64,000 bases of DNA. Source: Candidatus Multivoradales bacterium. GTDB lineage: Bacteria > Acidobacteriota > Thermoanaerobaculia > Multivoradales > JAHEKO01. Made by a program: the position numbers and the translations under genes. The notes under the pieces were generated by a model. The model was given only the letters and a program-made list of their open reading frames with translations, did no database searches and was not told the DNA's origin. Below are positions 1 through 64,000 of this stretch, piece after piece; within the stretch, counting starts at the first letter, position 1, and each line of letters opens with the position of its first letter. The stretch lies in assembly GCA_965223855.1 (NCBI GenBank), contig CBDCXM010000002.1, forward strand, positions 96,001 to 160,000, read 5' to 3'.

Positions 1-1
1 G

Positions 2-331
2 GGGGGTGGAGCTCCGGAGGACATCTACCGGATCTTCCACACCGGACTGAGGAGCATCATGCCGTCGTTCGGCGGCGACACGATGGGCCGGGTCAGCCGA
101 CAGGCCTTCGAACTCAGCGCCAACGAGCTGCCGCCCGGAGAGGTCGACGACCTCGCGCCGTGGCTAGAGGCGTTCCCCGCCGACGCTCTCGAGGTCAGTC
201 AGCTCGGGCCTGAGGAGCTGCTCGCAGCGGCGGAGCGCAATTCATGGGATCTCGTGGCCTACATCCTGTCGCTGAGGACCGACACCTCGACCGCGGCGGC
301 CGTACTCGGACCGCAGGGGGTTTCACCGTGA
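2..331 (+). CDS. c-type cytochrome, C-terminal part (5' truncated by window edge); first visible gene of the cbb3 operon
   Basis: Frame is open from nt 2: GGGAPEDIYRIFHTGLRSIMPSF...WDLVAYILSLR. This matches the 'D(I/L)YRxIxxG...MPxF' axial-Met segment and C-terminal helix of class I cytochromes c. The CxxCH lies outside the window. Confidence 0.75.
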   Translation, partial: GGGAPEDIYRIFHTGLRSIMPSFGGDTMGRVSRQAFELSANELPPGEVDDLAPWLEAFPADALEVSQLGPEELLAAAERNSWDLVAYILSLRTDTSTAAAVLGPQGVSP

Positions 332-398
332 TGATGACGACGATCCGTCGACCGAACCCGGGAACCGATCCCGGACTTCCGCCCGGGGTAGCGAAGCG

Positions 399-1844
399 AT
401 GACCGCGACTGCCGAAGCTCTGTCGCCCTCCGCCGTCGGGACACCGCTCTCGAACCGAACGCTCGTCCGCTGGCACCTGTGTGCCGGTGTGACCTGGCTG
501 GCGATCGCGCTCGTGGCCGGGTTGCTGTATTCGCTGCAGCTGCTGCAGCACTGGCCGCTGCCGAAGATCGCAACGCTGTCGCCGGGCCGGATCCGAATGG
601 TGCACACGAACCTGATCGCCTTCGGCTTTCTGACGAACTCGTTCCTCGCGATGCTCTACTGGACGGTGCCGCGACTCACCGGGCGGCGCGTCGCCTCCAA
701 CGGTCTCGGCTGGATCATCTTCGGCGCCTGGAACCTGATCATTCTCGGCACCTGGGTCGGCCTCCACATCGGCGAGGCCCAGGCGATCGAGTGGGGCGAG
801 ACGCCGGTGTGGATCGATCCGCTGGTCGTCGTGGGCGCGATCCTCGTGTGGATCCAGTTCTACCGGCCGATCGTCAAGACGACGGAGCGGTCCCTGTACG
901 TCTCGTTGTGGTACTTCACCGCGGGCTTCATCTGGCTCGGGCTGACCTACATCATGGGGAACTTTTTCCCCCAGTATCTCGTCGCCGGCAACGCGGCGGG
1001 ACCGCTGCTGGGACTCTACATTCACGACCTGGTCGGCCTGTGGGTGACGCCGATGGGGTGGGGGATGATGTACTTCTTCGTCCCGATCATCCTGCGCAAG
1101 CCGATCTGGTCGCATGCGCTCTCACTCGTCGGTTTCTGGGGGCTCGCCTTCTTCTATCCGCTGCAGGGGGTCCATCACTTCCTCGGCTCGCCGATCCCGA
1201 TGTTCGCGCAGTACAGCGCCGTCATCTCGACGATCGCCGTCGAGATCGTCGTCGCGACCGTGATCATCAACTTCTTCATGACCTGGAAGGGGAGCGAGGG
1301 GACTCTGCAGCGCTCGATCCCGATCCGCTGGTTCTGGGTCGGCGCGCTGTGCTACGCGATCACCTGCCTGCAGTGCGCCTTCCAGGTCACCTTGACCTTC
1401 CAGCAGGTGATCCACTTCACGGACTGGGTCGTGGCCCACGCGCATCTCGTGATGTTCGGGGTCTTCAGCTTCTGGATCTTCGGCATGATCGAGCATCTGT
1501 GGCCGAAGCTGACCGGGAACGAGTGGTGGTCGAGCGGCCTGCGCCGCTGGAGCTTCTGGTGTACCTCGCTCGGGCTGCTGGTGATGTTCGTCACGCTGAC
1601 CGCCGGCGGTCTGATCGAGGGCTTCATGGCGATGAACCTGGTGCCGCGCGAGACGATCCTGACTACGATGCAGCCGTACTGGCTGGTTCGCTCCCTGAGC
1701 GGCGTTTCGATCATGGTCGGTGTCGGTGCACTGCTGACGAACATGGTGCTGACGGCGCGGATCCGGCGCGCGGCCCACGTCGATACCGAGTACGCCCCGT
1801 ACGAGGAGCACGAGAACGAGGAGGTGACGCTTGGAGCGGTTTAG
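399..1844 (+). CDS. ccoN: cbb3-type cytochrome c oxidase subunit I
   Basis: About 12 hydrophobic helices. Metal-ligand motifs GRIRMVHTN, YIHDLVG, FYPLQGVHHF and HFTDWVVAHAH, plus EWGE and SLYVSLWY, as in C-family heme-copper oxidases. Confidence 0.93.
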   Translation: MTATAEALSPSAVGTPLSNRTLVRWHLCAGVTWLAIALVAGLLYSLQLLQHWPLPKIATLSPGRIRMVHTNLIAFGFLTNSFLAMLYWTVPRLTGRRVASNGLGWIIFGAWNLIILGTWVGLHIGEAQAIEWGETPVWIDPLVVVGAILVWIQFYRPIVKTTERSLYVSLWYFTAGFIWLGLTYIMGNFFPQYLVAGNAAGPLLGLYIHDLVGLWVTPMGWGMMYFFVPIILRKPIWSHALSLVGFWGLAFFYPLQGVHHFLGSPIPMFAQYSAVISTIAVEIVVATVIINFFMTWKGSEGTLQRSIPIRWFWVGALCYAITCLQCAFQVTLTFQQVIHFTDWVVAHAHLVMFGVFSFWIFGMIEHLWPKLTGNEWWSSGLRRWSFWCTSLGLLVMFVTLTAGGLIEGFMAMNLVPRETILTTMQPYWLVRSLSGVSIMVGVGALLTNMVLTARIRRAAHVDTEYAPYEEHENEEVTLGAV

Positions 1845-2520
1845 CTTCGTCTTCCTGGTGGCAGGGATCGGATTCTTCGCCATCGCCTTTGTCGCCAGCG
1901 CCTGGATCCCGATGCTCCCGGTGCAGCACCTCGAGGTGCGCACGGTCGAGCAGCTGGCGGCCGGGCAGCCGCTCGAGTGGCACGAGCTCAAAGACCAGTA
2001 TCCGGAGGCGTTCGAAGCCGCCTTCGGAGGCATGAGCGACGAAGCCGCCTTCGCCGAGGCACTGAGGGTCGGCCACAAGACCTACGTCGGCGAGGCGTGC
2101 TGGCACTGTCACAGCCAGCAGGTGCGGCCGTGGGGCAACGACGAGGCTCGCTACGGGCGTCGCGCCTTCCCGGAGGAGTACCACAACGAGCTCAACATGC
2201 CGCCGCTGTGGGGAACCCGCCGGATCGGGCCCGACCTGAGCCGCAGGGGCGGACGGCAGTCGAACGACTGGCACGTTGCCCACTTCTACCACCCGCCCGA
2301 CGTCAACCCGGTCAGCGTGATGCCGAGCTACCCGTGGTTCCTCGAGGAGGACGGCGTGACCCCGAACAAGACCGGTTTGTCGATCATCGCCTACGTTCAG
2401 TGGCTCGGCAGTTGGGTCGAGACGATCGACGAGACGGTCTACGAGATCGATGCGATCGAGCAGCGCTACCCGGCCCCCGACCTGACCGCCGCCGTGGGTG
2501 AAGCCGGGGGTGAAGGATGA
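1831..2520 (+). CDS. ccoO: cbb3-type cytochrome c oxidase subunit II
   Basis: N-terminal TM, then GEACWHCHSQQVRP, LWGTRRIGPDL, DWHVAHF and SVMPSYPW (FixO motifs). Overlaps the ccoN stop. Confidence 0.93.
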   Translation: MERFSFVFLVAGIGFFAIAFVASAWIPMLPVQHLEVRTVEQLAAGQPLEWHELKDQYPEAFEAAFGGMSDEAAFAEALRVGHKTYVGEACWHCHSQQVRPWGNDEARYGRRAFPEEYHNELNMPPLWGTRRIGPDLSRRGGRQSNDWHVAHFYHPPDVNPVSVMPSYPWFLEEDGVTPNKTGLSIIAYVQWLGSWVETIDETVYEIDAIEQRYPAPDLTAAVGEAGGEG

Positions 2521-2888
2521 GCGCCGTCCGTCCCGCCGAGGGGCCCCGCGGGGTCGCTCCCTCGCCGCAGCCCTCGGATCTTTCGCCCCGCGGCAGAGCG
2601 TTCCTGTGGGCGTTCTCCATAGCGATGATCCTGGTGGCCGGGTCCGCCTTCGTCCTCAAGCTGATCGAATTCACGACGACGGCGACCCGCGAAGGCACCG
2701 GAGCTCTCGCGTCTTTCCTGATCCCGGTGCTCAACTACCTGCTCGTCGCGGCCGGCTTCTTCTGTCTCTTCCTGTGGGCCTACTTCCGGGGCCACTATCG
2801 CGACGTCGAGGGACCGAAGTACAGGATGCTGGAGCTGGCGAGCGAGGTCGATCGCGCCGAGCGCCAGGGAGGAGGAACAGATGGCTGA
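2517..2888 (+). CDS. membrane protein with CcoS/FixS-like C-terminal domain (cbb3 assembly)
   Basis: Two TM helices then FLWAYFRGHYRDVEGPKYRML, similar to the CcoS pattern 'FxWAxxxGQFDDxExxAxRxL'. ATGA-coupled to ccoO. Confidence 0.7.
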   Translation: MSAVRPAEGPRGVAPSPQPSDLSPRGRAFLWAFSIAMILVAGSAFVLKLIEFTTTATREGTGALASFLIPVLNYLLVAAGFFCLFLWAYFRGHYRDVEGPKYRMLELASEVDRAERQGGGTDG

Positions 2889-3030
2889 GACTCCGGAACG
2901 AAAGCCCTTCCGCCGCCACAAGTACCTCGACTACAAGGGGTACGACTTCCCGTGGTACGCGTCGCTCATCTGGATCTCGTTCTTCATCGGCGGGCTGATC
3001 TACTTCGTCCGCTTCGTGCTGTTGGAGTGA
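2881..3030 (+). CDS. small single-TM protein (49 aa) in cbb3 operon; absent from ORF track
   Basis: MAETPERKPFRRHKYLDYKGYDFPWYASLIWISFFIGGLIYFVRFVLLE*. GGAGGA RBS just upstream, high-GC3 codons, and it fills the gap between the ccoS-like gene and ccoI. Confidence 0.8.
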   Translation: MAETPERKPFRRHKYLDYKGYDFPWYASLIWISFFIGGLIYFVRFVLLE

Positions 3031-3034
3031 TCGG

Positions 3035-5245
3035 GTGATGGCGACGTCGGGGGAGGAAGGGGCGACCCCGACGGCGTCGTGTGTCCAGTGCGGCCTGCCC
3101 GTGCGGCGGCCTGCGAAGAAGTCCGGCGGGAGTGCACTCGCGTTCTGCTGTCTGGGGTGCGCGGTCGTCCACCGGCTCGCGCTTCCCTCGATGCAAGGGG
3201 GAGGGACGGGGAGCGGCTCGACCGTACTGCTGCGTCTCGGGCTCGGCATCTTCCTGACCCTCAACGTGATGGTGGCGAGCTGGCTCTCGTACTCCAGCGA
3301 GATCCTGGGCGTCGAGCCGGCGGCCGGCGGCGAGTCCGCCCTGGCGGCGATGGCGGCGTACCTGGCGATGACGCTGACGACGTGCGTCGTCGCACTTCTC
3401 GGCGTCCCGTTGCTCGTCGATTCGGTGAGGGCACTGGTTCTCGAGCGTCGCCTCGACGCGCAGTTGCTGGTGGTTCTCAGCGTCTTCTCGGCCTTCGTTC
3501 TGAGCGTCGTGCACACCGTGCGCGGCAGCGGGTCGCTCTACTTCGACACCGCGGCGCTGGTGCTGGTAATCGTGACTCTCGGAGCGCAGATGGAGGCGAG
3601 CGCCCGTCGGCGTGCCGGGGCTCATGCGCGGCGGCTGCTCGTCGACTTGCCCTCCGGCGCCAGGGTGTGGCGTGACGGCGCGTGGGATGAGGTGCCGCCG
3701 TCCGAACTCGAGGTGGGGGAGCGGGTGCAGATCCCGGCGGGTGAGACGGTGGCGGTCGACGGCGTCGTCGAGGAGGGCGAGAGCCAGGTCGACGAGGCCT
3801 GTCTCACCGGAGAGTCGCGACCTCGCTTCGTCGCAGCGGGAGACGCGCTGCTGGCGGGGGCGCAGAACTTCGACGGTCGTCTCGTCGTCCGGGTCGGACG
3901 GCCGGCGGCCGACACGGTGCTCGCCCAGATGGAGCGGTCGCTTCGACAGGCCCGCGGCTCGCGACCCCCGGTGCAGCGACTCGCCGACCGCATCGCCGCG
4001 ATCTTCGTGCCCGGAGTCGTCGTCCTGGCGCTGTCGCTGCTGGTCGTGCTCTGGGCGCGTGGAAGTGCGGCCGAAGGCCTGATCCGTGCGTTGAGCGTGC
4101 TGCTGATCGCCTGCCCGTGCGCTCTGGGGCTGGCAGCTCCGCTGGCGAGTTGGGTCGGCCTGCGACGAGCCGCCCGGCTCGGAGTGCTCGTCGACTCCGC
4201 CGCGACGCTCGAGCGCGCGGCGGCGGTCGACCGGCTGTTCGTCGACAAGACGGGCACGCTCAGCGTTCCCGACCCGGCGCTCGACTCGATCGTCACCGCC
4301 GAGGGTCTCTCTCGCGGCGAGGCGCTATCGATGGCGGCGGCACTCGAGACGGCGAGCCGCCATCCTGTGGCCGCCGCGGTGCTCGAGGCCGCCGCGGCCG
4401 CGGGGACTCGTCCCTGCGAGGTCGAGCGGGCCCGCCAGGTCGTGGCGCGAGGCGTCGAAGGTCGGATCGACGGCCGGAAGGTGAGGCTGGGGAGTGCGCG
4501 CTGGGCACGAGAGCACGGTGTCGACCCCGGGCGGCTGACCGGCGCCGTCGATGCCGACTCGGGTTCGGAGGGCTCCGCTGCGGATGGGAAAGAAGGGGAG
4601 GGTCTGGTTCTGTTCGACGACCGACCGCTGGCGGTGTTCGAACTGGCGGAGCGGCCTCGTCCGGACGTCGTTCCCATGCTCCGGCAACTGCACGCGACCG
4701 GCGTCGAAGTCAGACTCCTCAGCGGCGACGAGGAGAGCAGAGTTCGGGCGTTCGCCGAGCGCTTCGGCCTGCAGGCACAGGGAGAGCTGAGCTCTGAGGA
4801 CAAGCTCGCAGTGGTTCGGGAGGCGGCGTCCCGCTCGGGTGGACGCGGCGCGGTCGCCATGCTCGGCGACGGAGTCAACGACGCCGCGGTCCTGGCGGGT
4901 GCGGACGTCGGGATCTCGGTCGGCTCGGCGAGCGACCTGGCGCGCCGGGCCGGCAACGTGAGGTTGGTGGGCGACCGGCTGACTGCGGTGCCCGAGCTGT
5001 TGACTCTGGCACGCGACGTGCGCCGGAGAATTCGCTGGAACCTCGCCTTCGCCTTCGGCTTCAACTCGGTCGGAGTGACCCTTGCGGCCTTCGGTGTGCT
5101 GACTCCGGTCTTCGCTGCGCTGGCGATGCTCCTGTCGAGCCTGGCGGTGCTGAGGATCTCGACGCGCGCCCCGGCCGCTCCCTCGCCGGAGTCCGACGAA
5201 GTGGCCCTCTGGCCTCTGCCGGCCGCACCCGAGGCGACCGGATGA
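3035..5245 (+). CDS. ccoI: heavy-metal (Cu) P1B-type ATPase, CcoI/FixI type
   Basis: N-terminal CVQCGLP...FCCLGC, then YFDT, LTGES, IACPCALGLA, DKTGT, HP and GDGVND motifs. Lies in the cbb3 operon. Confidence 0.9.
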   Translation: MMATSGEEGATPTASCVQCGLPVRRPAKKSGGSALAFCCLGCAVVHRLALPSMQGGGTGSGSTVLLRLGLGIFLTLNVMVASWLSYSSEILGVEPAAGGESALAAMAAYLAMTLTTCVVALLGVPLLVDSVRALVLERRLDAQLLVVLSVFSAFVLSVVHTVRGSGSLYFDTAALVLVIVTLGAQMEASARRRAGAHARRLLVDLPSGARVWRDGAWDEVPPSELEVGERVQIPAGETVAVDGVVEEGESQVDEACLTGESRPRFVAAGDALLAGAQNFDGRLVVRVGRPAADTVLAQMERSLRQARGSRPPVQRLADRIAAIFVPGVVVLALSLLVVLWARGSAAEGLIRALSVLLIACPCALGLAAPLASWVGLRRAARLGVLVDSAATLERAAAVDRLFVDKTGTLSVPDPALDSIVTAEGLSRGEALSMAAALETASRHPVAAAVLEAAAAAGTRPCEVERARQVVARGVEGRIDGRKVRLGSARWAREHGVDPGRLTGAVDADSGSEGSAADGKEGEGLVLFDDRPLAVFELAERPRPDVVPMLRQLHATGVEVRLLSGDEESRVRAFAERFGLQAQGELSSEDKLAVVREAASRSGGRGAVAMLGDGVNDAAVLAGADVGISVGSASDLARRAGNVRLVGDRLTAVPELLTLARDVRRRIRWNLAFAFGFNSVGVTLAAFGVLTPVFAALAMLLSSLAVLRISTRAPAAPSPESDEVALWPLPAAPEATG

Positions 5246-5913
5246 GGCTGGGCGACGGACCGGAGTTCTGGGCGGCGACGTCGGCGCTCTTCGTGGCAGG
5301 CCTCGTCGGCAGCCTTCACTGTGTCGTCATGTGCGGTCCGCTGCACGCGGCCGCTGCCCGCCTGCAGGCGAAGACGACGCAGAGCCCTCTGTCGGGCGCC
5401 CTCGTCTTTCAGCTCGGGAGAGTGTGGACCTACGGCCTCCTGGGCCTGCTGGTGGGCCTGGCAGGGGTTCGTCTGGAAGCGGGTTTGCAGACGATCGGCT
5501 GGCTGCGACCGGTCGCCGTCGCCGCGGGGCTGCTGATGGTGGCGGCAGGCGTGACGATCGCACTGCGTGGCGGCACCTGGCTGCCGCAGCGCTGCCTCTC
5601 CTGGTTGGGCTCGCGGCGCGGCTTCGGCGGCGCCCTGCGTTCGCAGCCGAAGGTCGTCCTCGGAGCCCTCTCGGGCCTGGTTCCGTGCGGGCTGGTCTAC
5701 GCCGCACTTCTGGTTGCTGCGACTGCGGCGAAGCCGTGGCAGGCCGCGGCGGCGATGGTGGCCTTCGGTGCCGGAACGCTCGTACCCCTCACGGCACTGA
5801 CGGTCGGCTCCATGCGACTTCCCTCGAGGTGGGCGGCGCGGGAATCCGCCGTGACCTCGGGACTGCTGATGGTGGCCGGCAGCCTCCTGCTATTCAGGGC
5901 GTGGGCGGGCTGA
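5242..5913 (+). CDS. DsbD_2 / TauE-SafE-like membrane protein associated with cbb3 biogenesis
   Basis: GSLHCVVMCGP, GRVWTY, GLVPCGLVY and FGAGT motifs; multi-TM; ATGA-coupled to ccoI. Confidence 0.85.
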   Translation: MRLGDGPEFWAATSALFVAGLVGSLHCVVMCGPLHAAAARLQAKTTQSPLSGALVFQLGRVWTYGLLGLLVGLAGVRLEAGLQTIGWLRPVAVAAGLLMVAAGVTIALRGGTWLPQRCLSWLGSRRGFGGALRSQPKVVLGALSGLVPCGLVYAALLVAATAAKPWQAAAAMVAFGAGTLVPLTALTVGSMRLPSRWAARESAVTSGLLMVAGSLLLFRAWAG

Positions 5914-6113
5914 CGAGGCTCGCGGCCGAGCCGCACGACTTCCACGACGACCGGACAGCCCGCGAGTGGTTGGGGACCCCTCGAGCGTCCAACCGACCGG
6001 CCTGCCTGGATCCCCTGGCCCGAACCGTCGGGTCCGGCAGCCGAGCGCCTTCGGAGCTATGCTCGCAGCCCGGGGGAGGGAACCCTGGGGCGGCAGCTGC
6101 CGGCTGTCTACCT

Positions 6114-6647
6114 TCAGTCCTCTGTGAGACCGAGTCGCTCCCTCACGACACCCTCGAGACTCGTCAGCCCGGACTCGAGCCCGATCTCGAGCGCTTCTGC
6201 GCCGCTCCGGCCGTCGACGAAGTGCGCCTCGAGCGCGAACAGGCCGCCGACGCGGTTGCCACTGCCGCAGTGAACGAGGGTCGGTCGCGGGAGCTCGTCG
6301 AGCAGGCGGGCGAACTCCCGCGCCGACTCCTCGGTGAGTCCTGCAGCGCCCTCGATCGGGAGCTCGAAGTACTCGAGGCCGAAGCGCTCGACCTCTTCTC
6401 CACGAATCGACGATTCTTCGCCGCCCCGCAGGTTGAGGACCGAGGCGTAGCCGGCGTCGGCGAGCCCGGCGAGCGCGTCCTCGGTCGGTTGCCCGCCGAC
6501 GAGGATCCCGCCTTCGAGCAGTTTGCCGTTCGGCACGAGAGCCGTGACGTCCGGGTCGGTTGCGTCCTCGTCGGCATGAGCCGCCGCCAGCATCGTGACC
6601 GCGAAGACCAGGGAGACGAAGAGGGAGAGGCGTCGCGTCAGGTTCAT
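6114..6647 (-). CDS. exported DUF442 / PTP-like (sulfurtransferase/phosphatase fold) protein
   Basis: Signal peptide, GGQP, VLNLR and an active-site loop HCGSGNR (Cx5R-like). Confidence 0.8.
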   Translation of the reverse strand: MNLTRRLSLFVSLVFAVTMLAAAHADEDATDPDVTALVPNGKLLEGGILVGGQPTEDALAGLADAGYASVLNLRGGEESSIRGEEVERFGLEYFELPIEGAAGLTEESAREFARLLDELPRPTLVHCGSGNRVGGLFALEAHFVDGRSGAEALEIGLESGLTSLEGVVRERLGLTED

Positions 6648-6766
6648 CCCGTGACGCTATCGCACGACGGCCCAGAGCCGAACTCGGGGGGCGAGATCCC
6701 GCCCTGCCGGCGTCTCCCGGCGGGCGCCTCCGACACTCTTCCGAGACTCGGTTATATTCGCTCCAC

Positions 6767-8308
6767 ATGGAGCCCGCTTCCGGAGCGTCGACACCCAGCC
6801 CTCGCTGGGCCAAGGTGATCGACCATGAGACCTGCATCGGCTGCCACGCCTGTTCGACGGCGTGCAAGTCCGAGAACGAGGTCCCGCTGTCGGTCAACCG
6901 GACCTACGTCAAGTACGTCGATGTGGGCGAGTTTCCCGAGGCGCGCCGCGCCTTTCAGGTGACGCGCTGCAACCAGTGCTCCGACGCCCCGTGCGTGACG
7001 GCGTGCCCGACCTCGGCGATGTACGCCCGCGAGGACGGCATCGTCGACTTCGACAAGTCGATCTGCATCGGCTGCAAGGCGTGCATGGCGGCCTGCCCGT
7101 ACGACGCGATCTTCATCAACCCGGAGGACCACTCGGCGGAGAAGTGCAACTTCTGCGCGCACCGGATCGACGTCGGTCTCGAGCCTGCGTGCTCGGTGGT
7201 CTGCCCGGTGGAGGCGATCGTCGTCGGGGATCTCGAAGATCCCACGAGCCGGGTCGCACAGATGGTCCATCGCCAGCCGGTGACGGTGCGCCGCCCGGAG
7301 AAAGAGACCGGGCCGAAGCTCTTCTACACCGGGGCGCACCAGGCGACGGTGGATCCCCTGGCGGCGCGCCGGCCGGAGGGCGGGCTCTTCATGTGGTCGG
7401 AGCAGCTGGGCCCCGAGGCGGGGCCGGAGATGCTCGTCGCCGGGCATCCCGGCCACGGCAACTCCTCGGCGGCTGCGCTCCTCTCCTACGATGCACCCCA
7501 CCGGATTCCCTGGGACTGGAAGGTCAGCCTCTACACGCTGACCAAGTCGATCGCCGCCGGCGTGATGCTGGCAGCCGCCTTCGTGCCGGCAGGGCTGGGC
7601 GACCACCTGTGGCAGTGGGGGGTCCCTCTGCTCGGTCTGGCGTTCCTCGCGCTGACCGGCCTGCTCCTGATCGCCGATCTGGAGCACCCGAAGCGCTTCT
7701 ACCTCATCTTCACCCGCCCGCAGTGGAAGAGCTGGCTCGTGCGTGGCGCCTTCGTGATCGCCGCCTACGGTGCCTTTCTCACCCTGCATCTGGCGTCGTC
7801 GCTCTTCGGCGCGACGTTGGCACGAGGGTGGATCACGGCCGGAGTGCTGACCGGCGGGGCGACCGCCGTCTACACGGCGTGGCTCTTCGCTCAGGCGAAA
7901 GCCCGTGATCTGTGGCAGTCGCCGCTGCTGCCACCCCATCTGCTCGTCCAGGCGCTGGTCGCCGGTAGCGCTACCTTGCTGTTGTGGGCGACCGCCTGGG
8001 CACCGGAGGCGAGCGGGCGGCTGGCCGTCGTCCTGGCGGTCAGCAGCGCGCTCCATCTCGTGCTGGTGGCGACGGAGCTCACCCTGCCGCACTCGACGGC
8101 GCACGTCTCGCTCGCCGTGAGGGAGATGACGCGAGGCCGCTACCGCCGCTGGTTCCGGGCCGGGCTCACCCTCGGGGCGCTCGGTCTGGTGTCGCCGTGG
8201 GTCGAACCGTCGTGGCTGATGGCGGTGCCGGCGTGCGGCGCCCTCGTCGGCCTCGGTCTTTACGAACACGCCTACGTCCAGGGCGGGCAGGCGGTGCCGC
8301 TGGCATGA
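6767..8308 (+). CDS. fused 4Fe-4S electron-transfer subunit (DmsB/PsrB-like) + NrfD/PsrC membrane anchor
   Basis: Four Cys clusters (CIGCHACSTAC, CNQCSDAPCVTACP, CIGCKACMAACP, KCNFC...PACSVVCP), followed by NrfD motifs DLEHPKRF and SWLVRGA with about 8 TMs. Confidence 0.92.
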   Translation: MEPASGASTPSPRWAKVIDHETCIGCHACSTACKSENEVPLSVNRTYVKYVDVGEFPEARRAFQVTRCNQCSDAPCVTACPTSAMYAREDGIVDFDKSICIGCKACMAACPYDAIFINPEDHSAEKCNFCAHRIDVGLEPACSVVCPVEAIVVGDLEDPTSRVAQMVHRQPVTVRRPEKETGPKLFYTGAHQATVDPLAARRPEGGLFMWSEQLGPEAGPEMLVAGHPGHGNSSAAALLSYDAPHRIPWDWKVSLYTLTKSIAAGVMLAAAFVPAGLGDHLWQWGVPLLGLAFLALTGLLLIADLEHPKRFYLIFTRPQWKSWLVRGAFVIAAYGAFLTLHLASSLFGATLARGWITAGVLTGGATAVYTAWLFAQAKARDLWQSPLLPPHLLVQALVAGSATLLLWATAWAPEASGRLAVVLAVSSALHLVLVATELTLPHSTAHVSLAVREMTRGRYRRWFRAGLTLGALGLVSPWVEPSWLMAVPACGALVGLGLYEHAYVQGGQAVPLA

Positions 8309-11299
8309 CGAAGCCTGAGTCGAAGAACTCGGCCTCGACCGAGCCGGGGCGGGGCGACCTGAGATCGAAGGTCTCGGCAGCACGGGACGCGACCGAGGCT
8401 CGAGGAGAGACCTTCTACCCCGGCGCCTCCCGGATTCACCTCGCCGCCTTCCCGCCGAAGGAACGGTGGGACGACTGGGTCGAGCTCGATTCGAAGGCCT
8501 GGCCGGAGAGAGTCGAGCGACGCTACATGCTGGTGCCGACGACCTGCTTCAACTGCGAGTCGGCGTGCGGCCTGCTGGCCTACGTCGACAAGGACTCGCG
8601 GCGGATCCGCAAGTTCGAAGGCAATCCGGAGCACCCGGGGTCGAGGGGACGCAACTGCGCCAAGGGCCCGGCGACCCTCAACCAGATCACCGACCCCGAC
8701 CGGATCCTTCACCCGCTGCGTCGGGCGGGCGCCCGCGGAGAGGGGAAGTGGGAGCGCATCTCCTGGGACGAGGCGCTCGACCTGCTGGCGGAGCGGATTC
8801 GCAAGGCGATGCGGGAGAAGCGCCACAGCGAGCTGATGTACCACGTCGGTCGACCGGGAGAGGACGGCTTCACCGAGCGGATCATGGCCGCCTGGGGGGT
8901 CGACGGCCATAACTCCCACACCAACATCTGCTCCTCGGCAGCGCGTGCGGGCTACCAGTTCTGGTGCGGCATCGATCGCCCGAGCCCCGACCACGCCCGC
9001 GCACGGGTGATCTACCTCATCAGCTCGCACCTCGAGACGGGGCACTACTTCAATCCTCACGCGCAGCGGATCATGGAGGCGAAGGCGAACGGCGCGAAGC
9101 TGATCGTCCTCGACACCCGGCTGTCGAACACCGCGACCCACGCCGACCACTGGCTGGCGACGATCCCGGGATCGGAGGCGGCGGTCAACCTGGCGATCGC
9201 CTCGTTCCTGATCCGGACAGCGACGCTACGACCGCGAGTTCGTCCGTCGATGGTGGAACTGGGAGGAGTACCTCGAGGCGGTGCATCCCGGGCTAGAGGT
9301 TTCCTTCGAGAGTTTCGAGCGCATGCTCGAGGCGGAGTACGAGCCGTACACCTTCGAGTTCGCGGCCGCGGAGTCGGGGATCGACGCCGCGACCCTCGAG
9401 CAGGTCGCCGAGACCGTGGCCGGCGCCGGCACCCGTCTGGCGACCCACAACTGGCGCAGTGCCTCGTCGGGCAACGAGGGGGGCTGGCAGGTCGCGCGCA
9501 CCCTGTTCCTGCTCAATGCGCTCACCGGCTCGATCGCGACGCCCGGAGGCATGCATCCGAACGCCTGGAACAAGTTCGTGCCGCGCCCGATCCGCCTCCC
9601 CCGGCACCCGGACTACTGGAACACACTCACCTGGCCCGAGGAATGGCCGCTGACGATGTACGAGGTGTCGTTCCTGCTGCCGCACATGGTGCGCCGCGAG
9701 GGGGCGCGGCTCGACACCTATTTCACCCGCGTCTACAACCCGGTCTGGACCAACCCGGACGGCTTCTCGTGGCTCGAGATGCTGACCGACGAAGAGCGCG
9801 TCGGCCTCCACGTGGCGTTGACGCCGACCTGGAACGAGACGGCGTACTTCGCCGACCTCGTGCTGCCGATGGGGCACGCCTCGGAACGCCACGACATCCA
9901 CTCCTACGAGACCCACGCCGGGCAGTGGATCGGCTTCCGTCAGCCGGTGCTGCGGGCGGCTGCCGAGCGGATGGGAGAGTCGGTGGGCGACACCCGGGAC
10001 GTCAATCCCGGCGAGGTGTGGGAGGAGAACGAGTTCTGGCTCGAGCTGTCGTGGCGCATCGACGAGGACGGTTCGCTCGGTATCCGTGAGTTCGTCGAAT
10101 CGGAAGTCGAGCCGGGACAGCGACTGTCGGTCGACGAGTACTACGGACACATCTTCGAGAACTCGGTCCCGGGTCTTCCCGAACGGGCCGCCGAAGAAGG
10201 ACTGACTCCGCTGGCGTACATGCGTCGCTACGGCGCCTTCGAGATCGCAAACGAGGTCGAGACCCCCTACGAGCAGCCGGTCCCCACAGAGGAGCTCGAA
10301 GACGTGGCCGAAGACAGGTACGGCCGCGTCTTCACCCGAGCCGCGGCGCCGCCGCCTCTCAACGTCGTCCCGACCGGCGCTCCCGGCGGGGACGCCGACG
10401 GCCGCCGGCCGGTCGGCGTGCGGGTCGACGGCGACGTCCTGCGCGGGTTTCCCACTCCGAGCGGTCGACTCGAGTTCTACTCGCCGACTCTGGCGGCGTG
10501 GGGGTGGGGCGACGTCGCGGTGCCGACCTACATGCGGTCCCACGTCCATCCTGATCGGATGGACGACGATCAGCACGTCCTGATCTCGACTTTCCGCCTG
10601 CCGGTCCAGATTCACACCAGGAGCGCGAACTCGAAGTGGCTCGATGAGATCGCTCACACCAACCCGCTGTGGATTCACACTTCACACGCGGCGGCGATCG
10701 ACGTGCGGACGGGAGACCTGGTGAGAGTCGAGACCGAGATCGGGCACTTCGTCGTCAAGGCGTGGGTCACCGAGGGGATCCGGCCCGGCGTGGTCGCCTG
10801 CTCCCATCACATGGGGCGCTGGAAGCTCAGTGAGGGCATCATCGAGGAGGGAGCGCGTGAGATCGCTCCCGGCAACGGCGAGCGCAGCGGGGAAGGACAG
10901 CGTCAGCTCATGGCGACGGCTCGCGTCGGCCGCGCCGGTAGCGAGTGGTCCCTCGAGCGCCGGCGTGGGGCTCGGCCGTTCGCCAGCTCGGACCCCGACA
11001 CCAGTCGAATCTGGTGGACGGACGTCGGGGTGCACCAGAACCTCACCTTCCCGGTTCACCCCGATCCGGTCAGCGGGATGCACTGCTGGCATCAGGCGGT
11101 CCGGGTTCGCAAGGCTGAGCCCGGAGACGCCTACGGCCAGATCAGCGTCGATACCGCGCGATCGCGAGAGGTGTTCGAGGAGTGGCTGGCCCGTACCCGT
11201 GGCGCCAGGGAGCACTCGCCCGACGGTTCGCGTCGCCCGTCCTGGCTGATCCGCCCGGTCAAGCCGGTCGCAGCCGCCTACCGCCTCGACGAATCCTGA
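8305..11299 (+). pseudogene. molybdopterin oxidoreductase catalytic subunit (DMSO reductase family, Psr/Ttr/Arr-like), split by a +1 frameshift near 9212-9226 (sequencing error or pseudogene)
   Basis: ATG 8305 overlaps the upstream stop. Frame 1 gives CFNCESAC...NCAKG and NSHTNICS up to AIASFLIR. Homology-like sequence continues in the next frame as RYDREFVRRWWNWEEYL...TPSGRLEFYS...HTRSAN...GIRPGVVACSHHMG. Confidence 0.88.
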
Positions 11300-11308
11300 G
11301 TCGCGGGC

Positions 11309-11695
11309 TCAGTCGAGCAGGGTGACGCCGAAGAAGCTCCTGCAGTCGCCCGACTGGCAGCCGGGCGGGTTCTGCAGCGGCGAGGTGCGGATCCACAGGC
11401 GGATCGACTTGCCGCTCGACATCGCCTCGTGCACCACCGCCATCGCCTGCGCGACCTGGTCGGCATTGCTGTCCGGGATGGAGAAGTAGGGGATCTGCTG
11501 GTCGTAGTAGCGCCCCACCAGCAGCGGGGTGTTGCAGCGCACGTGGTAACGGCTGCCGAAGAAGATCGCCGATTCGGTCGGCCGGCAGACCTTCGACACG
11601 GTGTCGGGCAGCGGCGGGTCGGCCAGGAGCGCGGTGGCCGCGCAGAACAACGAGGCTGCGAATAGGAAGGACAAAGGGATGGTGAATCGGCGCAT
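11309..11695 (-). CDS. secreted hypothetical protein (128 aa, 4 Cys in mature part)
   Basis: AAGGAG RBS before ATG 11695; signal peptide MRRFTIPLSFLFAASLFCAATALLA. Confidence 0.75.
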   Translation of the reverse strand: MRRFTIPLSFLFAASLFCAATALLADPPLPDTVSKVCRPTESAIFFGSRYHVRCNTPLLVGRYYDQQIPYFSIPDSNADQVAQAMAVVHEAMSSGKSIRLWIRTSPLQNPPGCQSGDCRSFFGVTLLD

Positions 11696-11953
11696 CTGAA
11701 GTCTCCTTTCCCGCAACTGGCGCGCGAGGTGAGCTGACCGTTACCGCCGGCGACCGGAAACGAGAGACTTCCAGCGTCGGTCCGAGTCCCCTTGCCGCAT
11801 CGGACGTGGACCCTCCCGGGGGCTTCTCTGCCTGCAGCGGTTCCTCGCGACCCTCGCCAACCCCGATCGACCTCGTCGCGACAGCCGCCCCCGCCGCCCG
11901 GCCTGGGCTCGTGTCGGATCTCTCCCGGAAGAGGGGCGGGCTAGACTCAGAGG

Positions 11954-12949
11954 GTGTTCGGAGCGGAGGCGGAGCGAAGGCTGGCCGCAGGCGAAGTGCT
12001 GGTGCTCGACGGCGGACTGGCGACGGAGCTCGAACGGCGCGGTCTGGTGCTCGACGAGCTGCTCTGGTCTGCGTCGGTACTCGCCGAGCGGCCCGAAGCG
12101 ATTCTCGCCGTGCACGCCGACGCGGTCGACGCCGGGGCCGACATCGTCACGACGGCGACCTATCAGGCGTCCTTTGACGGCTTCGCCGGCGCAGGTCTGC
12201 CGGCTGTCGAGGCGCGCCGGCTGTTCCGCTCCGCGGTGACTCTGGCGAGAAGGGCGGGAGAACGCCGCGCGGAACCGCTGCCGCTGGTGGCGGCGTCGAT
12301 CGGCCCCTACGGCGCTGCGCTGGCGGACGGCTCCGAGTACCGAGGCCGGTACGGCGTGTCGAGACGGGAGCTGCGACGGTTTCATGAGGAGCGCTGGCGG
12401 TTGCTGGCGGAAGCTACCGGCCTGATCGCCTGCGAGACGCTTCCCGATCTCGACGAGATCCTCGTGCTGGCGGAGCTGCTCGAGAGCACCCCCAGAGTGC
12501 GCGCCTGGTTCAGCTTCAGTTGCCGCGATACGACGACGCTCGCCGACGGCACCGGGCTCGACGAGGTGGCCCGCCGTCTCTCGGGCTGTCCCCGGCTGCT
12601 GGCGATCGGCGTCAACTGCGTCCCGCCAGCCGGTGTTCTGGAACAGATCGAAGCGCTGCGCTCGGGGGCTCCGCGAGCACCGATCGTCGTCTACCCCAAC
12701 TCCGGTGAGCGTTATGACGCTGCGACGGGAGGGTGGAGTGCGGACGGCGGGGAGGGCGCCTCTACGGGGCCGGAACCGGTCGCCGAATTTCGTGCCAGGG
12801 TCCGCGGTTGGATCTCCGCGGGAGCCCGTATCGTCGGTGGGTGCTGCCGCACCGGGCCGCGGCACGTGAGGGCGGTGCGTGAGGAGGTGGACGCCATGAA
12901 GGGCGACCACCGGGCCGGTCGGCGAAAGGCGTCGGCCAAGCCGGGCTAG
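11954..12949 (+). CDS. mmuM: homocysteine S-methyltransferase
   Basis: LDGGLATELE, ASIGPYGAALADGSEYRG, ACET, GVNC, YPNSGE and GGCCRTGP motifs. Confidence 0.92.
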   Translation: MFGAEAERRLAAGEVLVLDGGLATELERRGLVLDELLWSASVLAERPEAILAVHADAVDAGADIVTTATYQASFDGFAGAGLPAVEARRLFRSAVTLARRAGERRAEPLPLVAASIGPYGAALADGSEYRGRYGVSRRELRRFHEERWRLLAEATGLIACETLPDLDEILVLAELLESTPRVRAWFSFSCRDTTTLADGTGLDEVARRLSGCPRLLAIGVNCVPPAGVLEQIEALRSGAPRAPIVVYPNSGERYDAATGGWSADGGEGASTGPEPVAEFRARVRGWISAGARIVGGCCRTGPRHVRAVREEVDAMKGDHRAGRRKASAKPG

Positions 12950-14739
12950 GAAAGCTCCAGCAGCTGGTAGAGCACGCCGTCGTCGAAGCCGAGGCTCCGG
13001 TAGTAGCGGCGGGTGCCGACGGCCGAAATGACGGCCAGGTGGCGATAGCCGCGACGGCGAGCGATCCCGGCCGCCGCTTCCACCAGCGACCGGCCGAGAC
13101 CGACATGCTGGGGCCGGCCCGGCTCCTGCCGGTGGAGCTCGACGAGCCGGCCGTAGACGTGGACCTCTCGCAGAAGCGCGGCATCTTCGAGCTCATCGTG
13201 CGGGGTCTCTTGCTCCGACTCTTTTCCGAGCTCGGGCAGTCCGAGGCGCAGGAAAGCGGCCAGGCGGTCGTCGGGCGTCACGTACTGGAGGAAGACTTCG
13301 TGCCCCGCGCCACCACGGTACTCGCATCGCTCGAGGGTGAGCTCGTCGTGGAGGATCTTGCGTCCCCGCACCTCACGGCTGCGAATCTCCCTCGACCGCA
13401 GCCCGTCCGCGTCGAGGCTCGCCTCGACGATCTGCCGGAAGTTCGTGAGTTTGTTGCCGGTGACGATGTCGGTGCCCGGGATGTCGCGGATCACCCTCGT
13501 CAGGCGGCAGTACTCCGGAGTAGCGAGGAAGCACGCTCGCAGCACGGTGAGCAGCTCCTCGTGACCGTAGGGTCGCCAGCGCCCGTCCTCGTGATAGCTC
13601 ATGAGTTCGGCACTCTCGATGAGGCTGCACGGGTAGATCTTCAGCTCGTCCGGCCGGAGGTCCGGGTCGTCGAAGAGCCGGCCGTAGTCTTCGATGTCGA
13701 GCTCGGGGCTCGAGCCGTAGAGGTTCGGCATCCAGTGGGCGTGGATCTTGAAGCCGACTCTGCGCAGGGCGCGAAACGCGCGGCGAGTGGTGGCGACGTC
13801 GTGGCCGCGATGATTGAGCTCGAGCACCCGGTCGCTGGCGCTCTGGATTCCGATCTGAATCTTGGTCGCGCCCAGCCTGCGCAGGCGCAGCGCCTCCGCC
13901 AGGTCGAGCGTGTCGGGCCTGGTCTCGACGACCAGGCCGACGCAGCGGCTCGAGGCGGACTCGTTGCGCGCGTGCGCCGCCTCGACTTGCTCCCACGTCG
14001 CCTCCTCGTGACGGGGCTCGGGCGCGAGTCTCCGGACGGCCTCGTTGTAGCTCTCGGCGAGACGACGGCCATCGACGCGATCCTCGAGCTTCCGATAGTC
14101 GAAGCGGTTGAAGTGGTCGGAGGTCTCCCGCGCAACGCCTCCCGCGGTGAGGCGATCCGCCTCGTTGAGGGCGTCGAAGCACCGCAGGATGAACCAGAGC
14201 TGATAGCTCTCGGGATAGGACGACCAGGTGCCGCCGAGCACGATCAACTCGACCTTGTCGATCGAGTGGCCGGTGTTGAGCAGCGTCTGCAGCCGTGACG
14301 TCGTCTGGTCGTAGGGGTCGAAGCGATGCTGGGCCGCTCGCTGTGCGCCGGGCTCGTCGGAGAGGTAGCTCTTGGGCATCCTCACGTCGCTGGGGCAGAA
14401 GATGCACTTCCCCGGGCACGGGTAGGGCTTCGTGAGCACGGTGACCGGGGCGACACCGCTCAGGGTGCGGATCGGCTTGCGACGCACCCGCTCGAGGACG
14501 GTGGACCGATCCCCCGCCCATGCGCCCGTCTCCTCCAGATAGCCGAGGCCGGCGATGATCTCCGCTTTCGAGAAGAAGCCGCGGCCGTCCTTGGGGTAGC
14601 GCCGCAGAAGCGCCTCGAAGGCCGTGCGGTCGAACGCTCCGGGTCGGGCGAGTTCGGTGATCAGCCCGAGGAGTTCGCGGCGGTGGGGAGCCGGATCGAA
14701 CGAGAACTTCGACGCTGCGGTCGGTGCGACAGGTGTCAC
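12946..14739 (-). CDS. elp3: Elp3-type radical SAM/GNAT tRNA U34 carboxymethylation enzyme
   Basis: RTLSGVAPV, CPGKCIFCP, ETRPD, HWMPNL, ELKIYP, RVIRDIP, LREVHVYG, QHVGLG and ISAVGTRRYY motifs. Confidence 0.9.
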   Translation of the reverse strand: MTPVAPTAASKFSFDPAPHRRELLGLITELARPGAFDRTAFEALLRRYPKDGRGFFSKAEIIAGLGYLEETGAWAGDRSTVLERVRRKPIRTLSGVAPVTVLTKPYPCPGKCIFCPSDVRMPKSYLSDEPGAQRAAQHRFDPYDQTTSRLQTLLNTGHSIDKVELIVLGGTWSSYPESYQLWFILRCFDALNEADRLTAGGVARETSDHFNRFDYRKLEDRVDGRRLAESYNEAVRRLAPEPRHEEATWEQVEAAHARNESASSRCVGLVVETRPDTLDLAEALRLRRLGATKIQIGIQSASDRVLELNHRGHDVATTRRAFRALRRVGFKIHAHWMPNLYGSSPELDIEDYGRLFDDPDLRPDELKIYPCSLIESAELMSYHEDGRWRPYGHEELLTVLRACFLATPEYCRLTRVIRDIPGTDIVTGNKLTNFRQIVEASLDADGLRSREIRSREVRGRKILHDELTLERCEYRGGAGHEVFLQYVTPDDRLAAFLRLGLPELGKESEQETPHDELEDAALLREVHVYGRLVELHRQEPGRPQHVGLGRSLVEAAAGIARRRGYRHLAVISAVGTRRYYRSLGFDDGVLYQLLELS

Positions 14740-16922
14740 GGCTCGAACCCGGCCTCGACGACCGGTAGCGGGGTCCAGCGCTCGGGATCCTCGCCGGTGA
14801 GCTTGAAGATCTCGACCCTCACACGCCCCGTGCCGAGTCGTTGCGGATCGATGAGCGCCGTGAAGTCGACCCTCCCATCCACGGTCTGAAAGGTCTCGGT
14901 GGTCGTCGCGACGCGACCGTCGAGCGCGATGGCGATCACGGCCGGCGGGGTCAGATTCCTGTAGGCGAGGCTGCCGGGCCGCACACCGCGTTTGGCCTCG
15001 GGAAGCTCGATGGTGCCGAGCGATCCGTACAGGTGGACCGGCAGCTTTGAACTGTCGTCGTCGACATCGTGGAAGCGCTCCAGGCCGATCAACTCGGCCC
15101 TTGCCGAGCGGTCCGGCGCCGTCGTCTCGAGATTCCTCACCCGGCGACCGACAAGGCCGTCGCGGGGACCAGCACGGTAGAGCGACTCCCAGTCACCGCT
15201 GCCGAAACGCCGTGCAATCGCGTCGGCCCCCTCCCGGCGACCGACGATCTCGTCGGTCCGGTACTCGAGCGGCACTCCCGCGGAGGCCCCACGATTGCCG
15301 CTGCGGAAGGTGCGTTTGATGCTGTCCTCGGAGCGGGGTTCGCCGGCGAGCGAGACGCCGTCGAAGCTGCCCGGCTGCCCGATCGCTTCCATGATGGTCG
15401 GCAGGATGTCGACGGTCTCCGCGTTGCGGTCGTCGATCGCACCGTCGCGCTGCTGCGGAAGCTTGACGAACAGCGGCACCCCGACGAGGGCGTCGAACGG
15501 ATCGTTGCGCACGTTGCGGCGCGGCTGGCCCGTGTCGAAAGTGGTCCCGTGATCGGAAGTGACGACGATCATCGCCTCGTCGAAGATTCCGAGATCGTCG
15601 AGCCGATCGAGCAGGCGTCCCAACAGGGTATCGGCGAACCCGACGGCGAGCATGTGACGCTGATGCGCCTGAGTCGTCTCCCATTCCGAGCCGATCCAAC
15701 GCTGGTAGCGAAGGCCGTGCGGGTAGGTGGTGTACCCCTCGAACCGGCGACCGTCGGGGAGCCATGTCCAGGGAGCGTGAGGGATGTAGACGTGGGCGAA
15801 GTGAAGCGCAGGCTCACGGCCGAGGCTCGCGATCCGGTTGAGGAACCAGTCGTAGAGCAGCTCCGGGCTTCGGGTCCGCTTCGCCGGACCGCGCGGCGCC
15901 GCGTCGGCCTTCTCGCGGCTACCGCGGAAGTCGCGCCACTGATCGCCGATGGCGAAGCGTTCCGCGAGTTCGCCTCCGGGGCCGACGGCGGCGAGATAGA
16001 GGACCGCCGTGTCGCTCAGCAGGGCCGGCAGGCGCTCGCTGCGTGAGAGCGTCCACTCCGCCGGCGGGCGGCAGCGCTCCAGCGGGCACAGGCGGGTGGA
16101 GGTCTCCCAGATGTTGAACGGCGTCTCCGCGTCGAGGAGCGTGAACAGGTTGGTCGGGTGGCCGTTGATGTTCGGCGTCGCGGCGATCCTGCGCTGCGGG
16201 TAGCGGCCGGTGAGGATCGCAGGGACGGCGTAGATCGTCGACTGCGCCACGGTGGTCGCCTTGCGGTACCAGGTCGAGGTCGCTGCCAGTCGATGAAAGT
16301 TGGGGAATCGACCTCGGTCGATCACGTCTTCCGGAGTCGTCAGGGAGACGGAGGGCAACTCGTCGAAGAGCACCAGGAAGACGGGGAAGGGGAGAGTTCC
16401 GGCGGTCTCGACCGCGTTCTCCGGGTCTTCGGGCACCAGCACGTCCCGGACGCTCGGGTGAGAGAGAAAGAGCACCGGGAAGAGGAGCGCCGGTGCTGCG
16501 GTCCAGCGCAGTCCCGTTCGCCACGCCGGGCGTTTGCAGAACCCACCCAGGAGCAGGCCGGCGACGCCTCCGAGAGCGAGGCTCGTGACGGTGCCGAGAC
16601 CGAGCTGCCGGGCGACGAGCAGGCCACCCGCCGCGCCGCACAGCCCGATCAGTGCCCGATAGGTGGCGCTTCCGATACCAGGGCCGAGCGCCCTCGCCAC
16701 GGCGAGCACCAGCGCTGCGACCAGCGGAACTCCCAGGCTGAGGATCGTCACCAGGCCGAGCACGTCGAGGCCGTCCGCCTGATGGGCGACGAAGAATGCC
16801 GACTGGTCGCGCCACAGGTCGTAGAGCGGCTGGGCGACGACGAAGCCGGTGAGTCCGCCGACGGCTAGACTGTCGCCCGCCAGCGACGAGTTGGTTCCGG
16901 AGGCGGCTTCCAGTGATGGCAT
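14736..16922 (-). CDS. membrane-anchored sulfatase-like hydrolase/transferase (alkaline phosphatase superfamily)
   Basis: About 5 N-terminal TMs; LVLFDEL, AQSTIYAVPAILTG (Thr at the nucleophile position), HVYIPHAPW, TSDHG, VPLFVK and DILPTI. Start uncertain. GTGA-coupled to elp3. Confidence 0.82.
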   Translation of the reverse strand: MPSLEAASGTNSSLAGDSLAVGGLTGFVVAQPLYDLWRDQSAFFVAHQADGLDVLGLVTILSLGVPLVAALVLAVARALGPGIGSATYRALIGLCGAAGGLLVARQLGLGTVTSLALGGVAGLLLGGFCKRPAWRTGLRWTAAPALLFPVLFLSHPSVRDVLVPEDPENAVETAGTLPFPVFLVLFDELPSVSLTTPEDVIDRGRFPNFHRLAATSTWYRKATTVAQSTIYAVPAILTGRYPQRRIAATPNINGHPTNLFTLLDAETPFNIWETSTRLCPLERCRPPAEWTLSRSERLPALLSDTAVLYLAAVGPGGELAERFAIGDQWRDFRGSREKADAAPRGPAKRTRSPELLYDWFLNRIASLGREPALHFAHVYIPHAPWTWLPDGRRFEGYTTYPHGLRYQRWIGSEWETTQAHQRHMLAVGFADTLLGRLLDRLDDLGIFDEAMIVVTSDHGTTFDTGQPRRNVRNDPFDALVGVPLFVKLPQQRDGAIDDRNAETVDILPTIMEAIGQPGSFDGVSLAGEPRSEDSIKRTFRSGNRGASAGVPLEYRTDEIVGRREGADAIARRFGSGDWESLYRAGPRDGLVGRRVRNLETTAPDRSARAELIGLERFHDVDDDSSKLPVHLYGSLGTIELPEAKRGVRPGSLAYRNLTPPAVIAIALDGRVATTTETFQTVDGRVDFTALIDPQRLGTGRVRVEIFKLTGEDPERWTPLPVVEAGFEP

Positions 16923-17680
16923 CAGGATCGGATCGAGACGACTACGAAGCGAGATGGCGCGAGATCAACCGGCGGTTCTACCGGGAGCACGCCGCCACCT
17001 TCGATGCGACTCGCGGCAGGCCCTGGTCGGGCTGGTCCCGCGCGCTCGGCCATCTCGAGGATCGGCGCAGCCCATCCATTCTAGACGTTGGTTGCGGCAA
17101 CGGGCGCCTCGCGGATGTCGTGCACGACCGGCTGCGGGGGGCGCGCTACCTCGGCATCGACTCCTGCCTCGAGCTGCTTTCCGCGGCCCGTCTTCGCCCC
17201 TCCTTGCGGGCGCTCCACGGACGGCTCCTGGGGGTGGATGCTCTGACCGGTTCGCTTCCGATCGCGGGTGAGCTCGACGCGATCGCCGTCTTCGGCTTCC
17301 TGCATCATGTCCCCTCCCTCGAGGCGACCTCCCGGCTGTTGCATCGCCTCTTCGGCCACCTGAGCGAAGGCGGCGTGTTGATGGTCTCCTTCTGGCAGTT
17401 CGCGAAGCTCGAACGTTTCAGGGAGCGGTCCGTGGCACCCGCTGAGATCGGTCTTCCGGCAGGAGTACTGGGGCCGGGCGATTTCCTTCTGCCGTGGCAG
17501 CGCGTGGCCGGCGCCGTGCGTTTCTGCCATCACTCGTCGCCGGAGGAGGCGGAGCGACTCGTGGAGCCGCTCGTGGGGACGTCGGGCGGTGAACTGGTCG
17601 ATCGCTTTTCGGCCGACGGTGCGGGTGGCGATCTGAATCTCTACTTCGTCCTTCGCAGGCCGGATTCGCCGAGGGAGTAG
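16916..17680 (+). CDS. class I SAM-dependent methyltransferase
   Basis: FDATRGRPW, ILDVGCGNGRL, FGFLHHVP; GGAGG upstream. Confidence 0.85.
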   Translation: MASGSDRDDYEARWREINRRFYREHAATFDATRGRPWSGWSRALGHLEDRRSPSILDVGCGNGRLADVVHDRLRGARYLGIDSCLELLSAARLRPSLRALHGRLLGVDALTGSLPIAGELDAIAVFGFLHHVPSLEATSRLLHRLFGHLSEGGVLMVSFWQFAKLERFRERSVAPAEIGLPAGVLGPGDFLLPWQRVAGAVRFCHHSSPEEAERLVEPLVGTSGGELVDRFSADGAGGDLNLYFVLRRPDSPRE

Positions 17681-17714
17681 AAGAGCGGGCCCGCTTGTTA
17701 GGGTGTCGTGCACC

Positions 17715-19730
17715 ATGCGACGCGATTCCCCGAGTCGAGCCCTGGTCCGGGTCCTGGCGGCGGCAGGCTGTGCCGTGGCCTTGGCTGCTCTGGCGCTGAC
17801 CGCCGGGGCGGCGCAGTCACCCGGAACGCAGCCTGCTGAGGCCGAGACGGAGCCTGCGCGCGATGGCAGTCCGGCGGCCGGCCTGCAACCGACGGTCGAT
17901 CCGGCGGCGGTCGAGGCGGCCGACCGGCTGCTCGAGGGGGTCGATCGAGGGCGGCGCGATTTCGAGGTGCAGGCGCTGTTCGCGAGCGGCACGGAGGCCG
18001 CCGCCGAAGACGGACGGGTCCAGATCGGAATCGAGGTCAGAGTCGCGGTACCGCCTCACTGGCAGCAGGGAAGAGCCGTGCGCGTCGTTCTCGTCGCCTA
18101 TCCCCTCGATGAAGACCCGGAGGTCTTCGAGGAGCAGGTGGTCCTGGGAGACGTCGGAGCGGCCGCCTGGTGGGTCTACCGCCGAACCGTGACCCTTTCG
18201 GAGGAGTTCCTCGAGGCGGTCGTGACCGTGGAGGATCCCCAGGCCCGCCTCGCGGCGACCTCCTCGGTCGGCTATGCGACGGTCGCTGCGTCACAGCCCC
18301 GGACCGAGACGGTCGTCGATGTCCTTGAGGCGCCGACGCCGCCCGCGCGGCAGCAGCCGCGGGTCTCGCTGGTGCGCCTGGTGGCCCCACCCGGAGGGCC
18401 GCATACCGGTCGCATTCGCCTTCGTACCCTGTTGAGCTCGGATGCCGTCGATGCCGTCCGCTTCGAGGTCGACGGTGAGTCGGTCACGACCGACGATCGG
18501 CGCCCCTTCAACTACGAGATCGACCTGGGTGCCGAGGTGAGGTCGAGGGAGGTCGTCGCGGTCGCACTTTCGGCGTCCGGGCGCGAGCTGGGCCGAGACC
18601 GGATCCTGCTGAATCCGGAGGTCGAGCTCTTCGATGTGCGCCTTACCGGGCTTCTCGAAGGGGAGGGTGGCGTGGTGGCCGCCGCCGCGGTGACGGTGCC
18701 GCGGGACGGGCAGCTCGAGCGGGTCGAGTTCTACCGCAACGAGGATCTCATCGAGACGCTGCGGGAGGAGCCTTTCGAGAGCACGGTTTCGCCAGGGCCG
18801 CTCGATAGTGACGACTACGTGAGAGTGGTCGCCTTCCTCGAGGGCGGCGAGTGGCTGGAGGACGTCGTGCTGGCGAACGCGGCCCACGCGGCCGCCGAAG
18901 TCGACGTCAACCTGGTCGAGGTCTACGCCGTGGCGACGGATCGCTCCGGAGAGCCGCTGACCGATCTTTCCCGGTCGGACTTCGTCGTCCGCCTCGGAGG
19001 TCGGCGTGTCGAGATCGAGCGGTTCGAGCGAGCGGTCGAGGTGCCGCTGTCGCTGGGGCTGGTGCTCGACACGTCGGGGAGCATGCTCGCTCTCATGCCC
19101 GACGCGAAGCAGGCCGGAGCGCGATTCCTCGACGCCGTTCTCCAGGAAGGCGACCAGGCGTTCCTGGTCGATTTCGACACCCGACCGCGACTGGCTCATC
19201 CGATGACTTCGGACATCGGATCGCTGTTGCGGCGTTTCGGCACGCTCATTCCCGAGGGCAACACGGCGCTCTACGACGCGGTCGTCTTCAGCTGTCTGCA
19301 GTTCGAGGGAAGTCGGGGCCGGCGGGCGCTGGTGGTCCTCACCGACGGGCAGGCGTTCGGCGGCCAATTCGGCGCTCGCGAATCGGTGCGCCATGCCCTC
19401 AGTCAAGCCCTGCCGATCTACGTGATCGACCTCAGCGGTGTGTTCGGCGGGACCGGCCAGTCGAAGCTGTCCCTCATCGGCCTGACCAAGGCGACGGGAG
19501 GCCAGGTCTTCACCGTGCCGCCGGTCGATCCGCTGAAACAGGACTACGACAAGGTACGCGAGAACCTCGAGCAGGCGTACGACCGGATTCACCGCGAACT
19601 GCGAGGCCAGTACGTCCTCGCCTTCTCGACCGAGTCGGCTCTCTCGGTCGAGGAACTCGAGAAGATCGAGGTCGATGTGCGCCGTCCCAGAGTCAAGGTG
19701 CGGCGGGTCGTCGGTACGACGCTGCGTTGA
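17715..19730 (+). CDS. secreted VWA-domain protein (acidobacterial VWFA-related) with Ig-like domains
   Basis: Signal peptide, Ig-like repeats, VDVNLVEVYAVATD, MIDAS DTSGSM, TALYDA, LTDG, ATGG and ELRGQYVLAF. Confidence 0.85.
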   Translation: MRRDSPSRALVRVLAAAGCAVALAALALTAGAAQSPGTQPAEAETEPARDGSPAAGLQPTVDPAAVEAADRLLEGVDRGRRDFEVQALFASGTEAAAEDGRVQIGIEVRVAVPPHWQQGRAVRVVLVAYPLDEDPEVFEEQVVLGDVGAAAWWVYRRTVTLSEEFLEAVVTVEDPQARLAATSSVGYATVAASQPRTETVVDVLEAPTPPARQQPRVSLVRLVAPPGGPHTGRIRLRTLLSSDAVDAVRFEVDGESVTTDDRRPFNYEIDLGAEVRSREVVAVALSASGRELGRDRILLNPEVELFDVRLTGLLEGEGGVVAAAAVTVPRDGQLERVEFYRNEDLIETLREEPFESTVSPGPLDSDDYVRVVAFLEGGEWLEDVVLANAAHAAAEVDVNLVEVYAVATDRSGEPLTDLSRSDFVVRLGGRRVEIERFERAVEVPLSLGLVLDTSGSMLALMPDAKQAGARFLDAVLQEGDQAFLVDFDTRPRLAHPMTSDIGSLLRRFGTLIPEGNTALYDAVVFSCLQFEGSRGRRALVVLTDGQAFGGQFGARESVRHALSQALPIYVIDLSGVFGGTGQSKLSLIGLTKATGGQVFTVPPVDPLKQDYDKVRENLEQAYDRIHRELRGQYVLAFSTESALSVEELEKIEVDVRRPRVKVRRVVGTTLR

Positions 19731-20536
19731 CGTACGAGGCTCTCTTCCGCGCTCCCGGCGCTCGACACGGCGAGCTGGTGGCAGAACTGTGGGTGGCCGG
19801 CACCCTCGGTGTCGAGGAACGCGGTGACGAGGTGCACGCCTACTTCGAGCGTCCCCCGGCCGACCTCGAGGCACTCGCCGGGAGGGCGGGCGCAATCCTG
19901 CTGAGGGTGGGAGAAGTGCACGACCGCGACTGGATCGCGGAGTATCGGCGCCGCGTGCGGCCGCTCGAGATCGGCCCCTTCTGGATCGACCCCCGGGAGC
20001 CCGGCGAGGAGGCGGCCCCCGACGGCATGTTGCCGCTGCGTGTGCCCGCTCGCAATGCTTTCGGCACCGGCAGTCACGCTTCGACGGCGCTCGTGCTCGA
20101 CTGGCTGCCGCGACTGGGCGTCTCCGGCCTGAGAGTCGTCGATGTCGGTTGCGGCTCCGGCATCCTCTCCTTCGCCGCGCTCGAGCTCGGAGCGGCGATG
20201 GCGGTCGGCCTCGACCTCGACGTCGGTTCGGCCGTGACGGCAAGCCTCTACACCTCCCTCAATCGGCATCGCCCTTCCTGGCTCGCCGCTACCGCCGGCG
20301 CGCTCGACGCCACCTTCGACCTTGCCCTCGTCAACATCCTGCCGGAACGGTGGCTCGATCAGGCCGGCGAGGTAGTCCGTCTGGTGCGTCCGGGCGGCGG
20401 TCTCGTCACCTCGGGACTGCTCACCGAGCAGGCCGGCGAAGTCGGGGATCGGCTCGCAGAACACGGCCTGCTCATGCTGGAACAACGTGACCGCGAGGAA
20501 TGGTCGGCGCTCCTGCTGGTGCAGCCCGGCTCCTGA
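19727..20536 (+). CDS. prmA: ribosomal protein L11 methyltransferase
   Basis: TTG start overlapping the VWA stop; DW...AFGTGSHAST, DVGCGSGIL, VNIL and EEW motifs. Confidence 0.85.
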   Translation: MTYEALFRAPGARHGELVAELWVAGTLGVEERGDEVHAYFERPPADLEALAGRAGAILLRVGEVHDRDWIAEYRRRVRPLEIGPFWIDPREPGEEAAPDGMLPLRVPARNAFGTGSHASTALVLDWLPRLGVSGLRVVDVGCGSGILSFAALELGAAMAVGLDLDVGSAVTASLYTSLNRHRPSWLAATAGALDATFDLALVNILPERWLDQAGEVVRLVRPGGGLVTSGLLTEQAGEVGDRLAEHGLLMLEQRDREEWSALLLVQPGS

Positions 20537-20630
20537 GGGGTGGTATCGAACGCGCGCTCACTCGGGCGCGTCCAGAGGGTGCTCAGGACCGACACCCCGC
20601 GAGGAACTCCTGGTCGCAGGATCCACGTTC

Positions 20631-20785
20631 GCTTTCCAGGTAGTCCGCATGAACCGGCATCTCTTGCCGTACGACTGGAACCGGCTGAGCCAGCGATTCT
20701 TCGGTAGGTAGGCGGGCGCCAGCCCACGGGCAAGGAGATTCGTCCGCGGTGCTGCCGCTCCGACGTCCCCTGCCTACCTGGAAGC
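20631..20785. ncRNA. candidate rod-like structured RNA / long imperfect inverted repeat
   Basis: GCTTTCCAGGTAG (20631-43) pairs with CTACCTGGAAGC (20774-85), and ATCTCTTGCCGT (20659-70) pairs with ACGGGCAAGGAGAT (20726-39). It sits in a 378-nt gap between convergent genes. Confidence 0.3.
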
Positions 20786-20914
20786 CTTTCGCGCAGAGCT
20801 CCGGCCAAGGGAAGACGGCGCCTCTTCGGGAGGGAGTCGCAGTCGATCGTGTAGGGCGCACCGGTTCGCCCGAACCGGAGGCGAAGCGGTCGAGACGTTC
20901 CGGTTGTCAGGTCG

Positions 20915-22795
20915 TCAGGGAATGACGTTCGACCAGGCGCTGGTGTCGCCGGACTCGAAGCCGTCCTCGAAGATCTCGGCCGCGATGTCGACCATCGCCA
21001 TCGTCGTCTCCATGTCGTGCGGCGACGAGCGGTCGATGTTCTCCCACAGCCAGTAGAGGTACTCTCCGCGGCTGCGCTCGCCGGGGTCGAGCCCGATCGG
21101 CCAGCTCCATCCGGGCGAGCGGGTGATGCAGTCGTCGTCGAAGTTCTGGACGACGGCCTCGTTCTGCAGGAACTCGATGTACTCCTTGCTCGAGTTCTGG
21201 AACCGCAGTTCGACCGACACGGTCAGAGGACTGGCGGCGTCGCCCGGCAGCGGGATCGAGTAGTTGGTGATGTCGTAGTTGACGAGAACGCCGGAGCCGG
21301 GACTCGTTTCCGGGTAGGTGTATCCGACCGGCTGGGTTTCGAGATCGTCGCCACCCGTGAAGCCTAGCGGCGGGATTCGGTTGTCGAGCTTGATGCAGTC
21401 GTTGAGCACGAAGTGAAACTGTTCGACCCCCGAAGGATTGGTGTGGTCGCAGGTGTTCATGCCGTTGGCGTTCCAGATGCCGCGCTGGGTCTCGTAGACC
21501 TTGACGTCGGAGTCACGGGTGAGCTCGCCGGTCGACGGGTCGTAGGCACCGCTCTCGTAGATCAGGTCGTTGTCGTCGCCGCGGACCTCGACATGGATCC
21601 ACATCCGCCGCCCTTCGACGTAGCCGGTCGGCAGCTTGTGGCCGCTCAGGTTGGTGACCTTGACTTCGAGGTCGAGCGTGCCGCCGGGGGAGATCGCCGG
21701 CGGGGCCGTGAGTTCGAGGCTGGCGGCGCTCTCGAGCATCGCCTCGGCGCGGGCGATGGTGTCGGTGAAACCCGTACCGTTGTCGATCGTGGCGCCGTAC
21801 TGGTCCTCCAGCAGCGCCGGCACCCACGTGTTTCCGCCGACGAAATGGTGCTGCGGCATGTCGCCGGCGCGATCGATGTTCTCGAAGATGCAGGCGTAGG
21901 AATCGGGGTCCGTGGCGTCCGGCATGTGACAGTTCTGACAGGTCGCCTCCGCGCTGCCGCCGATCCGGTATTCGCTCTGATCCCACTCGTTGTAGGTGCG
22001 CTCGATCGGGTAGAGGATCCCGGTGTCGACGCCGCTCTCGTCGATCAGGGTGAGGACCGGGTTGGTCACGTTGTGACAGGTGGCGCAGATCTGCGAACCC
22101 TCGTGGTAGGCGGAATACGCCCACTCGTGCGGGGGCTCCGGCGGACTGGCGTAGTCGTAGGGGCCGTGGCGACACGGCTCGCTGCCGCCGGGACAGACCT
22201 CGTCGTCGATCCAGTACTCGGCGTTCTCGAGGTAGTTCCCTTCCTCGCCGGGCGGCGGTGAGTCGTTGATCACCATCCGATGGCAGAGGTGACAGGTCAC
22301 CCCCTCGAAGTCGTTGGCGGTCGTCTCGTCGATGTTGCCGACGAGGCCGCAGCCGTCGGCGTCACCGACGCCGATCACCATGCCGCCCTTGTCGGTCTCC
22401 GCACTTGCCCTACCGTCGAGCCAGGCCTTCGGAGCGTGGCAGCGCAGGCAGTATTCGCCGATTCCGGGAAGATCGGCGTTGGCGACGTCGAGGGCCGCCC
22501 AGAAGACCGGATCGCGAGTGGAGTTGGCCATCATCGACCCCGACCAGGTATTGAAGGGCTCGACGTCGTCCTTCTCGTAGTCGCCGTGACAGTTGCGGCA
22601 GAAGCCGGGGGCGGTGTACGCGTACTCGATCTCGAAGGTCAGATCGCCGGGCTGGGTCGCCCTGGGCGTGAAGGGGCCGGCGTCCGCCAGTGCCGACCAG
22701 CCGAGGACGGCGAAGAGGCCGCACAGCACCCCGAGGGCCCATGATCTGAGGATGGAACGGTGCCGTGAGCGACCTGAGTGCGATGCGTGCTGCAA
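20915..22795 (-). CDS. secreted pentaheme c-type cytochrome with C-terminal beta-sandwich domain and DGFESGD tail
   Basis: TTG start with GGGAGGGG RBS; signal peptide; CRNCH, CLRCH, CHLCH, CATCH, CQNCH; GHKLPTG; ends IFEDGFESGDTSAWSNVIP*. Confidence 0.88.
   Translation of the reverse strand: MQHASHSGRSRHRSILRSWALGVLCGLFAVLGWSALADAGPFTPRATQPGDLTFEIEYAYTAPGFCRNCHGDYEKDDVEPFNTWSGSMMANSTRDPVFWAALDVANADLPGIGEYCLRCHAPKAWLDGRASAETDKGGMVIGVGDADGCGLVGNIDETTANDFEGVTCHLCHRMVINDSPPPGEEGNYLENAEYWIDDEVCPGGSEPCRHGPYDYASPPEPPHEWAYSAYHEGSQICATCHNVTNPVLTLIDESGVDTGILYPIERTYNEWDQSEYRIGGSAEATCQNCHMPDATDPDSYACIFENIDRAGDMPQHHFVGGNTWVPALLEDQYGATIDNGTGFTDTIARAEAMLESAASLELTAPPAISPGGTLDLEVKVTNLSGHKLPTGYVEGRRMWIHVEVRGDDNDLIYESGAYDPSTGELTRDSDVKVYETQRGIWNANGMNTCDHTNPSGVEQFHFVLNDCIKLDNRIPPLGFTGGDDLETQPVGYTYPETSPGSGVLVNYDITNYSIPLPGDAASPLTVSVELRFQNSSKEYIEFLQNEAVVQNFDDDCITRSPGWSWPIGLDPGERSRGEYLYWLWENIDRSSPHDMETTMAMVDIAAEIFEDGFESGDTSAWSNVIP
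20918..20974 (-). repeat. C-terminal protein motif copy 1: IFEDGFESGDTSAWSNVIP
   Basis: Last 19 codons before the stop; shared with three other secreted proteins in the window. Confidence 0.9.
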
Positions 22796-22850
22796 TGGAA
22801 TCCCCTCCCGAAAGGGTTCGAGCCGAATGCCGGGAGGATAGCATCCGGCG

Positions 22851-23663
22851 GTGAGCGAGGATGTGACGACGGTCGCGAGGCGGGCGCTGATCCTCGCCGC
22901 CGGCCGCGGTTCGCGGATGAGCCGTGCGGACCCGGCGGCTCGCTTGACGACGCCTCAGCGTCGCGCCGCAGCCCTCGGTCTCAAAGGGCTGATGCCGGTG
23001 GCGGGCCTGCCGCTGCTCGAACACGCCGCACGACGCCTCGAGGCGGCGGGCATGGAGAGCCTGGCCCTCGTCATCCCGCCTTCGGGCGACGATCTGCGGC
23101 GCTGGGCGCAGGGGCGCCCGACTCCGATCGAGATCGTCGAGCAGGAAGAGCCGCGCGGCACCGCCGACGCCGTCTGTCGTGGCGAGGAGTTCGCAGACGG
23201 CGAGCCGTTCCTCGTCGTCAACAGCGACAACCTCTATCCGACCGAGGCACTCCGAACTCTGGCGGCTGCGACGCCACAGGCCGTCGTCGTCGTCGAGCGG
23301 CGTCGCGCCATAGAGGAAGGCTGGTTCGATGCCGCCAGGCTCGCGGACTTCGCCCTCGTCGAGCTCGGGGGCGACGGCGTGGTGCGATCGATCGTCGAGA
23401 AGCCCGGGCTCGAGACCCTTCTCGACGCTCCCGACCCTGCCTACTCGAGTGTTAACGCGTGGCGGTTCGAGAGCCCGATCTTCGAGCACTGCCGAGCCAT
23501 CGGTCCTTCGCCACGGGGTGAGTACGAGCTCCCTGATGCGGTCGCGCGTGCGATGGCTCACGGCGAAGTCTTCCGGGTCGTGCCGACGACCGGAATCGTC
23601 GCCGATCTCTCGACGAGGAGCGACGTTGCGAGGGTCGAGCGCCAACTCAGTGGGGATCTGTAG
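22851..23663 (+). CDS. sugar-1-phosphate nucleotidyltransferase
   Basis: LILAAGRGSRM, KGLMP, QEEPRGTADAV, NSDNLY, EKP and SPRGEYELPDAV. Confidence 0.88.
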   Translation: MSEDVTTVARRALILAAGRGSRMSRADPAARLTTPQRRAAALGLKGLMPVAGLPLLEHAARRLEAAGMESLALVIPPSGDDLRRWAQGRPTPIEIVEQEEPRGTADAVCRGEEFADGEPFLVVNSDNLYPTEALRTLAAATPQAVVVVERRRAIEEGWFDAARLADFALVELGGDGVVRSIVEKPGLETLLDAPDPAYSSVNAWRFESPIFEHCRAIGPSPRGEYELPDAVARAMAHGEVFRVVPTTGIVADLSTRSDVARVERQLSGDL

Positions 23664-25060
23664 TGCGGCCGAGACCGCTCCAGGATTGGATCGCAGCACC
23701 GCAGTGGCGAGGCGCCGCCCTCGGCCTCCGCGACCTCGGCAGTCGAGGGCCGGCGGCGGCTCTGTGGGTCCCTGGACGGGTCGAACTCTTCGGCAAGCAC
23801 ACCGACTACGCAGGCGGCGCGAGCCTGGCGACGGCGATCGCTCATGGTCTGCGAGTCCTCGTGACGGCAGGGGACGACGATCTCTGGGCGTGGTGGTCCA
23901 GGGAGGCCGGCAACGGCGGAGACCTTGCCGAGTTCGACCCGAGGCGGCCGAGGGTGCGCCACGGAGACTGGCGCGACTACCTGAGTGTGACGCTCGATCG
24001 ACTGGAGCGAGACGGTGGTGTTCGGGCAGGGGGCGTCACGGTGGCGATGACGAGCGACCTCCCGGCGGCGGCGGGGCTCAGCAGCTCGAGCGCGCTGGTG
24101 GTCGCCGCCTTCATGGTCGCGATGGCTACCGCCGTCGACGCCGCTCCGGGACCGTGGGCCGATAGCTGGCGGCGACGCGCCGCCTGGCTGGGAGCGGTCG
24201 AGAGCGGCCGGGCGTGGAGGCGCTCGCGGCCCGGTTCTGACAGTGCGGCCCCGGACAGCGAGAGTGCCTCCGGCGGGGGAGTGGGAACGAGGGGCGGCTG
24301 CCAGGATCACGCCGCGATCCTCGGCGCGGAGCCGAACCACGTCCTGCATCTGCGCTTCGGAACCGAGCTCGAGGCCGAGGCCGTGCCGGTGCCCGGCGAC
24401 TGGGTGTTGCTCGTCGGTGTGTCCGGTGTCGTGGCCCACAAGGCAGCGGGGGCGCGCGACGCGTTCAATGCCCTGTCACGCAGTAGCAGTGAGCTGGTCG
24501 AGCTGTGGTCGAGTGTCGGGAGACCTTCGGAGCGTCGGGGACCGACCGCCCTGCCATCGCTCGGCGGGATTCTCGAGAGCGGCACCGGCCCCCCGACGAT
24601 GGAGAAGCTGCTGGCGGCACTCTCGGAGGCGAGGAGAGGCGCTCTCTCCGCGCGGTGGCGCCACTTCGCCGCCGAGAGCGGCGAGATCGTGCCCGAAGCC
24701 GTCGGGGCGCTGCGACGGGGTGACTCCGAGGAGCTGGGTCGGCTGGCTCGGGAGTCGCAGCGGCTGGCCGAGGAGCTCCTCGGCAATCAGGTGGCGGAGA
24801 CCAGCTCCCTCGCCCGTCTCGCTGGCGAGGCCGGAGCGTTCGCCGCGTCTGCCTTCGGAGCGGGTTTCGGGGGCGCTGTCTGGGCGCTCGCCGATCGAAG
24901 GGAAGCGAAGGCGGTGCTGGAGCGCTGGCGTGAGACGTATCTGTCGGCGTGGCCGCAGCACCGGTCGCGGGCACGGTTCTTCGAGACCGATCTCGCTGCC
25001 GGCGCTCGCTGGGTGGAGGAGGAGTTCATGGACACCGGTACCCGGGAGGAAGAGGCATGA
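23663..25060 (+). CDS. galactokinase-like GHMP kinase
   Basis: PGRVELFGKHTDYAGG, DLPAAAGLSSSSA, GCQDH and GAGFGG. Confidence 0.88.
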   Translation: MRPRPLQDWIAAPQWRGAALGLRDLGSRGPAAALWVPGRVELFGKHTDYAGGASLATAIAHGLRVLVTAGDDDLWAWWSREAGNGGDLAEFDPRRPRVRHGDWRDYLSVTLDRLERDGGVRAGGVTVAMTSDLPAAAGLSSSSALVVAAFMVAMATAVDAAPGPWADSWRRRAAWLGAVESGRAWRRSRPGSDSAAPDSESASGGGVGTRGGCQDHAAILGAEPNHVLHLRFGTELEAEAVPVPGDWVLLVGVSGVVAHKAAGARDAFNALSRSSSELVELWSSVGRPSERRGPTALPSLGGILESGTGPPTMEKLLAALSEARRGALSARWRHFAAESGEIVPEAVGALRRGDSEELGRLARESQRLAEELLGNQVAETSSLARLAGEAGAFAASAFGAGFGGAVWALADRREAKAVLERWRETYLSAWPQHRSRARFFETDLAAGARWVEEEFMDTGTREEEA

Positions 25061-26802
25061 GACTGACCGTGCTGGACTGGTGGGTGCTGGGTGGCTATTT
25101 TGCCCTCACCCTGTCGATCGGCCTCGTCGCCGCCCGCAGGGCGGGGCGCTCCGCGGGTGACTTCTTCCTCTCCGGGCGCAGCATGCCGTGGTGGCTCCTG
25201 GGCATCTCGATGGTCGCCACGACCTTCTCGACCGACACCCCGAACCTGGTCGCCGACATCACCCGCCAGCACGGCGTCGGCGGCAACTGGGTGTGGTGGG
25301 CGTTCCTGCTCACCGGGATGCTGACCGCCTTCGTCTACGCCGCGCTGTGGCGCCGCAGCGGCGTGACCACCGACCTGGAGTTCTACGAGCTGCGCTACGG
25401 CGGCCGGCCGGCCGCGTTTCTGCGCGGTTTCCGCGCCTTCTACCTCGGGGTGATCTTCAACATTCTTGCGATGGGGCTGGTGACGCTGGCGGCGATCAAG
25501 ATCGGCGCGGTGCTCTTCGGTGTGCGCCCGCTCACGACGGTCCTCGTCGCCGGCTCGGTGACCGTGCTGTTGAGCGCGGCAGGCGGACTGCGGTCGGTCA
25601 TCCTCACCGATCTGCTGCTCTTCGGTGTCGCCATGACCGGCGCGGTCGTGGCCGCCGTCTCGGCGGTGCGCCACCCCGATGTCGGCGGGCTGGCGGCCCT
25701 CGCCGCGCATCCCGAGGTGGCGGCACGAGCCGCCCTGGTGCCCGACTGGACCGATCCGGCGGCGTTCGTACCGCTCCTGGTCGTCCCGCTGGCAGTGCAG
25801 TGGTGGGCCACCTGGTATCCGGGTGCGGAGCCCGGCGGGGGCGGCTACGTCGCCCAGCGGATGCTGGCGGCGAAGGACGAGCGCCACGCGGTCGGCGCCA
25901 CGGTGCTGTTCAACGCCGCCCACTACGCGCTTCGACCGTGGCCGTGGATCCTGGTCGCCCTGGCCTCGCTCGTCGTCTTTCCCGACCTCGACTCGCTGGC
26001 GGCTGCCTTTCCCCACGTAGAGGAGTCGGTGCTCGGGCACGACCTCGCCTATCCGGCCATGCTGACCTTCGTCCCGGCCGGCTGGCTCGGTCTGGTCGTC
26101 GGCTCGCTCGCCGCCGCCTACATGTCGACCATTTCGACCCATCTGAACTGGGGAGCCTCCTACCTCGTCTACGACGTCTACCGGCGGTTCTGGCGTCCGG
26201 AGGCGGGAGAGCGCGAACTGGTCGCGGTGGGTCGGCTGTCGACGATCGGTCTCATGGTCGGCGCGGCGCTCGCCGCTCTGTTGCTCGAGAACGCTCTCCA
26301 GGCCTTCACGATCCTGCTGCAGATCGGCGCCGGCACCGGATTGCTCTTCCTGCTGAGGTGGTTCTGGCGACGGATCAACGCCTGGAGCGAGATCAGCGCG
26401 ATGGCGGCCTCGGTCGTCGTCGCGATCGGCTTCGCCTTCGACGATCTCGGTCTTGCGGGTTGGCAGCAGCTCGTCGTCGGGGTGGCCGTGACGACGGCGT
26501 CCTGGCTTGCCGTGACCTTCCTCACGGCGCCAACCGAGCGGGCCGTGCTCGAGCGCTTCGAGCGGGTGACCCGAAGCCGGCAGGGCGGGGGCATCGCCCT
26601 CGGCATCGCCTGCATGGCAACGGGCAGCTCGGCGATCTACTCGCTGCTCTTCGCGACCGGGTCGTGGCTGCTCGGTCACACCTCGCGCGCCATGCTCTTC
26701 TGCGCCGTCGCAGTGGCCTCTTCGATTGCGCTGGTCGCGCTCTGGCGTAGGCTTGGGCTCACAACGGCCAGGGAGAACACGCATGTCCCAGAGCAGTCGT
26801 AG
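25057..26802 (+). CDS. sodium:solute symporter (SSS family)
   Basis: ATGA coupling to the kinase; FFLSGRSMPWW, SMVATTFSTDTP, YVAQRML and AAYMST; about 14 TMs. Confidence 0.92.
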   Translation: MRLTVLDWWVLGGYFALTLSIGLVAARRAGRSAGDFFLSGRSMPWWLLGISMVATTFSTDTPNLVADITRQHGVGGNWVWWAFLLTGMLTAFVYAALWRRSGVTTDLEFYELRYGGRPAAFLRGFRAFYLGVIFNILAMGLVTLAAIKIGAVLFGVRPLTTVLVAGSVTVLLSAAGGLRSVILTDLLLFGVAMTGAVVAAVSAVRHPDVGGLAALAAHPEVAARAALVPDWTDPAAFVPLLVVPLAVQWWATWYPGAEPGGGGYVAQRMLAAKDERHAVGATVLFNAAHYALRPWPWILVALASLVVFPDLDSLAAAFPHVEESVLGHDLAYPAMLTFVPAGWLGLVVGSLAAAYMSTISTHLNWGASYLVYDVYRRFWRPEAGERELVAVGRLSTIGLMVGAALAALLLENALQAFTILLQIGAGTGLLFLLRWFWRRINAWSEISAMAASVVVAIGFAFDDLGLAGWQQLVVGVAVTTASWLAVTFLTAPTERAVLERFERVTRSRQGGGIALGIACMATGSSAIYSLLFATGSWLLGHTSRAMLFCAVAVASSIALVALWRRLGLTTARENTHVPEQS

Positions 26803-28132
26803 GGAGTTCCTCACTCGCGTCGCAGGGGCGGGCCTCGGATTGGCGGCGGCGCAGCGGGCCTATGCCGCGCCCCGCGGCAGCCGGGCCGCGGCCGCCTATC
26901 GACCGCCGGAGGGCTTCGCGGCCCCACCGCTCGACGTGCTGCGGGTCGCCTTCGTCGGGGTCGGCCTTCAGGGGGGTAACCACGTGCGCAACTTCGTGAG
27001 GATCCCCGGTGTCGAGGTCGTGGCGATCTGCGACATCGACGGTCCGCGCGCCGCGGAGGTCGGCCACTGGGTCGTCGAAGCAGGCCAGCGAGCCCCGGAT
27101 CTCTACACGCGCGGCGAGGAAGACTACCGCCGTGTGTGCGAGCGCGCCGACGTCGATCTGGTCTTCAACTCGACCCCCTGGCGCTGGCACGTCCCGATCT
27201 GCCTCGAGGCGCTCGAGAGCGGCAAGCACACTGCCGTCGAGGTGCCCGCCGCCTACACCGTCGACGACTGCTGGGAACTCGTCGAGGCGGCCGAGCGGAC
27301 GCGCCGTCACTGCGTGATGATGGAGAACTGCAACTACGGCCGGGCGGAGATGATGGTGCTCAACATGGTCCGCCAGGGCCTCTTTGGCGAGCTGCTCCAC
27401 GCCGAGGGTGCGTACATCCACGATCTGCGCGAGATCAAGTTCTCCGACGCCAACGAGGGTTTGTGGCGGCTGCGCCACTCGCGCAAGCGCAACGGCAACC
27501 TCTACCCGACGCACGGGCTCGGACCGCTGGCGCAGTGCCTCGACATCAACCGCGGCGATCAGTTCGAGGTGCTCACCTCCATGAGTTCGAACGCGCGGGG
27601 GCTCGAGCTCTACGCCCGAGAGAACCTGGAGCCCGGCGACCCGCGGCGCCGCGCCTACGAGCTCGGCGACATGAACACCAGCCTGATCCGTACCCGCCTC
27701 GGGCGGACCATCGTCCTGCAGCACGACACCACCACGCCGCGCCCGTACAGTCGAAACCACCTCGTTCAGGGGACCCGCGGCTGCTTCCGCGGCTACCCCG
27801 ACCGGATCTTCATCGAGGGGCGCAGCGCAGATCACGAGTGGGAGGACGCCGACACCTACCGCGACGAGTTCGAGCACCCGCTGTGGCGGCGCCTCGAGCG
27901 GGAGGCCGAAGAGGGGAGCCACGACGGCATGGACTACCTCGAGGACGCGCGGCTGGTCGAGTGCCTGCTCGCGGGTAAGCCGACCGACATGGATGTCTAC
28001 GATGCTGCGGCGCTTTCGGCGGTGATCGAGATCAGCGAGAGGTCGGTCGCGGCGGGGGGCAAGCCGATCGAGATCCCGGACTTCACTCGCGGTCGGTGGC
28101 AGGAGAACCTGCCGCTCGAGATCGTCTCCTAG
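26783..28132 (+). CDS. Tat-exported Gfo/Idh/MocA NAD-dependent glycosidase (GH109, alpha-N-acetylgalactosaminidase-like)
   Basis: SRREFL Tat signal; TPWRWH, EVPAA, MMENCNY, GAYIHDLR, GNLYPTHGLGP, RPYSR, HDGMDY, DVYDAA and IPDFTRG. Confidence 0.9.
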   Translation: MSQSSRREFLTRVAGAGLGLAAAQRAYAAPRGSRAAAAYRPPEGFAAPPLDVLRVAFVGVGLQGGNHVRNFVRIPGVEVVAICDIDGPRAAEVGHWVVEAGQRAPDLYTRGEEDYRRVCERADVDLVFNSTPWRWHVPICLEALESGKHTAVEVPAAYTVDDCWELVEAAERTRRHCVMMENCNYGRAEMMVLNMVRQGLFGELLHAEGAYIHDLREIKFSDANEGLWRLRHSRKRNGNLYPTHGLGPLAQCLDINRGDQFEVLTSMSSNARGLELYARENLEPGDPRRRAYELGDMNTSLIRTRLGRTIVLQHDTTTPRPYSRNHLVQGTRGCFRGYPDRIFIEGRSADHEWEDADTYRDEFEHPLWRRLEREAEEGSHDGMDYLEDARLVECLLAGKPTDMDVYDAAALSAVIEISERSVAAGGKPIEIPDFTRGRWQENLPLEIVS

Positions 28133-28139
28133 CTTCAGC

Positions 28140-29420
28140 GTGGCAGCGATGTCGACGGCGACGAGGCGGCTGGCGACAAGCATGTCGCTGTCGGTCGCCG
28201 TTTCTCTGTCGTCCGTGACCCCCTCGGCCTCGCAGCAGGTCGCCCTCACGCTCCACGCCACAGGCTTCGACCGGGTGTCGGGGATCGCCCACGCCGGTGA
28301 CGGCTCGGGGCGGCTGTTCGTCGTCGAACGCGACGGACTCGTCTGGGCGCTCGACTCCGGCGGCCAGCGAGGCGTCGATCCGTACCTCGATCTCACGGAC
28401 CGGATTGGGGGGCCTGGCATGGAGCTGGGGTTGCTCGCCCTCGCCTTCGCGCCGGACTTCGAGGCCAGCCGGCGACTGTTCGTCGCCTACACCGACACCG
28501 CGGACGACGTCGTGATCTCGCGGTTCCTCGAGGATGCCGCCGACCCGGCGCACGCCGATCCCGACTCGGAATCGCCGGTCCTCGCCATCCCGCAGCCGAC
28601 CGAGCTTCACAACGTCCACCACCTCGCCTTCGGCCCGGACGGCTATCTCTACGTCGCCTCCGGTGACGGCGGCCCGGCCGGAGACCCGCTCGGCAACGCC
28701 CAGAACCTCGGCGTGCTGCTCGGGAAGATCCTGAGACTCGACGTCGACGTCGCGACCGGCTACTCGATCCCTCCCGACAATCCCTTCATCTCCGTGCCGG
28801 GAGCGCGTGCGGAGATCTGGGCGTACGGGCTCAGGAACCCGGCCGACCTCACCTTCGATAGCGACTCAGGCGACCTGATCCTGACCGACGTCGGCCAGGC
28901 CTCCTGGGAGGAGATCAACCGCCAGCCGGGGACGAGCGGCGGGGGAGAGAATTACGGCTGGCCGTTTCGCGAGGGCTTCGAATGTTTCAACCCGCCGACC
29001 GGCTGCCCGGCGGCCGGTTTCACTCCACCGGTGACGGTCTACCCGCATACCGAAGGACGGTGCGCGGTGATCGGCGTCGGGTGGTCACGCCTCGCCCCGG
29101 AACTGTCGGGCCGGGTCGTCTTCGGAGATTTCTGCACGGGGGGCCTGTCGACAGCCCGTCCCGGTTGTCTCGGATGGCGGCAGACCGAACAGGCCGAGGT
29201 CGTAGGAGGTCTCAGCGCCATCGGACAGGACGAGGCGGGAGAGATCTACGCAGCGGCATGGTCGACCGACGGGAGCGGGGAGTTGTGGCGTCTCGACGGC
29301 GTCACCGGGACGCTCTATGCAGACGATTTCGAGAGCGGCGACCTGGCGGAGTGGTCGGCGTGCCGGGGGGTCGATGCGCCGTCCGCCGAGGTCAGCGGAA
29401 GACGACGTCGATCCCCATAG
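28140..29420 (+). CDS. PQQ-dependent sugar dehydrogenase (GSDH beta-propeller) with degenerate DGFESGD tail
   Basis: AGDGSGRLFVVE, GLLALAF, FGPDGYLY, GDGG, LGKILR, AYGLRNP, DVGQ, EEIN and NYGWP; near the C-terminus LYADDFESGDLAEWS. Confidence 0.88.
   Translation: MAAMSTATRRLATSMSLSVAVSLSSVTPSASQQVALTLHATGFDRVSGIAHAGDGSGRLFVVERDGLVWALDSGGQRGVDPYLDLTDRIGGPGMELGLLALAFAPDFEASRRLFVAYTDTADDVVISRFLEDAADPAHADPDSESPVLAIPQPTELHNVHHLAFGPDGYLYVASGDGGPAGDPLGNAQNLGVLLGKILRLDVDVATGYSIPPDNPFISVPGARAEIWAYGLRNPADLTFDSDSGDLILTDVGQASWEEINRQPGTSGGGENYGWPFREGFECFNPPTGCPAAGFTPPVTVYPHTEGRCAVIGVGWSRLAPELSGRVVFGDFCTGGLSTARPGCLGWRQTEQAEVVGGLSAIGQDEAGEIYAAAWSTDGSGELWRLDGVTGTLYADDFESGDLAEWSACRGVDAPSAEVSGRRRRSP
29313..29357 (+). 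repeat. C-terminal protein motif copy 2 (degenerate): LYADDFESGDLAEWS
   Basis: Same spacing of aromatic, D, FESGD and WS residues as the other copies; followed by 20 extra residues. Confidence 0.75.
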
Positions 29421-29637
29421 CGCTGCGACCGGCGATCTTCGGGATCTGCCGTGCCTCGGTGCCAGGTGAGTGGCGGGGTGAAAGGGGGGCAGCAGACTGC
29501 GCAGGGTCCACCGAGCGGCAAGTGGGCGCGGGGCCAGCTCGAGAGGTGGTGGCAACGGGATTGCAGCTCACGGCTTTCAGCTATCGGAGATCACGAGGAG
29601 ACGGCGAACGAAAGAGACGACGACAGGGAGGTCTCGG

Positions 29638-32600
29638 ATGAGAGTTGGCAGCGCGTGGGCGGCAGCTGGAGTGGGAGCGACGATGATGGTGTTGCTCGCT
29701 GGTGCGATATCGGCACAGCCATCCCAGCTGGAAGTGATGCGCATCCATCCCAGCGGGGAACAGGTACCTTCCGGGCGCCAGGTCGTCGTTCACTTCAACC
29801 AGCCGGTCGTGCCGCTGGGGCGGATGGCACGCTTGTCCTCGGAGGTCCCGGCGACGATCACTCCCGATCCCGGGTGTGAGTGGCGCTGGCTGAGCACCTC
29901 CTCTCTGGCATGCCAACTTGGCGAGTCCAACGCACTCGCTTATGCCACAAAGTACCTTGTCGAGGTGCAGGCCGGCTTCACCTCGGCGACCGGAGCTGTG
30001 CTTCGGGAGGGGGTCGCCGAGCACTTCGAGACCGAGCGCCCTAAGGTTCGCTACCACCGTTTCGAGACCTGGCGCTCGCCTGGGATCCCTCGCGCTCGAA
30101 TCACGTTCAACCAGCCGGTCGACGCAGCTTCCGTCGCCCCGGCCGTCCGCTTCGAGACCGCCGGCGGGGCGGCGCGGACCTGGGTCCTGCCACCGGACGA
30201 CTCGGCGATCGGAAGCGGGGCAACCGAGGACGGCCGCACCTGGTGGGTGGAGCCGGTCCAGCCCCTCGATCCTGGGCAGGAGGTTCGGCTCACGATTCAC
30301 CCCGGTGTCCGCTCGCTTGTCGGTCCGCTCCCCGGCAATGAGGATCGGTTACTGGCGACGTTCTCGACCTTTCCCGAGCCGGAGTTCCTGGGGATCGACT
30401 GCCGCGACTACCGCGGCAACCGTCGCGAGTGGTCGCCGATCGCTTCCCGTCCGGCCGACGTCGGAGACGGGAGCGCAGGTTGCGACCCGCTCGGCGGCGT
30501 CGGGCTCGTCTTTTCTTCGCCGGTCACGGTCGAATCGCTGGCAAAGAGCTTGGAAGTGACCCCGCCGCTCGCCGGAGATCGCGAGGACTTCGATCCGTGG
30601 GACGGCGTCTACTCCTATTCGAGGCTCGGTCGCGCCTCGCGACGACACCGCTACGCCGTTCCGCTGCCCGTGGGCCTGGCCGCTATGACGCAGTACCGTC
30701 TGCGCGCTCGAGCTGCCGAGATCCTCGACGAGTTCGGTCGCCCGCTGCCCCGGGACATCGATTTCACGTTCACGACGGGACACCGCCGTCCCCGCTTCGT
30801 GCTCGACGATCCCGTCTCGACTCTCGAGGAGGGAGTCGAATCCCACCCGACTGGGGTGGTGACGAACCTAGACGGCATCGAGATCGACTTCCGCCGACGC
30901 AAGCCCGCCGGGTCGTGGACGAAGGGCAGCGAGCTCTTCGAGCTGCCCGCCGTCGTCGATGTCGCCTACCGCCACCCCATCCCGACGCGGGCTCTTCTCG
31001 AGGGTGGAGAGGGCGCTGTGGTCGGGCGGCTTCTCACGACCCCCTCCACCACCCAGGGGGGGCGCTGGTTCTTCTCGCAGGTCACCTCCTTCCAGGTGCA
31101 TGTGAAGGCCGGGTTCCACAACTCTCTCGTCTGGGTCACCGACCTGGCGTCTGGGGAGCCGGTGGAAGGCGCCTCCGTGGAAGTCTTCCTGTCCAGCTAT
31201 GCGTCGCTCGACGACGGAGAGGTCGTGGCAGCAGCCGAGACCGACGACAGCGGGCTCGCACATCTTCCGGGCACCGCGAGCCTCGATCCGGAGCATGAAC
31301 TCACCGCGAGCTGGAGGCACAGAGACGAGCAGCACCTCGTCGTGCGAGTCGGCGCCGGCGAGTCGATGGCCCTGGTGCCGCTCGCCGACGACTTCTCCGT
31401 TCGCGGCCGGGGCCCGAACCGGTCCTATCTCCCCACCTGGAGGCGACAGGCTCACGGCCACCTGGTGACCTGGGGCTTTACCGCCCAGGGGATCTACCGT
31501 GCCGGCGATACCGTCGAGTACAAGATCTACGTCCGCGAGGAAGGCAATCGCACTCTCGAGAGCGCCCCTGCCGGTCCCTACGGTCTCGAGGTGCGCGATC
31601 CGGCCGGGAAGGTGGTCCACCGGCGGGCGGATCTCGAACTCAACGAGTTCGGTGCCTTCGACGGGTCGTTCACACTGTCTCGCCAGGGAGCGGTCGGCTG
31701 GCACAGCTTTGAGCTGACCGCCGGCTTCGCTGCGGATCTCGGCTGGACGCCGCTGAGGATGCTGGTCAGTGACTTTGTGCCGGCCCCCTTCCGGGTTGCG
31801 GTCGATCTCGACCGCGAGCTCGTTCGCGATGGAGAGACCGTCGCACTGACGACCTCGGCGGCGCTGCACGCCGGCGGTCCCTACGTGCATGCGCCGACCC
31901 GCATCACGGCGCGTCTCGTACCGGGGCGCTTCCGCCCGGAGGATCCGCGGGCGACCGGGTTCCTCTTCGACACGGGGAGCGCCGAATCCGTAGCGCTGCT
32001 CCAGACAGAGCTCACCCTCGACGGTGAGGGCTCCGCTTCGACTGAGTTCACGGCGTCCTCGGGAGAGATTCTCTACGGACGACTCCAGGCCGAGAGTGCG
32101 GTTCAGGACGATCGGGGCAAGAGGGTCGCCTCGTCGGTGGAGGCCCGCTTCGCGTCCCGCGACCGCTTCGTAGGCATCTCGCAGTCGGACTGGGTACTGA
32201 AGACGGGCACGCCGGCCTCGGTCGATGCCTGGGTAGCGGATGAGCATGGCAACCTGCTGCCCGATCAGGAGGTCGCGTTCACCATCGAGAGGGAGGTCAC
32301 CCACGCCGCTCGCGTTCGGGGCGCGGGCAGCGCGTACCTGACGAGGTACGAGCGTTCCTGGGAGACGGCCGCCGCCTGCAGCGGCCTGACGACCGATGAG
32401 CCGGCGAGCTGCAGCTTCTCTCCTCCCCAGGCCGGCCGCTACCGCCTGACGGCGGCGATCGCCGATACGCGTGGTCGGCCCGTGTCGAGCACCCTCCATC
32501 GCTGGACGGTCGGAGCCGGGCGGGTTCTGTGGGAGGAGCCCCCCGGGCATCATCTCCAGATCGAGGCGGAAGCCTCCGTGCTCCGGGTCGGCGAGACGGC

Positions 32601-35364
32601 CAGATACCTGGTCAAGAACCCTTTCCCCGGCGCAAGAGCGCTCGTCACTCTGGAGCGGCTCGGCACCATTCGCAGCTGGACGACGACGTTCGAGTCTTCG
32701 AGCGAGCTGATCGAGTTCGAGGTCGAGCCCGATCTGCTGCCGGGCTTCTACCTTTCGGTCGTCGTCACGTCGCCGCGCGTCGCCCCGGCACCGCCGTCCG
32801 AGGGCGGCGTCGATCTCGGCAAGCCTGCGTTCCGCCTCGGGTACGCGAGGACCGAGGTTCGCGATCCGTACAAGGAACTCGACGTCGAGGTCACTCCGCA
32901 GGACGAGGTGACGAAGCCTCGGCAGCGGGTGCGGGCCGAGATATCGGTATCGACGCGGCAGGGTGAAACTCCTCCAGCCGAGGTCGCGGTCGCGGTTCTC
33001 GACGAGGCGGTCCTCGATCTCCTGAGCGCAGGCGAGGCGACGTTCGACCCCTATGTGGGGCTCTATCGACTCGCCCCGCTCGACGTTGCGAACTACAACC
33101 TCGTCAAGGCTCTGGTGGGTTGGCGCAAGATCGAGAAGAAGGGGGCCGACGCCGGTGGAGGTGGTGGAGGCGACGACCGGCTGCGTTCGATCTTCGACTT
33201 CGTCGCCTACTGGAACCCGGCTGTCGAGACGGACTCCAGCGGGCAGGCGACGATCGAGTTCGATCTGCCCGACAACCTGACCGGCTGGCGTGTCCTCGCG
33301 GTTGCGGCGACCCGTGGTGACCGGGTCGGACTCGGCTCGGCGAGCTTCCGAACCAATCTGCCGACGGAGGTGCGTCCCGCCCTGCCGAACCAGGTGATCG
33401 AGGGCGACGCCTTCGAGGCGCGCTTCACGGTGATGAATCGCACCGACAGCAGACGGCGGCTGAGGATCTCGGCGCGGGCGACAGGAGCCGTCGATGGAGC
33501 CCCCGCCATGGAGACGAGGATCCGGGCCGAGCCGTTCCAGCGGTACGTCGTGTCTTTGCCGATCACCACGACCACGCCGGGTGAGATAGGGCTCGAAGTT
33601 CGTGCCGGAGATCGCATGGACGAGGACGCGCTCACGGTGCACCTCCCGGTTCTCCCTGCGGCCTCGCTACTCACCGCTGCCGACTACGGCTCTCTGACAG
33701 GGACTTCCGACACGCGCACCGTCGCCTTCCCGGCCGAGATGCGCACCGATGTCGGCGCACTCGAAGTGACGGCCAGCCCGACGGTGATCGGCTCTCTCGA
33801 GCGCGCCTTCACCTACCTTCGCGACTATCCGTACTCGTGCTGGGAGCAGAGGCTGAGCAAGGGGGCGATGGCGGCGTACTTCCTTGCATTGCGCCCCTAT
33901 CTTTCGGAGGAGGTCGAATGGCCGGAAGCCGCTGCCGACTTGAAGCGCACCCTTGAGCGAGCGGCTGACTTCCAGGCACCGAACGGCGGGATGGTCTACT
34001 GGTTGCCGCTCGACCAGTATGCGAGCCCCTATCTTTCGGCGTACACGGCGCTGGTCTTCGGCTGGCTCGAGGAACTCGGTTACGAGCCTCCCGCCGCCGT
34101 CGAGGAGCGGCTTCACGAGTACCTTCGCACCTACCTGAGGAAGGACGTTCTGCCGGACTTCTACAGTCGCGGAATGAGTTCGACCGTGCGTGCGGTGGCC
34201 CTCGCGGCACTGGCCGCCGCCGATGACCTCGCACCCGAGGATCTGGAGCGCTACGCCGCTCACGTCGACGAGATGAGCCTGTTCGGCAAGGCGCACTACC
34301 TGCTCGCGGCCGCAGGGATCGGCGCGGACTCGGAAGAGAGACGTCGGGTCGTCGGGGCGATCCTCGATCACGCGCAGGAGAGCGCCGGCAAGATCGTCTT
34401 CTCCGAGCCGCTCGACGACGGCTACTCGCGCATCCTCCACTCCGAGTTGCGGACCCAGTGTGCCGTCCTCAGCAGCATCCTGGCGGAGCTGCCGGGTGAG
34501 AGGGTCTCACAGGTCGCACCGCGTCTCGTGAGGCACCTCACTCAGTCGCGCCGGCAGCGGCACCGCTGGGAGAACACCCAGGAGAACCTCTTCTGCGCCC
34601 GCGCTCTCTCCGCCTATGCGGAGCGCTTCGAGTCGGTATCTCCCGACATGAAGGCAAGGGCCTCGATCGGTGGCGCTCAGTTCGGCGAGGGGAGCTGGAG
34701 CGATTTCCGGGACCCCGCGCTCACCTTCAGTCGCCCGATCACCGTTCGAGATCCCGGGACCGAGGCGGCGGTGACTGTCGAGCGCGAAGGTGCGGGGCGC
34801 CTCTACTACTCGGTCAGGCTCGCCTGGGCACCTGCCGATCCCGGCCAACGCACCCACAATGCCGGCTTCGACGTTCGGCGCGAATACAGCGTCGAGCGGG
34901 AGGGAGGTTGGGAGCTGCTCGACTCTCCGGCGCTCTTGCGCCAGGGCGAGCTCGTCAGGGTCGATCTCTACGTCAGTCTGCCGGCCGCGCGCAACTTCGT
35001 TGTCGTCGAGGACCCGGTGCCGGGTGGCCTCGAGCCCGTCCAGCGCGAGCTCGCCACATCATCGACGATCGATGCCGACAAGGAACGTACCGGGATGCCA
35101 CCGAATGCGTTCTTCTTCACCCGTGACGACTGGCGCTGGTTCGGCTGGACGCGATGGAGCTTCTACCATCGGGAGCTGCGCCACGATGCAGTCCGCTTCT
35201 ATTCCGAGTACCTCCCGGCCGGCAGCTACCACCTGTCCTATGTCGCACAGGCGATCGCTCCCGGGAGCTTCCGGGCACTCCCCGTTCGGGCCGAGGAGAT
35301 GTATGACCCCGACGTGTTCGGAGCGGGGCTTTCGAGGCCGTTCGAGATCGAGGCTCTGCCTTGA
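29638..35364 (+). CDS. bacterial alpha-2-macroglobulin (MG2-domain protein)
   Basis: 1908 aa; GIYRAGD, LPDNLTGWR, thioester motif YPYSCWEQ, NTQEN, DPVPGG and AEEMYDP; directly upstream of pbpC. Confidence 0.93.
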   Translation: MRVGSAWAAAGVGATMMVLLAGAISAQPSQLEVMRIHPSGEQVPSGRQVVVHFNQPVVPLGRMARLSSEVPATITPDPGCEWRWLSTSSLACQLGESNALAYATKYLVEVQAGFTSATGAVLREGVAEHFETERPKVRYHRFETWRSPGIPRARITFNQPVDAASVAPAVRFETAGGAARTWVLPPDDSAIGSGATEDGRTWWVEPVQPLDPGQEVRLTIHPGVRSLVGPLPGNEDRLLATFSTFPEPEFLGIDCRDYRGNRREWSPIASRPADVGDGSAGCDPLGGVGLVFSSPVTVESLAKSLEVTPPLAGDREDFDPWDGVYSYSRLGRASRRHRYAVPLPVGLAAMTQYRLRARAAEILDEFGRPLPRDIDFTFTTGHRRPRFVLDDPVSTLEEGVESHPTGVVTNLDGIEIDFRRRKPAGSWTKGSELFELPAVVDVAYRHPIPTRALLEGGEGAVVGRLLTTPSTTQGGRWFFSQVTSFQVHVKAGFHNSLVWVTDLASGEPVEGASVEVFLSSYASLDDGEVVAAAETDDSGLAHLPGTASLDPEHELTASWRHRDEQHLVVRVGAGESMALVPLADDFSVRGRGPNRSYLPTWRRQAHGHLVTWGFTAQGIYRAGDTVEYKIYVREEGNRTLESAPAGPYGLEVRDPAGKVVHRRADLELNEFGAFDGSFTLSRQGAVGWHSFELTAGFAADLGWTPLRMLVSDFVPAPFRVAVDLDRELVRDGETVALTTSAALHAGGPYVHAPTRITARLVPGRFRPEDPRATGFLFDTGSAESVALLQTELTLDGEGSASTEFTASSGEILYGRLQAESAVQDDRGKRVASSVEARFASRDRFVGISQSDWVLKTGTPASVDAWVADEHGNLLPDQEVAFTIEREVTHAARVRGAGSAYLTRYERSWETAAACSGLTTDEPASCSFSPPQAGRYRLTAAIADTRGRPVSSTLHRWTVGAGRVLWEEPPGHHLQIEAEASVLRVGETARYLVKNPFPGARALVTLERLGTIRSWTTTFESSSELIEFEVEPDLLPGFYLSVVVTSPRVAPAPPSEGGVDLGKPAFRLGYARTEVRDPYKELDVEVTPQDEVTKPRQRVRAEISVSTRQGETPPAEVAVAVLDEAVLDLLSAGEATFDPYVGLYRLAPLDVANYNLVKALVGWRKIEKKGADAGGGGGGDDRLRSIFDFVAYWNPAVETDSSGQATIEFDLPDNLTGWRVLAVAATRGDRVGLGSASFRTNLPTEVRPALPNQVIEGDAFEARFTVMNRTDSRRRLRISARATGAVDGAPAMETRIRAEPFQRYVVSLPITTTTPGEIGLEVRAGDRMDEDALTVHLPVLPAASLLTAADYGSLTGTSDTRTVAFPAEMRTDVGALEVTASPTVIGSLERAFTYLRDYPYSCWEQRLSKGAMAAYFLALRPYLSEEVEWPEAAADLKRTLERAADFQAPNGGMVYWLPLDQYASPYLSAYTALVFGWLEELGYEPPAAVEERLHEYLRTYLRKDVLPDFYSRGMSSTVRAVALAALAAADDLAPEDLERYAAHVDEMSLFGKAHYLLAAAGIGADSEERRRVVGAILDHAQESAGKIVFSEPLDDGYSRILHSELRTQCAVLSSILAELPGERVSQVAPRLVRHLTQSRRQRHRWENTQENLFCARALSAYAERFESVSPDMKARASIGGAQFGEGSWSDFRDPALTFSRPITVRDPGTEAAVTVEREGAGRLYYSVRLAWAPADPGQRTHNAGFDVRREYSVEREGGWELLDSPALLRQGELVRVDLYVSLPAARNFVVVEDPVPGGLEPVQRELATSSTIDADKERTGMPPNAFFFTRDDWRWFGWTRWSFYHRELRHDAVRFYSEYLPAGSYHLSYVAQAIAPGSFRALPVRAEEMYDPDVFGAGLSRPFEIEALP

Positions 35365-37580
35365 AGAGGCTCGTCGCGGGAAGTGCTGCAACTCTCGCCG
35401 CCGGTGCGCTTTGTCTGGCGATCGCCACTCTGCGTTCCCTTGAACCGGTTCCGGAGTCTCTTCCGCCCGCCGTCGGAGAATCCCCGGGTCCGATCTACAC
35501 CGACCGCGAGGGCGTGCCACTGCATGTCAGCTACTCGCAGCGTTGGAACACGGAGCATCGAACGCCGCTCCATGACATCCCCGAGCTGCTCGTTGCGGCG
35601 TTCGTCGAATCGGAAGACCAGCGCTTCTTCGAACATCGAGGTGTCGATTGGGCAGCGCGCGGCCATGCGCTGGTCGAGAATCTGTCGGCTCGCCGAGTCG
35701 TTCGAGGAGCCAGTACGATCACGGAGCAGGCCGCGCGACTGGTCACGCCGCGTGCGCGCACCTTCTGGTCCAGGTGGGTCGAGGGCTTCGAGGCCGGACG
35801 GCTGGAGAAGCGCTTCACCAAGGGCGAGATTCTCGAGTTCTACCTCAACCAGGTGCCCTACGCACGACAGCGCCGCGGCGTCGCGCAGGCCGCTCTCGAC
35901 TATTTCGATCGTGATCTCACCACCCTGCATCCCCGGGAGATGCTGGCGCTGGCGATCCTCGTTCGGAGCCCCAGTCGTTTCGATTTGCGGCGATCGACAG
36001 AGGCGATCGCTCGGCGGGTGGACGATCTTGCTCGGAGACTCGCCGAGTCCGGGACGATCGACGCAGCGACACTCGCTGCCGTCGAGCGCGGCGCGCTGGA
36101 GTTGCGCCCGCCGAGTCTGCAGACCGAGGCGCCCCACTTCGTAGGCCACCTGAAGAGGCTGTCCCTGATCGAGGCTGGAGGCAGAAGGTCGGCGACGACC
36201 CTTTCCGGTGGTATGCAAAGGCACGTCACCGCCCTGCTCGACCGTCAGGTTGAGCAGCTCGGGCACCTCGGCGTCACCGATGGCGCCGCCGTCGTCATCG
36301 ACCATCGCAGCGATGAGGTCCTGGCCTGGGCCAACGCCGGCGGCTATTCGCCCGATGTTGCCGGTTCGCAGATCGATGCCGTCCTGGTTCGGCGGCAGCC
36401 CGGTTCGACCCTCAAGCCGTTCGTCTACGCGCTGGCTCTGGAGAGTGGCTGGACGGCTGCTACCCGGATCGACGACACGCCTCTCGCGCGTCCGGTGGGC
36501 AGCGGCCTGCATCAGTTCCGCAACTACAGCCGGAGGCACTACGGACCGGTCACACTGCGACAGGCGCTCGGAAACTCACTGAACATCCCGGCGGTGAGGG
36601 CCGTGCGACATGTCTCGCCTCGCAGCCTCCTCGATCTCCTGCATCGACTGGGCTTCGAGAGCCTCGATCGCCACCCCGACCTCTACGGCGAGGGGCTGGC
36701 ACTCGGCAACGGCGAAGTGACGCTGCTGGAGTTGACCGCCGCCTATGCGACTCTCGCGCGCGGAGGTGTTCGGCGGGATCTGCGCCTGTTGCGCGACGCC
36801 CGACCCGGGGCGGGCGTCAGGGTGATCGATCCCGAGGTGAGCTCGATCGTGTCGGACATCCTGGCCGATCCCGAAGCGCGCAGCCTCGAGTTCGGCCGGC
36901 ACGGGATACTTGCGCTTCCGGTACCGACCGCGGTCAAGACCGGGACCTCCACCGGCTATGCCGACGCCTGGGCACTCGGCTTCTCCGACCGCTTCACCGT
37001 GGGGGTGTGGCTGGGCAACCTGGACCGTCGGGAGATGGACGGCGTTTCGGGAGCGATCGGCCCGGCACCGGTGCTGCGGGCTACCTTCGCCGAGCTGCGC
37101 CGGCGCACCGGCGAGCATCGTCTCCCGGCGACTCGCTCGCTCCGGCGGATCGAGGTCTGCAGAGACTCGGGGGCGTTGCCGACACCGTCCTGCCCGCGGA
37201 TTCGCGAGCTCTTCCGGGAAGCACACGCGCCCGAGGACACCTGCTCTCTCCATTCTCTCGCTCGAGGGCATGTTACCGACAGGGGGGCGCCCGGGGCGCC
37301 CGAGTTCGGGAGCTACCGACTCACCCAGCCGACCCCCGGGCTGCTGTTGGCGATGGATCCTCGAATTCCGGATCACCTGGAGGCCTTCTCGTTCAGGTTG
37401 AATCGTCCAGGCGGGGTGTCGATCGACTGGATCGTCGACGGAGACGTGATCGCCCGACGACCGGGCGGCGACGAATTCCTCTGGCAGCTGAGGCCGGGAG
37501 CCCACACCGTGCTGGCGAGAGTGCACACCGCGACGGGAGACATCGTGGAGACGGAGCCGGTGGCGTTCGAGGTGCGGTGA
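35361..37580 (+). CDS. pbpC: penicillin-binding protein 1C
   Basis: Transglycosylase motifs EDQRFFEHRGVD and GASTITEQ; transpeptidase motifs GSTLKPF, SLN and KTGT; C-terminal BiPBP-like domain; TTGA overlap with A2M. Confidence 0.93.
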   Translation: MKRLVAGSAATLAAGALCLAIATLRSLEPVPESLPPAVGESPGPIYTDREGVPLHVSYSQRWNTEHRTPLHDIPELLVAAFVESEDQRFFEHRGVDWAARGHALVENLSARRVVRGASTITEQAARLVTPRARTFWSRWVEGFEAGRLEKRFTKGEILEFYLNQVPYARQRRGVAQAALDYFDRDLTTLHPREMLALAILVRSPSRFDLRRSTEAIARRVDDLARRLAESGTIDAATLAAVERGALELRPPSLQTEAPHFVGHLKRLSLIEAGGRRSATTLSGGMQRHVTALLDRQVEQLGHLGVTDGAAVVIDHRSDEVLAWANAGGYSPDVAGSQIDAVLVRRQPGSTLKPFVYALALESGWTAATRIDDTPLARPVGSGLHQFRNYSRRHYGPVTLRQALGNSLNIPAVRAVRHVSPRSLLDLLHRLGFESLDRHPDLYGEGLALGNGEVTLLELTAAYATLARGGVRRDLRLLRDARPGAGVRVIDPEVSSIVSDILADPEARSLEFGRHGILALPVPTAVKTGTSTGYADAWALGFSDRFTVGVWLGNLDRREMDGVSGAIGPAPVLRATFAELRRRTGEHRLPATRSLRRIEVCRDSGALPTPSCPRIRELFREAHAPEDTCSLHSLARGHVTDRGAPGAPEFGSYRLTQPTPGLLLAMDPRIPDHLEAFSFRLNRPGGVSIDWIVDGDVIARRPGGDEFLWQLRPGAHTVLARVHTATGDIVETEPVAFEVR

Positions 37581-37632
37581 CGGCGTCGCCGGGGAGTGGA
37601 GACTCGCTGAAAGGTGGAACTGTGACCGGGCC

Positions 37633-40600
37633 TCAGGGAATCGTCGTCGACCATGCCGAAGTGTCGCCCGACTCGAAGCCGTCGCTGAAGATCTCGGTGG
37701 TCGGGACGGAGTCTCCGTTGGCGTCCAGCTGTCTCAGGTAGGCCAACAGGTCGGAGCGGGCGCCGGTCGAGAGGGCGAGCACCCGCCGATGAGGCTCGGC
37801 CTGAGCGAGGTCGTCGGGCGACGAGACGACGATCTCGTCGAGGCTGACGTTGGGGAAGCTCGCCGTCGCCTCCACAGTGACGGTGTTGCCCGTGCCGGGC
37901 GAGAAGGAGAGCCCTTCGACCCGGACCCGCAGCCAGTTCGTGTGACGCCATCTCGGATCGTTGCCGGGATCGGGCACCGTGACGGTGGAGCCGGAGCCGT
38001 TGACGCGCACCGAGAGGGTCGTGGCGCTCCAACTGCTCACCCGCAGCTCGATCGCCCCGACGCCGCCGGCACCGCCGTCGATTCCGGCGAAGTCGACCCT
38101 GGCGCCCTGATCGTTGAGCGCCATGTAGGCGCGCCCGTGGACGGTGTCGTCGTTGTTGAGATCGACCCAGGTGTCGACGACCGATGCCCCGCCCGCGGGA
38201 GTGCCGTCCTCGGCCGGAAGCACTTCGCCCCCGGCGACGACGAAGACGTCCTCGAGTGTCGGTGCGGAGCCGTCGTGAAGGTAGGGTGCGGAGGCGAAGA
38301 TTCCCAGTAGCGTCGGTGTGTCGATGCCGTCGAGCACGCCGCCGAGCCGCCCGCCGGAGGTGGTGCGCAGGGTGCCGACGTCGTGAAGGATCACCGTTCC
38401 CGTCGTGCTGTCGGTGAACTCCGAGCCGCTGTGACAGCCCGCGCAGCCTTCGGCGGCGAAGACCGCGCGCCCTGCCGCGGCGCTCGGTGTCAGGGTGCCG
38501 TTGGCGGCCCGATGAGGGCTCCTCGGAAGGGCCTCGAAGGTCAATGAGGTCAGGTAGTCGGCGAGAGCGTCGAGCTCCGCGCTCAGCCCCGCCTTGGGAG
38601 GGCCGAGAGGGTCGCTGGTGGCGTCGAAGTCGGCGTCCGACAGGAATCCCGAGCCGCCGAAGGCGAACCGGATGTCGTTCTCGAAATCCTGGATCTCGTC
38701 GAAGTTGGCGCTCCAGTGAACGTTGCCGTGTCCCATGCCGCCGCGGCCGTTGAGGGTGATGGTGTTCCTCAGACCCTCGCCGCGACCGGTGAAGTCCCAG
38801 ACACGGCCGTCCTCGCCGCCGTCGAGATGACAGGTGGCGCAGCTCAGGTAGCCCTCGGCGCTCATCCTCGGGTCGCTCGCGTCGTAGAACAGCGTCTTGC
38901 CGGCGAGCACTGTGGGCGGTAGCGCCTCGGTGGTCGACGTCGCGACCGTGCTCGAAGCCAGTGTGATCGAGCCCGACCGGAAGAGCGGGCCCGCGTCGAC
39001 GGCACTCGCGTCGCGCGACAGGAAGTTCTTCACGAAGACGCGCTCGGTGTCGGAGTCGACGCAGACTCCCTGCGGCGCTCTTCCCACTGCGAGCCGTGCG
39101 ACGAGGCCGCCCAGCCCCGAGTCTCCTCCCGAGCCGCCGGGCGCTTCGAGGGCATCGAGTACCAGCACCTCGTTGTTGCCCTGGAGGGCGACGAAGAGGT
39201 AGTCGCCGAGCGGCGAGAAGGCGAGACCGTGCGCGGAGTCGCTGTTGTCGAGATCGACGGCCCGATCGAGGGTGCCGGCGGTGAGATCGACCCTGATCGC
39301 GAGGTTGCGGACCGTGTTGTCCTGGTCGAGGTCCTCGGCGAAGAGCGGTCCCTTCTCGGCGTTCGGCTTGTTGGCGGTCAACCAGGCGGATGTGCCGTCG
39401 GGAGAGACGGCGATCGCAGTCAGGTAGTTGGCGGTGCCGCGGCCGGAGGCGGTGCCGTCGCGGTTCTCGTCGCCGCCGAACTTCGGAATCTCGATCGTCC
39501 GATTGAGCGTGAAACTCGTCGCCGATACCTCCCATACCTCCGCGTGGTCGGGGGGCGAGAGGAAGCGCGCTACGAGGATGCCGGTGCCGTCACCGGTGAC
39601 GGCGAGCGCCCCCGGCGTCGGTCCGAGCGACAGGGTCCCTGTGCGGCTGCGACTGCTCACCTCGTACCGGCCGAGCGCTCCGCTGCCGTGCTCCGAGACG
39701 TACATCGAGGCCCCGTCCGGCGACGGGGCCAGTGCGATCGGGGCGGCGCCGTAGTCGAGGCCGATCTCGTCGATGAGCCCTCCGGTCGAGACGTCGAGGA
39801 TGACGACGCGGTCGTCGTCGTGACAGGTGACCCAGGCTTCATCACCCACGACCGCCACCGATCGCGGATCGGCACACGCCGGAACCTCGAGCGCGCGCTG
39901 GAGAGTGTCGCTGTCGATGGCGGCCACGCTGTCGTTGTCGGGGTTCACGACCCAGGCTAGACGCCCGGTCGCGTCGCATCCGATTGGCGAGCTGGCAACG
40001 GGGAAGGGTGCCGAAGGGGGATCGAGCACCGTCACGGTCCGGCTCTCGGAGACGATGCTGCCTGCCGGATCGCGCGCCTGGACGGTCGCCCGGTAGTGAC
40101 CGGCCTCCGCGAAGACGTGGTTGGCGTTGCCCTGGCTCGACCATGGAGTCTTCGGAGAGCCGTCGCCGAAGTCGAACCGGAACTCGACCGAATCGCCGTC
40201 GGGGTCGTCGGCGGTGGCGAACAGGTTCGTCATGCCCCCCGGCTCGGCGGGGTAGTCGGCGACGTCGAAGCTGGTGATGTCGGGAGGCCGGTTGCCGCCG
40301 ACAGTCGATCCGGTGGAGAAGGTGAACGAATAGCCCTCGATACCGTTCCCTGCGGCGTCCTTGATTCCTCCGGCGGGGAGGACGACCTCGTAGGTGGTGT
40401 CGGCCGCCAGCGGTGCGTCGGGGGTGAAGGTCAGGACATCGTCGAAGGAGAAGGTGAGGCGCCCCGGGATCGGGCTCCCGCCGAGCGGGCGGACGATGAA
40501 GGTCGTCCCGTTGATGATGGTGAAGCTCTCGAGCGTCTCGTGGATCAGCAGAGTGATCGGCGCGCCCACGGGATAGCCGGTGCGGCCCGACTGCGGGATG

Positions 40601-41721
40601 TGATAGCCGACCGACGGGCCGCGGTCGTCCGGCGTCGACTGATGAGCCCAGATCGCCATCCCCTCGTTGGGGCCGATGCCGCCGGTGACGAGGAGGTTGC
40701 CGAGTGGCAGGAGGAACTGGCTCGTGTCGATGCCGACACCGCCGTCGTTGGGGCGGGTGACGTTGGCGCCATCGAGGAACAGGACGGAGTCGAAGCTCCT
40801 CATGTCGACCTTGTGCCCGCCCATGAAGGCGAACTCGTCCTGGAACTGGATGTACATCGACGCGTCTCCGGGGAGCGCCCGATCGGCGACGAAGCGCAGG
40901 TCGGAGGGGTCGCTCACGTCGACGACGCGGAAGCCGTTGCCGCCGACTCGATAGGGGAAGACGACATAGAGCTTGCCGTCGCCGCCCCACAGCTCCGGCC
41001 AGTACCCTCCCGGTCCGCCGGTCGTCAGGACATCGAGCAACACCGGGTCGGTCGGGTCGCTGACGTCGTAGGTCGCCACTCCGGTGCGGCTCTGGTCGGA
41101 GGCGAAGATCAGCAGATCACCGACGAGGAACGGATGGCCGATGACACCGGTCTCCCCGAGGTGGTCCCACGAGGCGAGTTCGTTGCCGTCGAGGCTGATC
41201 GTCGCGTCGCCACCGACCGTGCCGTAGCTCCAGTAGGTGTCGCCGACGAACCACGGCTGAAAGAGGCAGCCGCGGACCCCGGCGCAGAGGAGCTGCGGAA
41301 AGGTGGTGCGTTCGAGCGTACCGGGTCCGGTCCGCCTCCACGACCACGGAGCCTCGGGAGGCCAGTTCGAGCCGAGGACGAGGTAGTCGCCGCTCTTGAA
41401 GTAGCCGTGGGCGTTGATCGGCATCGGCGTGATGCCGTGGTTGGCGACTTCCACGGGACTGGTCGGGTCGGAGAGGTCCCAGGTACGGACCAGGAAGTCC
41501 GCTCCCGGCTGGCTGGAGGGCACCTCCGGCACCGTGAACAGCACGCCGTTGTGGTAGGCGAGAATCGCGGTCCGCCCCTGCTGCGGAGCGTTGAGGCCGC
41601 TCAGCACCTCGCCGGCCGTCTGAGGCACGTTGGGGAATCCCGGCACCACCGGCGGCTGAGCGGTCGCCGCGGTCGCCAGCGAGGCGAACACGACTCCCAG
41701 CAAGGCACGCGACCGGCGCAT
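37633..41721 (-). CDS. large secreted multidomain protein: beta-propeller + Ig-like + PKD + YncE-like propeller + diheme cytochrome c (peroxidase/MauG-like) + CBM-like insert + DGFESGD tail
   Basis: Signal peptide MRRSRALLGVVFASLATAATA; FDFGDGS (PKD); SCATCH, HWSANFDEIQDFE, CAGCH and PYLHDGSA; ends IFSDGFESGDTSAWSTTIP*. Alternative start 41796. Confidence 0.85.
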   Translation of the reverse strand: MRRSRALLGVVFASLATAATAQPPVVPGFPNVPQTAGEVLSGLNAPQQGRTAILAYHNGVLFTVPEVPSSQPGADFLVRTWDLSDPTSPVEVANHGITPMPINAHGYFKSGDYLVLGSNWPPEAPWSWRRTGPGTLERTTFPQLLCAGVRGCLFQPWFVGDTYWSYGTVGGDATISLDGNELASWDHLGETGVIGHPFLVGDLLIFASDQSRTGVATYDVSDPTDPVLLDVLTTGGPGGYWPELWGGDGKLYVVFPYRVGGNGFRVVDVSDPSDLRFVADRALPGDASMYIQFQDEFAFMGGHKVDMRSFDSVLFLDGANVTRPNDGGVGIDTSQFLLPLGNLLVTGGIGPNEGMAIWAHQSTPDDRGPSVGYHIPQSGRTGYPVGAPITLLIHETLESFTIINGTTFIVRPLGGSPIPGRLTFSFDDVLTFTPDAPLAADTTYEVVLPAGGIKDAAGNGIEGYSFTFSTGSTVGGNRPPDITSFDVADYPAEPGGMTNLFATADDPDGDSVEFRFDFGDGSPKTPWSSQGNANHVFAEAGHYRATVQARDPAGSIVSESRTVTVLDPPSAPFPVASSPIGCDATGRLAWVVNPDNDSVAAIDSDTLQRALEVPACADPRSVAVVGDEAWVTCHDDDRVVILDVSTGGLIDEIGLDYGAAPIALAPSPDGASMYVSEHGSGALGRYEVSSRSRTGTLSLGPTPGALAVTGDGTGILVARFLSPPDHAEVWEVSATSFTLNRTIEIPKFGGDENRDGTASGRGTANYLTAIAVSPDGTSAWLTANKPNAEKGPLFAEDLDQDNTVRNLAIRVDLTAGTLDRAVDLDNSDSAHGLAFSPLGDYLFVALQGNNEVLVLDALEAPGGSGGDSGLGGLVARLAVGRAPQGVCVDSDTERVFVKNFLSRDASAVDAGPLFRSGSITLASSTVATSTTEALPPTVLAGKTLFYDASDPRMSAEGYLSCATCHLDGGEDGRVWDFTGRGEGLRNTITLNGRGGMGHGNVHWSANFDEIQDFENDIRFAFGGSGFLSDADFDATSDPLGPPKAGLSAELDALADYLTSLTFEALPRSPHRAANGTLTPSAAAGRAVFAAEGCAGCHSGSEFTDSTTGTVILHDVGTLRTTSGGRLGGVLDGIDTPTLLGIFASAPYLHDGSAPTLEDVFVVAGGEVLPAEDGTPAGGASVVDTWVDLNNDDTVHGRAYMALNDQGARVDFAGIDGGAGGVGAIELRVSSWSATTLSVRVNGSGSTVTVPDPGNDPRWRHTNWLRVRVEGLSFSPGTGNTVTVEATASFPNVSLDEIVVSSPDDLAQAEPHRRVLALSTGARSDLLAYLRQLDANGDSVPTTEIFSDGFESGDTSAWSTTIP
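37636..37692 (-). repeat. C-terminal protein motif copy 3: IFSDGFESGDTSAWSTTIP
   Basis: Last 19 codons before the stop. Confidence 0.9.
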
Positions 41722-41809
41722 GCCGTCAGTCTGCCCTCGTGTCGCCGTGCCGGCAGTAACCTGCTTCACGCTCCGACGCGGGAGCGCCGCCGACATTGCG
41801 AGCTAGGTC

Positions 41810-42373
41810 TCAGCTGCCGCCGCTGACCTGAGCGCCTGCGGGGTAGGAAATGAAGAAGCCGTCCGCCCAGACGATGTCGCCGTCGTAGTTGGTGGAGATG
41901 AAGGGGCCGACCGTGTAGGTGGCTCCGGACGCTGCGAGATCGCGCGCCAGGCTGCGGATTCCGAGGGTCGGATAGTCCCCGAGGTCGCTCTGGTTGAGTC
42001 GATACTGGTAGGTGCCGCCCCAGCCGTCGTAGCGGGGCACACTCTGGATGTAGAAGAAGGTCGGGCTCTGGTAGAGGACGCTCTGGAGGTCGTCGGCCAG
42101 GAGGACGTCGCCGAAGTTGAAGTTGAAGGTCTGCGCTCCAGCGGCCGCCGCTCCCGCCTGGTCGGTCAGCCACGAGAACCAGGCGCCGCCGACCTGGCGA
42201 ACGTCGGTTACGGTCCGCTTCTGCTTGGCCTTCTGCAGCGAATCGAGCAGGTTGGGGATGAGGATCGCCGCGATCACGCCGATGATCGCGACGACGATCA
42301 ACAGCTCGATGAGCGTGAAGCCCCGGCCGGGCCGGGACGATCTCCAGTTGCTGAAGCTTCCTAGAGTTGGCAT
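41810..42373 (-). CDS. type IV pilin / GspG-like pseudopilin
   Basis: Prepilin cleavage site G|FTLIELLIVVAIIGVIAAILIP, AKQKRT and DGWG; GAGGAG RBS. Confidence 0.92.
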   Translation of the reverse strand: MPTLGSFSNWRSSRPGRGFTLIELLIVVAIIGVIAAILIPNLLDSLQKAKQKRTVTDVRQVGGAWFSWLTDQAGAAAAGAQTFNFNFGDVLLADDLQSVLYQSPTFFYIQSVPRYDGWGGTYQYRLNQSDLGDYPTLGIRSLARDLAASGATYTVGPFISTNYDGDIVWADGFFISYPAGAQVSGGS

Positions 42374-42454
42374 CTGCGACTCCTCTGCGCGTCCCCGAGT
42401 GATCGTCGACCGTTCGATTCTCGGACATCCGAACGGCTGGTTGGGAAGTGGAGG

Positions 42455-42470
42455 TGCAGAGCGCGTGCCA
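42455..42470 (-). promoter_or_regulatory. sigma54 (-24/-12) promoter of the pilin gene
   Basis: Minus strand TGGCACGCGCTCTGCA = GG-N10-GC, close to the TGGCACG-N4-TTGCW consensus, about 80 nt upstream of the ATG. Confidence 0.7.
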
Positions 42471-42516
42471 TCTGCAATCAGCTTGCGGGTCGTTGACCGA
42501 TCGTCCCGGCGGCGGT

Positions 42517-42561
42517 TGTCAGAAGGGACTTCGAGTGACAGGGTTTTTCATCGCGCTGACA
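42517..42561. promoter_or_regulatory. putative enhancer-binding-protein UAS
   Basis: TGTCA-N14-TGACA palindrome (42517-42540) plus a second TGACA at 42557, 21 bp after the first; upstream of the sigma54 site in an AT-richer patch. Confidence 0.45.
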
Positions 42562-42664
42562 AAATTGGGCGTGGACTCCTCCACACGAGCCGGCTGGGCG
42601 AAAGCGAGGCGGTCGCGCTCGCTGACGCGAGGCGCGACGGGCAGTGACAGGCTACGATTCCTCG

Positions 42665-44530
42665 GTGGAGACGACACAGAATGCGGTTTCCGGTCGACGC
42701 CGCAGGTGGTGGCGGCGGGTCGCGCTGGCGCTCGTGGCGGTCGAGATCCTCTATCTCGTCGCCGCCAACCTGCTCCTCAACACCGACCGTGGCCACGCAT
42801 GGCTCGAGCGGCGGCCGGAGAAACTTTCGTTCGAATGGAGCGCCGCCTGGACCTGGCTGCCCGGTCTCTTCCATGTTCGTGACCTCGAGCTCTCGGGGCG
42901 CGCCCGTCGAGCGACCTGGACGATCGCGGCTGAGTCCGCACGCACCTGGATCTGGCTGCCGTCCCTCGCTTCGAGGCATGTTCGGCTCCTCTCCGTCACT
43001 GCGACGGGTGTCGGTATCGACATCGATCCGCTGCCGCCACCCGAGGAGCCGCGGCCGCTACGCATGAAGCGTGGCTGGCGGACGACTCTCCACCGGGTGG
43101 AGGCGGAGTCGTTGTCCCGTCTCCGCTTCGGTCGACAGGTGCTCCACGGCGAGGGGAGCCTCCGCGGGAGCGCCTCCTTCGAGATTCGCGGCCCGATGGA
43201 GTTCGACGTCAGCCGCCTGCGCTGGCGTGGTGGACGGTTCGAGGTCGATGGCGCGACGGCTGCGGAGCAGGTGGCCCTCGACGTGGCGTTGACCGTCGCG
43301 CCTGTCACGCCGGGTGAGGGGATGCTCGCGGCGCTGCTTTCCGCCGCCAGCGGTACCCTCGCCGTCGAGTCGGAGACCTCGAGCCTCAGGTTCGTCACCT
43401 ACTATCTGAAACGCTTCCCGTGGATCGATCTCGGTGGCGAGGGGCATCTGCAACTGGAGGCGGCTCTGAGGGCCGGGCGTTTGCTCCCCGGGAGCCGGCT
43501 CGACTTCGAGGGGTCGAGAGTGACAGCGAGCTACCTGGGGCTCTCCGCTGTCGGCAGTGGCCGGCTGGCGGGACGAGTGCCGGACGGGGGCGACGAGGTG
43601 CGGCTCGCTGCCGAACTCGACCGCTTCGAGGTCGCGAGTCTCCTCGAGGGAGTTCCACTGGTGATCGGGGAGAATCTCGCGGTCACCGCGGTCTCCGATT
43701 CCGCAGCGATCGATCACCCGGCCGAGGGGGTCGAAGTGGAGGCCGTGATGCCGAAGGCGACCGTTCCCGACCTGCGTGCCGTCGATCCCTACATCCCGGA
43801 GTCGATAGGACTCGCCGTGACCGGCGGCGAGGCCGAGATGAGCGCCGAGTTCGACTACAGCGCCCGCGCGGGATCGGGGAGCGGATGGCTCGAGTTCGAG
43901 GGCAGGAGGGTGGAAGCGCGCTTCGACGAGGACGAGCTCGAGGGAGAGGTGCTTCTCGAAGCCCGGTTCCCGTCGATGAACCTCCAGGAGGGGAGACTCG
44001 CCCTCGACGGGACCCGTCTCGAGGTGACCCGAGCCCGTGGCGTAGGGCCCCTGGCGCCCGGCGAGGAGGGATGGTGGGGGAGGGTCCAGATCTCGGAGGG
44101 CTCGTTGCTGAAGAACTTCGGCGAGAAGGGCACTCCGGCGATTCTCGACGGTCGGCTCGACGCCCAGCTGCTCGACACCACTCCGGTGACGACGATCCTG
44201 CGCGACCGCGTGCCGCGGCTTTCCTGGTTTGACGAACTGCTGACCGTCGAGCGGGTGGACCTCTCTTCACTCTTCCGGCTCCAGGGGGCCGAGGTGGGCT
44301 TGTCGGAGCTCGAGCTCTTCGGCGGCGAGCACGGGCGGCTCAAGCTCGATGCCGAGCTCGATCTGGCGGTGGCCGACGGTGCGAGGGAGATCGAAGGGGT
44401 TCTGCTGGCCGTCTGGGGGCCGCTGTCTGCGGCGGTCGAGCTGGGAGACGGGGGGCGCGACTGGAAGCTGACCCGGTCGAAAGCCTGGTACCGCGAGCAG
44501 GCGGAGCGCTACCGGCAGTCCAGGCGGTAG
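42665..44530 (+). CDS. membrane-anchored beta-rich hypothetical protein (possibly AsmA-like)
   Basis: N-terminal RRRRWW plus one TM, then long amphipathic beta-strand patterns. GTG start 6 nt after TACGAT. Confidence 0.65.
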   Translation: METTQNAVSGRRRRWWRRVALALVAVEILYLVAANLLLNTDRGHAWLERRPEKLSFEWSAAWTWLPGLFHVRDLELSGRARRATWTIAAESARTWIWLPSLASRHVRLLSVTATGVGIDIDPLPPPEEPRPLRMKRGWRTTLHRVEAESLSRLRFGRQVLHGEGSLRGSASFEIRGPMEFDVSRLRWRGGRFEVDGATAAEQVALDVALTVAPVTPGEGMLAALLSAASGTLAVESETSSLRFVTYYLKRFPWIDLGGEGHLQLEAALRAGRLLPGSRLDFEGSRVTASYLGLSAVGSGRLAGRVPDGGDEVRLAAELDRFEVASLLEGVPLVIGENLAVTAVSDSAAIDHPAEGVEVEAVMPKATVPDLRAVDPYIPESIGLAVTGGEAEMSAEFDYSARAGSGSGWLEFEGRRVEARFDEDELEGEVLLEARFPSMNLQEGRLALDGTRLEVTRARGVGPLAPGEEGWWGRVQISEGSLLKNFGEKGTPAILDGRLDAQLLDTTPVTTILRDRVPRLSWFDELLTVERVDLSSLFRLQGAEVGLSELELFGGEHGRLKLDAELDLAVADGAREIEGVLLAVWGPLSAAVELGDGGRDWKLTRSKAWYREQAERYRQSRR

Positions 44531-44636
44531 CCGCCCGGCCCCCCGGGGAGGCCGAGTCAGGGGCCCGGGCCCTCGAAGGAGCCTCGCAGCCGCTGTGGGA
44601 AGCTCCCGGGCAGCAGGGTCGGGCTAGAATCTCGCG

Positions 44637-46307
44637 ATGCCCAAGGCGCCGAATCGAGGCACGACAACGATGTTGAGTGGGACGTCGCAAGCCCGCCGAC
44701 CGTCGGCCGACGAGCTGCGGACGGCGGAGCAACGACCTTCGGAGCGGCTGACGACACGGACGACAGCAGAGAACAGCGAAGAGGGAGTCGAACCGAGCGC
44801 GGAGAGTCTCCGTGAGGCTGCCCGCGTTCTCGAGGCGATCGTCGAGGACCGGGCACTCCTGGCGAAGCTCTCGAGGGAGGAACAGCGACGTCTCGTCGAG
44901 GCTGCCGGCCTCGTCTGGTGCCCCGACACGTCTCAGCGGAGAAGACTGGTCAAGGCGTTGGCGGCGCGGCGTCGGGCTGCGCGGGTCGATCGGGAGGAGA
45001 AGGTGCTGCACGAGACGGGGATCCGCTCGCTGCGGCGCAAGCCAACGTTCACGACGCCCAACTTCTTTCCGCCTCGGACCGGATCGGAGCCGTCCTCCGA
45101 GGAGGCGCCGCGCACGGGTCGGAGCGAGCGGCCGCTTCACTGCTACGTCTGCAAGGAGCGCTACCGCGAGGTCCACCACTTCTACGACCAGTTGTGTCCG
45201 GCGTGCGCGGAGTTCAACTACGCGAAGCGAGACGAGAGCGCCGACCTTTCAGGGAGGGTGGCACTGGTGACGGGAGGGCGGGTCAAGATCGGCTATCAGG
45301 CCGGCCTGAAGCTGCTGCGCTGCGGGGCGAAGCTCATCGTCAGCACCCGGTTTCCCAGGGACGCCGCACGACGCTACGCGGAGGAGCCCGACTCGCGCGA
45401 GTGGCTCGACCGGGTCGAGATTTTCGGCCTCGACCTGCGGCACACGCCGAGCGTCGAGGCGTTCTGTGCAGAGCTCGTCCGGCGTCGGAGCCGACTCGAC
45501 TATGTGATCAACAACGCCTGTCAGACCGTGCGGCGCCCACCCGCCTTCTACGCCCACATGCTGGAGGTCGAGCGAGCCACACTTCGGGAGCTGCCCGTCG
45601 AAGTGAGCGAGCTCGTGGGAAGCTACGAGCAGGCGCGGACCGGGAAGGTCGGGAAGGCCGGGGACGGAGAACTGGTGGCTGTCCCGAGCCTGCCCGCAGG
45701 GCTTTCCATCGCGCCGGAGCTCAGCCAGCTCGAACTGGTGGCGGGCGACGAGGAACGGGGCGAGTCCCTCTTCCCGGCGGGCAAGCTCGATCAGGATCAG
45801 CAGCAGGTCGATCTCAGGGAGACCAACTCCTGGCGCCTGCTTCTCGACGAGGTACCGACCGTAGAACTGCTCGAGGTGCACCTCGTCAACGCGGTCGCGC
45901 CGTTCCTCATCAACGCGCGACTCAAGCCGCTGATGGTGGCGGCCCCGGGGAGGGATCAGCATGTCGTCAACGTCTCGGCCGTGGAGGGGCAGTTCTATCG
46001 CACGTCGAAGACCACCCGGCACCCCCACACCAACATGGCCAAGGCGTCGCTGAACATGATGACGAGGACCTCGGCGGCGGATTACCACAACGACGGGATC
46101 CACATGAACAGCGTCGACACCGGCTGGGTGACCGACGAGGATCCCGAGGTGATCGCGGCCCGCAAGGTCGCGGAGCACCGCTTTCATCCGCCGCTCGACA
46201 TCGTCGATGGGGCGGCGCGAATCCTCGATCCGATCATCGACGGGGTGAACACCGGCGGGCACCTCTGGGGACAGTTCCTGAAGGACTACCGGCCGACCGC
46301 CTGGTAG
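44637..46307 (+). CDS. SDR family oxidoreductase with N-terminal extension and CxxC..CxxC motif
   Basis: CYVC...CPAC, VTGGRVKIG, INNA, VNVSAVEG, HPHTNMAKASLNM and SVDTGWV. Confidence 0.88.
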   Translation: MPKAPNRGTTTMLSGTSQARRPSADELRTAEQRPSERLTTRTTAENSEEGVEPSAESLREAARVLEAIVEDRALLAKLSREEQRRLVEAAGLVWCPDTSQRRRLVKALAARRRAARVDREEKVLHETGIRSLRRKPTFTTPNFFPPRTGSEPSSEEAPRTGRSERPLHCYVCKERYREVHHFYDQLCPACAEFNYAKRDESADLSGRVALVTGGRVKIGYQAGLKLLRCGAKLIVSTRFPRDAARRYAEEPDSREWLDRVEIFGLDLRHTPSVEAFCAELVRRRSRLDYVINNACQTVRRPPAFYAHMLEVERATLRELPVEVSELVGSYEQARTGKVGKAGDGELVAVPSLPAGLSIAPELSQLELVAGDEERGESLFPAGKLDQDQQQVDLRETNSWRLLLDEVPTVELLEVHLVNAVAPFLINARLKPLMVAAPGRDQHVVNVSAVEGQFYRTSKTTRHPHTNMAKASLNMMTRTSAADYHNDGIHMNSVDTGWVTDEDPEVIAARKVAEHRFHPPLDIVDGAARILDPIIDGVNTGGHLWGQFLKDYRPTAW

Positions 46308-46310
46308 AAG

Positions 46311-47681
46311 GTGAGCCGGCAGCGGATCGGACAGGCGATGGCAGGCGCTCGACTGGAACCGTCCTCCCCGGCCGCTCGGCGGATGCTGTGGGCGGTGCTG
46401 CTGTTGCTCCTCGCCGTCGGGGCGGACCGCTGGCGGAACCACCTTTCCCGAACTCCCGGAATCGACTTCTACCAGTACTGGGCCGTTCCGAAAGCGCGCG
46501 CAGAGGCGCCCGGGGTGCTCGGATCGCCGTACTCCGACCAGGAAGGCTACGCCCGGGTCCTGGCGCAGATCGCCGACGCCGCCGGTGACCGTCGCCTCGC
46601 GGCTGTGACCGAGTACCGCCGCGATCCCGGGTTTGCCAGCACCCCGCTGGTCTATGTCCTCGGCTCCTGGCTACCGAGCGGCTACTCGTCGGCGCTTGCG
46701 CTCTACCAGGGGCTGCACCTGCTGGCCCTGCTCGGAGGGTGGTGGCTGCTGGCGAGGAATCTGGAGTTCCGGACGCTGGACGCGACCCTGCTCGCGGCGG
46801 TAACGGTGATCTTTCACATGCCGGTGCTCGCCGAGCTCAGGGTGCTCAACACCAACGCCTTCCAGCTCGCCGCCCTGGCCGGTGCGTGCCGGCTGCTGCG
46901 GGAGTCCACGCTCCTGGCACGGAGCGCGTCCCTGTGCCTCGTGATCTTCGTCGCCTTTCTCAAGCCGGTCTGGGCGCTGCTCGTCCCGCTCTGGTTCCTC
47001 CTGGCCGCTCGACGGGGTGGGCGGGAGGCCACTCGTGCCGGCGCCGTCGGCGTTGCCTTCGCAGCGGCTTGCGTCCTCTGGCCTGCCCTGGAGTTCGGCT
47101 TCGGGGTCTGGCCCGATTGGTTCGGCCACGTCCTCGGCAGCGGGAGCGGAGCGATCGACTACGCCGTTTCAGACGGCAACCGCTCCACCCTGGTGTGGCT
47201 GGCGGAGACCCTGGGATGGAGCAGAGAGCTGTCGGCCGTCGTCGTGGCGGCGGTTCTCGGAACGGTTCTCGTGGGCGCAGTGCTCCGTGCTGCGACCCGA
47301 GGTCGTTCCTGGCGCGACCTGGTGGGCGAACTGGCGGCTGCGCCCGAAAGAGTGATGGGAGCCGCGATCGTCGTCTCTCTCGCCTTGTCGCCTCTCGCCT
47401 GGTGGCACTACCAGGTTCTCGCCCTGATGCCACTGGCGACGCTCTGGTCCGTCACCGCGTCGAGAGTGCAGGCAGTCCTCGGATGGACCGCCTTCCTGCT
47501 CGCATCGGGCCGGTTGGGGCCGGTGTTCGCCTTCTTCATCGACCCGGAGGCGGCGACGGCCGCCGCAGCGACGCTCGCCTGGTTGCCGCTGTGGATCGGC
47601 CTGCTCCTGCCGTGGGCGGGCGAAGCGCGGCAGCGCCACACTCTCCAGCCCGAGGGCGAGGGTCTCCCCGCCGGGCCTTAG
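46311..47681 (+). CDS. GT-C fold membrane protein (GT87/DUF2029-like)
   Basis: DFYQYW after TM1, then FLKP, GNRS and SPLAWWHY; about 11 TMs. Confidence 0.7.
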   Translation: MSRQRIGQAMAGARLEPSSPAARRMLWAVLLLLLAVGADRWRNHLSRTPGIDFYQYWAVPKARAEAPGVLGSPYSDQEGYARVLAQIADAAGDRRLAAVTEYRRDPGFASTPLVYVLGSWLPSGYSSALALYQGLHLLALLGGWWLLARNLEFRTLDATLLAAVTVIFHMPVLAELRVLNTNAFQLAALAGACRLLRESTLLARSASLCLVIFVAFLKPVWALLVPLWFLLAARRGGREATRAGAVGVAFAAACVLWPALEFGFGVWPDWFGHVLGSGSGAIDYAVSDGNRSTLVWLAETLGWSRELSAVVVAAVLGTVLVGAVLRAATRGRSWRDLVGELAAAPERVMGAAIVVSLALSPLAWWHYQVLALMPLATLWSVTASRVQAVLGWTAFLLASGRLGPVFAFFIDPEAATAAAATLAWLPLWIGLLLPWAGEARQRHTLQPEGEGLPAGP

Positions 47682-47710
47682 CCCGGCAGGGAGGCGCCCC
47701 GCTCGGACGA

Positions 47711-49600
47711 TCAGCGCAGCGCTTCGACCGTCGAGGGATCCTCGTCGGTCACCGTCTGGCCGGCACCCTCGCCGGTCACGACGGCCACGTTGGTGTAAGC
47801 CTCGATGAGCGGCGGCTCGGTGCAGGTGTAGGTCACCGTTTCGCCGACCGCCAGATCGCCGATGAAGAGATCGCACAGCGGCAGCAGTGCGTCGGTGACC
47901 TCGACGTTGACGAGCGGCACGTCGCCGGTGTTGGTCACCGCGATCTCCCAGTCGAGCGGGAAGAACGGCTCGACCACCCGTAGGTCCGGCCCTTCCGCCT
48001 GCTTGCGGATGTCGATGGCCGGGGTGCCCTGCGGGCAATCCACGAAGTCGACGTTGAAATCCCCGTCGCCCTTGTGCACGAAGTGAGGCCCGCTGTCGGG
48101 CTGCGAGACCAGGAACCATTCGAACCAACCCGAGGCCCCCAGGTCGCCGTCCTTCTCGTTGGCTCCGACTCCCCACTGGAAGTCGTGGCCGCGCGGGAAG
48201 ATGTCGATGACGGCTCCCTCCCACTCGCCGATGCCGAAGAACATGCCGACGAAGTCCGAGTAGAAGATGAAGTTGCCGTCGGTGTACTCGCCGCTCAGGT
48301 TGACGATGATGTTGAAACCCTGGTTCGGGTTCGAGCGGCGACGCACCGTCCCGGTCATCGTCGCCGTGCCGTCACCGTTGGAGACGAACTCTCCGGGATC
48401 CGGATCGAAGATGAGGTCGGTGGCGATGTCCGGCATCCAGATCGCGTGGCCGGTGTCGGAGTACTCCTCGACGCAGACCTCGATCGGGTCGCACTCCGGG
48501 AAGTCGACGTTGATGTCGCCGATGTCGTCCCAGTAGAAGTGGTCGCCGTTGTCGGGCTGCTTGAGGGTCTTGTAGTAGAACCAGCCGGAAGCGCCGAAGT
48601 CGCCGTCCTTGTCGTTGGCGCCGACGCCCCACTGGAAGTCGTGGCCGCGTGGCGTGATCTCGACCTCGGCTCCCTCCCAGTCGCCCGTACCTCTGAGGAT
48701 GCCGCTGAAGTCGGTGTAGTAGACCCAGTTGCCGTCGGTGTACTCGCCGGTGAGATCGACCACGACGTTGAATCCCTTGTCGGGGTTCGAGCGCTTGGAG
48801 ATGTGCCCGGTAAGCCTCGCCGTGCCGTTGTCGAAGCGCTCGAAGAGGCCCGACATCGGCTCGAAGATGAGATCGGTCGCGATGCCGCGGATCCAGAACG
48901 CATGCCCGGTGTCGGAGTACTCCTCGACGCAGAACTCCTCGATGGAGCCGGCGTTGCAGGTGACGTCGATCCGGACGTTGTCGATGCCGAAGAACTCGTG
49001 TCGGCCGCCGTAGTACTTGGTGACCCGGAAGCGAATCGTCGTCGTCGAGGAGATGAAGGCGCTGATGTCGGTCGAGTAGGTGTCGTCCGTGGCGTGGTCG
49101 AGGCCCGAGAAGACCTCGAGCGTGACCCAGTTCACACCGTCGACGCTGATGTCCAGGGTCACTTCGTCGCCCGGATCGACCGCGTCGGGGACACGCCAAT
49201 CGAAGCTCAGGGTTGCGGTGTCGTAGCCGCTGAGGTCGGCGGTTCTCCGCGCTCCCGGTTTCATGCCGGTGTCGGGCCGATCCTCGATATTGAGCTCGTA
49301 GTTCTTGATCTCGACCTGACCGTCCCAGGGACCGCCGCCGTACGGGTCGTCCTCGATCCAGTCGGTCGACCACTCGAGACTCCCGTCGTCTCCCTTGTAG
49401 GAGGCGTGGTCGAAGCGATCGAGGAAATAGCCGCTGCAGTCGGTGACGGGATCGGCCGTACCCGATGTCTGCTCGACGTTGGCGCCGGCCTTGCTCGGGT
49501 CGGCCTCGGTGCGTCTCGGTGTGGTCGCTAGGACGGTGATCGCGATGGCGAAGCACGCGAAAAGAAGAAACGCCGTCCGGGATTGGCTCCTACCCCCCAT
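47711..49600 (-). CDS. secreted protein with N-terminal jelly-roll-like domain, two 147-aa repeats and C-terminal Ig-like (DUF11/DUF7507-like) domain
   Basis: GGAGGG RBS, signal peptide, acidic composition, duplicated domain, and IAVTNTGDVPLVNVEVTD...LAVGETVTYTC. Confidence 0.8.
   Translation of the reverse strand: MGGRSQSRTAFLLFACFAIAITVLATTPRRTEADPSKAGANVEQTSGTADPVTDCSGYFLDRFDHASYKGDDGSLEWSTDWIEDDPYGGGPWDGQVEIKNYELNIEDRPDTGMKPGARRTADLSGYDTATLSFDWRVPDAVDPGDEVTLDISVDGVNWVTLEVFSGLDHATDDTYSTDISAFISSTTTIRFRVTKYYGGRHEFFGIDNVRIDVTCNAGSIEEFCVEEYSDTGHAFWIRGIATDLIFEPMSGLFERFDNGTARLTGHISKRSNPDKGFNVVVDLTGEYTDGNWVYYTDFSGILRGTGDWEGAEVEITPRGHDFQWGVGANDKDGDFGASGWFYYKTLKQPDNGDHFYWDDIGDINVDFPECDPIEVCVEEYSDTGHAIWMPDIATDLIFDPDPGEFVSNGDGTATMTGTVRRRSNPNQGFNIIVNLSGEYTDGNFIFYSDFVGMFFGIGEWEGAVIDIFPRGHDFQWGVGANEKDGDLGASGWFEWFLVSQPDSGPHFVHKGDGDFNVDFVDCPQGTPAIDIRKQAEGPDLRVVEPFFPLDWEIAVTNTGDVPLVNVEVTDALLPLCDLFIGDLAVGETVTYTCTEPPLIEAYTNVAVVTGEGAGQTVTDEDPSTVEALR
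48035..48931 (-). repeat. intragenic tandem duplication, 2 x 147 aa (456-nt period)
   Basis: Units 48491-48931 and 48035-48475 both read CVEEYSDTGHAxW...IATDLIF...RSNP..GFN...GEYTDGN...PRGHDFQWGVGAN.KDGD.GASGWF...NVDF..C. Confidence 0.92.
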
Positions 49601-49794
49601 GGTATTGCCCTCCGGTGTTGCCGGCCGATCAGGGACCGACCGCGTTCAGATTGTCCGGTGATCTTAGAACGGGCGGGCCGCCGTTGTGAAGTACGTCACA
49701 CGTCTTTTCTCGGAGCTGGACGTGCCCCCCGACGGGCTCGAGCGGTGATGGACGTAGGACCGGTCGGCCGGCCCGGTGGCGAGGGCCGCCGCGC

Positions 49795-50346
49795 TCAGGG
49801 GGTCCGCGACAGCACGGCGCGGAAGCGAGGAGCACCGTGACGCGTCAGGTCGTACGTGAGCTCCCGACCGTCCGGGGAGATCGAGAGAGTCCAGACGTTG
49901 GTCGCCGCCTCGGGGATCAGCTCGGCCGTGTACTCGTCGGCGGGGAAGGCCTGAGAGTTGTCGGTGCCCGTGCCGTCGGCCCATCCGCCGTACAGTGTGA
50001 CCTCGTCCGGTGTTCCGTCGGCGTGGCGGTGATCGTGGCGGAGCCTGATCCCCTCGGACGAGCGCTCGAGACGCCAGGTCCGCGATCGATCCTCGCCGAC
50101 GGTGAAGGGGATGAGGATCTCGTCTTCTCCGCACTGTGCGACATGCGCCGTCAGGACCTTCCCGTGGAGCGGGTGCTCCGGATCGTCGGGGAAGGTCGAA
50201 GAGCCCTCGAAGACGGCACCACAGAGCATGCGGACCCGGTCGAAGAAGGGCTCTCCGGGTGCCGGTGGTGACGCCGCTGGCGCGGTACTCGCCGGCGCCA
50301 GGGCCAGCAGGAGGGCGAGAGCGAGAGTGTGGGCGAATCGACGCAT
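49795..50346 (-). CDS. conserved secreted hypothetical protein
   Basis: Signal peptide; LCG, IPFTVGEDRSRTW, LRHDHRHADG, TLYGG and NVW. Confidence 0.8.
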   Translation of the reverse strand: MRRFAHTLALALLLALAPASTAPAASPPAPGEPFFDRVRMLCGAVFEGSSTFPDDPEHPLHGKVLTAHVAQCGEDEILIPFTVGEDRSRTWRLERSSEGIRLRHDHRHADGTPDEVTLYGGWADGTGTDNSQAFPADEYTAELIPEAATNVWTLSISPDGRELTYDLTRHGAPRFRAVLSRTP

Positions 50347-50410
50347 CGGCGGGGTCCGAGCAGCGACTCTACACCGGCGAGGCCCCCACCTTCGTTATCC
50401 TCGGTGTCAC

Positions 50411-51898
50411 ATGCTGCACGCCGCGTTTCACGAACCGGGCACGAGGATCTACCGTGCCGTCCAGGGAGCCGTCTGGGGCCTGATCGTCCTTTCGATCGTG
50501 CTGCTGGCCGTCGAGGCTGTACTGCCCGACACCAGCGAGTGGCGCTCGCGGCTGGCGGCGATCGACCGAATCGTGCTGATCGTCTTCGCCCTCGAGATCG
50601 TGCTCCGCGTCGCCTCCTACCGGCCTCCGACTCTCAAGGTCTTCGACCGACCGCCCTTCGGGCGTCTCCAGGTGCATCTCACCTCCCGCCTCGGCTATCT
50701 GCTGAAGCCCATGCAGCTCATCGATCTGCTGGCGGTGCTCGCCCTCTTCCCGGAGCTGAGGGGACTGCGGGCTCTCAGGCTGCTGAGGCTGCTGCGTTCG
50801 AGCCGGGTGTTCCGCTACCGCAACCCGTTTGCGATCGTGCTCCGCTCGCTGGAAGAGAACGGCCTGCTCTTCCTCTTCGCCTTCAGCGTGCTCGGGATCG
50901 CCACGTTGCTCGGCGGTGTGAGCTTCTACCTGGTCGAGGCGAAGGCCAATCCCGGCCTCGACTCGGTGGTCGACGGCATGTGGTGGTCGCTGGTGACGAT
51001 GACGACGGTCGGCTTCGGCGACATCTCACCGGTGACCGGCCTCGGTCGGGTCGTCGGCGCTGTGCTGATGGTGGCGGGCATGTTCACCCTGGCGCTCTTC
51101 GCCGGCATCGTCGGTTCGAGTCTGGTCCATGGGATGCTCAGCATCCGGGAGGAGCAGTTCAGAATGAGTGACTACGTCAATCACGTCGTCGTCTGCGGCT
51201 ACGACGAGAGCACCCACCTGCTGCTCGATGCTCTGTCGCGGGAGATCGACCTCGACGACACCTCGGTGGTGCTCTTCGACGACCACGAGAGGCCACGCGA
51301 CCTGCCACCCGAGTTCCACTGGGTCGAGGGAGATCCGACCAAGGAGAGCGAACTCGACAAGGTACGGCTGACCCACGCCGCGGCGGCGATCGTCACCGGC
51401 TCGCGAAGTACGAGCCCGCAGTTCGCAGACGCCCGGACCATCCTGACCGTGTTCACGATCCGGTCGTTCATGCGGCGGCAGGAGGGAAGGGGAGAGCGCC
51501 ATCGGCCGCTCTACGTCGTGGCGGAGATCCTCGATGCCGAGAACGTCGATCACGCCCGCACCTCGGGTGCCGACGAGGTGATCGAGACCCGCCGCATCGG
51601 CTACTCGATGATCGCTCACGCGGTCGGATTCCACGGCACGGCTGCGGTCATGAGCCGTGTTCTCGTTTCGGGGTCGCACAACGTCTACGTCGGCTGCGTC
51701 CCCGATCACGCCGGAGAGGTGGTCACCTTCGGCGAACTGCTGCGTCGGGCGAAGCTGGCTTCGCAGGGAGGCCTCGTCATCGGCCTGCGCACTCCCGCAG
51801 GCAAGGAAATCATCAACCCGGCGCGCTCGCTCGAAGTCGAGCCCGGGTCGCTGCTGATCTACCTTGCCAAGGAGCCGCTTCTCGACGCCCCGGATTGA
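50411..51898 (+). CDS. voltage-gated-type potassium channel with RCK (TrkA-N) domain
   Basis: S4-like LRGLRALRLLRLLR, pore WWSLVTMTTVGFGD, NHVVVCG and GDPT. Confidence 0.92.
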   Translation: MLHAAFHEPGTRIYRAVQGAVWGLIVLSIVLLAVEAVLPDTSEWRSRLAAIDRIVLIVFALEIVLRVASYRPPTLKVFDRPPFGRLQVHLTSRLGYLLKPMQLIDLLAVLALFPELRGLRALRLLRLLRSSRVFRYRNPFAIVLRSLEENGLLFLFAFSVLGIATLLGGVSFYLVEAKANPGLDSVVDGMWWSLVTMTTVGFGDISPVTGLGRVVGAVLMVAGMFTLALFAGIVGSSLVHGMLSIREEQFRMSDYVNHVVVCGYDESTHLLLDALSREIDLDDTSVVLFDDHERPRDLPPEFHWVEGDPTKESELDKVRLTHAAAAIVTGSRSTSPQFADARTILTVFTIRSFMRRQEGRGERHRPLYVVAEILDAENVDHARTSGADEVIETRRIGYSMIAHAVGFHGTAAVMSRVLVSGSHNVYVGCVPDHAGEVVTFGELLRRAKLASQGGLVIGLRTPAGKEIINPARSLEVEPGSLLIYLAKEPLLDAPD

Positions 51899-51918
51899 GG
51901 CCCCGAAGAGCGGGCCTC
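51897..51918. terminator. hairpin between convergent genes
   Basis: GAGGCCC-N8-GGGCCTC overlapping both stop codons; no U-tract. Confidence 0.3.
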
Positions 51919-52282
51919 AGCGGGCCTGCTTGAGGACTTCGATGCCGACGATCTCGCCGTCCGAGCGCCGGAAGTTGACTCGCACTCGATGACCGACGTC
52001 GAGATCACCGAACGAGAGCTTCCGCCGACCCCCGAAGTCGCGCTTCGCCTGAGCGCGGATACGGAGCTTCTCTCTGAGCGTCAGGACGTGCTCGCGGCCG
52101 TCTCCCTCGTCCAGCAGCACGACGGTGCGCCCTTCGAGGATCTTCCTCACCTCGCAGGTCCGATGTCCGATCAGTTGCCGGGCATCGATTCCACCGGCGT
52201 CGGGGTCGGGGATTTCAGGGATCGACGCGAGGGCGGCAGATGCGGCGAGCAGAGCGGCGATGGCGAACGAGGCGAGACGCAT
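51917..52282 (-). CDS. small secreted hypothetical protein (OB-fold-like)
   Basis: GGGAGGA RBS; signal peptide; SFGDLDVGHRVRV pattern. Confidence 0.75.
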   Translation of the reverse strand: MRLASFAIAALLAASAALASIPEIPDPDAGGIDARQLIGHRTCEVRKILEGRTVVLLDEGDGREHVLTLREKLRIRAQAKRDFGGRRKLSFGDLDVGHRVRVNFRRSDGEIVGIEVLKQAR

Positions 52283-52326
52283 GGAGCTTCCTCCCAGTGC
52301 AGGAGCCCGACCGAGCGGTCGAGCCG

Positions 52327-53751
52327 GTGACCGTTGACAAGGATACGCGGGCCGGAGCCCGGGTGGATCGGTGGTGGTTGTTCCTGCTCGCCGGAGCGAG
52401 CTCGATCGGGTATCTCGCGCTGGCGCGATGGCCGTTCTCGAACCGCGCGGCGGACGTCGGGCTCTACCTGTCGATCATGGCGCTCCTGTCGGCCGGTTAC
52501 GCGACGGGCTGGTGGCTCTGCGCCCGGACGGAGGGCCGACCCGAACTCACACGGAGCCTGTTACCGGTCCTCTTCACGGCGGCGGTGCTGTTCCGGCTGA
52601 TCCTTCTCACCACGGGCCTGCCGCAGGAGCGGGTGGCGGAGGCGGTGCTGGCGGACCTCGGCGGCCGTCCGCAGCGCACCGACACGTTCCTGCTCTACGA
52701 CAACGACCTGTGGCGCTATCTCTGGGACGGGCATGTGCTCGCTGCCGGGCTCGACCCGTATCGGACGCTTCCGGACGAGGCCGACGAGTGGGGGCTGATC
52801 GACGAGGAGCCGTGGCCGACGGTGCTCACCAACGTCAGCTACACGCGCTATCACTCGATCTATCCACCGCTGACGCAGTACTGGTTCGCCGCCCTCGCGC
52901 AACTGGCCCCCGGCAGCACCCTCGCCGCCCGAGCGTCGCTGATGCTGCTGGACCTCGCGCTGTGCTGGCTGCTGTGGCGGGCGACGCGACGAGCGTGGGT
53001 CTGCCTCGCGTATGGCTGGAACCCGATGGTGATCGCCGAGTTCACCGGCTCCGGGCACCCGGATCCGCTGATGCTGCTTCCACTCGCTGCCGCGGTCGTC
53101 CTCGGGCGTCGGCGCCCTCTTGCCGCGGCGATCGCTCTCGGAGTGGGCGTGCTGGCCAAGCTCACTCCGGTGGTGGCGGCGCCATGGCTCGTCGGGCGGC
53201 GATGGTCCTCCGCGGGCGTCGCGATGGCCACCGTGGCGCTCGGATGCCTGCCGCTGGCTGCCGGTCTCCCTGCGTGGTTCGAGGCAATGGCCCGCTTCGG
53301 CGCCAACTGGACCTTCAACTCCGGCGCCTGGCTCTCGCTGCGCGAGGTCTTCGATCGCATGGGAGTCGGAGCACCCGAGCGGTGGGCCGACGTCGTTGCC
53401 GCTATCCTCCTGAGTCTGCTGCTCGTGCGGCTCTGGTGGCGGCGGGATGCCGTCAGCCTCGCGACGGCGACGACGATCGCCGTCTTCGGGATCGTCCTGC
53501 TCTCACCGGCCGTCATGCCCTGGTACGTGCTGTGGCTGCTGCCGCTGGCGCTGTTGATCGACGACGGCGGCCGCTCGGCCGTCGTCGCCGCGGTCTGGGC
53601 CGCGGTCGCTCAACTGTCCTATCTCGCCTACGTGGATCCGGCGATCGGCGGCGGCTGGAAGTGGATCGAGTACGGCGTCCTGGCTGGCGCTCTGGTGGTC
53701 TGGCAGCGTCGTGGCGGCTGGCGGGTCGATCGTTCTTCGCTGGCGCGTTGA
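52327..53751 (+). CDS. GT-C fold membrane glycosyltransferase (DUF2029/GT87-like)
   Basis: DNDLWRYLWDG, SIYPP, YGWNP, SGHPD, WTFN and VMPWY; multi-TM. Start uncertain (52327 or 52363). Confidence 0.82.
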   Translation: MTVDKDTRAGARVDRWWLFLLAGASSIGYLALARWPFSNRAADVGLYLSIMALLSAGYATGWWLCARTEGRPELTRSLLPVLFTAAVLFRLILLTTGLPQERVAEAVLADLGGRPQRTDTFLLYDNDLWRYLWDGHVLAAGLDPYRTLPDEADEWGLIDEEPWPTVLTNVSYTRYHSIYPPLTQYWFAALAQLAPGSTLAARASLMLLDLALCWLLWRATRRAWVCLAYGWNPMVIAEFTGSGHPDPLMLLPLAAAVVLGRRRPLAAAIALGVGVLAKLTPVVAAPWLVGRRWSSAGVAMATVALGCLPLAAGLPAWFEAMARFGANWTFNSGAWLSLREVFDRMGVGAPERWADVVAAILLSLLLVRLWWRRDAVSLATATTIAVFGIVLLSPAVMPWYVLWLLPLALLIDDGGRSAVVAAVWAAVAQLSYLAYVDPAIGGGWKWIEYGVLAGALVVWQRRGGWRVDRSSLAR

Positions 53752-53838
53752 GACTCCAGTCCCCGCGGCCTCTCCTGTCCGACGATCCGCCGCGGCCGAT
53801 CTTGAGCGGGAGTGGTGAGGGGCTTCGCGACGCTCTTG

Positions 53839-54918
53839 CTAGCGATCGGGCCCGGCGAAGGCCGGTTCGTCTGCTTCGTCCGAAGCGACAGCCTCTTCCC
53901 AGGCCCGTTCGAACGTCGCGCCGACGAAGGGCTCGAACACCGCTTCCGACGCGGCATCTACGGCGAGCGCCGCGCGCCAACGTTCGATGTCGAGGCCGGC
54001 GAACGCCTCCTCGGCATCCGCGTCCTTGCCGGCGCGGGCCCGGGCGTGATCGACGAGGGTGGCGAAGAGTTAGCGGACCAGCTCGAGATGCTCGAGGCCC
54101 CGGCGCGGTGCGCCGTGTCCGGGGAAGAGCCGCTCCGGCTCCATCGCCGCCAACGCGTCGAGTGACGCGATCGCTGTCGCCGGCGAGCCGTGGCCACCGA
54201 ACGGCAGGTCGTCCAGCAGGTCGCCGGTCGCGGCGAGGCGCACCTGCGGCAGCCAGACGACGACATCGCCGTCGGTGTGTCCCGGCAGGTGAAGCAGCTC
54301 GACGCGGCGCCCGCCGAGATCGACGCTCAACGAGCGTGTGAAGCCGACTGTCGGCCTCTCCACGACGCTCGTTCGCAGGGCGGAGAACCGTAGCAGCGCT
54401 CGCTCGATTCTCTCCTCCGCGTCGGGTCGCTCGGCTTCGGCGAGGGGGGAGCCGTCGCGGCGCACTCCCTCGACGAGGCGCTGCTCGGCCGCCTCGATCG
54501 CGCCCGCCAGGGCGTCCGCATCCTCGATCAGCGAAGGTCGCGCCCGTTCGACGATGTCGCGAGCGGTCCATCGATGCGAGACGAGCGAAGCCTCGGGGAA
54601 CGCTTCGAGCAGTCGGGCCATCCCCAGCGTGTGGTCGGTGTGCCAGTGGGTGGCGACGATCCAGCGCAGCGGAACCGGGCTGAGTCTCCGGATCTCGGCC
54701 ACGAGGAGGTCGAGCGCGGCTTCTCCCTGAGGCGCGTCCACCAGCAGCGCCTCGCGTTCACCGACGACGAGCAGTGCGTTCGCATCGTCGAAGCGTGCGG
54801 CTGTCGGCTGGACGAAGCCATGAACTCCCTCCGACAACGTCGTCGTTTCTAGTGCCGGTTCTCCGGTGGCGCTCGTCGCGACCAGCATGCAGACGACGAG
54901 GGTCGCGCAGAACTTCAT
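53839..54918 (-). pseudogene. exported MBL-fold metallo-hydrolase interrupted by an in-frame TAA at 54070-54072
   Basis: THWHTDH, GHTDGD, TGDL and FPGHG motifs. After HLELVR* the same frame continues LFATLVDHARARAG...FERAWEEA to TAG at 53839. Confidence 0.8.
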
Positions 54919-55004
54919 CGACACAGTCTAGCCCGGACTTCTCACAGGTGCCGTCTGTGCGGAACTTCACCCGTTCGGGCAACCGGTCGGTTTAGGCTCG
55001 GGAG

Positions 55005-57437
55005 ATGAACGCCGCGCGATCGAGGGTCTCTCGCCTGCTCCTGGCGTGTTTCCTGGGCGCGAGCGGGCTGCTCGCCGCCTCCTTCCCGAACGGATTCCAG
55101 GTCGATGAGGTTCTCGCCGACCTCGATTCGCCCGCGACCCTCGCCTTTTCACCCGACGGCCGGCTCTTCCTCGGCGAGCGAATCTCCGGTCGTCTGCTGG
55201 TGGCGAAGCGATCCGGGAACTCCTGGTCGATCAACGCGACGCCCTTCTACACGTTCGACATCCCCAAGGACGGCAACGGCAATCCGGTACGGCATCGCTC
55301 GTCCGGGCTGCGCGATATCGCCTTCGACCCGGACTTCGAGAGCAACGGCTTCGTCTACGCGTTCTACATGCGCAACAACCCGCGTCACAACCGCGTGGTG
55401 CGCATCCAGGCGAGCGGCGCCAATCCGGATGTCGCATTGCCCGGCTCCGAGGCGCTCCTGATCGACCTGCCGTTCAACAGCACCGGCTCGTCCGGCAGTC
55501 ACAACGGCGGAGCGCTCGAGTTCGGGGCCGACGGCAAGCTCTACATCAGCACCGGGGACGGCTGGTCGGGCGGCGACTCCGTGCAGACGCTCACCACCTT
55601 CACCGGCAAGTTGCTGCGGATCAACTCGAACGGCTCGATCCCGAGCGACAACCCGTTCTTCGACCAGGCGACCGGCCGCTACCGCTCGATCTACGGGCTC
55701 GGGCTGCGCAACCCGTTCTCGATGTCCTTCGATCCCAAGAGCGGTGAGCTGTTCGTCAACGACGCCGTCGGACCGGCGAAGGCGGACGTCTTCCTCGTCG
55801 AGGCTGCCGCCAACTACGGCCACCAGGGGACCGGTGGCGGAGGGGTGCCGCGCAACCCCTGGGCCAACGTCGGGGCGGCCGGTTCGCTCGTCACGGGAGG
55901 CGCCTGGTACCCGGCGTCGGGCTCCTTTCCTTCCGAATACGACGGTAGCTACTTCGTCGCTCTTTGGGGCAACAACGGCGCCTCCAACGATGGCGCCATC
56001 GGCCGGGTGCTCGGGTTCGGCCAGCCGACTACGGTCGGCTTCGGCACCGAGGTGCACAGCGGCGACCGCAAGCCGGTGCTGACGCGGGTCGATCCCGTCA
56101 CCGGAGACCTCTTCTACCTGCTCACGACCTATGAGACCGGCGCCGGCTCGATCGAGCGGGTTCGCTGGACCGGCCAGAACTCGGTCGCGACGCCGACCTT
56201 CGACCCGGCGCCCGGCCAGTACGACGATCCGGTGACGCTGACGATGGCGACGACGACGGCGGGAGCGACGATTCGCTACACGCTGGACGGTTCGACGCCG
56301 ACCGGCACCAGTACCCTTTACGTCGGCCCGATCCTCATCTCCCGCACGACGATCGTGAAGGCCCGGGCCTTCGCGCCGCCGCTGCTCGACAGCTCGGTGG
56401 CCGAGGGGTTCTTTCAGATCGGGCCGAGCATGAACCTGCCGCCGGTCGCCGAGGCGGGGCCGGATCAGGTGGCGGCAGTCGACGAGCTGGTGGTGCTCAA
56501 CGGGTCCGCGTCGACCGACCCGGACGGAGACGACGAGAAGATGAGCGAGGAGTGGGTACAGATCGCCGGGCCGCCGCTCGACTTCGTCGGTGACGACCTG
56601 GTCGCCTTCGTCACGCCCGAGGAGACCGGCTTCTATCGCTTCGAGCTGACGGTCTCCGACGGTGAGCTTGCGGATTCCGACACGACCGCCCTGACGGTGC
56701 TGCCGTGTCTCGACGACGTCCGCGACGGGCTCGTCGGTCGATGGTCGTTCGAGGAGGGCTCGGGGACCGTGGTTCTCGACAGCTCGAGCGGTGCACTCAA
56801 CGGCACCGTCGCCGGCGCGACCTGGAGCCAGCAGACCGCCGACGGGAGCGCCTGGGCGCTCGACTTCGACGGAGTCGACGATCAGGTCGACATGGGGACC
56901 TTCGATCTCGGCGGCTCGGCCTTCACCATCGCGCTCTGGATGCGCGCCGACGACTTCGGTCAGATGGACGGCCGCTTCGTCTCCAAGGCTTCCGGCGTGC
57001 AGCCCGACGACCACTACTGGATGGTGTCGACGATCCTGCAATCGTCCGAGACCCGCCTTCGGTTCCGTCTCCGGACCGGTGGTTCGACGACCACGCTGAT
57101 CGCCGGGTCCGGAGCGCTCGCCACCGGAGTGTGGACCCACGTGGCGGCCGTCTACGACGGCGCCGAGATGCGCCTCTACAAGGACGGCGTGGAGGTCGGC
57201 TCCACGCCCAAGAGCGGCGCCGTCGATACCGACCCCCTCGTGCCGGTCGCTTTCGGCGATCAGCCCGGCGGCACCCGGCCGTTCGACGGCCTGCTCGACG
57301 AGGTGCGGCTCTACGATCGAGCGCTGACGGTAGAGGAGCTCGCCGTGCTGGTGACCGGCGAGAGCGACTGCGTCGTGGTGTTCGCGGACGGTTTCGAGAC
57401 CGGCGACACTTCCGCCTGGTCGACCACCATCCCCTAG
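55005..57437 (+). CDS. secreted PQQ-dependent sugar dehydrogenase + Fn3-associated + PKD-like + LamG domains + DGFETGD tail
   Basis: HNGG.LEFGADGKLYISTGDG, GLRNPF, IRYTLDGSTP, PVAEAGPDQ, WTHVAAVYDG and DEVRLYDRAL; ends VFADGFETGDTSAWSTTIP*. Confidence 0.9.
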   Translation: MNAARSRVSRLLLACFLGASGLLAASFPNGFQVDEVLADLDSPATLAFSPDGRLFLGERISGRLLVAKRSGNSWSINATPFYTFDIPKDGNGNPVRHRSSGLRDIAFDPDFESNGFVYAFYMRNNPRHNRVVRIQASGANPDVALPGSEALLIDLPFNSTGSSGSHNGGALEFGADGKLYISTGDGWSGGDSVQTLTTFTGKLLRINSNGSIPSDNPFFDQATGRYRSIYGLGLRNPFSMSFDPKSGELFVNDAVGPAKADVFLVEAAANYGHQGTGGGGVPRNPWANVGAAGSLVTGGAWYPASGSFPSEYDGSYFVALWGNNGASNDGAIGRVLGFGQPTTVGFGTEVHSGDRKPVLTRVDPVTGDLFYLLTTYETGAGSIERVRWTGQNSVATPTFDPAPGQYDDPVTLTMATTTAGATIRYTLDGSTPTGTSTLYVGPILISRTTIVKARAFAPPLLDSSVAEGFFQIGPSMNLPPVAEAGPDQVAAVDELVVLNGSASTDPDGDDEKMSEEWVQIAGPPLDFVGDDLVAFVTPEETGFYRFELTVSDGELADSDTTALTVLPCLDDVRDGLVGRWSFEEGSGTVVLDSSSGALNGTVAGATWSQQTADGSAWALDFDGVDDQVDMGTFDLGGSAFTIALWMRADDFGQMDGRFVSKASGVQPDDHYWMVSTILQSSETRLRFRLRTGGSTTTLIAGSGALATGVWTHVAAVYDGAEMRLYKDGVEVGSTPKSGAVDTDPLVPVAFGDQPGGTRPFDGLLDEVRLYDRALTVEELAVLVTGESDCVVVFADGFETGDTSAWSTTIP
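57378..57434 (+). repeat. C-terminal protein motif copy 4: VFADGFETGDTSAWSTTIP
   Basis: Last 19 codons before the stop. Confidence 0.9.
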
Positions 57438-57617
57438 GACGCAGGGTCGGTTCCCGCCGGGCAGTTTGCTCGCTCCCGGGCGGCGCGTATCTTCGCTTCG
57501 CCCACACGGGAGAATCGAGACGCAACGGAAGCGACTACGGGAACGGTGCACCCTGTCTCTGTCGAGCCGGCGCGCAGAATACGTGGTGCCCGGGTCCCGT
57601 AGACTGGGTGGGCATCA

Positions 57618-58142
57618 ATGAGCAACAGGGAACAGCAGTCGTTGCGTTGCGAGAGCTGTGGGGCGGGTGCGGTCGCTCCTGCAGTGGCGGGTGTGTTCGA
57701 ATGCGCTCACTGCGGCTCGGTCCATCTTCCGAGCTTCGAGCGACTCGCGGACGCGGAGGTCAGCAGCGTTCGAGCAGGGGAAGAGTGTCCAATCTGCGGC
57801 ACCGCTCTCTTCCACGCCCGAGCGGACCGTTGGAGTGTTCTCCAATGTCGCAGCTGCGCGGGACTGTTCGTGTCCGGGAACGACTTCTGGAGGATCGTCG
57901 AGTACCGCCGTGCACGGCTTCGTGAGGACTGCGAAGCGCCCTCGTCGATGATGAAGCGGGAGCGTGCGCGGTCGATCGAGTGCCCAGCCTGCCCTACCCG
58001 CATGAAGGCGCATCCGTACCACGGCCCCGGGCGGTTCGTCATCGACTGGTGTCCGCAGTGTTCGGCGGTATGGCTCGATCGCGGTGAGCTTCGACTGGCG
58101 ACAACGAGCTGCTGGCCCGAGGGTTCATGGTCCTCCGGGTAG
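57618..58142 (+). CDS. zf-TFIIB-type zinc ribbon protein
   Basis: Six CxxC pairs, and IDWCPQCSAVWLDRGEL. Confidence 0.8.
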   Translation: MSNREQQSLRCESCGAGAVAPAVAGVFECAHCGSVHLPSFERLADAEVSSVRAGEECPICGTALFHARADRWSVLQCRSCAGLFVSGNDFWRIVEYRRARLREDCEAPSSMMKRERARSIECPACPTRMKAHPYHGPGRFVIDWCPQCSAVWLDRGELRLATTSCWPEGSWSSG

Positions 58143-58185
58143 AGTGCATGGAGCTCCAGGCCGATCTCGCGACGGAGCGAGGCTC

Positions 58186-59067
58186 GTGACTTCCGCGAGC
58201 GTCTGCCTCAACTGCGACACCCCGCTCGACGGCCGCTACTGCGTCGCTTGCGGCCAGGACTCGCGGCCGCCGCAGCGTTCCCTCCTCGCGATTCTCGGTG
58301 AGTTCCTGTCAGAGCTCGTGTCCTTCGAGGGGCGTATGTTCCGCTCGCTGGCGACCCTTGTGGTCCCGGGCAAGTTGACGCTGCTCTACCTGGAGGGAAA
58401 GCGGGCTCGCTTCACTCCGCCGTTTCGGCTCTATCTCATCGCCAGTCTGCTGCTGTTCTCGACAACCCTCACACTGACCCCGCCCGACCCGGAGGGGCTC
58501 AATCTCTTCATCGGCGGGGTGAGGATCGGAGAGCAGCGCGAAGGTGACGTCACGAGGACGATCGAGCTGATCAAGGACGAAGGGTGGGGGCGCGTTCTCC
58601 CTTCCGTCGCTGGAGAACGGATCGAGCGCCTCCGTGCGATGAGCGCCGAAGATGCAGTCTCGGTGGTCTTCTCAGGGTTGAGGCGGTACCTGCCGGCCGG
58701 CTTTATCGTGCTGGTGCCTCTCGTAGCTTTCGCACTGCACCTGCTGTTCCTGTTTCCGAAACGAGCGCGTCGCTGGTTCGTCGAACACCTCGTGACAGCC
58801 GTTCATCTGCAGGCGGCGCTCTTTCTGGCCGTCTCGATCGGATGGACTGTGGGACCCCTGTTCATCGAGGAGGCAGGGAAGTACCTGATTGTCGTCGCGG
58901 CCTTGCTGAGTTGGTTTCTTGTCTATCTTCCGTGGACGTTGCGCCGTGTCTATGGGCAGTCGAGGACGTGGACGGCTGTGAAGTGGTTCCTCCTGCTGTG
59001 GCTGTACGGGCAGTGCGCCGGGCTGATCATGTCGATCGCCATTCTGTTGGCGATCTGGAACGTCTGA
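58186..59067 (+). CDS. DUF3667-domain membrane protein
   Basis: CLNC...YCVACGQ, PGKLT..YLEGKRARFTPPFRLYL and EHLV.AVH. Confidence 0.85.
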   Translation: MTSASVCLNCDTPLDGRYCVACGQDSRPPQRSLLAILGEFLSELVSFEGRMFRSLATLVVPGKLTLLYLEGKRARFTPPFRLYLIASLLLFSTTLTLTPPDPEGLNLFIGGVRIGEQREGDVTRTIELIKDEGWGRVLPSVAGERIERLRAMSAEDAVSVVFSGLRRYLPAGFIVLVPLVAFALHLLFLFPKRARRWFVEHLVTAVHLQAALFLAVSIGWTVGPLFIEEAGKYLIVVAALLSWFLVYLPWTLRRVYGQSRTWTAVKWFLLLWLYGQCAGLIMSIAILLAIWNV

Positions 59068-59069
59068 GC

Positions 59070-60617
59070 TCAGCCGAAGTGCCGGAAGCGTTCCCAGACC
59101 GTCGATAGCGGCACTCTGGGCCGCCACACCTTCCAGATCGGCATCCGGTCGCGCCAGCGCATGCAGTAGGCGCATTCGTGACGATCGAGGAGAGAGACCT
59201 CCTCGAAGAGCTCGCGCAGTTCCTCCTCCCGGCCGCCGATCACCAGGCCGCCGTCGACGTCGTCGTCGGGCGGCCCCCACAGGAAGTAGCTGTTGTGGTC
59301 GCTGTGGACGCTCGGGAAGCCTGCGAACTCGGGCCCACCGCGGAAGTGCTCGAGCGCGCCCGCCTGGCCGTAGGAGGGGGCGACGATCGCCAGCTTCGCC
59401 CCGGTGGGGAAGTCGGCGGCCACGAGCGCGCGATCGACGTCCTCGACGAACGCCTCCCATTCGAGGCGGTCGGCGAACCACTGCGGCAGGGGAGACGTCT
59501 TTCCCTCACCCGACTCGATCTGCGGCACCACGCCGAGCGCGCCGGCGTAGCGCGAGAGCATCTCGGGAGGCAGGACCGGCGAGCCGATCGGCAGCAGGAC
59601 GAGTCCGCAGAGCGCCATCCACGCCACCGCGACCGGTCGCAGCCAGCGTCGCCGGTCGGCCGTCAGGCGGTCGAGCCACATCCCGCCGGCGGCGAACAGA
59701 ACGGGGTAGATGCCGGTGATGCGATCGGGCCGGCTTTTCTCACTCGCGACCATCAGCACGAAGAGGATCGCGCAGGCGAGCCCGACGTGGCGCCACTGCC
59801 TCGCCGACGGAACTCGCAGCAGGAAGTACAGGCCGAGCAGCCACAGCGGCAGTGTCCCCGGGTTCATCACCAGTACCTGGAAGAGGGCGACCGCCCACCA
59901 CGGGGTCGGCTCGTTCTTGTAGAGATCGGCGTTGCGGTAGAACTCGAGCGAAGGCCAACCGTGCTGCGCCTGCCAGAGCAGGTTGGGCGCAAGCATCGCC
60001 AGCGCGAGGGCGGCACCTGCCCACAACCAGGGTGATCGGAGGTGCCGCCTTGCAGGCGTCCAGGGGAGCGCGAGTGCCAGCCCGACCGCCAGCAGCACGA
60101 ACGTATGCTTGTTGAGCAGGGCGATGCCGGAGAGGGCGCCGAAGGCGAGCCACAGCCGCGGCTCGTCACGAGCCTCGATCTCGACCAGTACCCAGCAGGC
60201 TGCGAGCCATAGCGCCAGTCCGAGCGCGTTCATCGAGAACATGCCGAAGAAGATCTGCGGCACAGAGGCGATCAGGATTGCGGCTCCGGCGACGAGCTGG
60301 CCGAAGGGGGAGGCTCCCAGCCGTCGCGCCAGCAGCCCCGTACCGGCGACTGTGGCGGCTCCGATCAGCGCCGGCAGGATGCGCAGCGCCAGTAGCGAGT
60401 CTCCGAGAAGCGCCCGGTTGGCGGCGAGCATCGCCGGTGCCAGGGGAGGGTGATCGACGTAGCCCCAGGCGAGCCGCTCGGCGCAGGCGAGGTAGTAGAA
60501 CTCGTCGATGAAGCGGCCGTAGCTGCCTAGAACTCCGGGCAGCAGGAAGAGCAGGAACGAGGCTCCTGTCAGGAGAAGGAGGGAGCTGTCGGGCAGTCGG
60601 AGGGATCGTTCGTTCAT
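59070..60617 (-). CDS. glycosyltransferase family 39 (PMT/ArnT-like)
   Basis: DEFYYLAC.ERLAWGYVDHPP, LLNK, PNLLWQ, YGQAGA and HNSYFLWGP. Confidence 0.9.
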   Translation of the reverse strand: MNERSLRLPDSSLLLLTGASFLLFLLPGVLGSYGRFIDEFYYLACAERLAWGYVDHPPLAPAMLAANRALLGDSLLALRILPALIGAATVAGTGLLARRLGASPFGQLVAGAAILIASVPQIFFGMFSMNALGLALWLAACWVLVEIEARDEPRLWLAFGALSGIALLNKHTFVLLAVGLALALPWTPARRHLRSPWLWAGAALALAMLAPNLLWQAQHGWPSLEFYRNADLYKNEPTPWWAVALFQVLVMNPGTLPLWLLGLYFLLRVPSARQWRHVGLACAILFVLMVASEKSRPDRITGIYPVLFAAGGMWLDRLTADRRRWLRPVAVAWMALCGLVLLPIGSPVLPPEMLSRYAGALGVVPQIESGEGKTSPLPQWFADRLEWEAFVEDVDRALVAADFPTGAKLAIVAPSYGQAGALEHFRGGPEFAGFPSVHSDHNSYFLWGPPDDDVDGGLVIGGREEELRELFEEVSLLDRHECAYCMRWRDRMPIWKVWRPRVPLSTVWERFRHFG

Positions 60618-60677
60618 GGCGACAGGGTAGAGGCGTGTCGGCTCCCGGCCGGCCGTTGTCGCCGTTCCGGCAATGGC

Positions 60678-60710
60678 GCGGGACGAGCGGGACTGAGGCG
60701 GGACGAGCGG
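60678..60710. promoter_or_regulatory. putative LytTR-binding direct repeat
   Basis: Perfect 13-bp direct repeat GCGGGACGAGCGG at 60678 and 60698 (20-bp period). The reverse complement contains CCGCTCGTC, like the AlgR site CCGTTCGTC. It lies between the divergent GT39 and LytS/LytTR genes. Confidence 0.65.
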
Positions 60711-60747
60711 CACCGGCTGGTCGGTGCTCGAAACCTATACTGGAAGG

Positions 60748-61887
60748 GTGCTCCGCAAGCCTCCTCCGCGCCTGACCATGGTCGATCGTCCGAACCTCCG
60801 GATCTGGTTCTCGATCGTCCTCGCTCTCGGCCTGCTCCTCTTCACGTACCACTACCTGGCCGCGGTGACCTCGGGCCATGCGATCTCGCCGCTCGAACCG
60901 CTGATCAACGAGCTGACCGCCGCCTTCGGTGCCGGGTTGCTGTTCTGGGGCGTTCGCGCCCTGGCGCTGGCAAAGCCTCTGGAGCGCGGTCGGATCGTCG
61001 CCAGGATCCCTGTCTACGTCGCGGCGCTCGTGGCCTACACGGTTCTCCACACCAGCTCGAACTGGCTGTCGCGTGCAGCTCTCTATCCGGTCGCAGGGCT
61101 CGGGCGTTTCGACTACGGCGAGATGCCGCTGCGCTACTTCATGGAGTTCCCGATCGATCTGATCTCCTTCGTCCTCATGGTGGGCGCGGTCCGCTGGGCC
61201 GAGCTGCGACGCCTGGAACGGGATCGGGAGAACCGCGAGCTCCGGCTGGAGCGCAGCCTCACCGAGGCACGGCTCGCCAACCTGCGGCTGCAGCTCCAGC
61301 CGCACTTCCTCTTCAACGCGCTCAACACGATCTCCTCGGTTCTTCATCGCGACCCGGACATCGCCGACGAGCTGCTGGAGCGCCTCGCCCACCTGCTGCG
61401 GGGAGCTCTGTCGTCCGAACGCGATGACCTGGTGCCACTCGAGCGGGAGCTCGACTGGCTGCGGGCCTACGTGGCGCTCCTCGAAGCTCGCTTCGAAGAG
61501 CGACTCGTGTTCGAGGTCGACGTCCCCGACGACCTCAGGCGGCAGCTGCTTCCGGCGATGAGTCTCCAGCCGCTGGTCGAGAACGCCGTGAGGCATGGTG
61601 GTCTCGAGCAGCGCGGCACCGGCCGGATCCGAGTTACCGCGGAGGAGGCCGAGGGAGGCCGCTCCTGGCAGGTGGCGGTGTGCGACGACGGGGAGCGCTT
61701 CGATGTCGAGGCGGCCGGCAACGGCGGCGGCTTCGGCCTGCGATCGGTTCGCGAGCGCCTCGAGCTGCTCTTCGGCGGAGCCGCTCGACTGGAACTGGTC
61801 GGACGGGAGAGGGGCGGTTGTCGGGCGGTCCTGACGATGCCGCTCGATCCGGCGGTTCCGGGTGCCGCCGGGGGCGTCGGGGGGTGA
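60748..61887 (+). CDS. LytS/YehU-family sensor histidine kinase
   Basis: LQLQPHFLFNALNTIS, LQPLVENAVRHG, DDG and GFGL; 4 TMs. GTG start 6 nt after TATACT. Confidence 0.92.
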   Translation: MLRKPPPRLTMVDRPNLRIWFSIVLALGLLLFTYHYLAAVTSGHAISPLEPLINELTAAFGAGLLFWGVRALALAKPLERGRIVARIPVYVAALVAYTVLHTSSNWLSRAALYPVAGLGRFDYGEMPLRYFMEFPIDLISFVLMVGAVRWAELRRLERDRENRELRLERSLTEARLANLRLQLQPHFLFNALNTISSVLHRDPDIADELLERLAHLLRGALSSERDDLVPLERELDWLRAYVALLEARFEERLVFEVDVPDDLRRQLLPAMSLQPLVENAVRHGGLEQRGTGRIRVTAEEAEGGRSWQVAVCDDGERFDVEAAGNGGGFGLRSVRERLELLFGGAARLELVGRERGGCRAVLTMPLDPAVPGAAGGVGG

Positions 61888-62669
61888 CTCACTCGATCCT
61901 GATCGTCGACGACGAGGCTCCGGCGCGCCGCAAGACTCGCCGGTTGCTCGAGGGCGAGAGCGACTGGAAGGTCGTGGGAGAAGCGGTCGACGGGGACGAC
62001 GCTGTCGAGAAGATTCGCGGCCTCGACCCCGACGTCGTTCTGCTCGACATCCAGATGCCGAAGCGCTCGGGATTCGAGGTCATCGACGAGGTCGGTGTCG
62101 ACGACATGCCGGTGGTCATCTTCTCCACGGCGTTCGACGAGCACGCCGTCGCCGCCTTCGAGGTCGAAGCGGTCGACTACCTCCTCAAGCCCTACTCCGC
62201 CCGCCGGCTGCGAGGGGCTCTGGAGCGAGCTCGCCGGCGACTGGCGGAGGATCCGGCTGCCGCGTCGAAGCAGTTGCAGCAGGTCCTGGCGACCCTGCGT
62301 GGCCCGGAACCGCGCTTCCTGCGACGACTGCAGGTCGAAGTCTCACCCCACCGGGAAGTGCTGGTCGATGTCTCGACGATCGACCTGCTGCGGGCGAAGC
62401 GCAACTACGTGGGCCTCGAGAGCGGTTCGGTCACCTACCGCTGCAGAGGCCCCCTTTCCAGGCTCGAGCAGCGGCTCGATCCGGAGGAGTTCGTGCGGAT
62501 CAACCGGTCCGAGATCGTGCGAGTCGGCGCGGTGGTCGAGTTGCAGCCGTGGTTCCACGGCGACTATCGGGTGATTCTGGCGAGCGGAGAGACGCTCTCG
62601 TGGAGCCGGCGCTACCGGGCACGTGGCAAGCGGGCGTTCGAGGGGAGAGGGGGGGGGGCCGACGAGTGA
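61884..62669 (+). CDS. LytTR-family response regulator
   Basis: IVDDE, LDIQMP, TAFDE, DYLLKP, FVRINRSEIV and WSRRY; GTGA-coupled to the kinase. Confidence 0.93.
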   Translation: MTHSILIVDDEAPARRKTRRLLEGESDWKVVGEAVDGDDAVEKIRGLDPDVVLLDIQMPKRSGFEVIDEVGVDDMPVVIFSTAFDEHAVAAFEVEAVDYLLKPYSARRLRGALERARRRLAEDPAAASKQLQQVLATLRGPEPRFLRRLQVEVSPHREVLVDVSTIDLLRAKRNYVGLESGSVTYRCRGPLSRLEQRLDPEEFVRINRSEIVRVGAVVELQPWFHGDYRVILASGETLSWSRRYRARGKRAFEGRGGGADE

Positions 62670-62693
62670 CGAGTCACCCGCCGGCCTCCGGGA

Positions 62694-63263
62694 CTACTCG
62701 GAGCGGGTGAGGAGTACTTCCATGTTCTGCATCTCCTCGCCGCCCTCCGGAGTGATGTAACCGGCGACCGTGAAGGTGTCGTCGCCGGTCCACTCCGTCG
62801 TCACCCGCATCGTCATCGGGTTGCCCGTCATCGGGTCCGTGAACGTCGTGCTGAGGTCGCCCGCCGTCTCACCGGTGAACATCATGGTGCTGGTCATCAT
62901 GCTGTCCATCCAGACGTTGGTGTAGAGCTGCTTCATTTTGTCGTAGCCGTTGATGCCGATGCCGGTGAACGGCTGCCCCATCATCTCGCTCGACCACACC
63001 GCCTTGACGAAGCGGCCGTCGAGCATCGACTCGGCGGTCATGGTGCCGGTCGCCTCCATCGGCGGCTGGCCGGGCATCATCCAGGTCTTCTGGGTGTAGG
63101 TCCAGCTGCCGACCATCTTCGCCAGCGCTTCATGCTCTTCTCCGGGCGTCGCCATCTCGGCCATCATCGCCATCGGGTCCCCTTCCTGAGCGTTGGAAGG
63201 TGCCGCCGGGAGCGGGGTGAGTGCCAGTGCGGCGAACGCCATTGCGAGAGTGAGTCGTTTCAT
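62694..63263 (-). CDS. DUF1579-family secreted protein
   Basis: Signal peptide; PGEEH..L..MVGSW, LDGRF, F.GIGINGYD and W.DSM; Met-rich. Confidence 0.85.
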   Translation of the reverse strand: MKRLTLAMAFAALALTPLPAAPSNAQEGDPMAMMAEMATPGEEHEALAKMVGSWTYTQKTWMMPGQPPMEATGTMTAESMLDGRFVKAVWSSEMMGQPFTGIGINGYDKMKQLYTNVWMDSMMTSTMMFTGETAGDLSTTFTDPMTGNPMTMRVTTEWTGDDTFTVAGYITPEGGEEMQNMEVLLTRSE

Positions 63264-63373
63264 CAGTCTTCCCTTTTCCGGATTTCTCGGGTTGCCGAGC
63301 GAGCCTCGCTCACTCGAGGTTGGTGGTCCTCTGGCCTGGCCGAGCCGACCGGGTCCGCCGCGCCGACCGGCCG

Positions 63374-63718
63374 TCAGTCGACGGCGAGCAACTCGTCGAT
63401 GTCCTCCGCGACCGCCTCGCAGGCGGACCGCATCGAGTTCCGCTCTTCCTGGGTCGCCTGCTGAAGCTCGGTCAGCGCCTCCGTCAGCTCCGCCTCGGCC
63501 TCGAGGGCGAGCTGATGCCTCGCCTGCTGCCCGGACGCCTGTTCGGCGCGCGAGACGAAGCGACGAGCCTCCTGCAGATGCCGCTGCGCGCGCTCGAAGG
63601 CGTCGGTCTCCTCGGCGGAGGCGCCGAGGGTGACGAAGAGCGGAACGGCGGCGGCAGCGCCCTGCGCCATGCGTTTGAGGAACGTCCTGCGGTCGGGCTT
63701 TTCGGCGGGATGGTTCAC
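63374..63718 (-). CDS. small Tat-signal helical protein, unknown function
   Basis: DRRTFLK Tat motif plus hydrophobic stretch. GTG start 7 nt after TACACT. Confidence 0.7.
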   Translation of the reverse strand: MNHPAEKPDRRTFLKRMAQGAAAAVPLFVTLGASAEETDAFERAQRHLQEARRFVSRAEQASGQQARHQLALEAEAELTEALTELQQATQEERNSMRSACEAVAEDIDELLAVD

Positions 63719-63747
63719 GAGCCGAAGTGTAGCAAGGAGTCCTCCCG

Positions 63748-63999
63748 TCAGGCGGCTCCGGCAGGAACGTACCAGCGCTCCTCCAGGGCGGCGATCCACC
63801 GCACCCAGGCTTCCGCTTCGGCGGATGACAGCCGCGGCCGCGGTCCGGAGTCGAAGAGGGCCACGAGCGCCTCCTCCGGCGACAGCCGGGTCCTGACCGC
63901 CCCGTCCGCGGCCTCCGCAGCGATCGTCAGCCGCGTCGCCCGGCGGACCTCGGCATCGAGAGGGGTGAGGCTCCTCTCAGGATGTCGTGCTTTGCCGGC
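63748..63999 (-). CDS. C-terminal end of a hypothetical protein (runs off window)
   Basis: Open frame from the window edge: ...EEALVALFDSG...WVRWIAALEERWYVPAGAA*. Confidence 0.5.
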   Translation of the reverse strand, partial: AGKARHPERSLTPLDAEVRRATRLTIAAEAADGAVRTRLSPEEALVALFDSGPRPRLSSAEAEAWVRWIAALEERWYVPAGAA

Positions 64000-64000
64000 C

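What the first reader, a model, noticed from the sequence alone, without database searches (positions are those of the whole stretch)
20915..57437. Shared C-terminal 'DGFESGDxxAWS' tail on dispersed secreted redox enzymes: candidate undescribed protein sorting / surface-display system
Seen: four signal-peptide proteins from three unrelated families end in the same motif. They are the pentaheme cytochrome (IFEDGFESGDTSAWSNVIP*, 20918-20974), the giant diheme protein (IFSDGFESGDTSAWSTTIP*, 37636-37692), the PQQ dehydrogenase-LamG protein (VFADGFETGDTSAWSTTIP*, 57378-57434) and a PQQ dehydrogenase (LYADDFESGDLAEWS, 29313-29357). The genes are scattered on both strands, and synonymous codons differ between copies (the Ser of DTS is AGC, TCG or TCC), so conservation is at the protein level rather than a DNA repeat. 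Established: short terminal tags on diverse exported proteins mark sorting systems (LPXTG/sortase, PEP-CTERM/exosortase, GlyGly-CTERM/rhombosortase, T9SS CTD). This tag has no TM helix or basic tail and is far shorter than a T9SS CTD, so it fits none of them. From memory, similar 'IFxDGFE' tails occur on secreted proteins of Thermoanaerobaculia and some Gammaproteobacteria, but I know of no characterised machinery. Inference: it is a recognition strand for outer-membrane export or for docking onto a surface scaffold or pilus, here building an extracellular redox enzyme set.
Basis: partly seen in the sequence, partly recalled or inferred. Interest (0 to 1): 0.9.

Follow-up and report, generated by a model that had tools for sequence, protein, structure and literature searches.

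The report
Split-domain plug-and-socket secreted protein tag
About 90 unrelated exported proteins of this bacterium end in the same 19-residue peptide, which is the missing first piece of a lectin-like domain whose remainder is made as one separate exported protein, so the tail probably plugs into that protein to hold the enzymes at the cell envelope.

Summary
The tail is real and genome-wide: 95 profile hits, 86 within 5 residues of a stop, on 87 genes in 57 unrelated clusters. It is not redox-specific: 5 of 87 have CxxCH. The scan noted this tag before on other DNA, with no partner named.

New here is a candidate partner. The tail equals residues 1-19 of a Cip1/PL20-like jelly-roll domain that is complete in other proteins. 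The genome encodes one secreted protein (G000:C9:733682-734308) holding exactly the rest.

Among 161 class genomes, 21 of 22 with tails outside complete domains have this strand-less 'socket'. Of the other 139 only one does, and it proved to carry a divergent tail. Four sockets are fused to SLH domains and one to a dockerin.

A predicted complex scores 0.86 against a best control of 0.01, though split halves pass easily. The conserved Ca-site residues are divided between tail (Glu) and socket (Asp). Binding, location and anchoring are untested. A second split pair (PVEL tail, Ig-like socket) occurs in the same genome.

The parts
20915..22795 (-). Exported pentaheme c-type cytochrome (P0001), tail carrier; true start probably somewhat inside this ORF
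   Evidence: 5 CxxCH
20918..20974 (-). 19-residue tail (donor segment); the last 32 residues were the partner in the complex prediction
28140..29420 (+). GSDH-family protein (P0004) with a degenerate tail; relatives in G341 and G131 carry the complete jelly-roll domain at this position
29313..29357 (+). Degenerate tail, 19 residues before the stop; no remainder of the domain downstream in any frame
37633..41796 (-). 1387-aa exported protein (LVIVD, Big_5, PKD, propeller, di-heme MauG-like; P0002), tail carrier
37636..37692 (-). 19-residue tail
55005..57437 (+). Exported GSDH + Fn3-associated + PKD + LamG protein (P0003), tail carrier
57378..57434 (+). 19-residue tail. The predicted socket lies outside the window, at G000:C9:733682-734308 (-), P0006

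Best explanation
The tail is a donor segment of a naturally split domain. An ancestral ~200-aa Cip1/PL20-like jelly-roll sat complete at the end of exported proteins. In part of this class it is split. Dozens of passenger proteins keep only residues 1-19. One abundant exported protein supplies the rest, starting right after its signal peptide. After export the tail pairs with the socket's last strand, buries its Phe and Trp, and completes a Ca2+ site (tail Glu, socket Asp). This attaches the passenger non-covalently, without cleavage, to a protein held at the envelope: by SLH domains in some genomes, and by glycan binding or a surface layer where it stands alone. Shown: homology, split point, co-occurrence, fusions, gene context. 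Predicted: the complex. Inferred: Ca2+, abundance, anchoring, and periplasm versus outer surface.
For: Complete domains begin with the motif: 180 of 205 internal domains by a strict pattern, and their first 19 positions repeat the tail's consensus. P0006 matches the remainder (phmmer E 1.3e-5; hhalign 97.9%, E 5e-13) and is the only strand-less copy found in G000. 43 of 154 relatives are signal peptide + strand-less domain, and none carries the motif. Profile on the same 161 genomes: 21 of 22 against 1 of 139; that one, G251, has a divergent terminal tail. Fusions: SLH in G273, G354, G369 and G302, dockerin in G263, and 8 of 9 hits of a 'longer' search carry SLH. The socket model (pLDDT 89.6) aligns from its first residue to 2ZZJ residue 21 (Z 16.3, rmsd 2.5, 174 aligned) and Cip1 residue 25 (Z 14.2, rmsd 2.7, 161 aligned). 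In Cip1 the skipped part holds strand 1 and the Ca ligands Asp5 and Glu7, and Asp206 is in the last strand (PMC3764139, passages). Tail Glu is invariant in 47 of 47 pattern-selected rows and in all 95-hit alignments shown; socket Asp202 is invariant in 58 of 58. Complex: 0.86, best control 0.01; mark reached by 116 of 157 solved and 2 of 215 mismatched pairs; runs agree in >=98% of contacts, partner pLDDT >=76. Socket gene is 31st of 3220 by ribosomal-like codon bias and lies within about 7.5 kb of sulfatase-like or glycosyltransferase genes in 17 of 20 genomes, against 16.7% of G000 genes. A parallel pair exists whose socket often has a lipobox.
Against: No binding or localisation data. Halves of a split domain pass the complex test by likeness to solved folds, so the score is not independent of the homology. 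An AlphaFold2 model of a complete domain did not place residues 1-20 with confidence (pLDDT about 52; its alignment mixed in signal peptides). G386 has 14 profile hits, most of them terminal, and no socket in three searches (93% complete, 180 contigs). G124, G230, G055 and G130 have single terminal tails and no socket, and 2 of 5 further tail-bearing genomes had no hit. The G000 socket has no SLH, TM helix or lipobox, and G000 has no SLH hit, so its anchor is unknown. The genomes are kin, so the counts overstate independence. The codon proxy is weak: only 12 of 25 reference genes rank in the top 100.
Confidence: 0.68

Rival explanations
1. The same tail-socket complex forms, but the socket is a secretion pilot or chaperone. 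The completed domain is a folded signal read by the type II secretion machine, and passengers are released, not retained.
For: 15 of 22 sockets stand alone with no anchor; secretins are present in every genome tested; the complete domain is often the last domain of exported proteins.
Against: SLH and dockerin fusions, location among surface-glycan genes rather than secretion genes, and a lipobox on many sockets of the parallel system point to retention.
Confidence: 0.16
2. The tail is read by something else (secretin, pilus tip, outer-membrane barrel, protease). The strand-less protein is a co-inherited by-product of the same domain family.
For: Tails without a detectable socket in G386, G124, G230, G055, G130. 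No whole-proteome profile was possible, so other co-occurring genes are not excluded.
Against: The split point is exact and there is no overlap between tail and socket; near-perfect co-occurrence; no recurring neighbour beside tagged genes in the fetched loci; the motif also occurs right after signal peptides, which argues against a free-terminus or protease signal.
Confidence: 0.09
3. The tail is a vestige of repeated truncation of a dispensable C-terminal domain, or a small stand-alone Ca-binding cap, with no partner.
For: GSDH relatives exist both with the full domain and with the tail only; the fourth window copy is decayed; stray tails occur in socket-free genomes.
Against: 80 copies on unrelated proteins end at the same distance, with synonymous but not amino-acid divergence; a single-copy complement is kept in 21 of 22 genomes.
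Confidence: 0.07

Closest known systems
Cohesin-dockerin systems (cellulosome; recalled, and seen in search listing)
   Same: Many exported enzymes share a terminal docking module that binds an envelope-anchored partner, often via SLH domains, with Ca2+ involved; one socket here is fused to a dockerin.
   Different: The plug is a 19-residue strand, not a folded dockerin; the socket is an incomplete jelly-roll; no tandem strand-less scaffold was seen; no Pfam dockerin or cohesin match for tail or socket.
Donor-strand complementation in chaperone-usher and type V pili (recalled); PilC/PilY1 C-terminal tail beta-augmentation (PMC13711793, abstract)
   Same: A terminal peptide completes or extends a partner's beta-sheet without covalent chemistry.
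   Different: One socket serves about 90 unrelated passengers; sockets carry no donor of their own (0 of 43), so no polymer forms by this route; jelly-roll rather than Ig or pilin fold.
Tripartite C-terminal sorting signals (LPXTG, PEP-CTERM, GlyGly-CTERM, MYXO-CTERM; 10.1101/2023.06.07.544157, passages)
   Same: Short motif at the C-terminus of many signal-peptide proteins in one genome, co-occurring with one dedicated gene that often sits in polysaccharide loci.
   Different: No TM helix or basic cluster; the cognate gene is not a protease; the motif also works near the N-terminus by position.
Cip1 (3ZYP), PL20 glucuronan lyase (2ZZJ), X122 domains (PMC3764139, PMC10916295; passages)
   Same: Fold; N-terminal D-x-F-E loop and C-terminal Asp that build a structural Ca site.
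   Different: Those are single chains; no sequence-level match; here the domain is split between genes; no activity is implied.

Membership tests
Tripartite C-terminal sorting signals | Signature motif near the C-terminus of many signal-peptide proteins of one genome | tested here: met
Tripartite C-terminal sorting signals | Transmembrane helix after the motif | tested here: not met
   81 terminal tails: mean hydropathy -0.14, maximum 0.30
Tripartite C-terminal sorting signals | Basic cluster at the end | tested here: not met
   K or R in the last five residues in 5 of 81
Tripartite C-terminal sorting signals | Cognate sortase, exosortase or rhomboid that cleaves the tag | not tested
   No family search for such proteases was run; no NCBIfam model matched any of 47 tails
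T9SS C-terminal domain | Folded domain of about 70-80 residues (recalled) matching the Por secretion tail models | tested here: not met
   Tail is 19 residues; no Pfam or NCBIfam match
T9SS C-terminal domain | T9SS machinery in the genome | not tested
   not searched
Cohesin-dockerin | Dockerin domain on the passengers | tested here: not met
   No Dockerin_1 hit on 4 window proteins, 40 sampled passengers or 47 tails
Cohesin-dockerin | Cohesin as receptor | tested here: inconclusive
   No Pfam cohesin hit for P0006; best folds are PL20 and Cip1; a family missing from the list is not excluded
Cohesin-dockerin | Receptor anchored to the envelope | tested here: inconclusive
   SLH in 4 of 22 sockets; no anchor seen in G000
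Donor-strand complementation pili | Acceptor with an incomplete beta-sandwich | tested here: met
Donor-strand complementation pili | Missing strand supplied in trans | tested here: inconclusive
   Predicted only, and split halves pass by likeness
Donor-strand complementation pili | Each subunit is both donor and acceptor, forming a fibre | tested here: not met
   0 of 43 strand-less proteins carry the motif
Cip1/PL20/X122-like jelly-roll | Fold | tested here: met
   Z 16.3 and 14.2; Z 16.8 and 14.8 for a complete domain
Cip1/PL20/X122-like jelly-roll | Bound Ca2+ between the N-terminal loop and the last strand | not testable with these tools
   Ligand-type residues are invariant; no ion was modelled
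Cip1/PL20/X122-like jelly-roll | Detectable sequence homology to solved members | tested here: inconclusive
   Only chance-level hits with one query

The most novel reading that the evidence does not exclude
These Acidobacteriota run a general, enzyme-free protein display code built from split domains. An abundant strand-less jelly-roll, possibly the surface-layer subunit itself, captures about 90 passengers by Ca-dependent strand complementation. A second, orthogonal pair (PVEL tail and Ig-like lipoprotein socket) captures another set. Such natural tag-catcher pairs could explain other short orphan tails on secreted proteins.
Probability: 0.45. Interest if true: 0.93.

Novelty: categorically new. 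Interest (0 to 1): 0.86.

Why it matters
Known prokaryotic C-terminal sorting tags are cut by a protease or are folded domains. Here a short tag appears to be read by completing another protein's fold, with one gene serving about 2.5% of the called genes (87 of 3561). It names a concrete, small, soluble partner for an orphan tag, so the question can be tested in E. coli with two constructs. It also suggests a search rule for other orphan tails (look for the same domain minus that strand), which gave a second pair in this genome at once. It may supply a new peptide-catcher pair for engineering.

Tried and rejected
Secretins as the discriminating machinery: 50 of 50 genomes have one. Recurring neighbours of tagged genes: only common families (kinase-like 10 loci, ECF sigma 8, ABC 6) across the 146 loci then held, and none in G000. 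Machinery beside stray tails in tail-poor genomes: none, except a socket directly downstream of a tagged gene in G131. SLH as a universal anchor: 7 of 34 genomes, none in G000. AlphaFold2 of a complete domain to show the segment in cis: inconclusive, residues 1-20 at low confidence. PDB sequence search: chance hits only. Plasmid search: no match. Metagenome locus scan could not run on the alignment. RNA: no RNA holder listed. A loose DNA pattern in five genomes was not above its control for G251. ESM Atlas: nearest clusters are unnamed Acidobacteriota proteins (0.95); PF21340 on 48% of one cluster is a lead only. Literature: no paper on the motif or such a system in searches ('DGFESG': 0 papers) and 111; subscription papers are mostly not covered and no supplements were read. 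Gene calls and signal peptides come from my own scripts, not standard predictors.
Full report
OBSERVATION. Three end exactly at the stop; the fourth (29313-29357) is decayed and 19 residues from the end. The window is G000:C2:96001-160000. A profile built from 80 exact copies finds 95 hits at 15 bits or more in all six frames, 86 of them within 5 residues of a stop; the best score on reversed segments is 10.8. Serine codons vary between AGY and TCN, so the constraint is on protein. With tails removed, the 87 called genes with a near-terminal tail fall into 57 BLAST clusters. 78 of 87 pass a crude signal-peptide rule, against 41% of other genes and 0 of 35 translation and transcription genes; 77 also lack later TM segments. 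Three copies lie near N-termini, two directly behind a signal peptide.

PASSENGERS. They are not a redox set. 5 of 87 carry CxxCH. In a sample of 40 of the 83 non-window genes (every second one), Pfam gave 9 FG-GAP, 4 BNR/sortilin, 2 peptidases, one each of GDSL, lactonase, ThuA and GSDH, several others, and 15 with no family. The window happens to be rich in redox passengers.

RANGE. That G000 belongs to this class is my inference. In 251 phylum genomes, counts above 5 occur only in the own class. In 161 class genomes 23 match, with 1 to 96 copies, patchily even within a genus. One negative genome in these tallies, G024, is unpublished.

THE TAIL IS THE START OF A DOMAIN. In G341, relatives of the window's GSDH proteins continue past the motif into a complete domain of about 185 residues; G131 has several more. 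Among 154 relatives, 180 of 205 internal domains are preceded by the motif under a strict pattern, and most of the rest by a degenerate form. Positions 1-19 of 130 complete domains repeat the tail's consensus. Two earlier notes of the scan had said this; I confirmed it.

THE REST OF THE DOMAIN IS A SEPARATE GENE. Searching G000 with the domain minus its first 18 residues found one gene, P0006 at C9:733682-734308 (hhalign E 5e-13). It is a signal peptide followed directly by strand 2. It is the only such copy found; one decayed complete domain also exists. 43 of the 154 relatives have this build, and none carries the motif. Neither tail nor socket matches Pfam or NCBIfam. The socket model (pLDDT 89.6) aligns from residue 1 to residue 21 of PL20 lyase 2ZZJ (Z 16.3) and residue 25 of Cip1 (Z 14.2). 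In Cip1 the skipped stretch is strand Ile2-Asp4 and loop Phe6-Trp15; Asp5, Glu7, Ser37, Asn40 and Asp206 bind a structural Ca2+ (PMC3764139, passages). The tail's Glu and the socket's Asp202 (58 of 58) correspond by position; Ca binding is inferred.

CO-OCCURRENCE. The same 161 genomes searched with a tail-free profile gave 24 hits. I read the open frames. G341 has only complete domains, which account for its two pattern hits, and G381 has only a complete one. Of the other 22 pattern-positive genomes, 21 have a strand-less socket (G358's is frameshifted in the assembly). I did not check in each of them that the tails are terminal. G386 has tails and no socket (93% complete, 180 contigs). Of the 139 remaining genomes only G251 has a socket, and a profile search, run on 5 genomes only, found one divergent terminal tail there. 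Outside the class, single tails in G124, G230, G055 and G130 have no socket. Of five more tail-bearing genomes three had sockets and two had no hit; the tail loci of those two are on contigs of 2-4 kb. Kin are not independent, so I give no p-value.

COMPLEX. The last 32 residues of P0001 with P0006 residues 26-208 scored 0.86 against a best control of 0.01. The mark was reached by 116 of 157 solved and 2 of 215 mismatched pairs; the runs agree in at least 98% of contacts; partner pLDDT is at least 76. The tail's first strand pairs with socket residues 204-207, its second Phe packs on 31, 42, 43 and 202, and its Trp on 56-58. This is the expected intramolecular position. Split halves pass by likeness to solved folds, so the result shows fit, not binding. 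A monomer model of a complete domain left residues 1-20 uncertain, which is inconclusive.

WHAT HOLDS THE SOCKET. Of 22 sockets, 15 stand alone, 2 have an insertion, 4 are fused to SLH and 1 to a dockerin; 8 of 9 longer homologues carry SLH. Socket genes lie near sulfatase-like or glycosyltransferase genes in 17 of 20 genomes, against 16.7% of G000 genes and 12 of 90 tagged genes; this may be inherited synteny. P0006 ranks 31 of 3220 by ribosomal-like codon bias, tagged genes median 1401, a weak hint of abundance. G000 has no SLH hit, so glycan binding or a surface layer is a guess. Periplasm versus outer surface is open.

A SECOND PAIR. 13 small exported proteins end in a PVELxxFx(V/I)(D/E)-type tail. 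From memory this is the first strand of an Ig/Fn3-like domain. G000 encodes a secreted strand-less remainder (C8:12663-13238), also among glycan genes. All 9 class genomes with this tail pattern have a close homologue, as do 3 without it among 51 searched; 7 of those 12 show a lipobox-like cysteine by eye. No complex was predicted for it.

MECHANISM. Most likely the passengers are exported, their tail completes the socket's fold and Ca site, and they are thereby retained at the envelope (0.68). Rivals: secretion pilot (0.16), another reader (0.09), vestige (0.07).

NOVELTY. It works like cohesin-dockerin docking and uses the chemistry of donor-strand complementation, but fails membership tests for those and for tripartite sorting signals. 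My searches found no paper on it. The scan had noted the tag on other DNA; a look-up with the socket's sequence and one with its description returned nothing. Papers seen: PMC3764139, PMC10916295 and 10.1101/2023.06.07.544157 as passages, PMC13711793 as abstract and outline, no supplements.

Noticed in passing
G000, 13 genes (e.g. C8:534117, C9:433353) and C8:12663-13238 (L230:4663-5238): Second split pair: PVEL-type tail on small exported proteins and a strand-less Ig-like socket; 9 of 9 tail genomes have the socket, often with a lipobox. A more distant paralogue lies at C9:864913.
   Followed up: partly
G000:C9:748651-749562 and C9:2463250-2464269; L259 (G386): The motif sits directly after the signal peptide in front of unrelated domains, so it need not be C-terminal.
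   Followed up: partly
G000:C9:2131011-2131877 (L148): Decayed complete jelly-roll domain, starting with the motif.
   Followed up: partly
window 41810-42373 (-): Type IV pilin-like gene (GFTLIELL motif by eye) directly upstream of the di-heme passenger, with a close paralogue at G000:C9:1390676.
   Followed up: no
window 29638-37580 (+): 1908-aa ORF and a following 739-aa ORF that look, by eye and from memory, like an alpha-2-macroglobulin and PbpC pair; not scanned.
   Followed up: no
G000:C9:1413502-1423637 and C9:1810622-1818885: Two secretin clusters, one T2SS-like and one pilMNOPQ-like by eye, the second followed by three small exported or lipoprotein genes.
   Followed up: partly
   Followed up: no
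G390 (L269-L277): One genome holds many complete domains in tandem, free tails and a stand-alone socket together, a possible transitional state.
   Followed up: partly
L196/L208 (G358); L204 (G306): The only socket of tail-rich G358 and a second copy in G306 are frameshifted in the assemblies; error or real was not tested.
   Followed up: no
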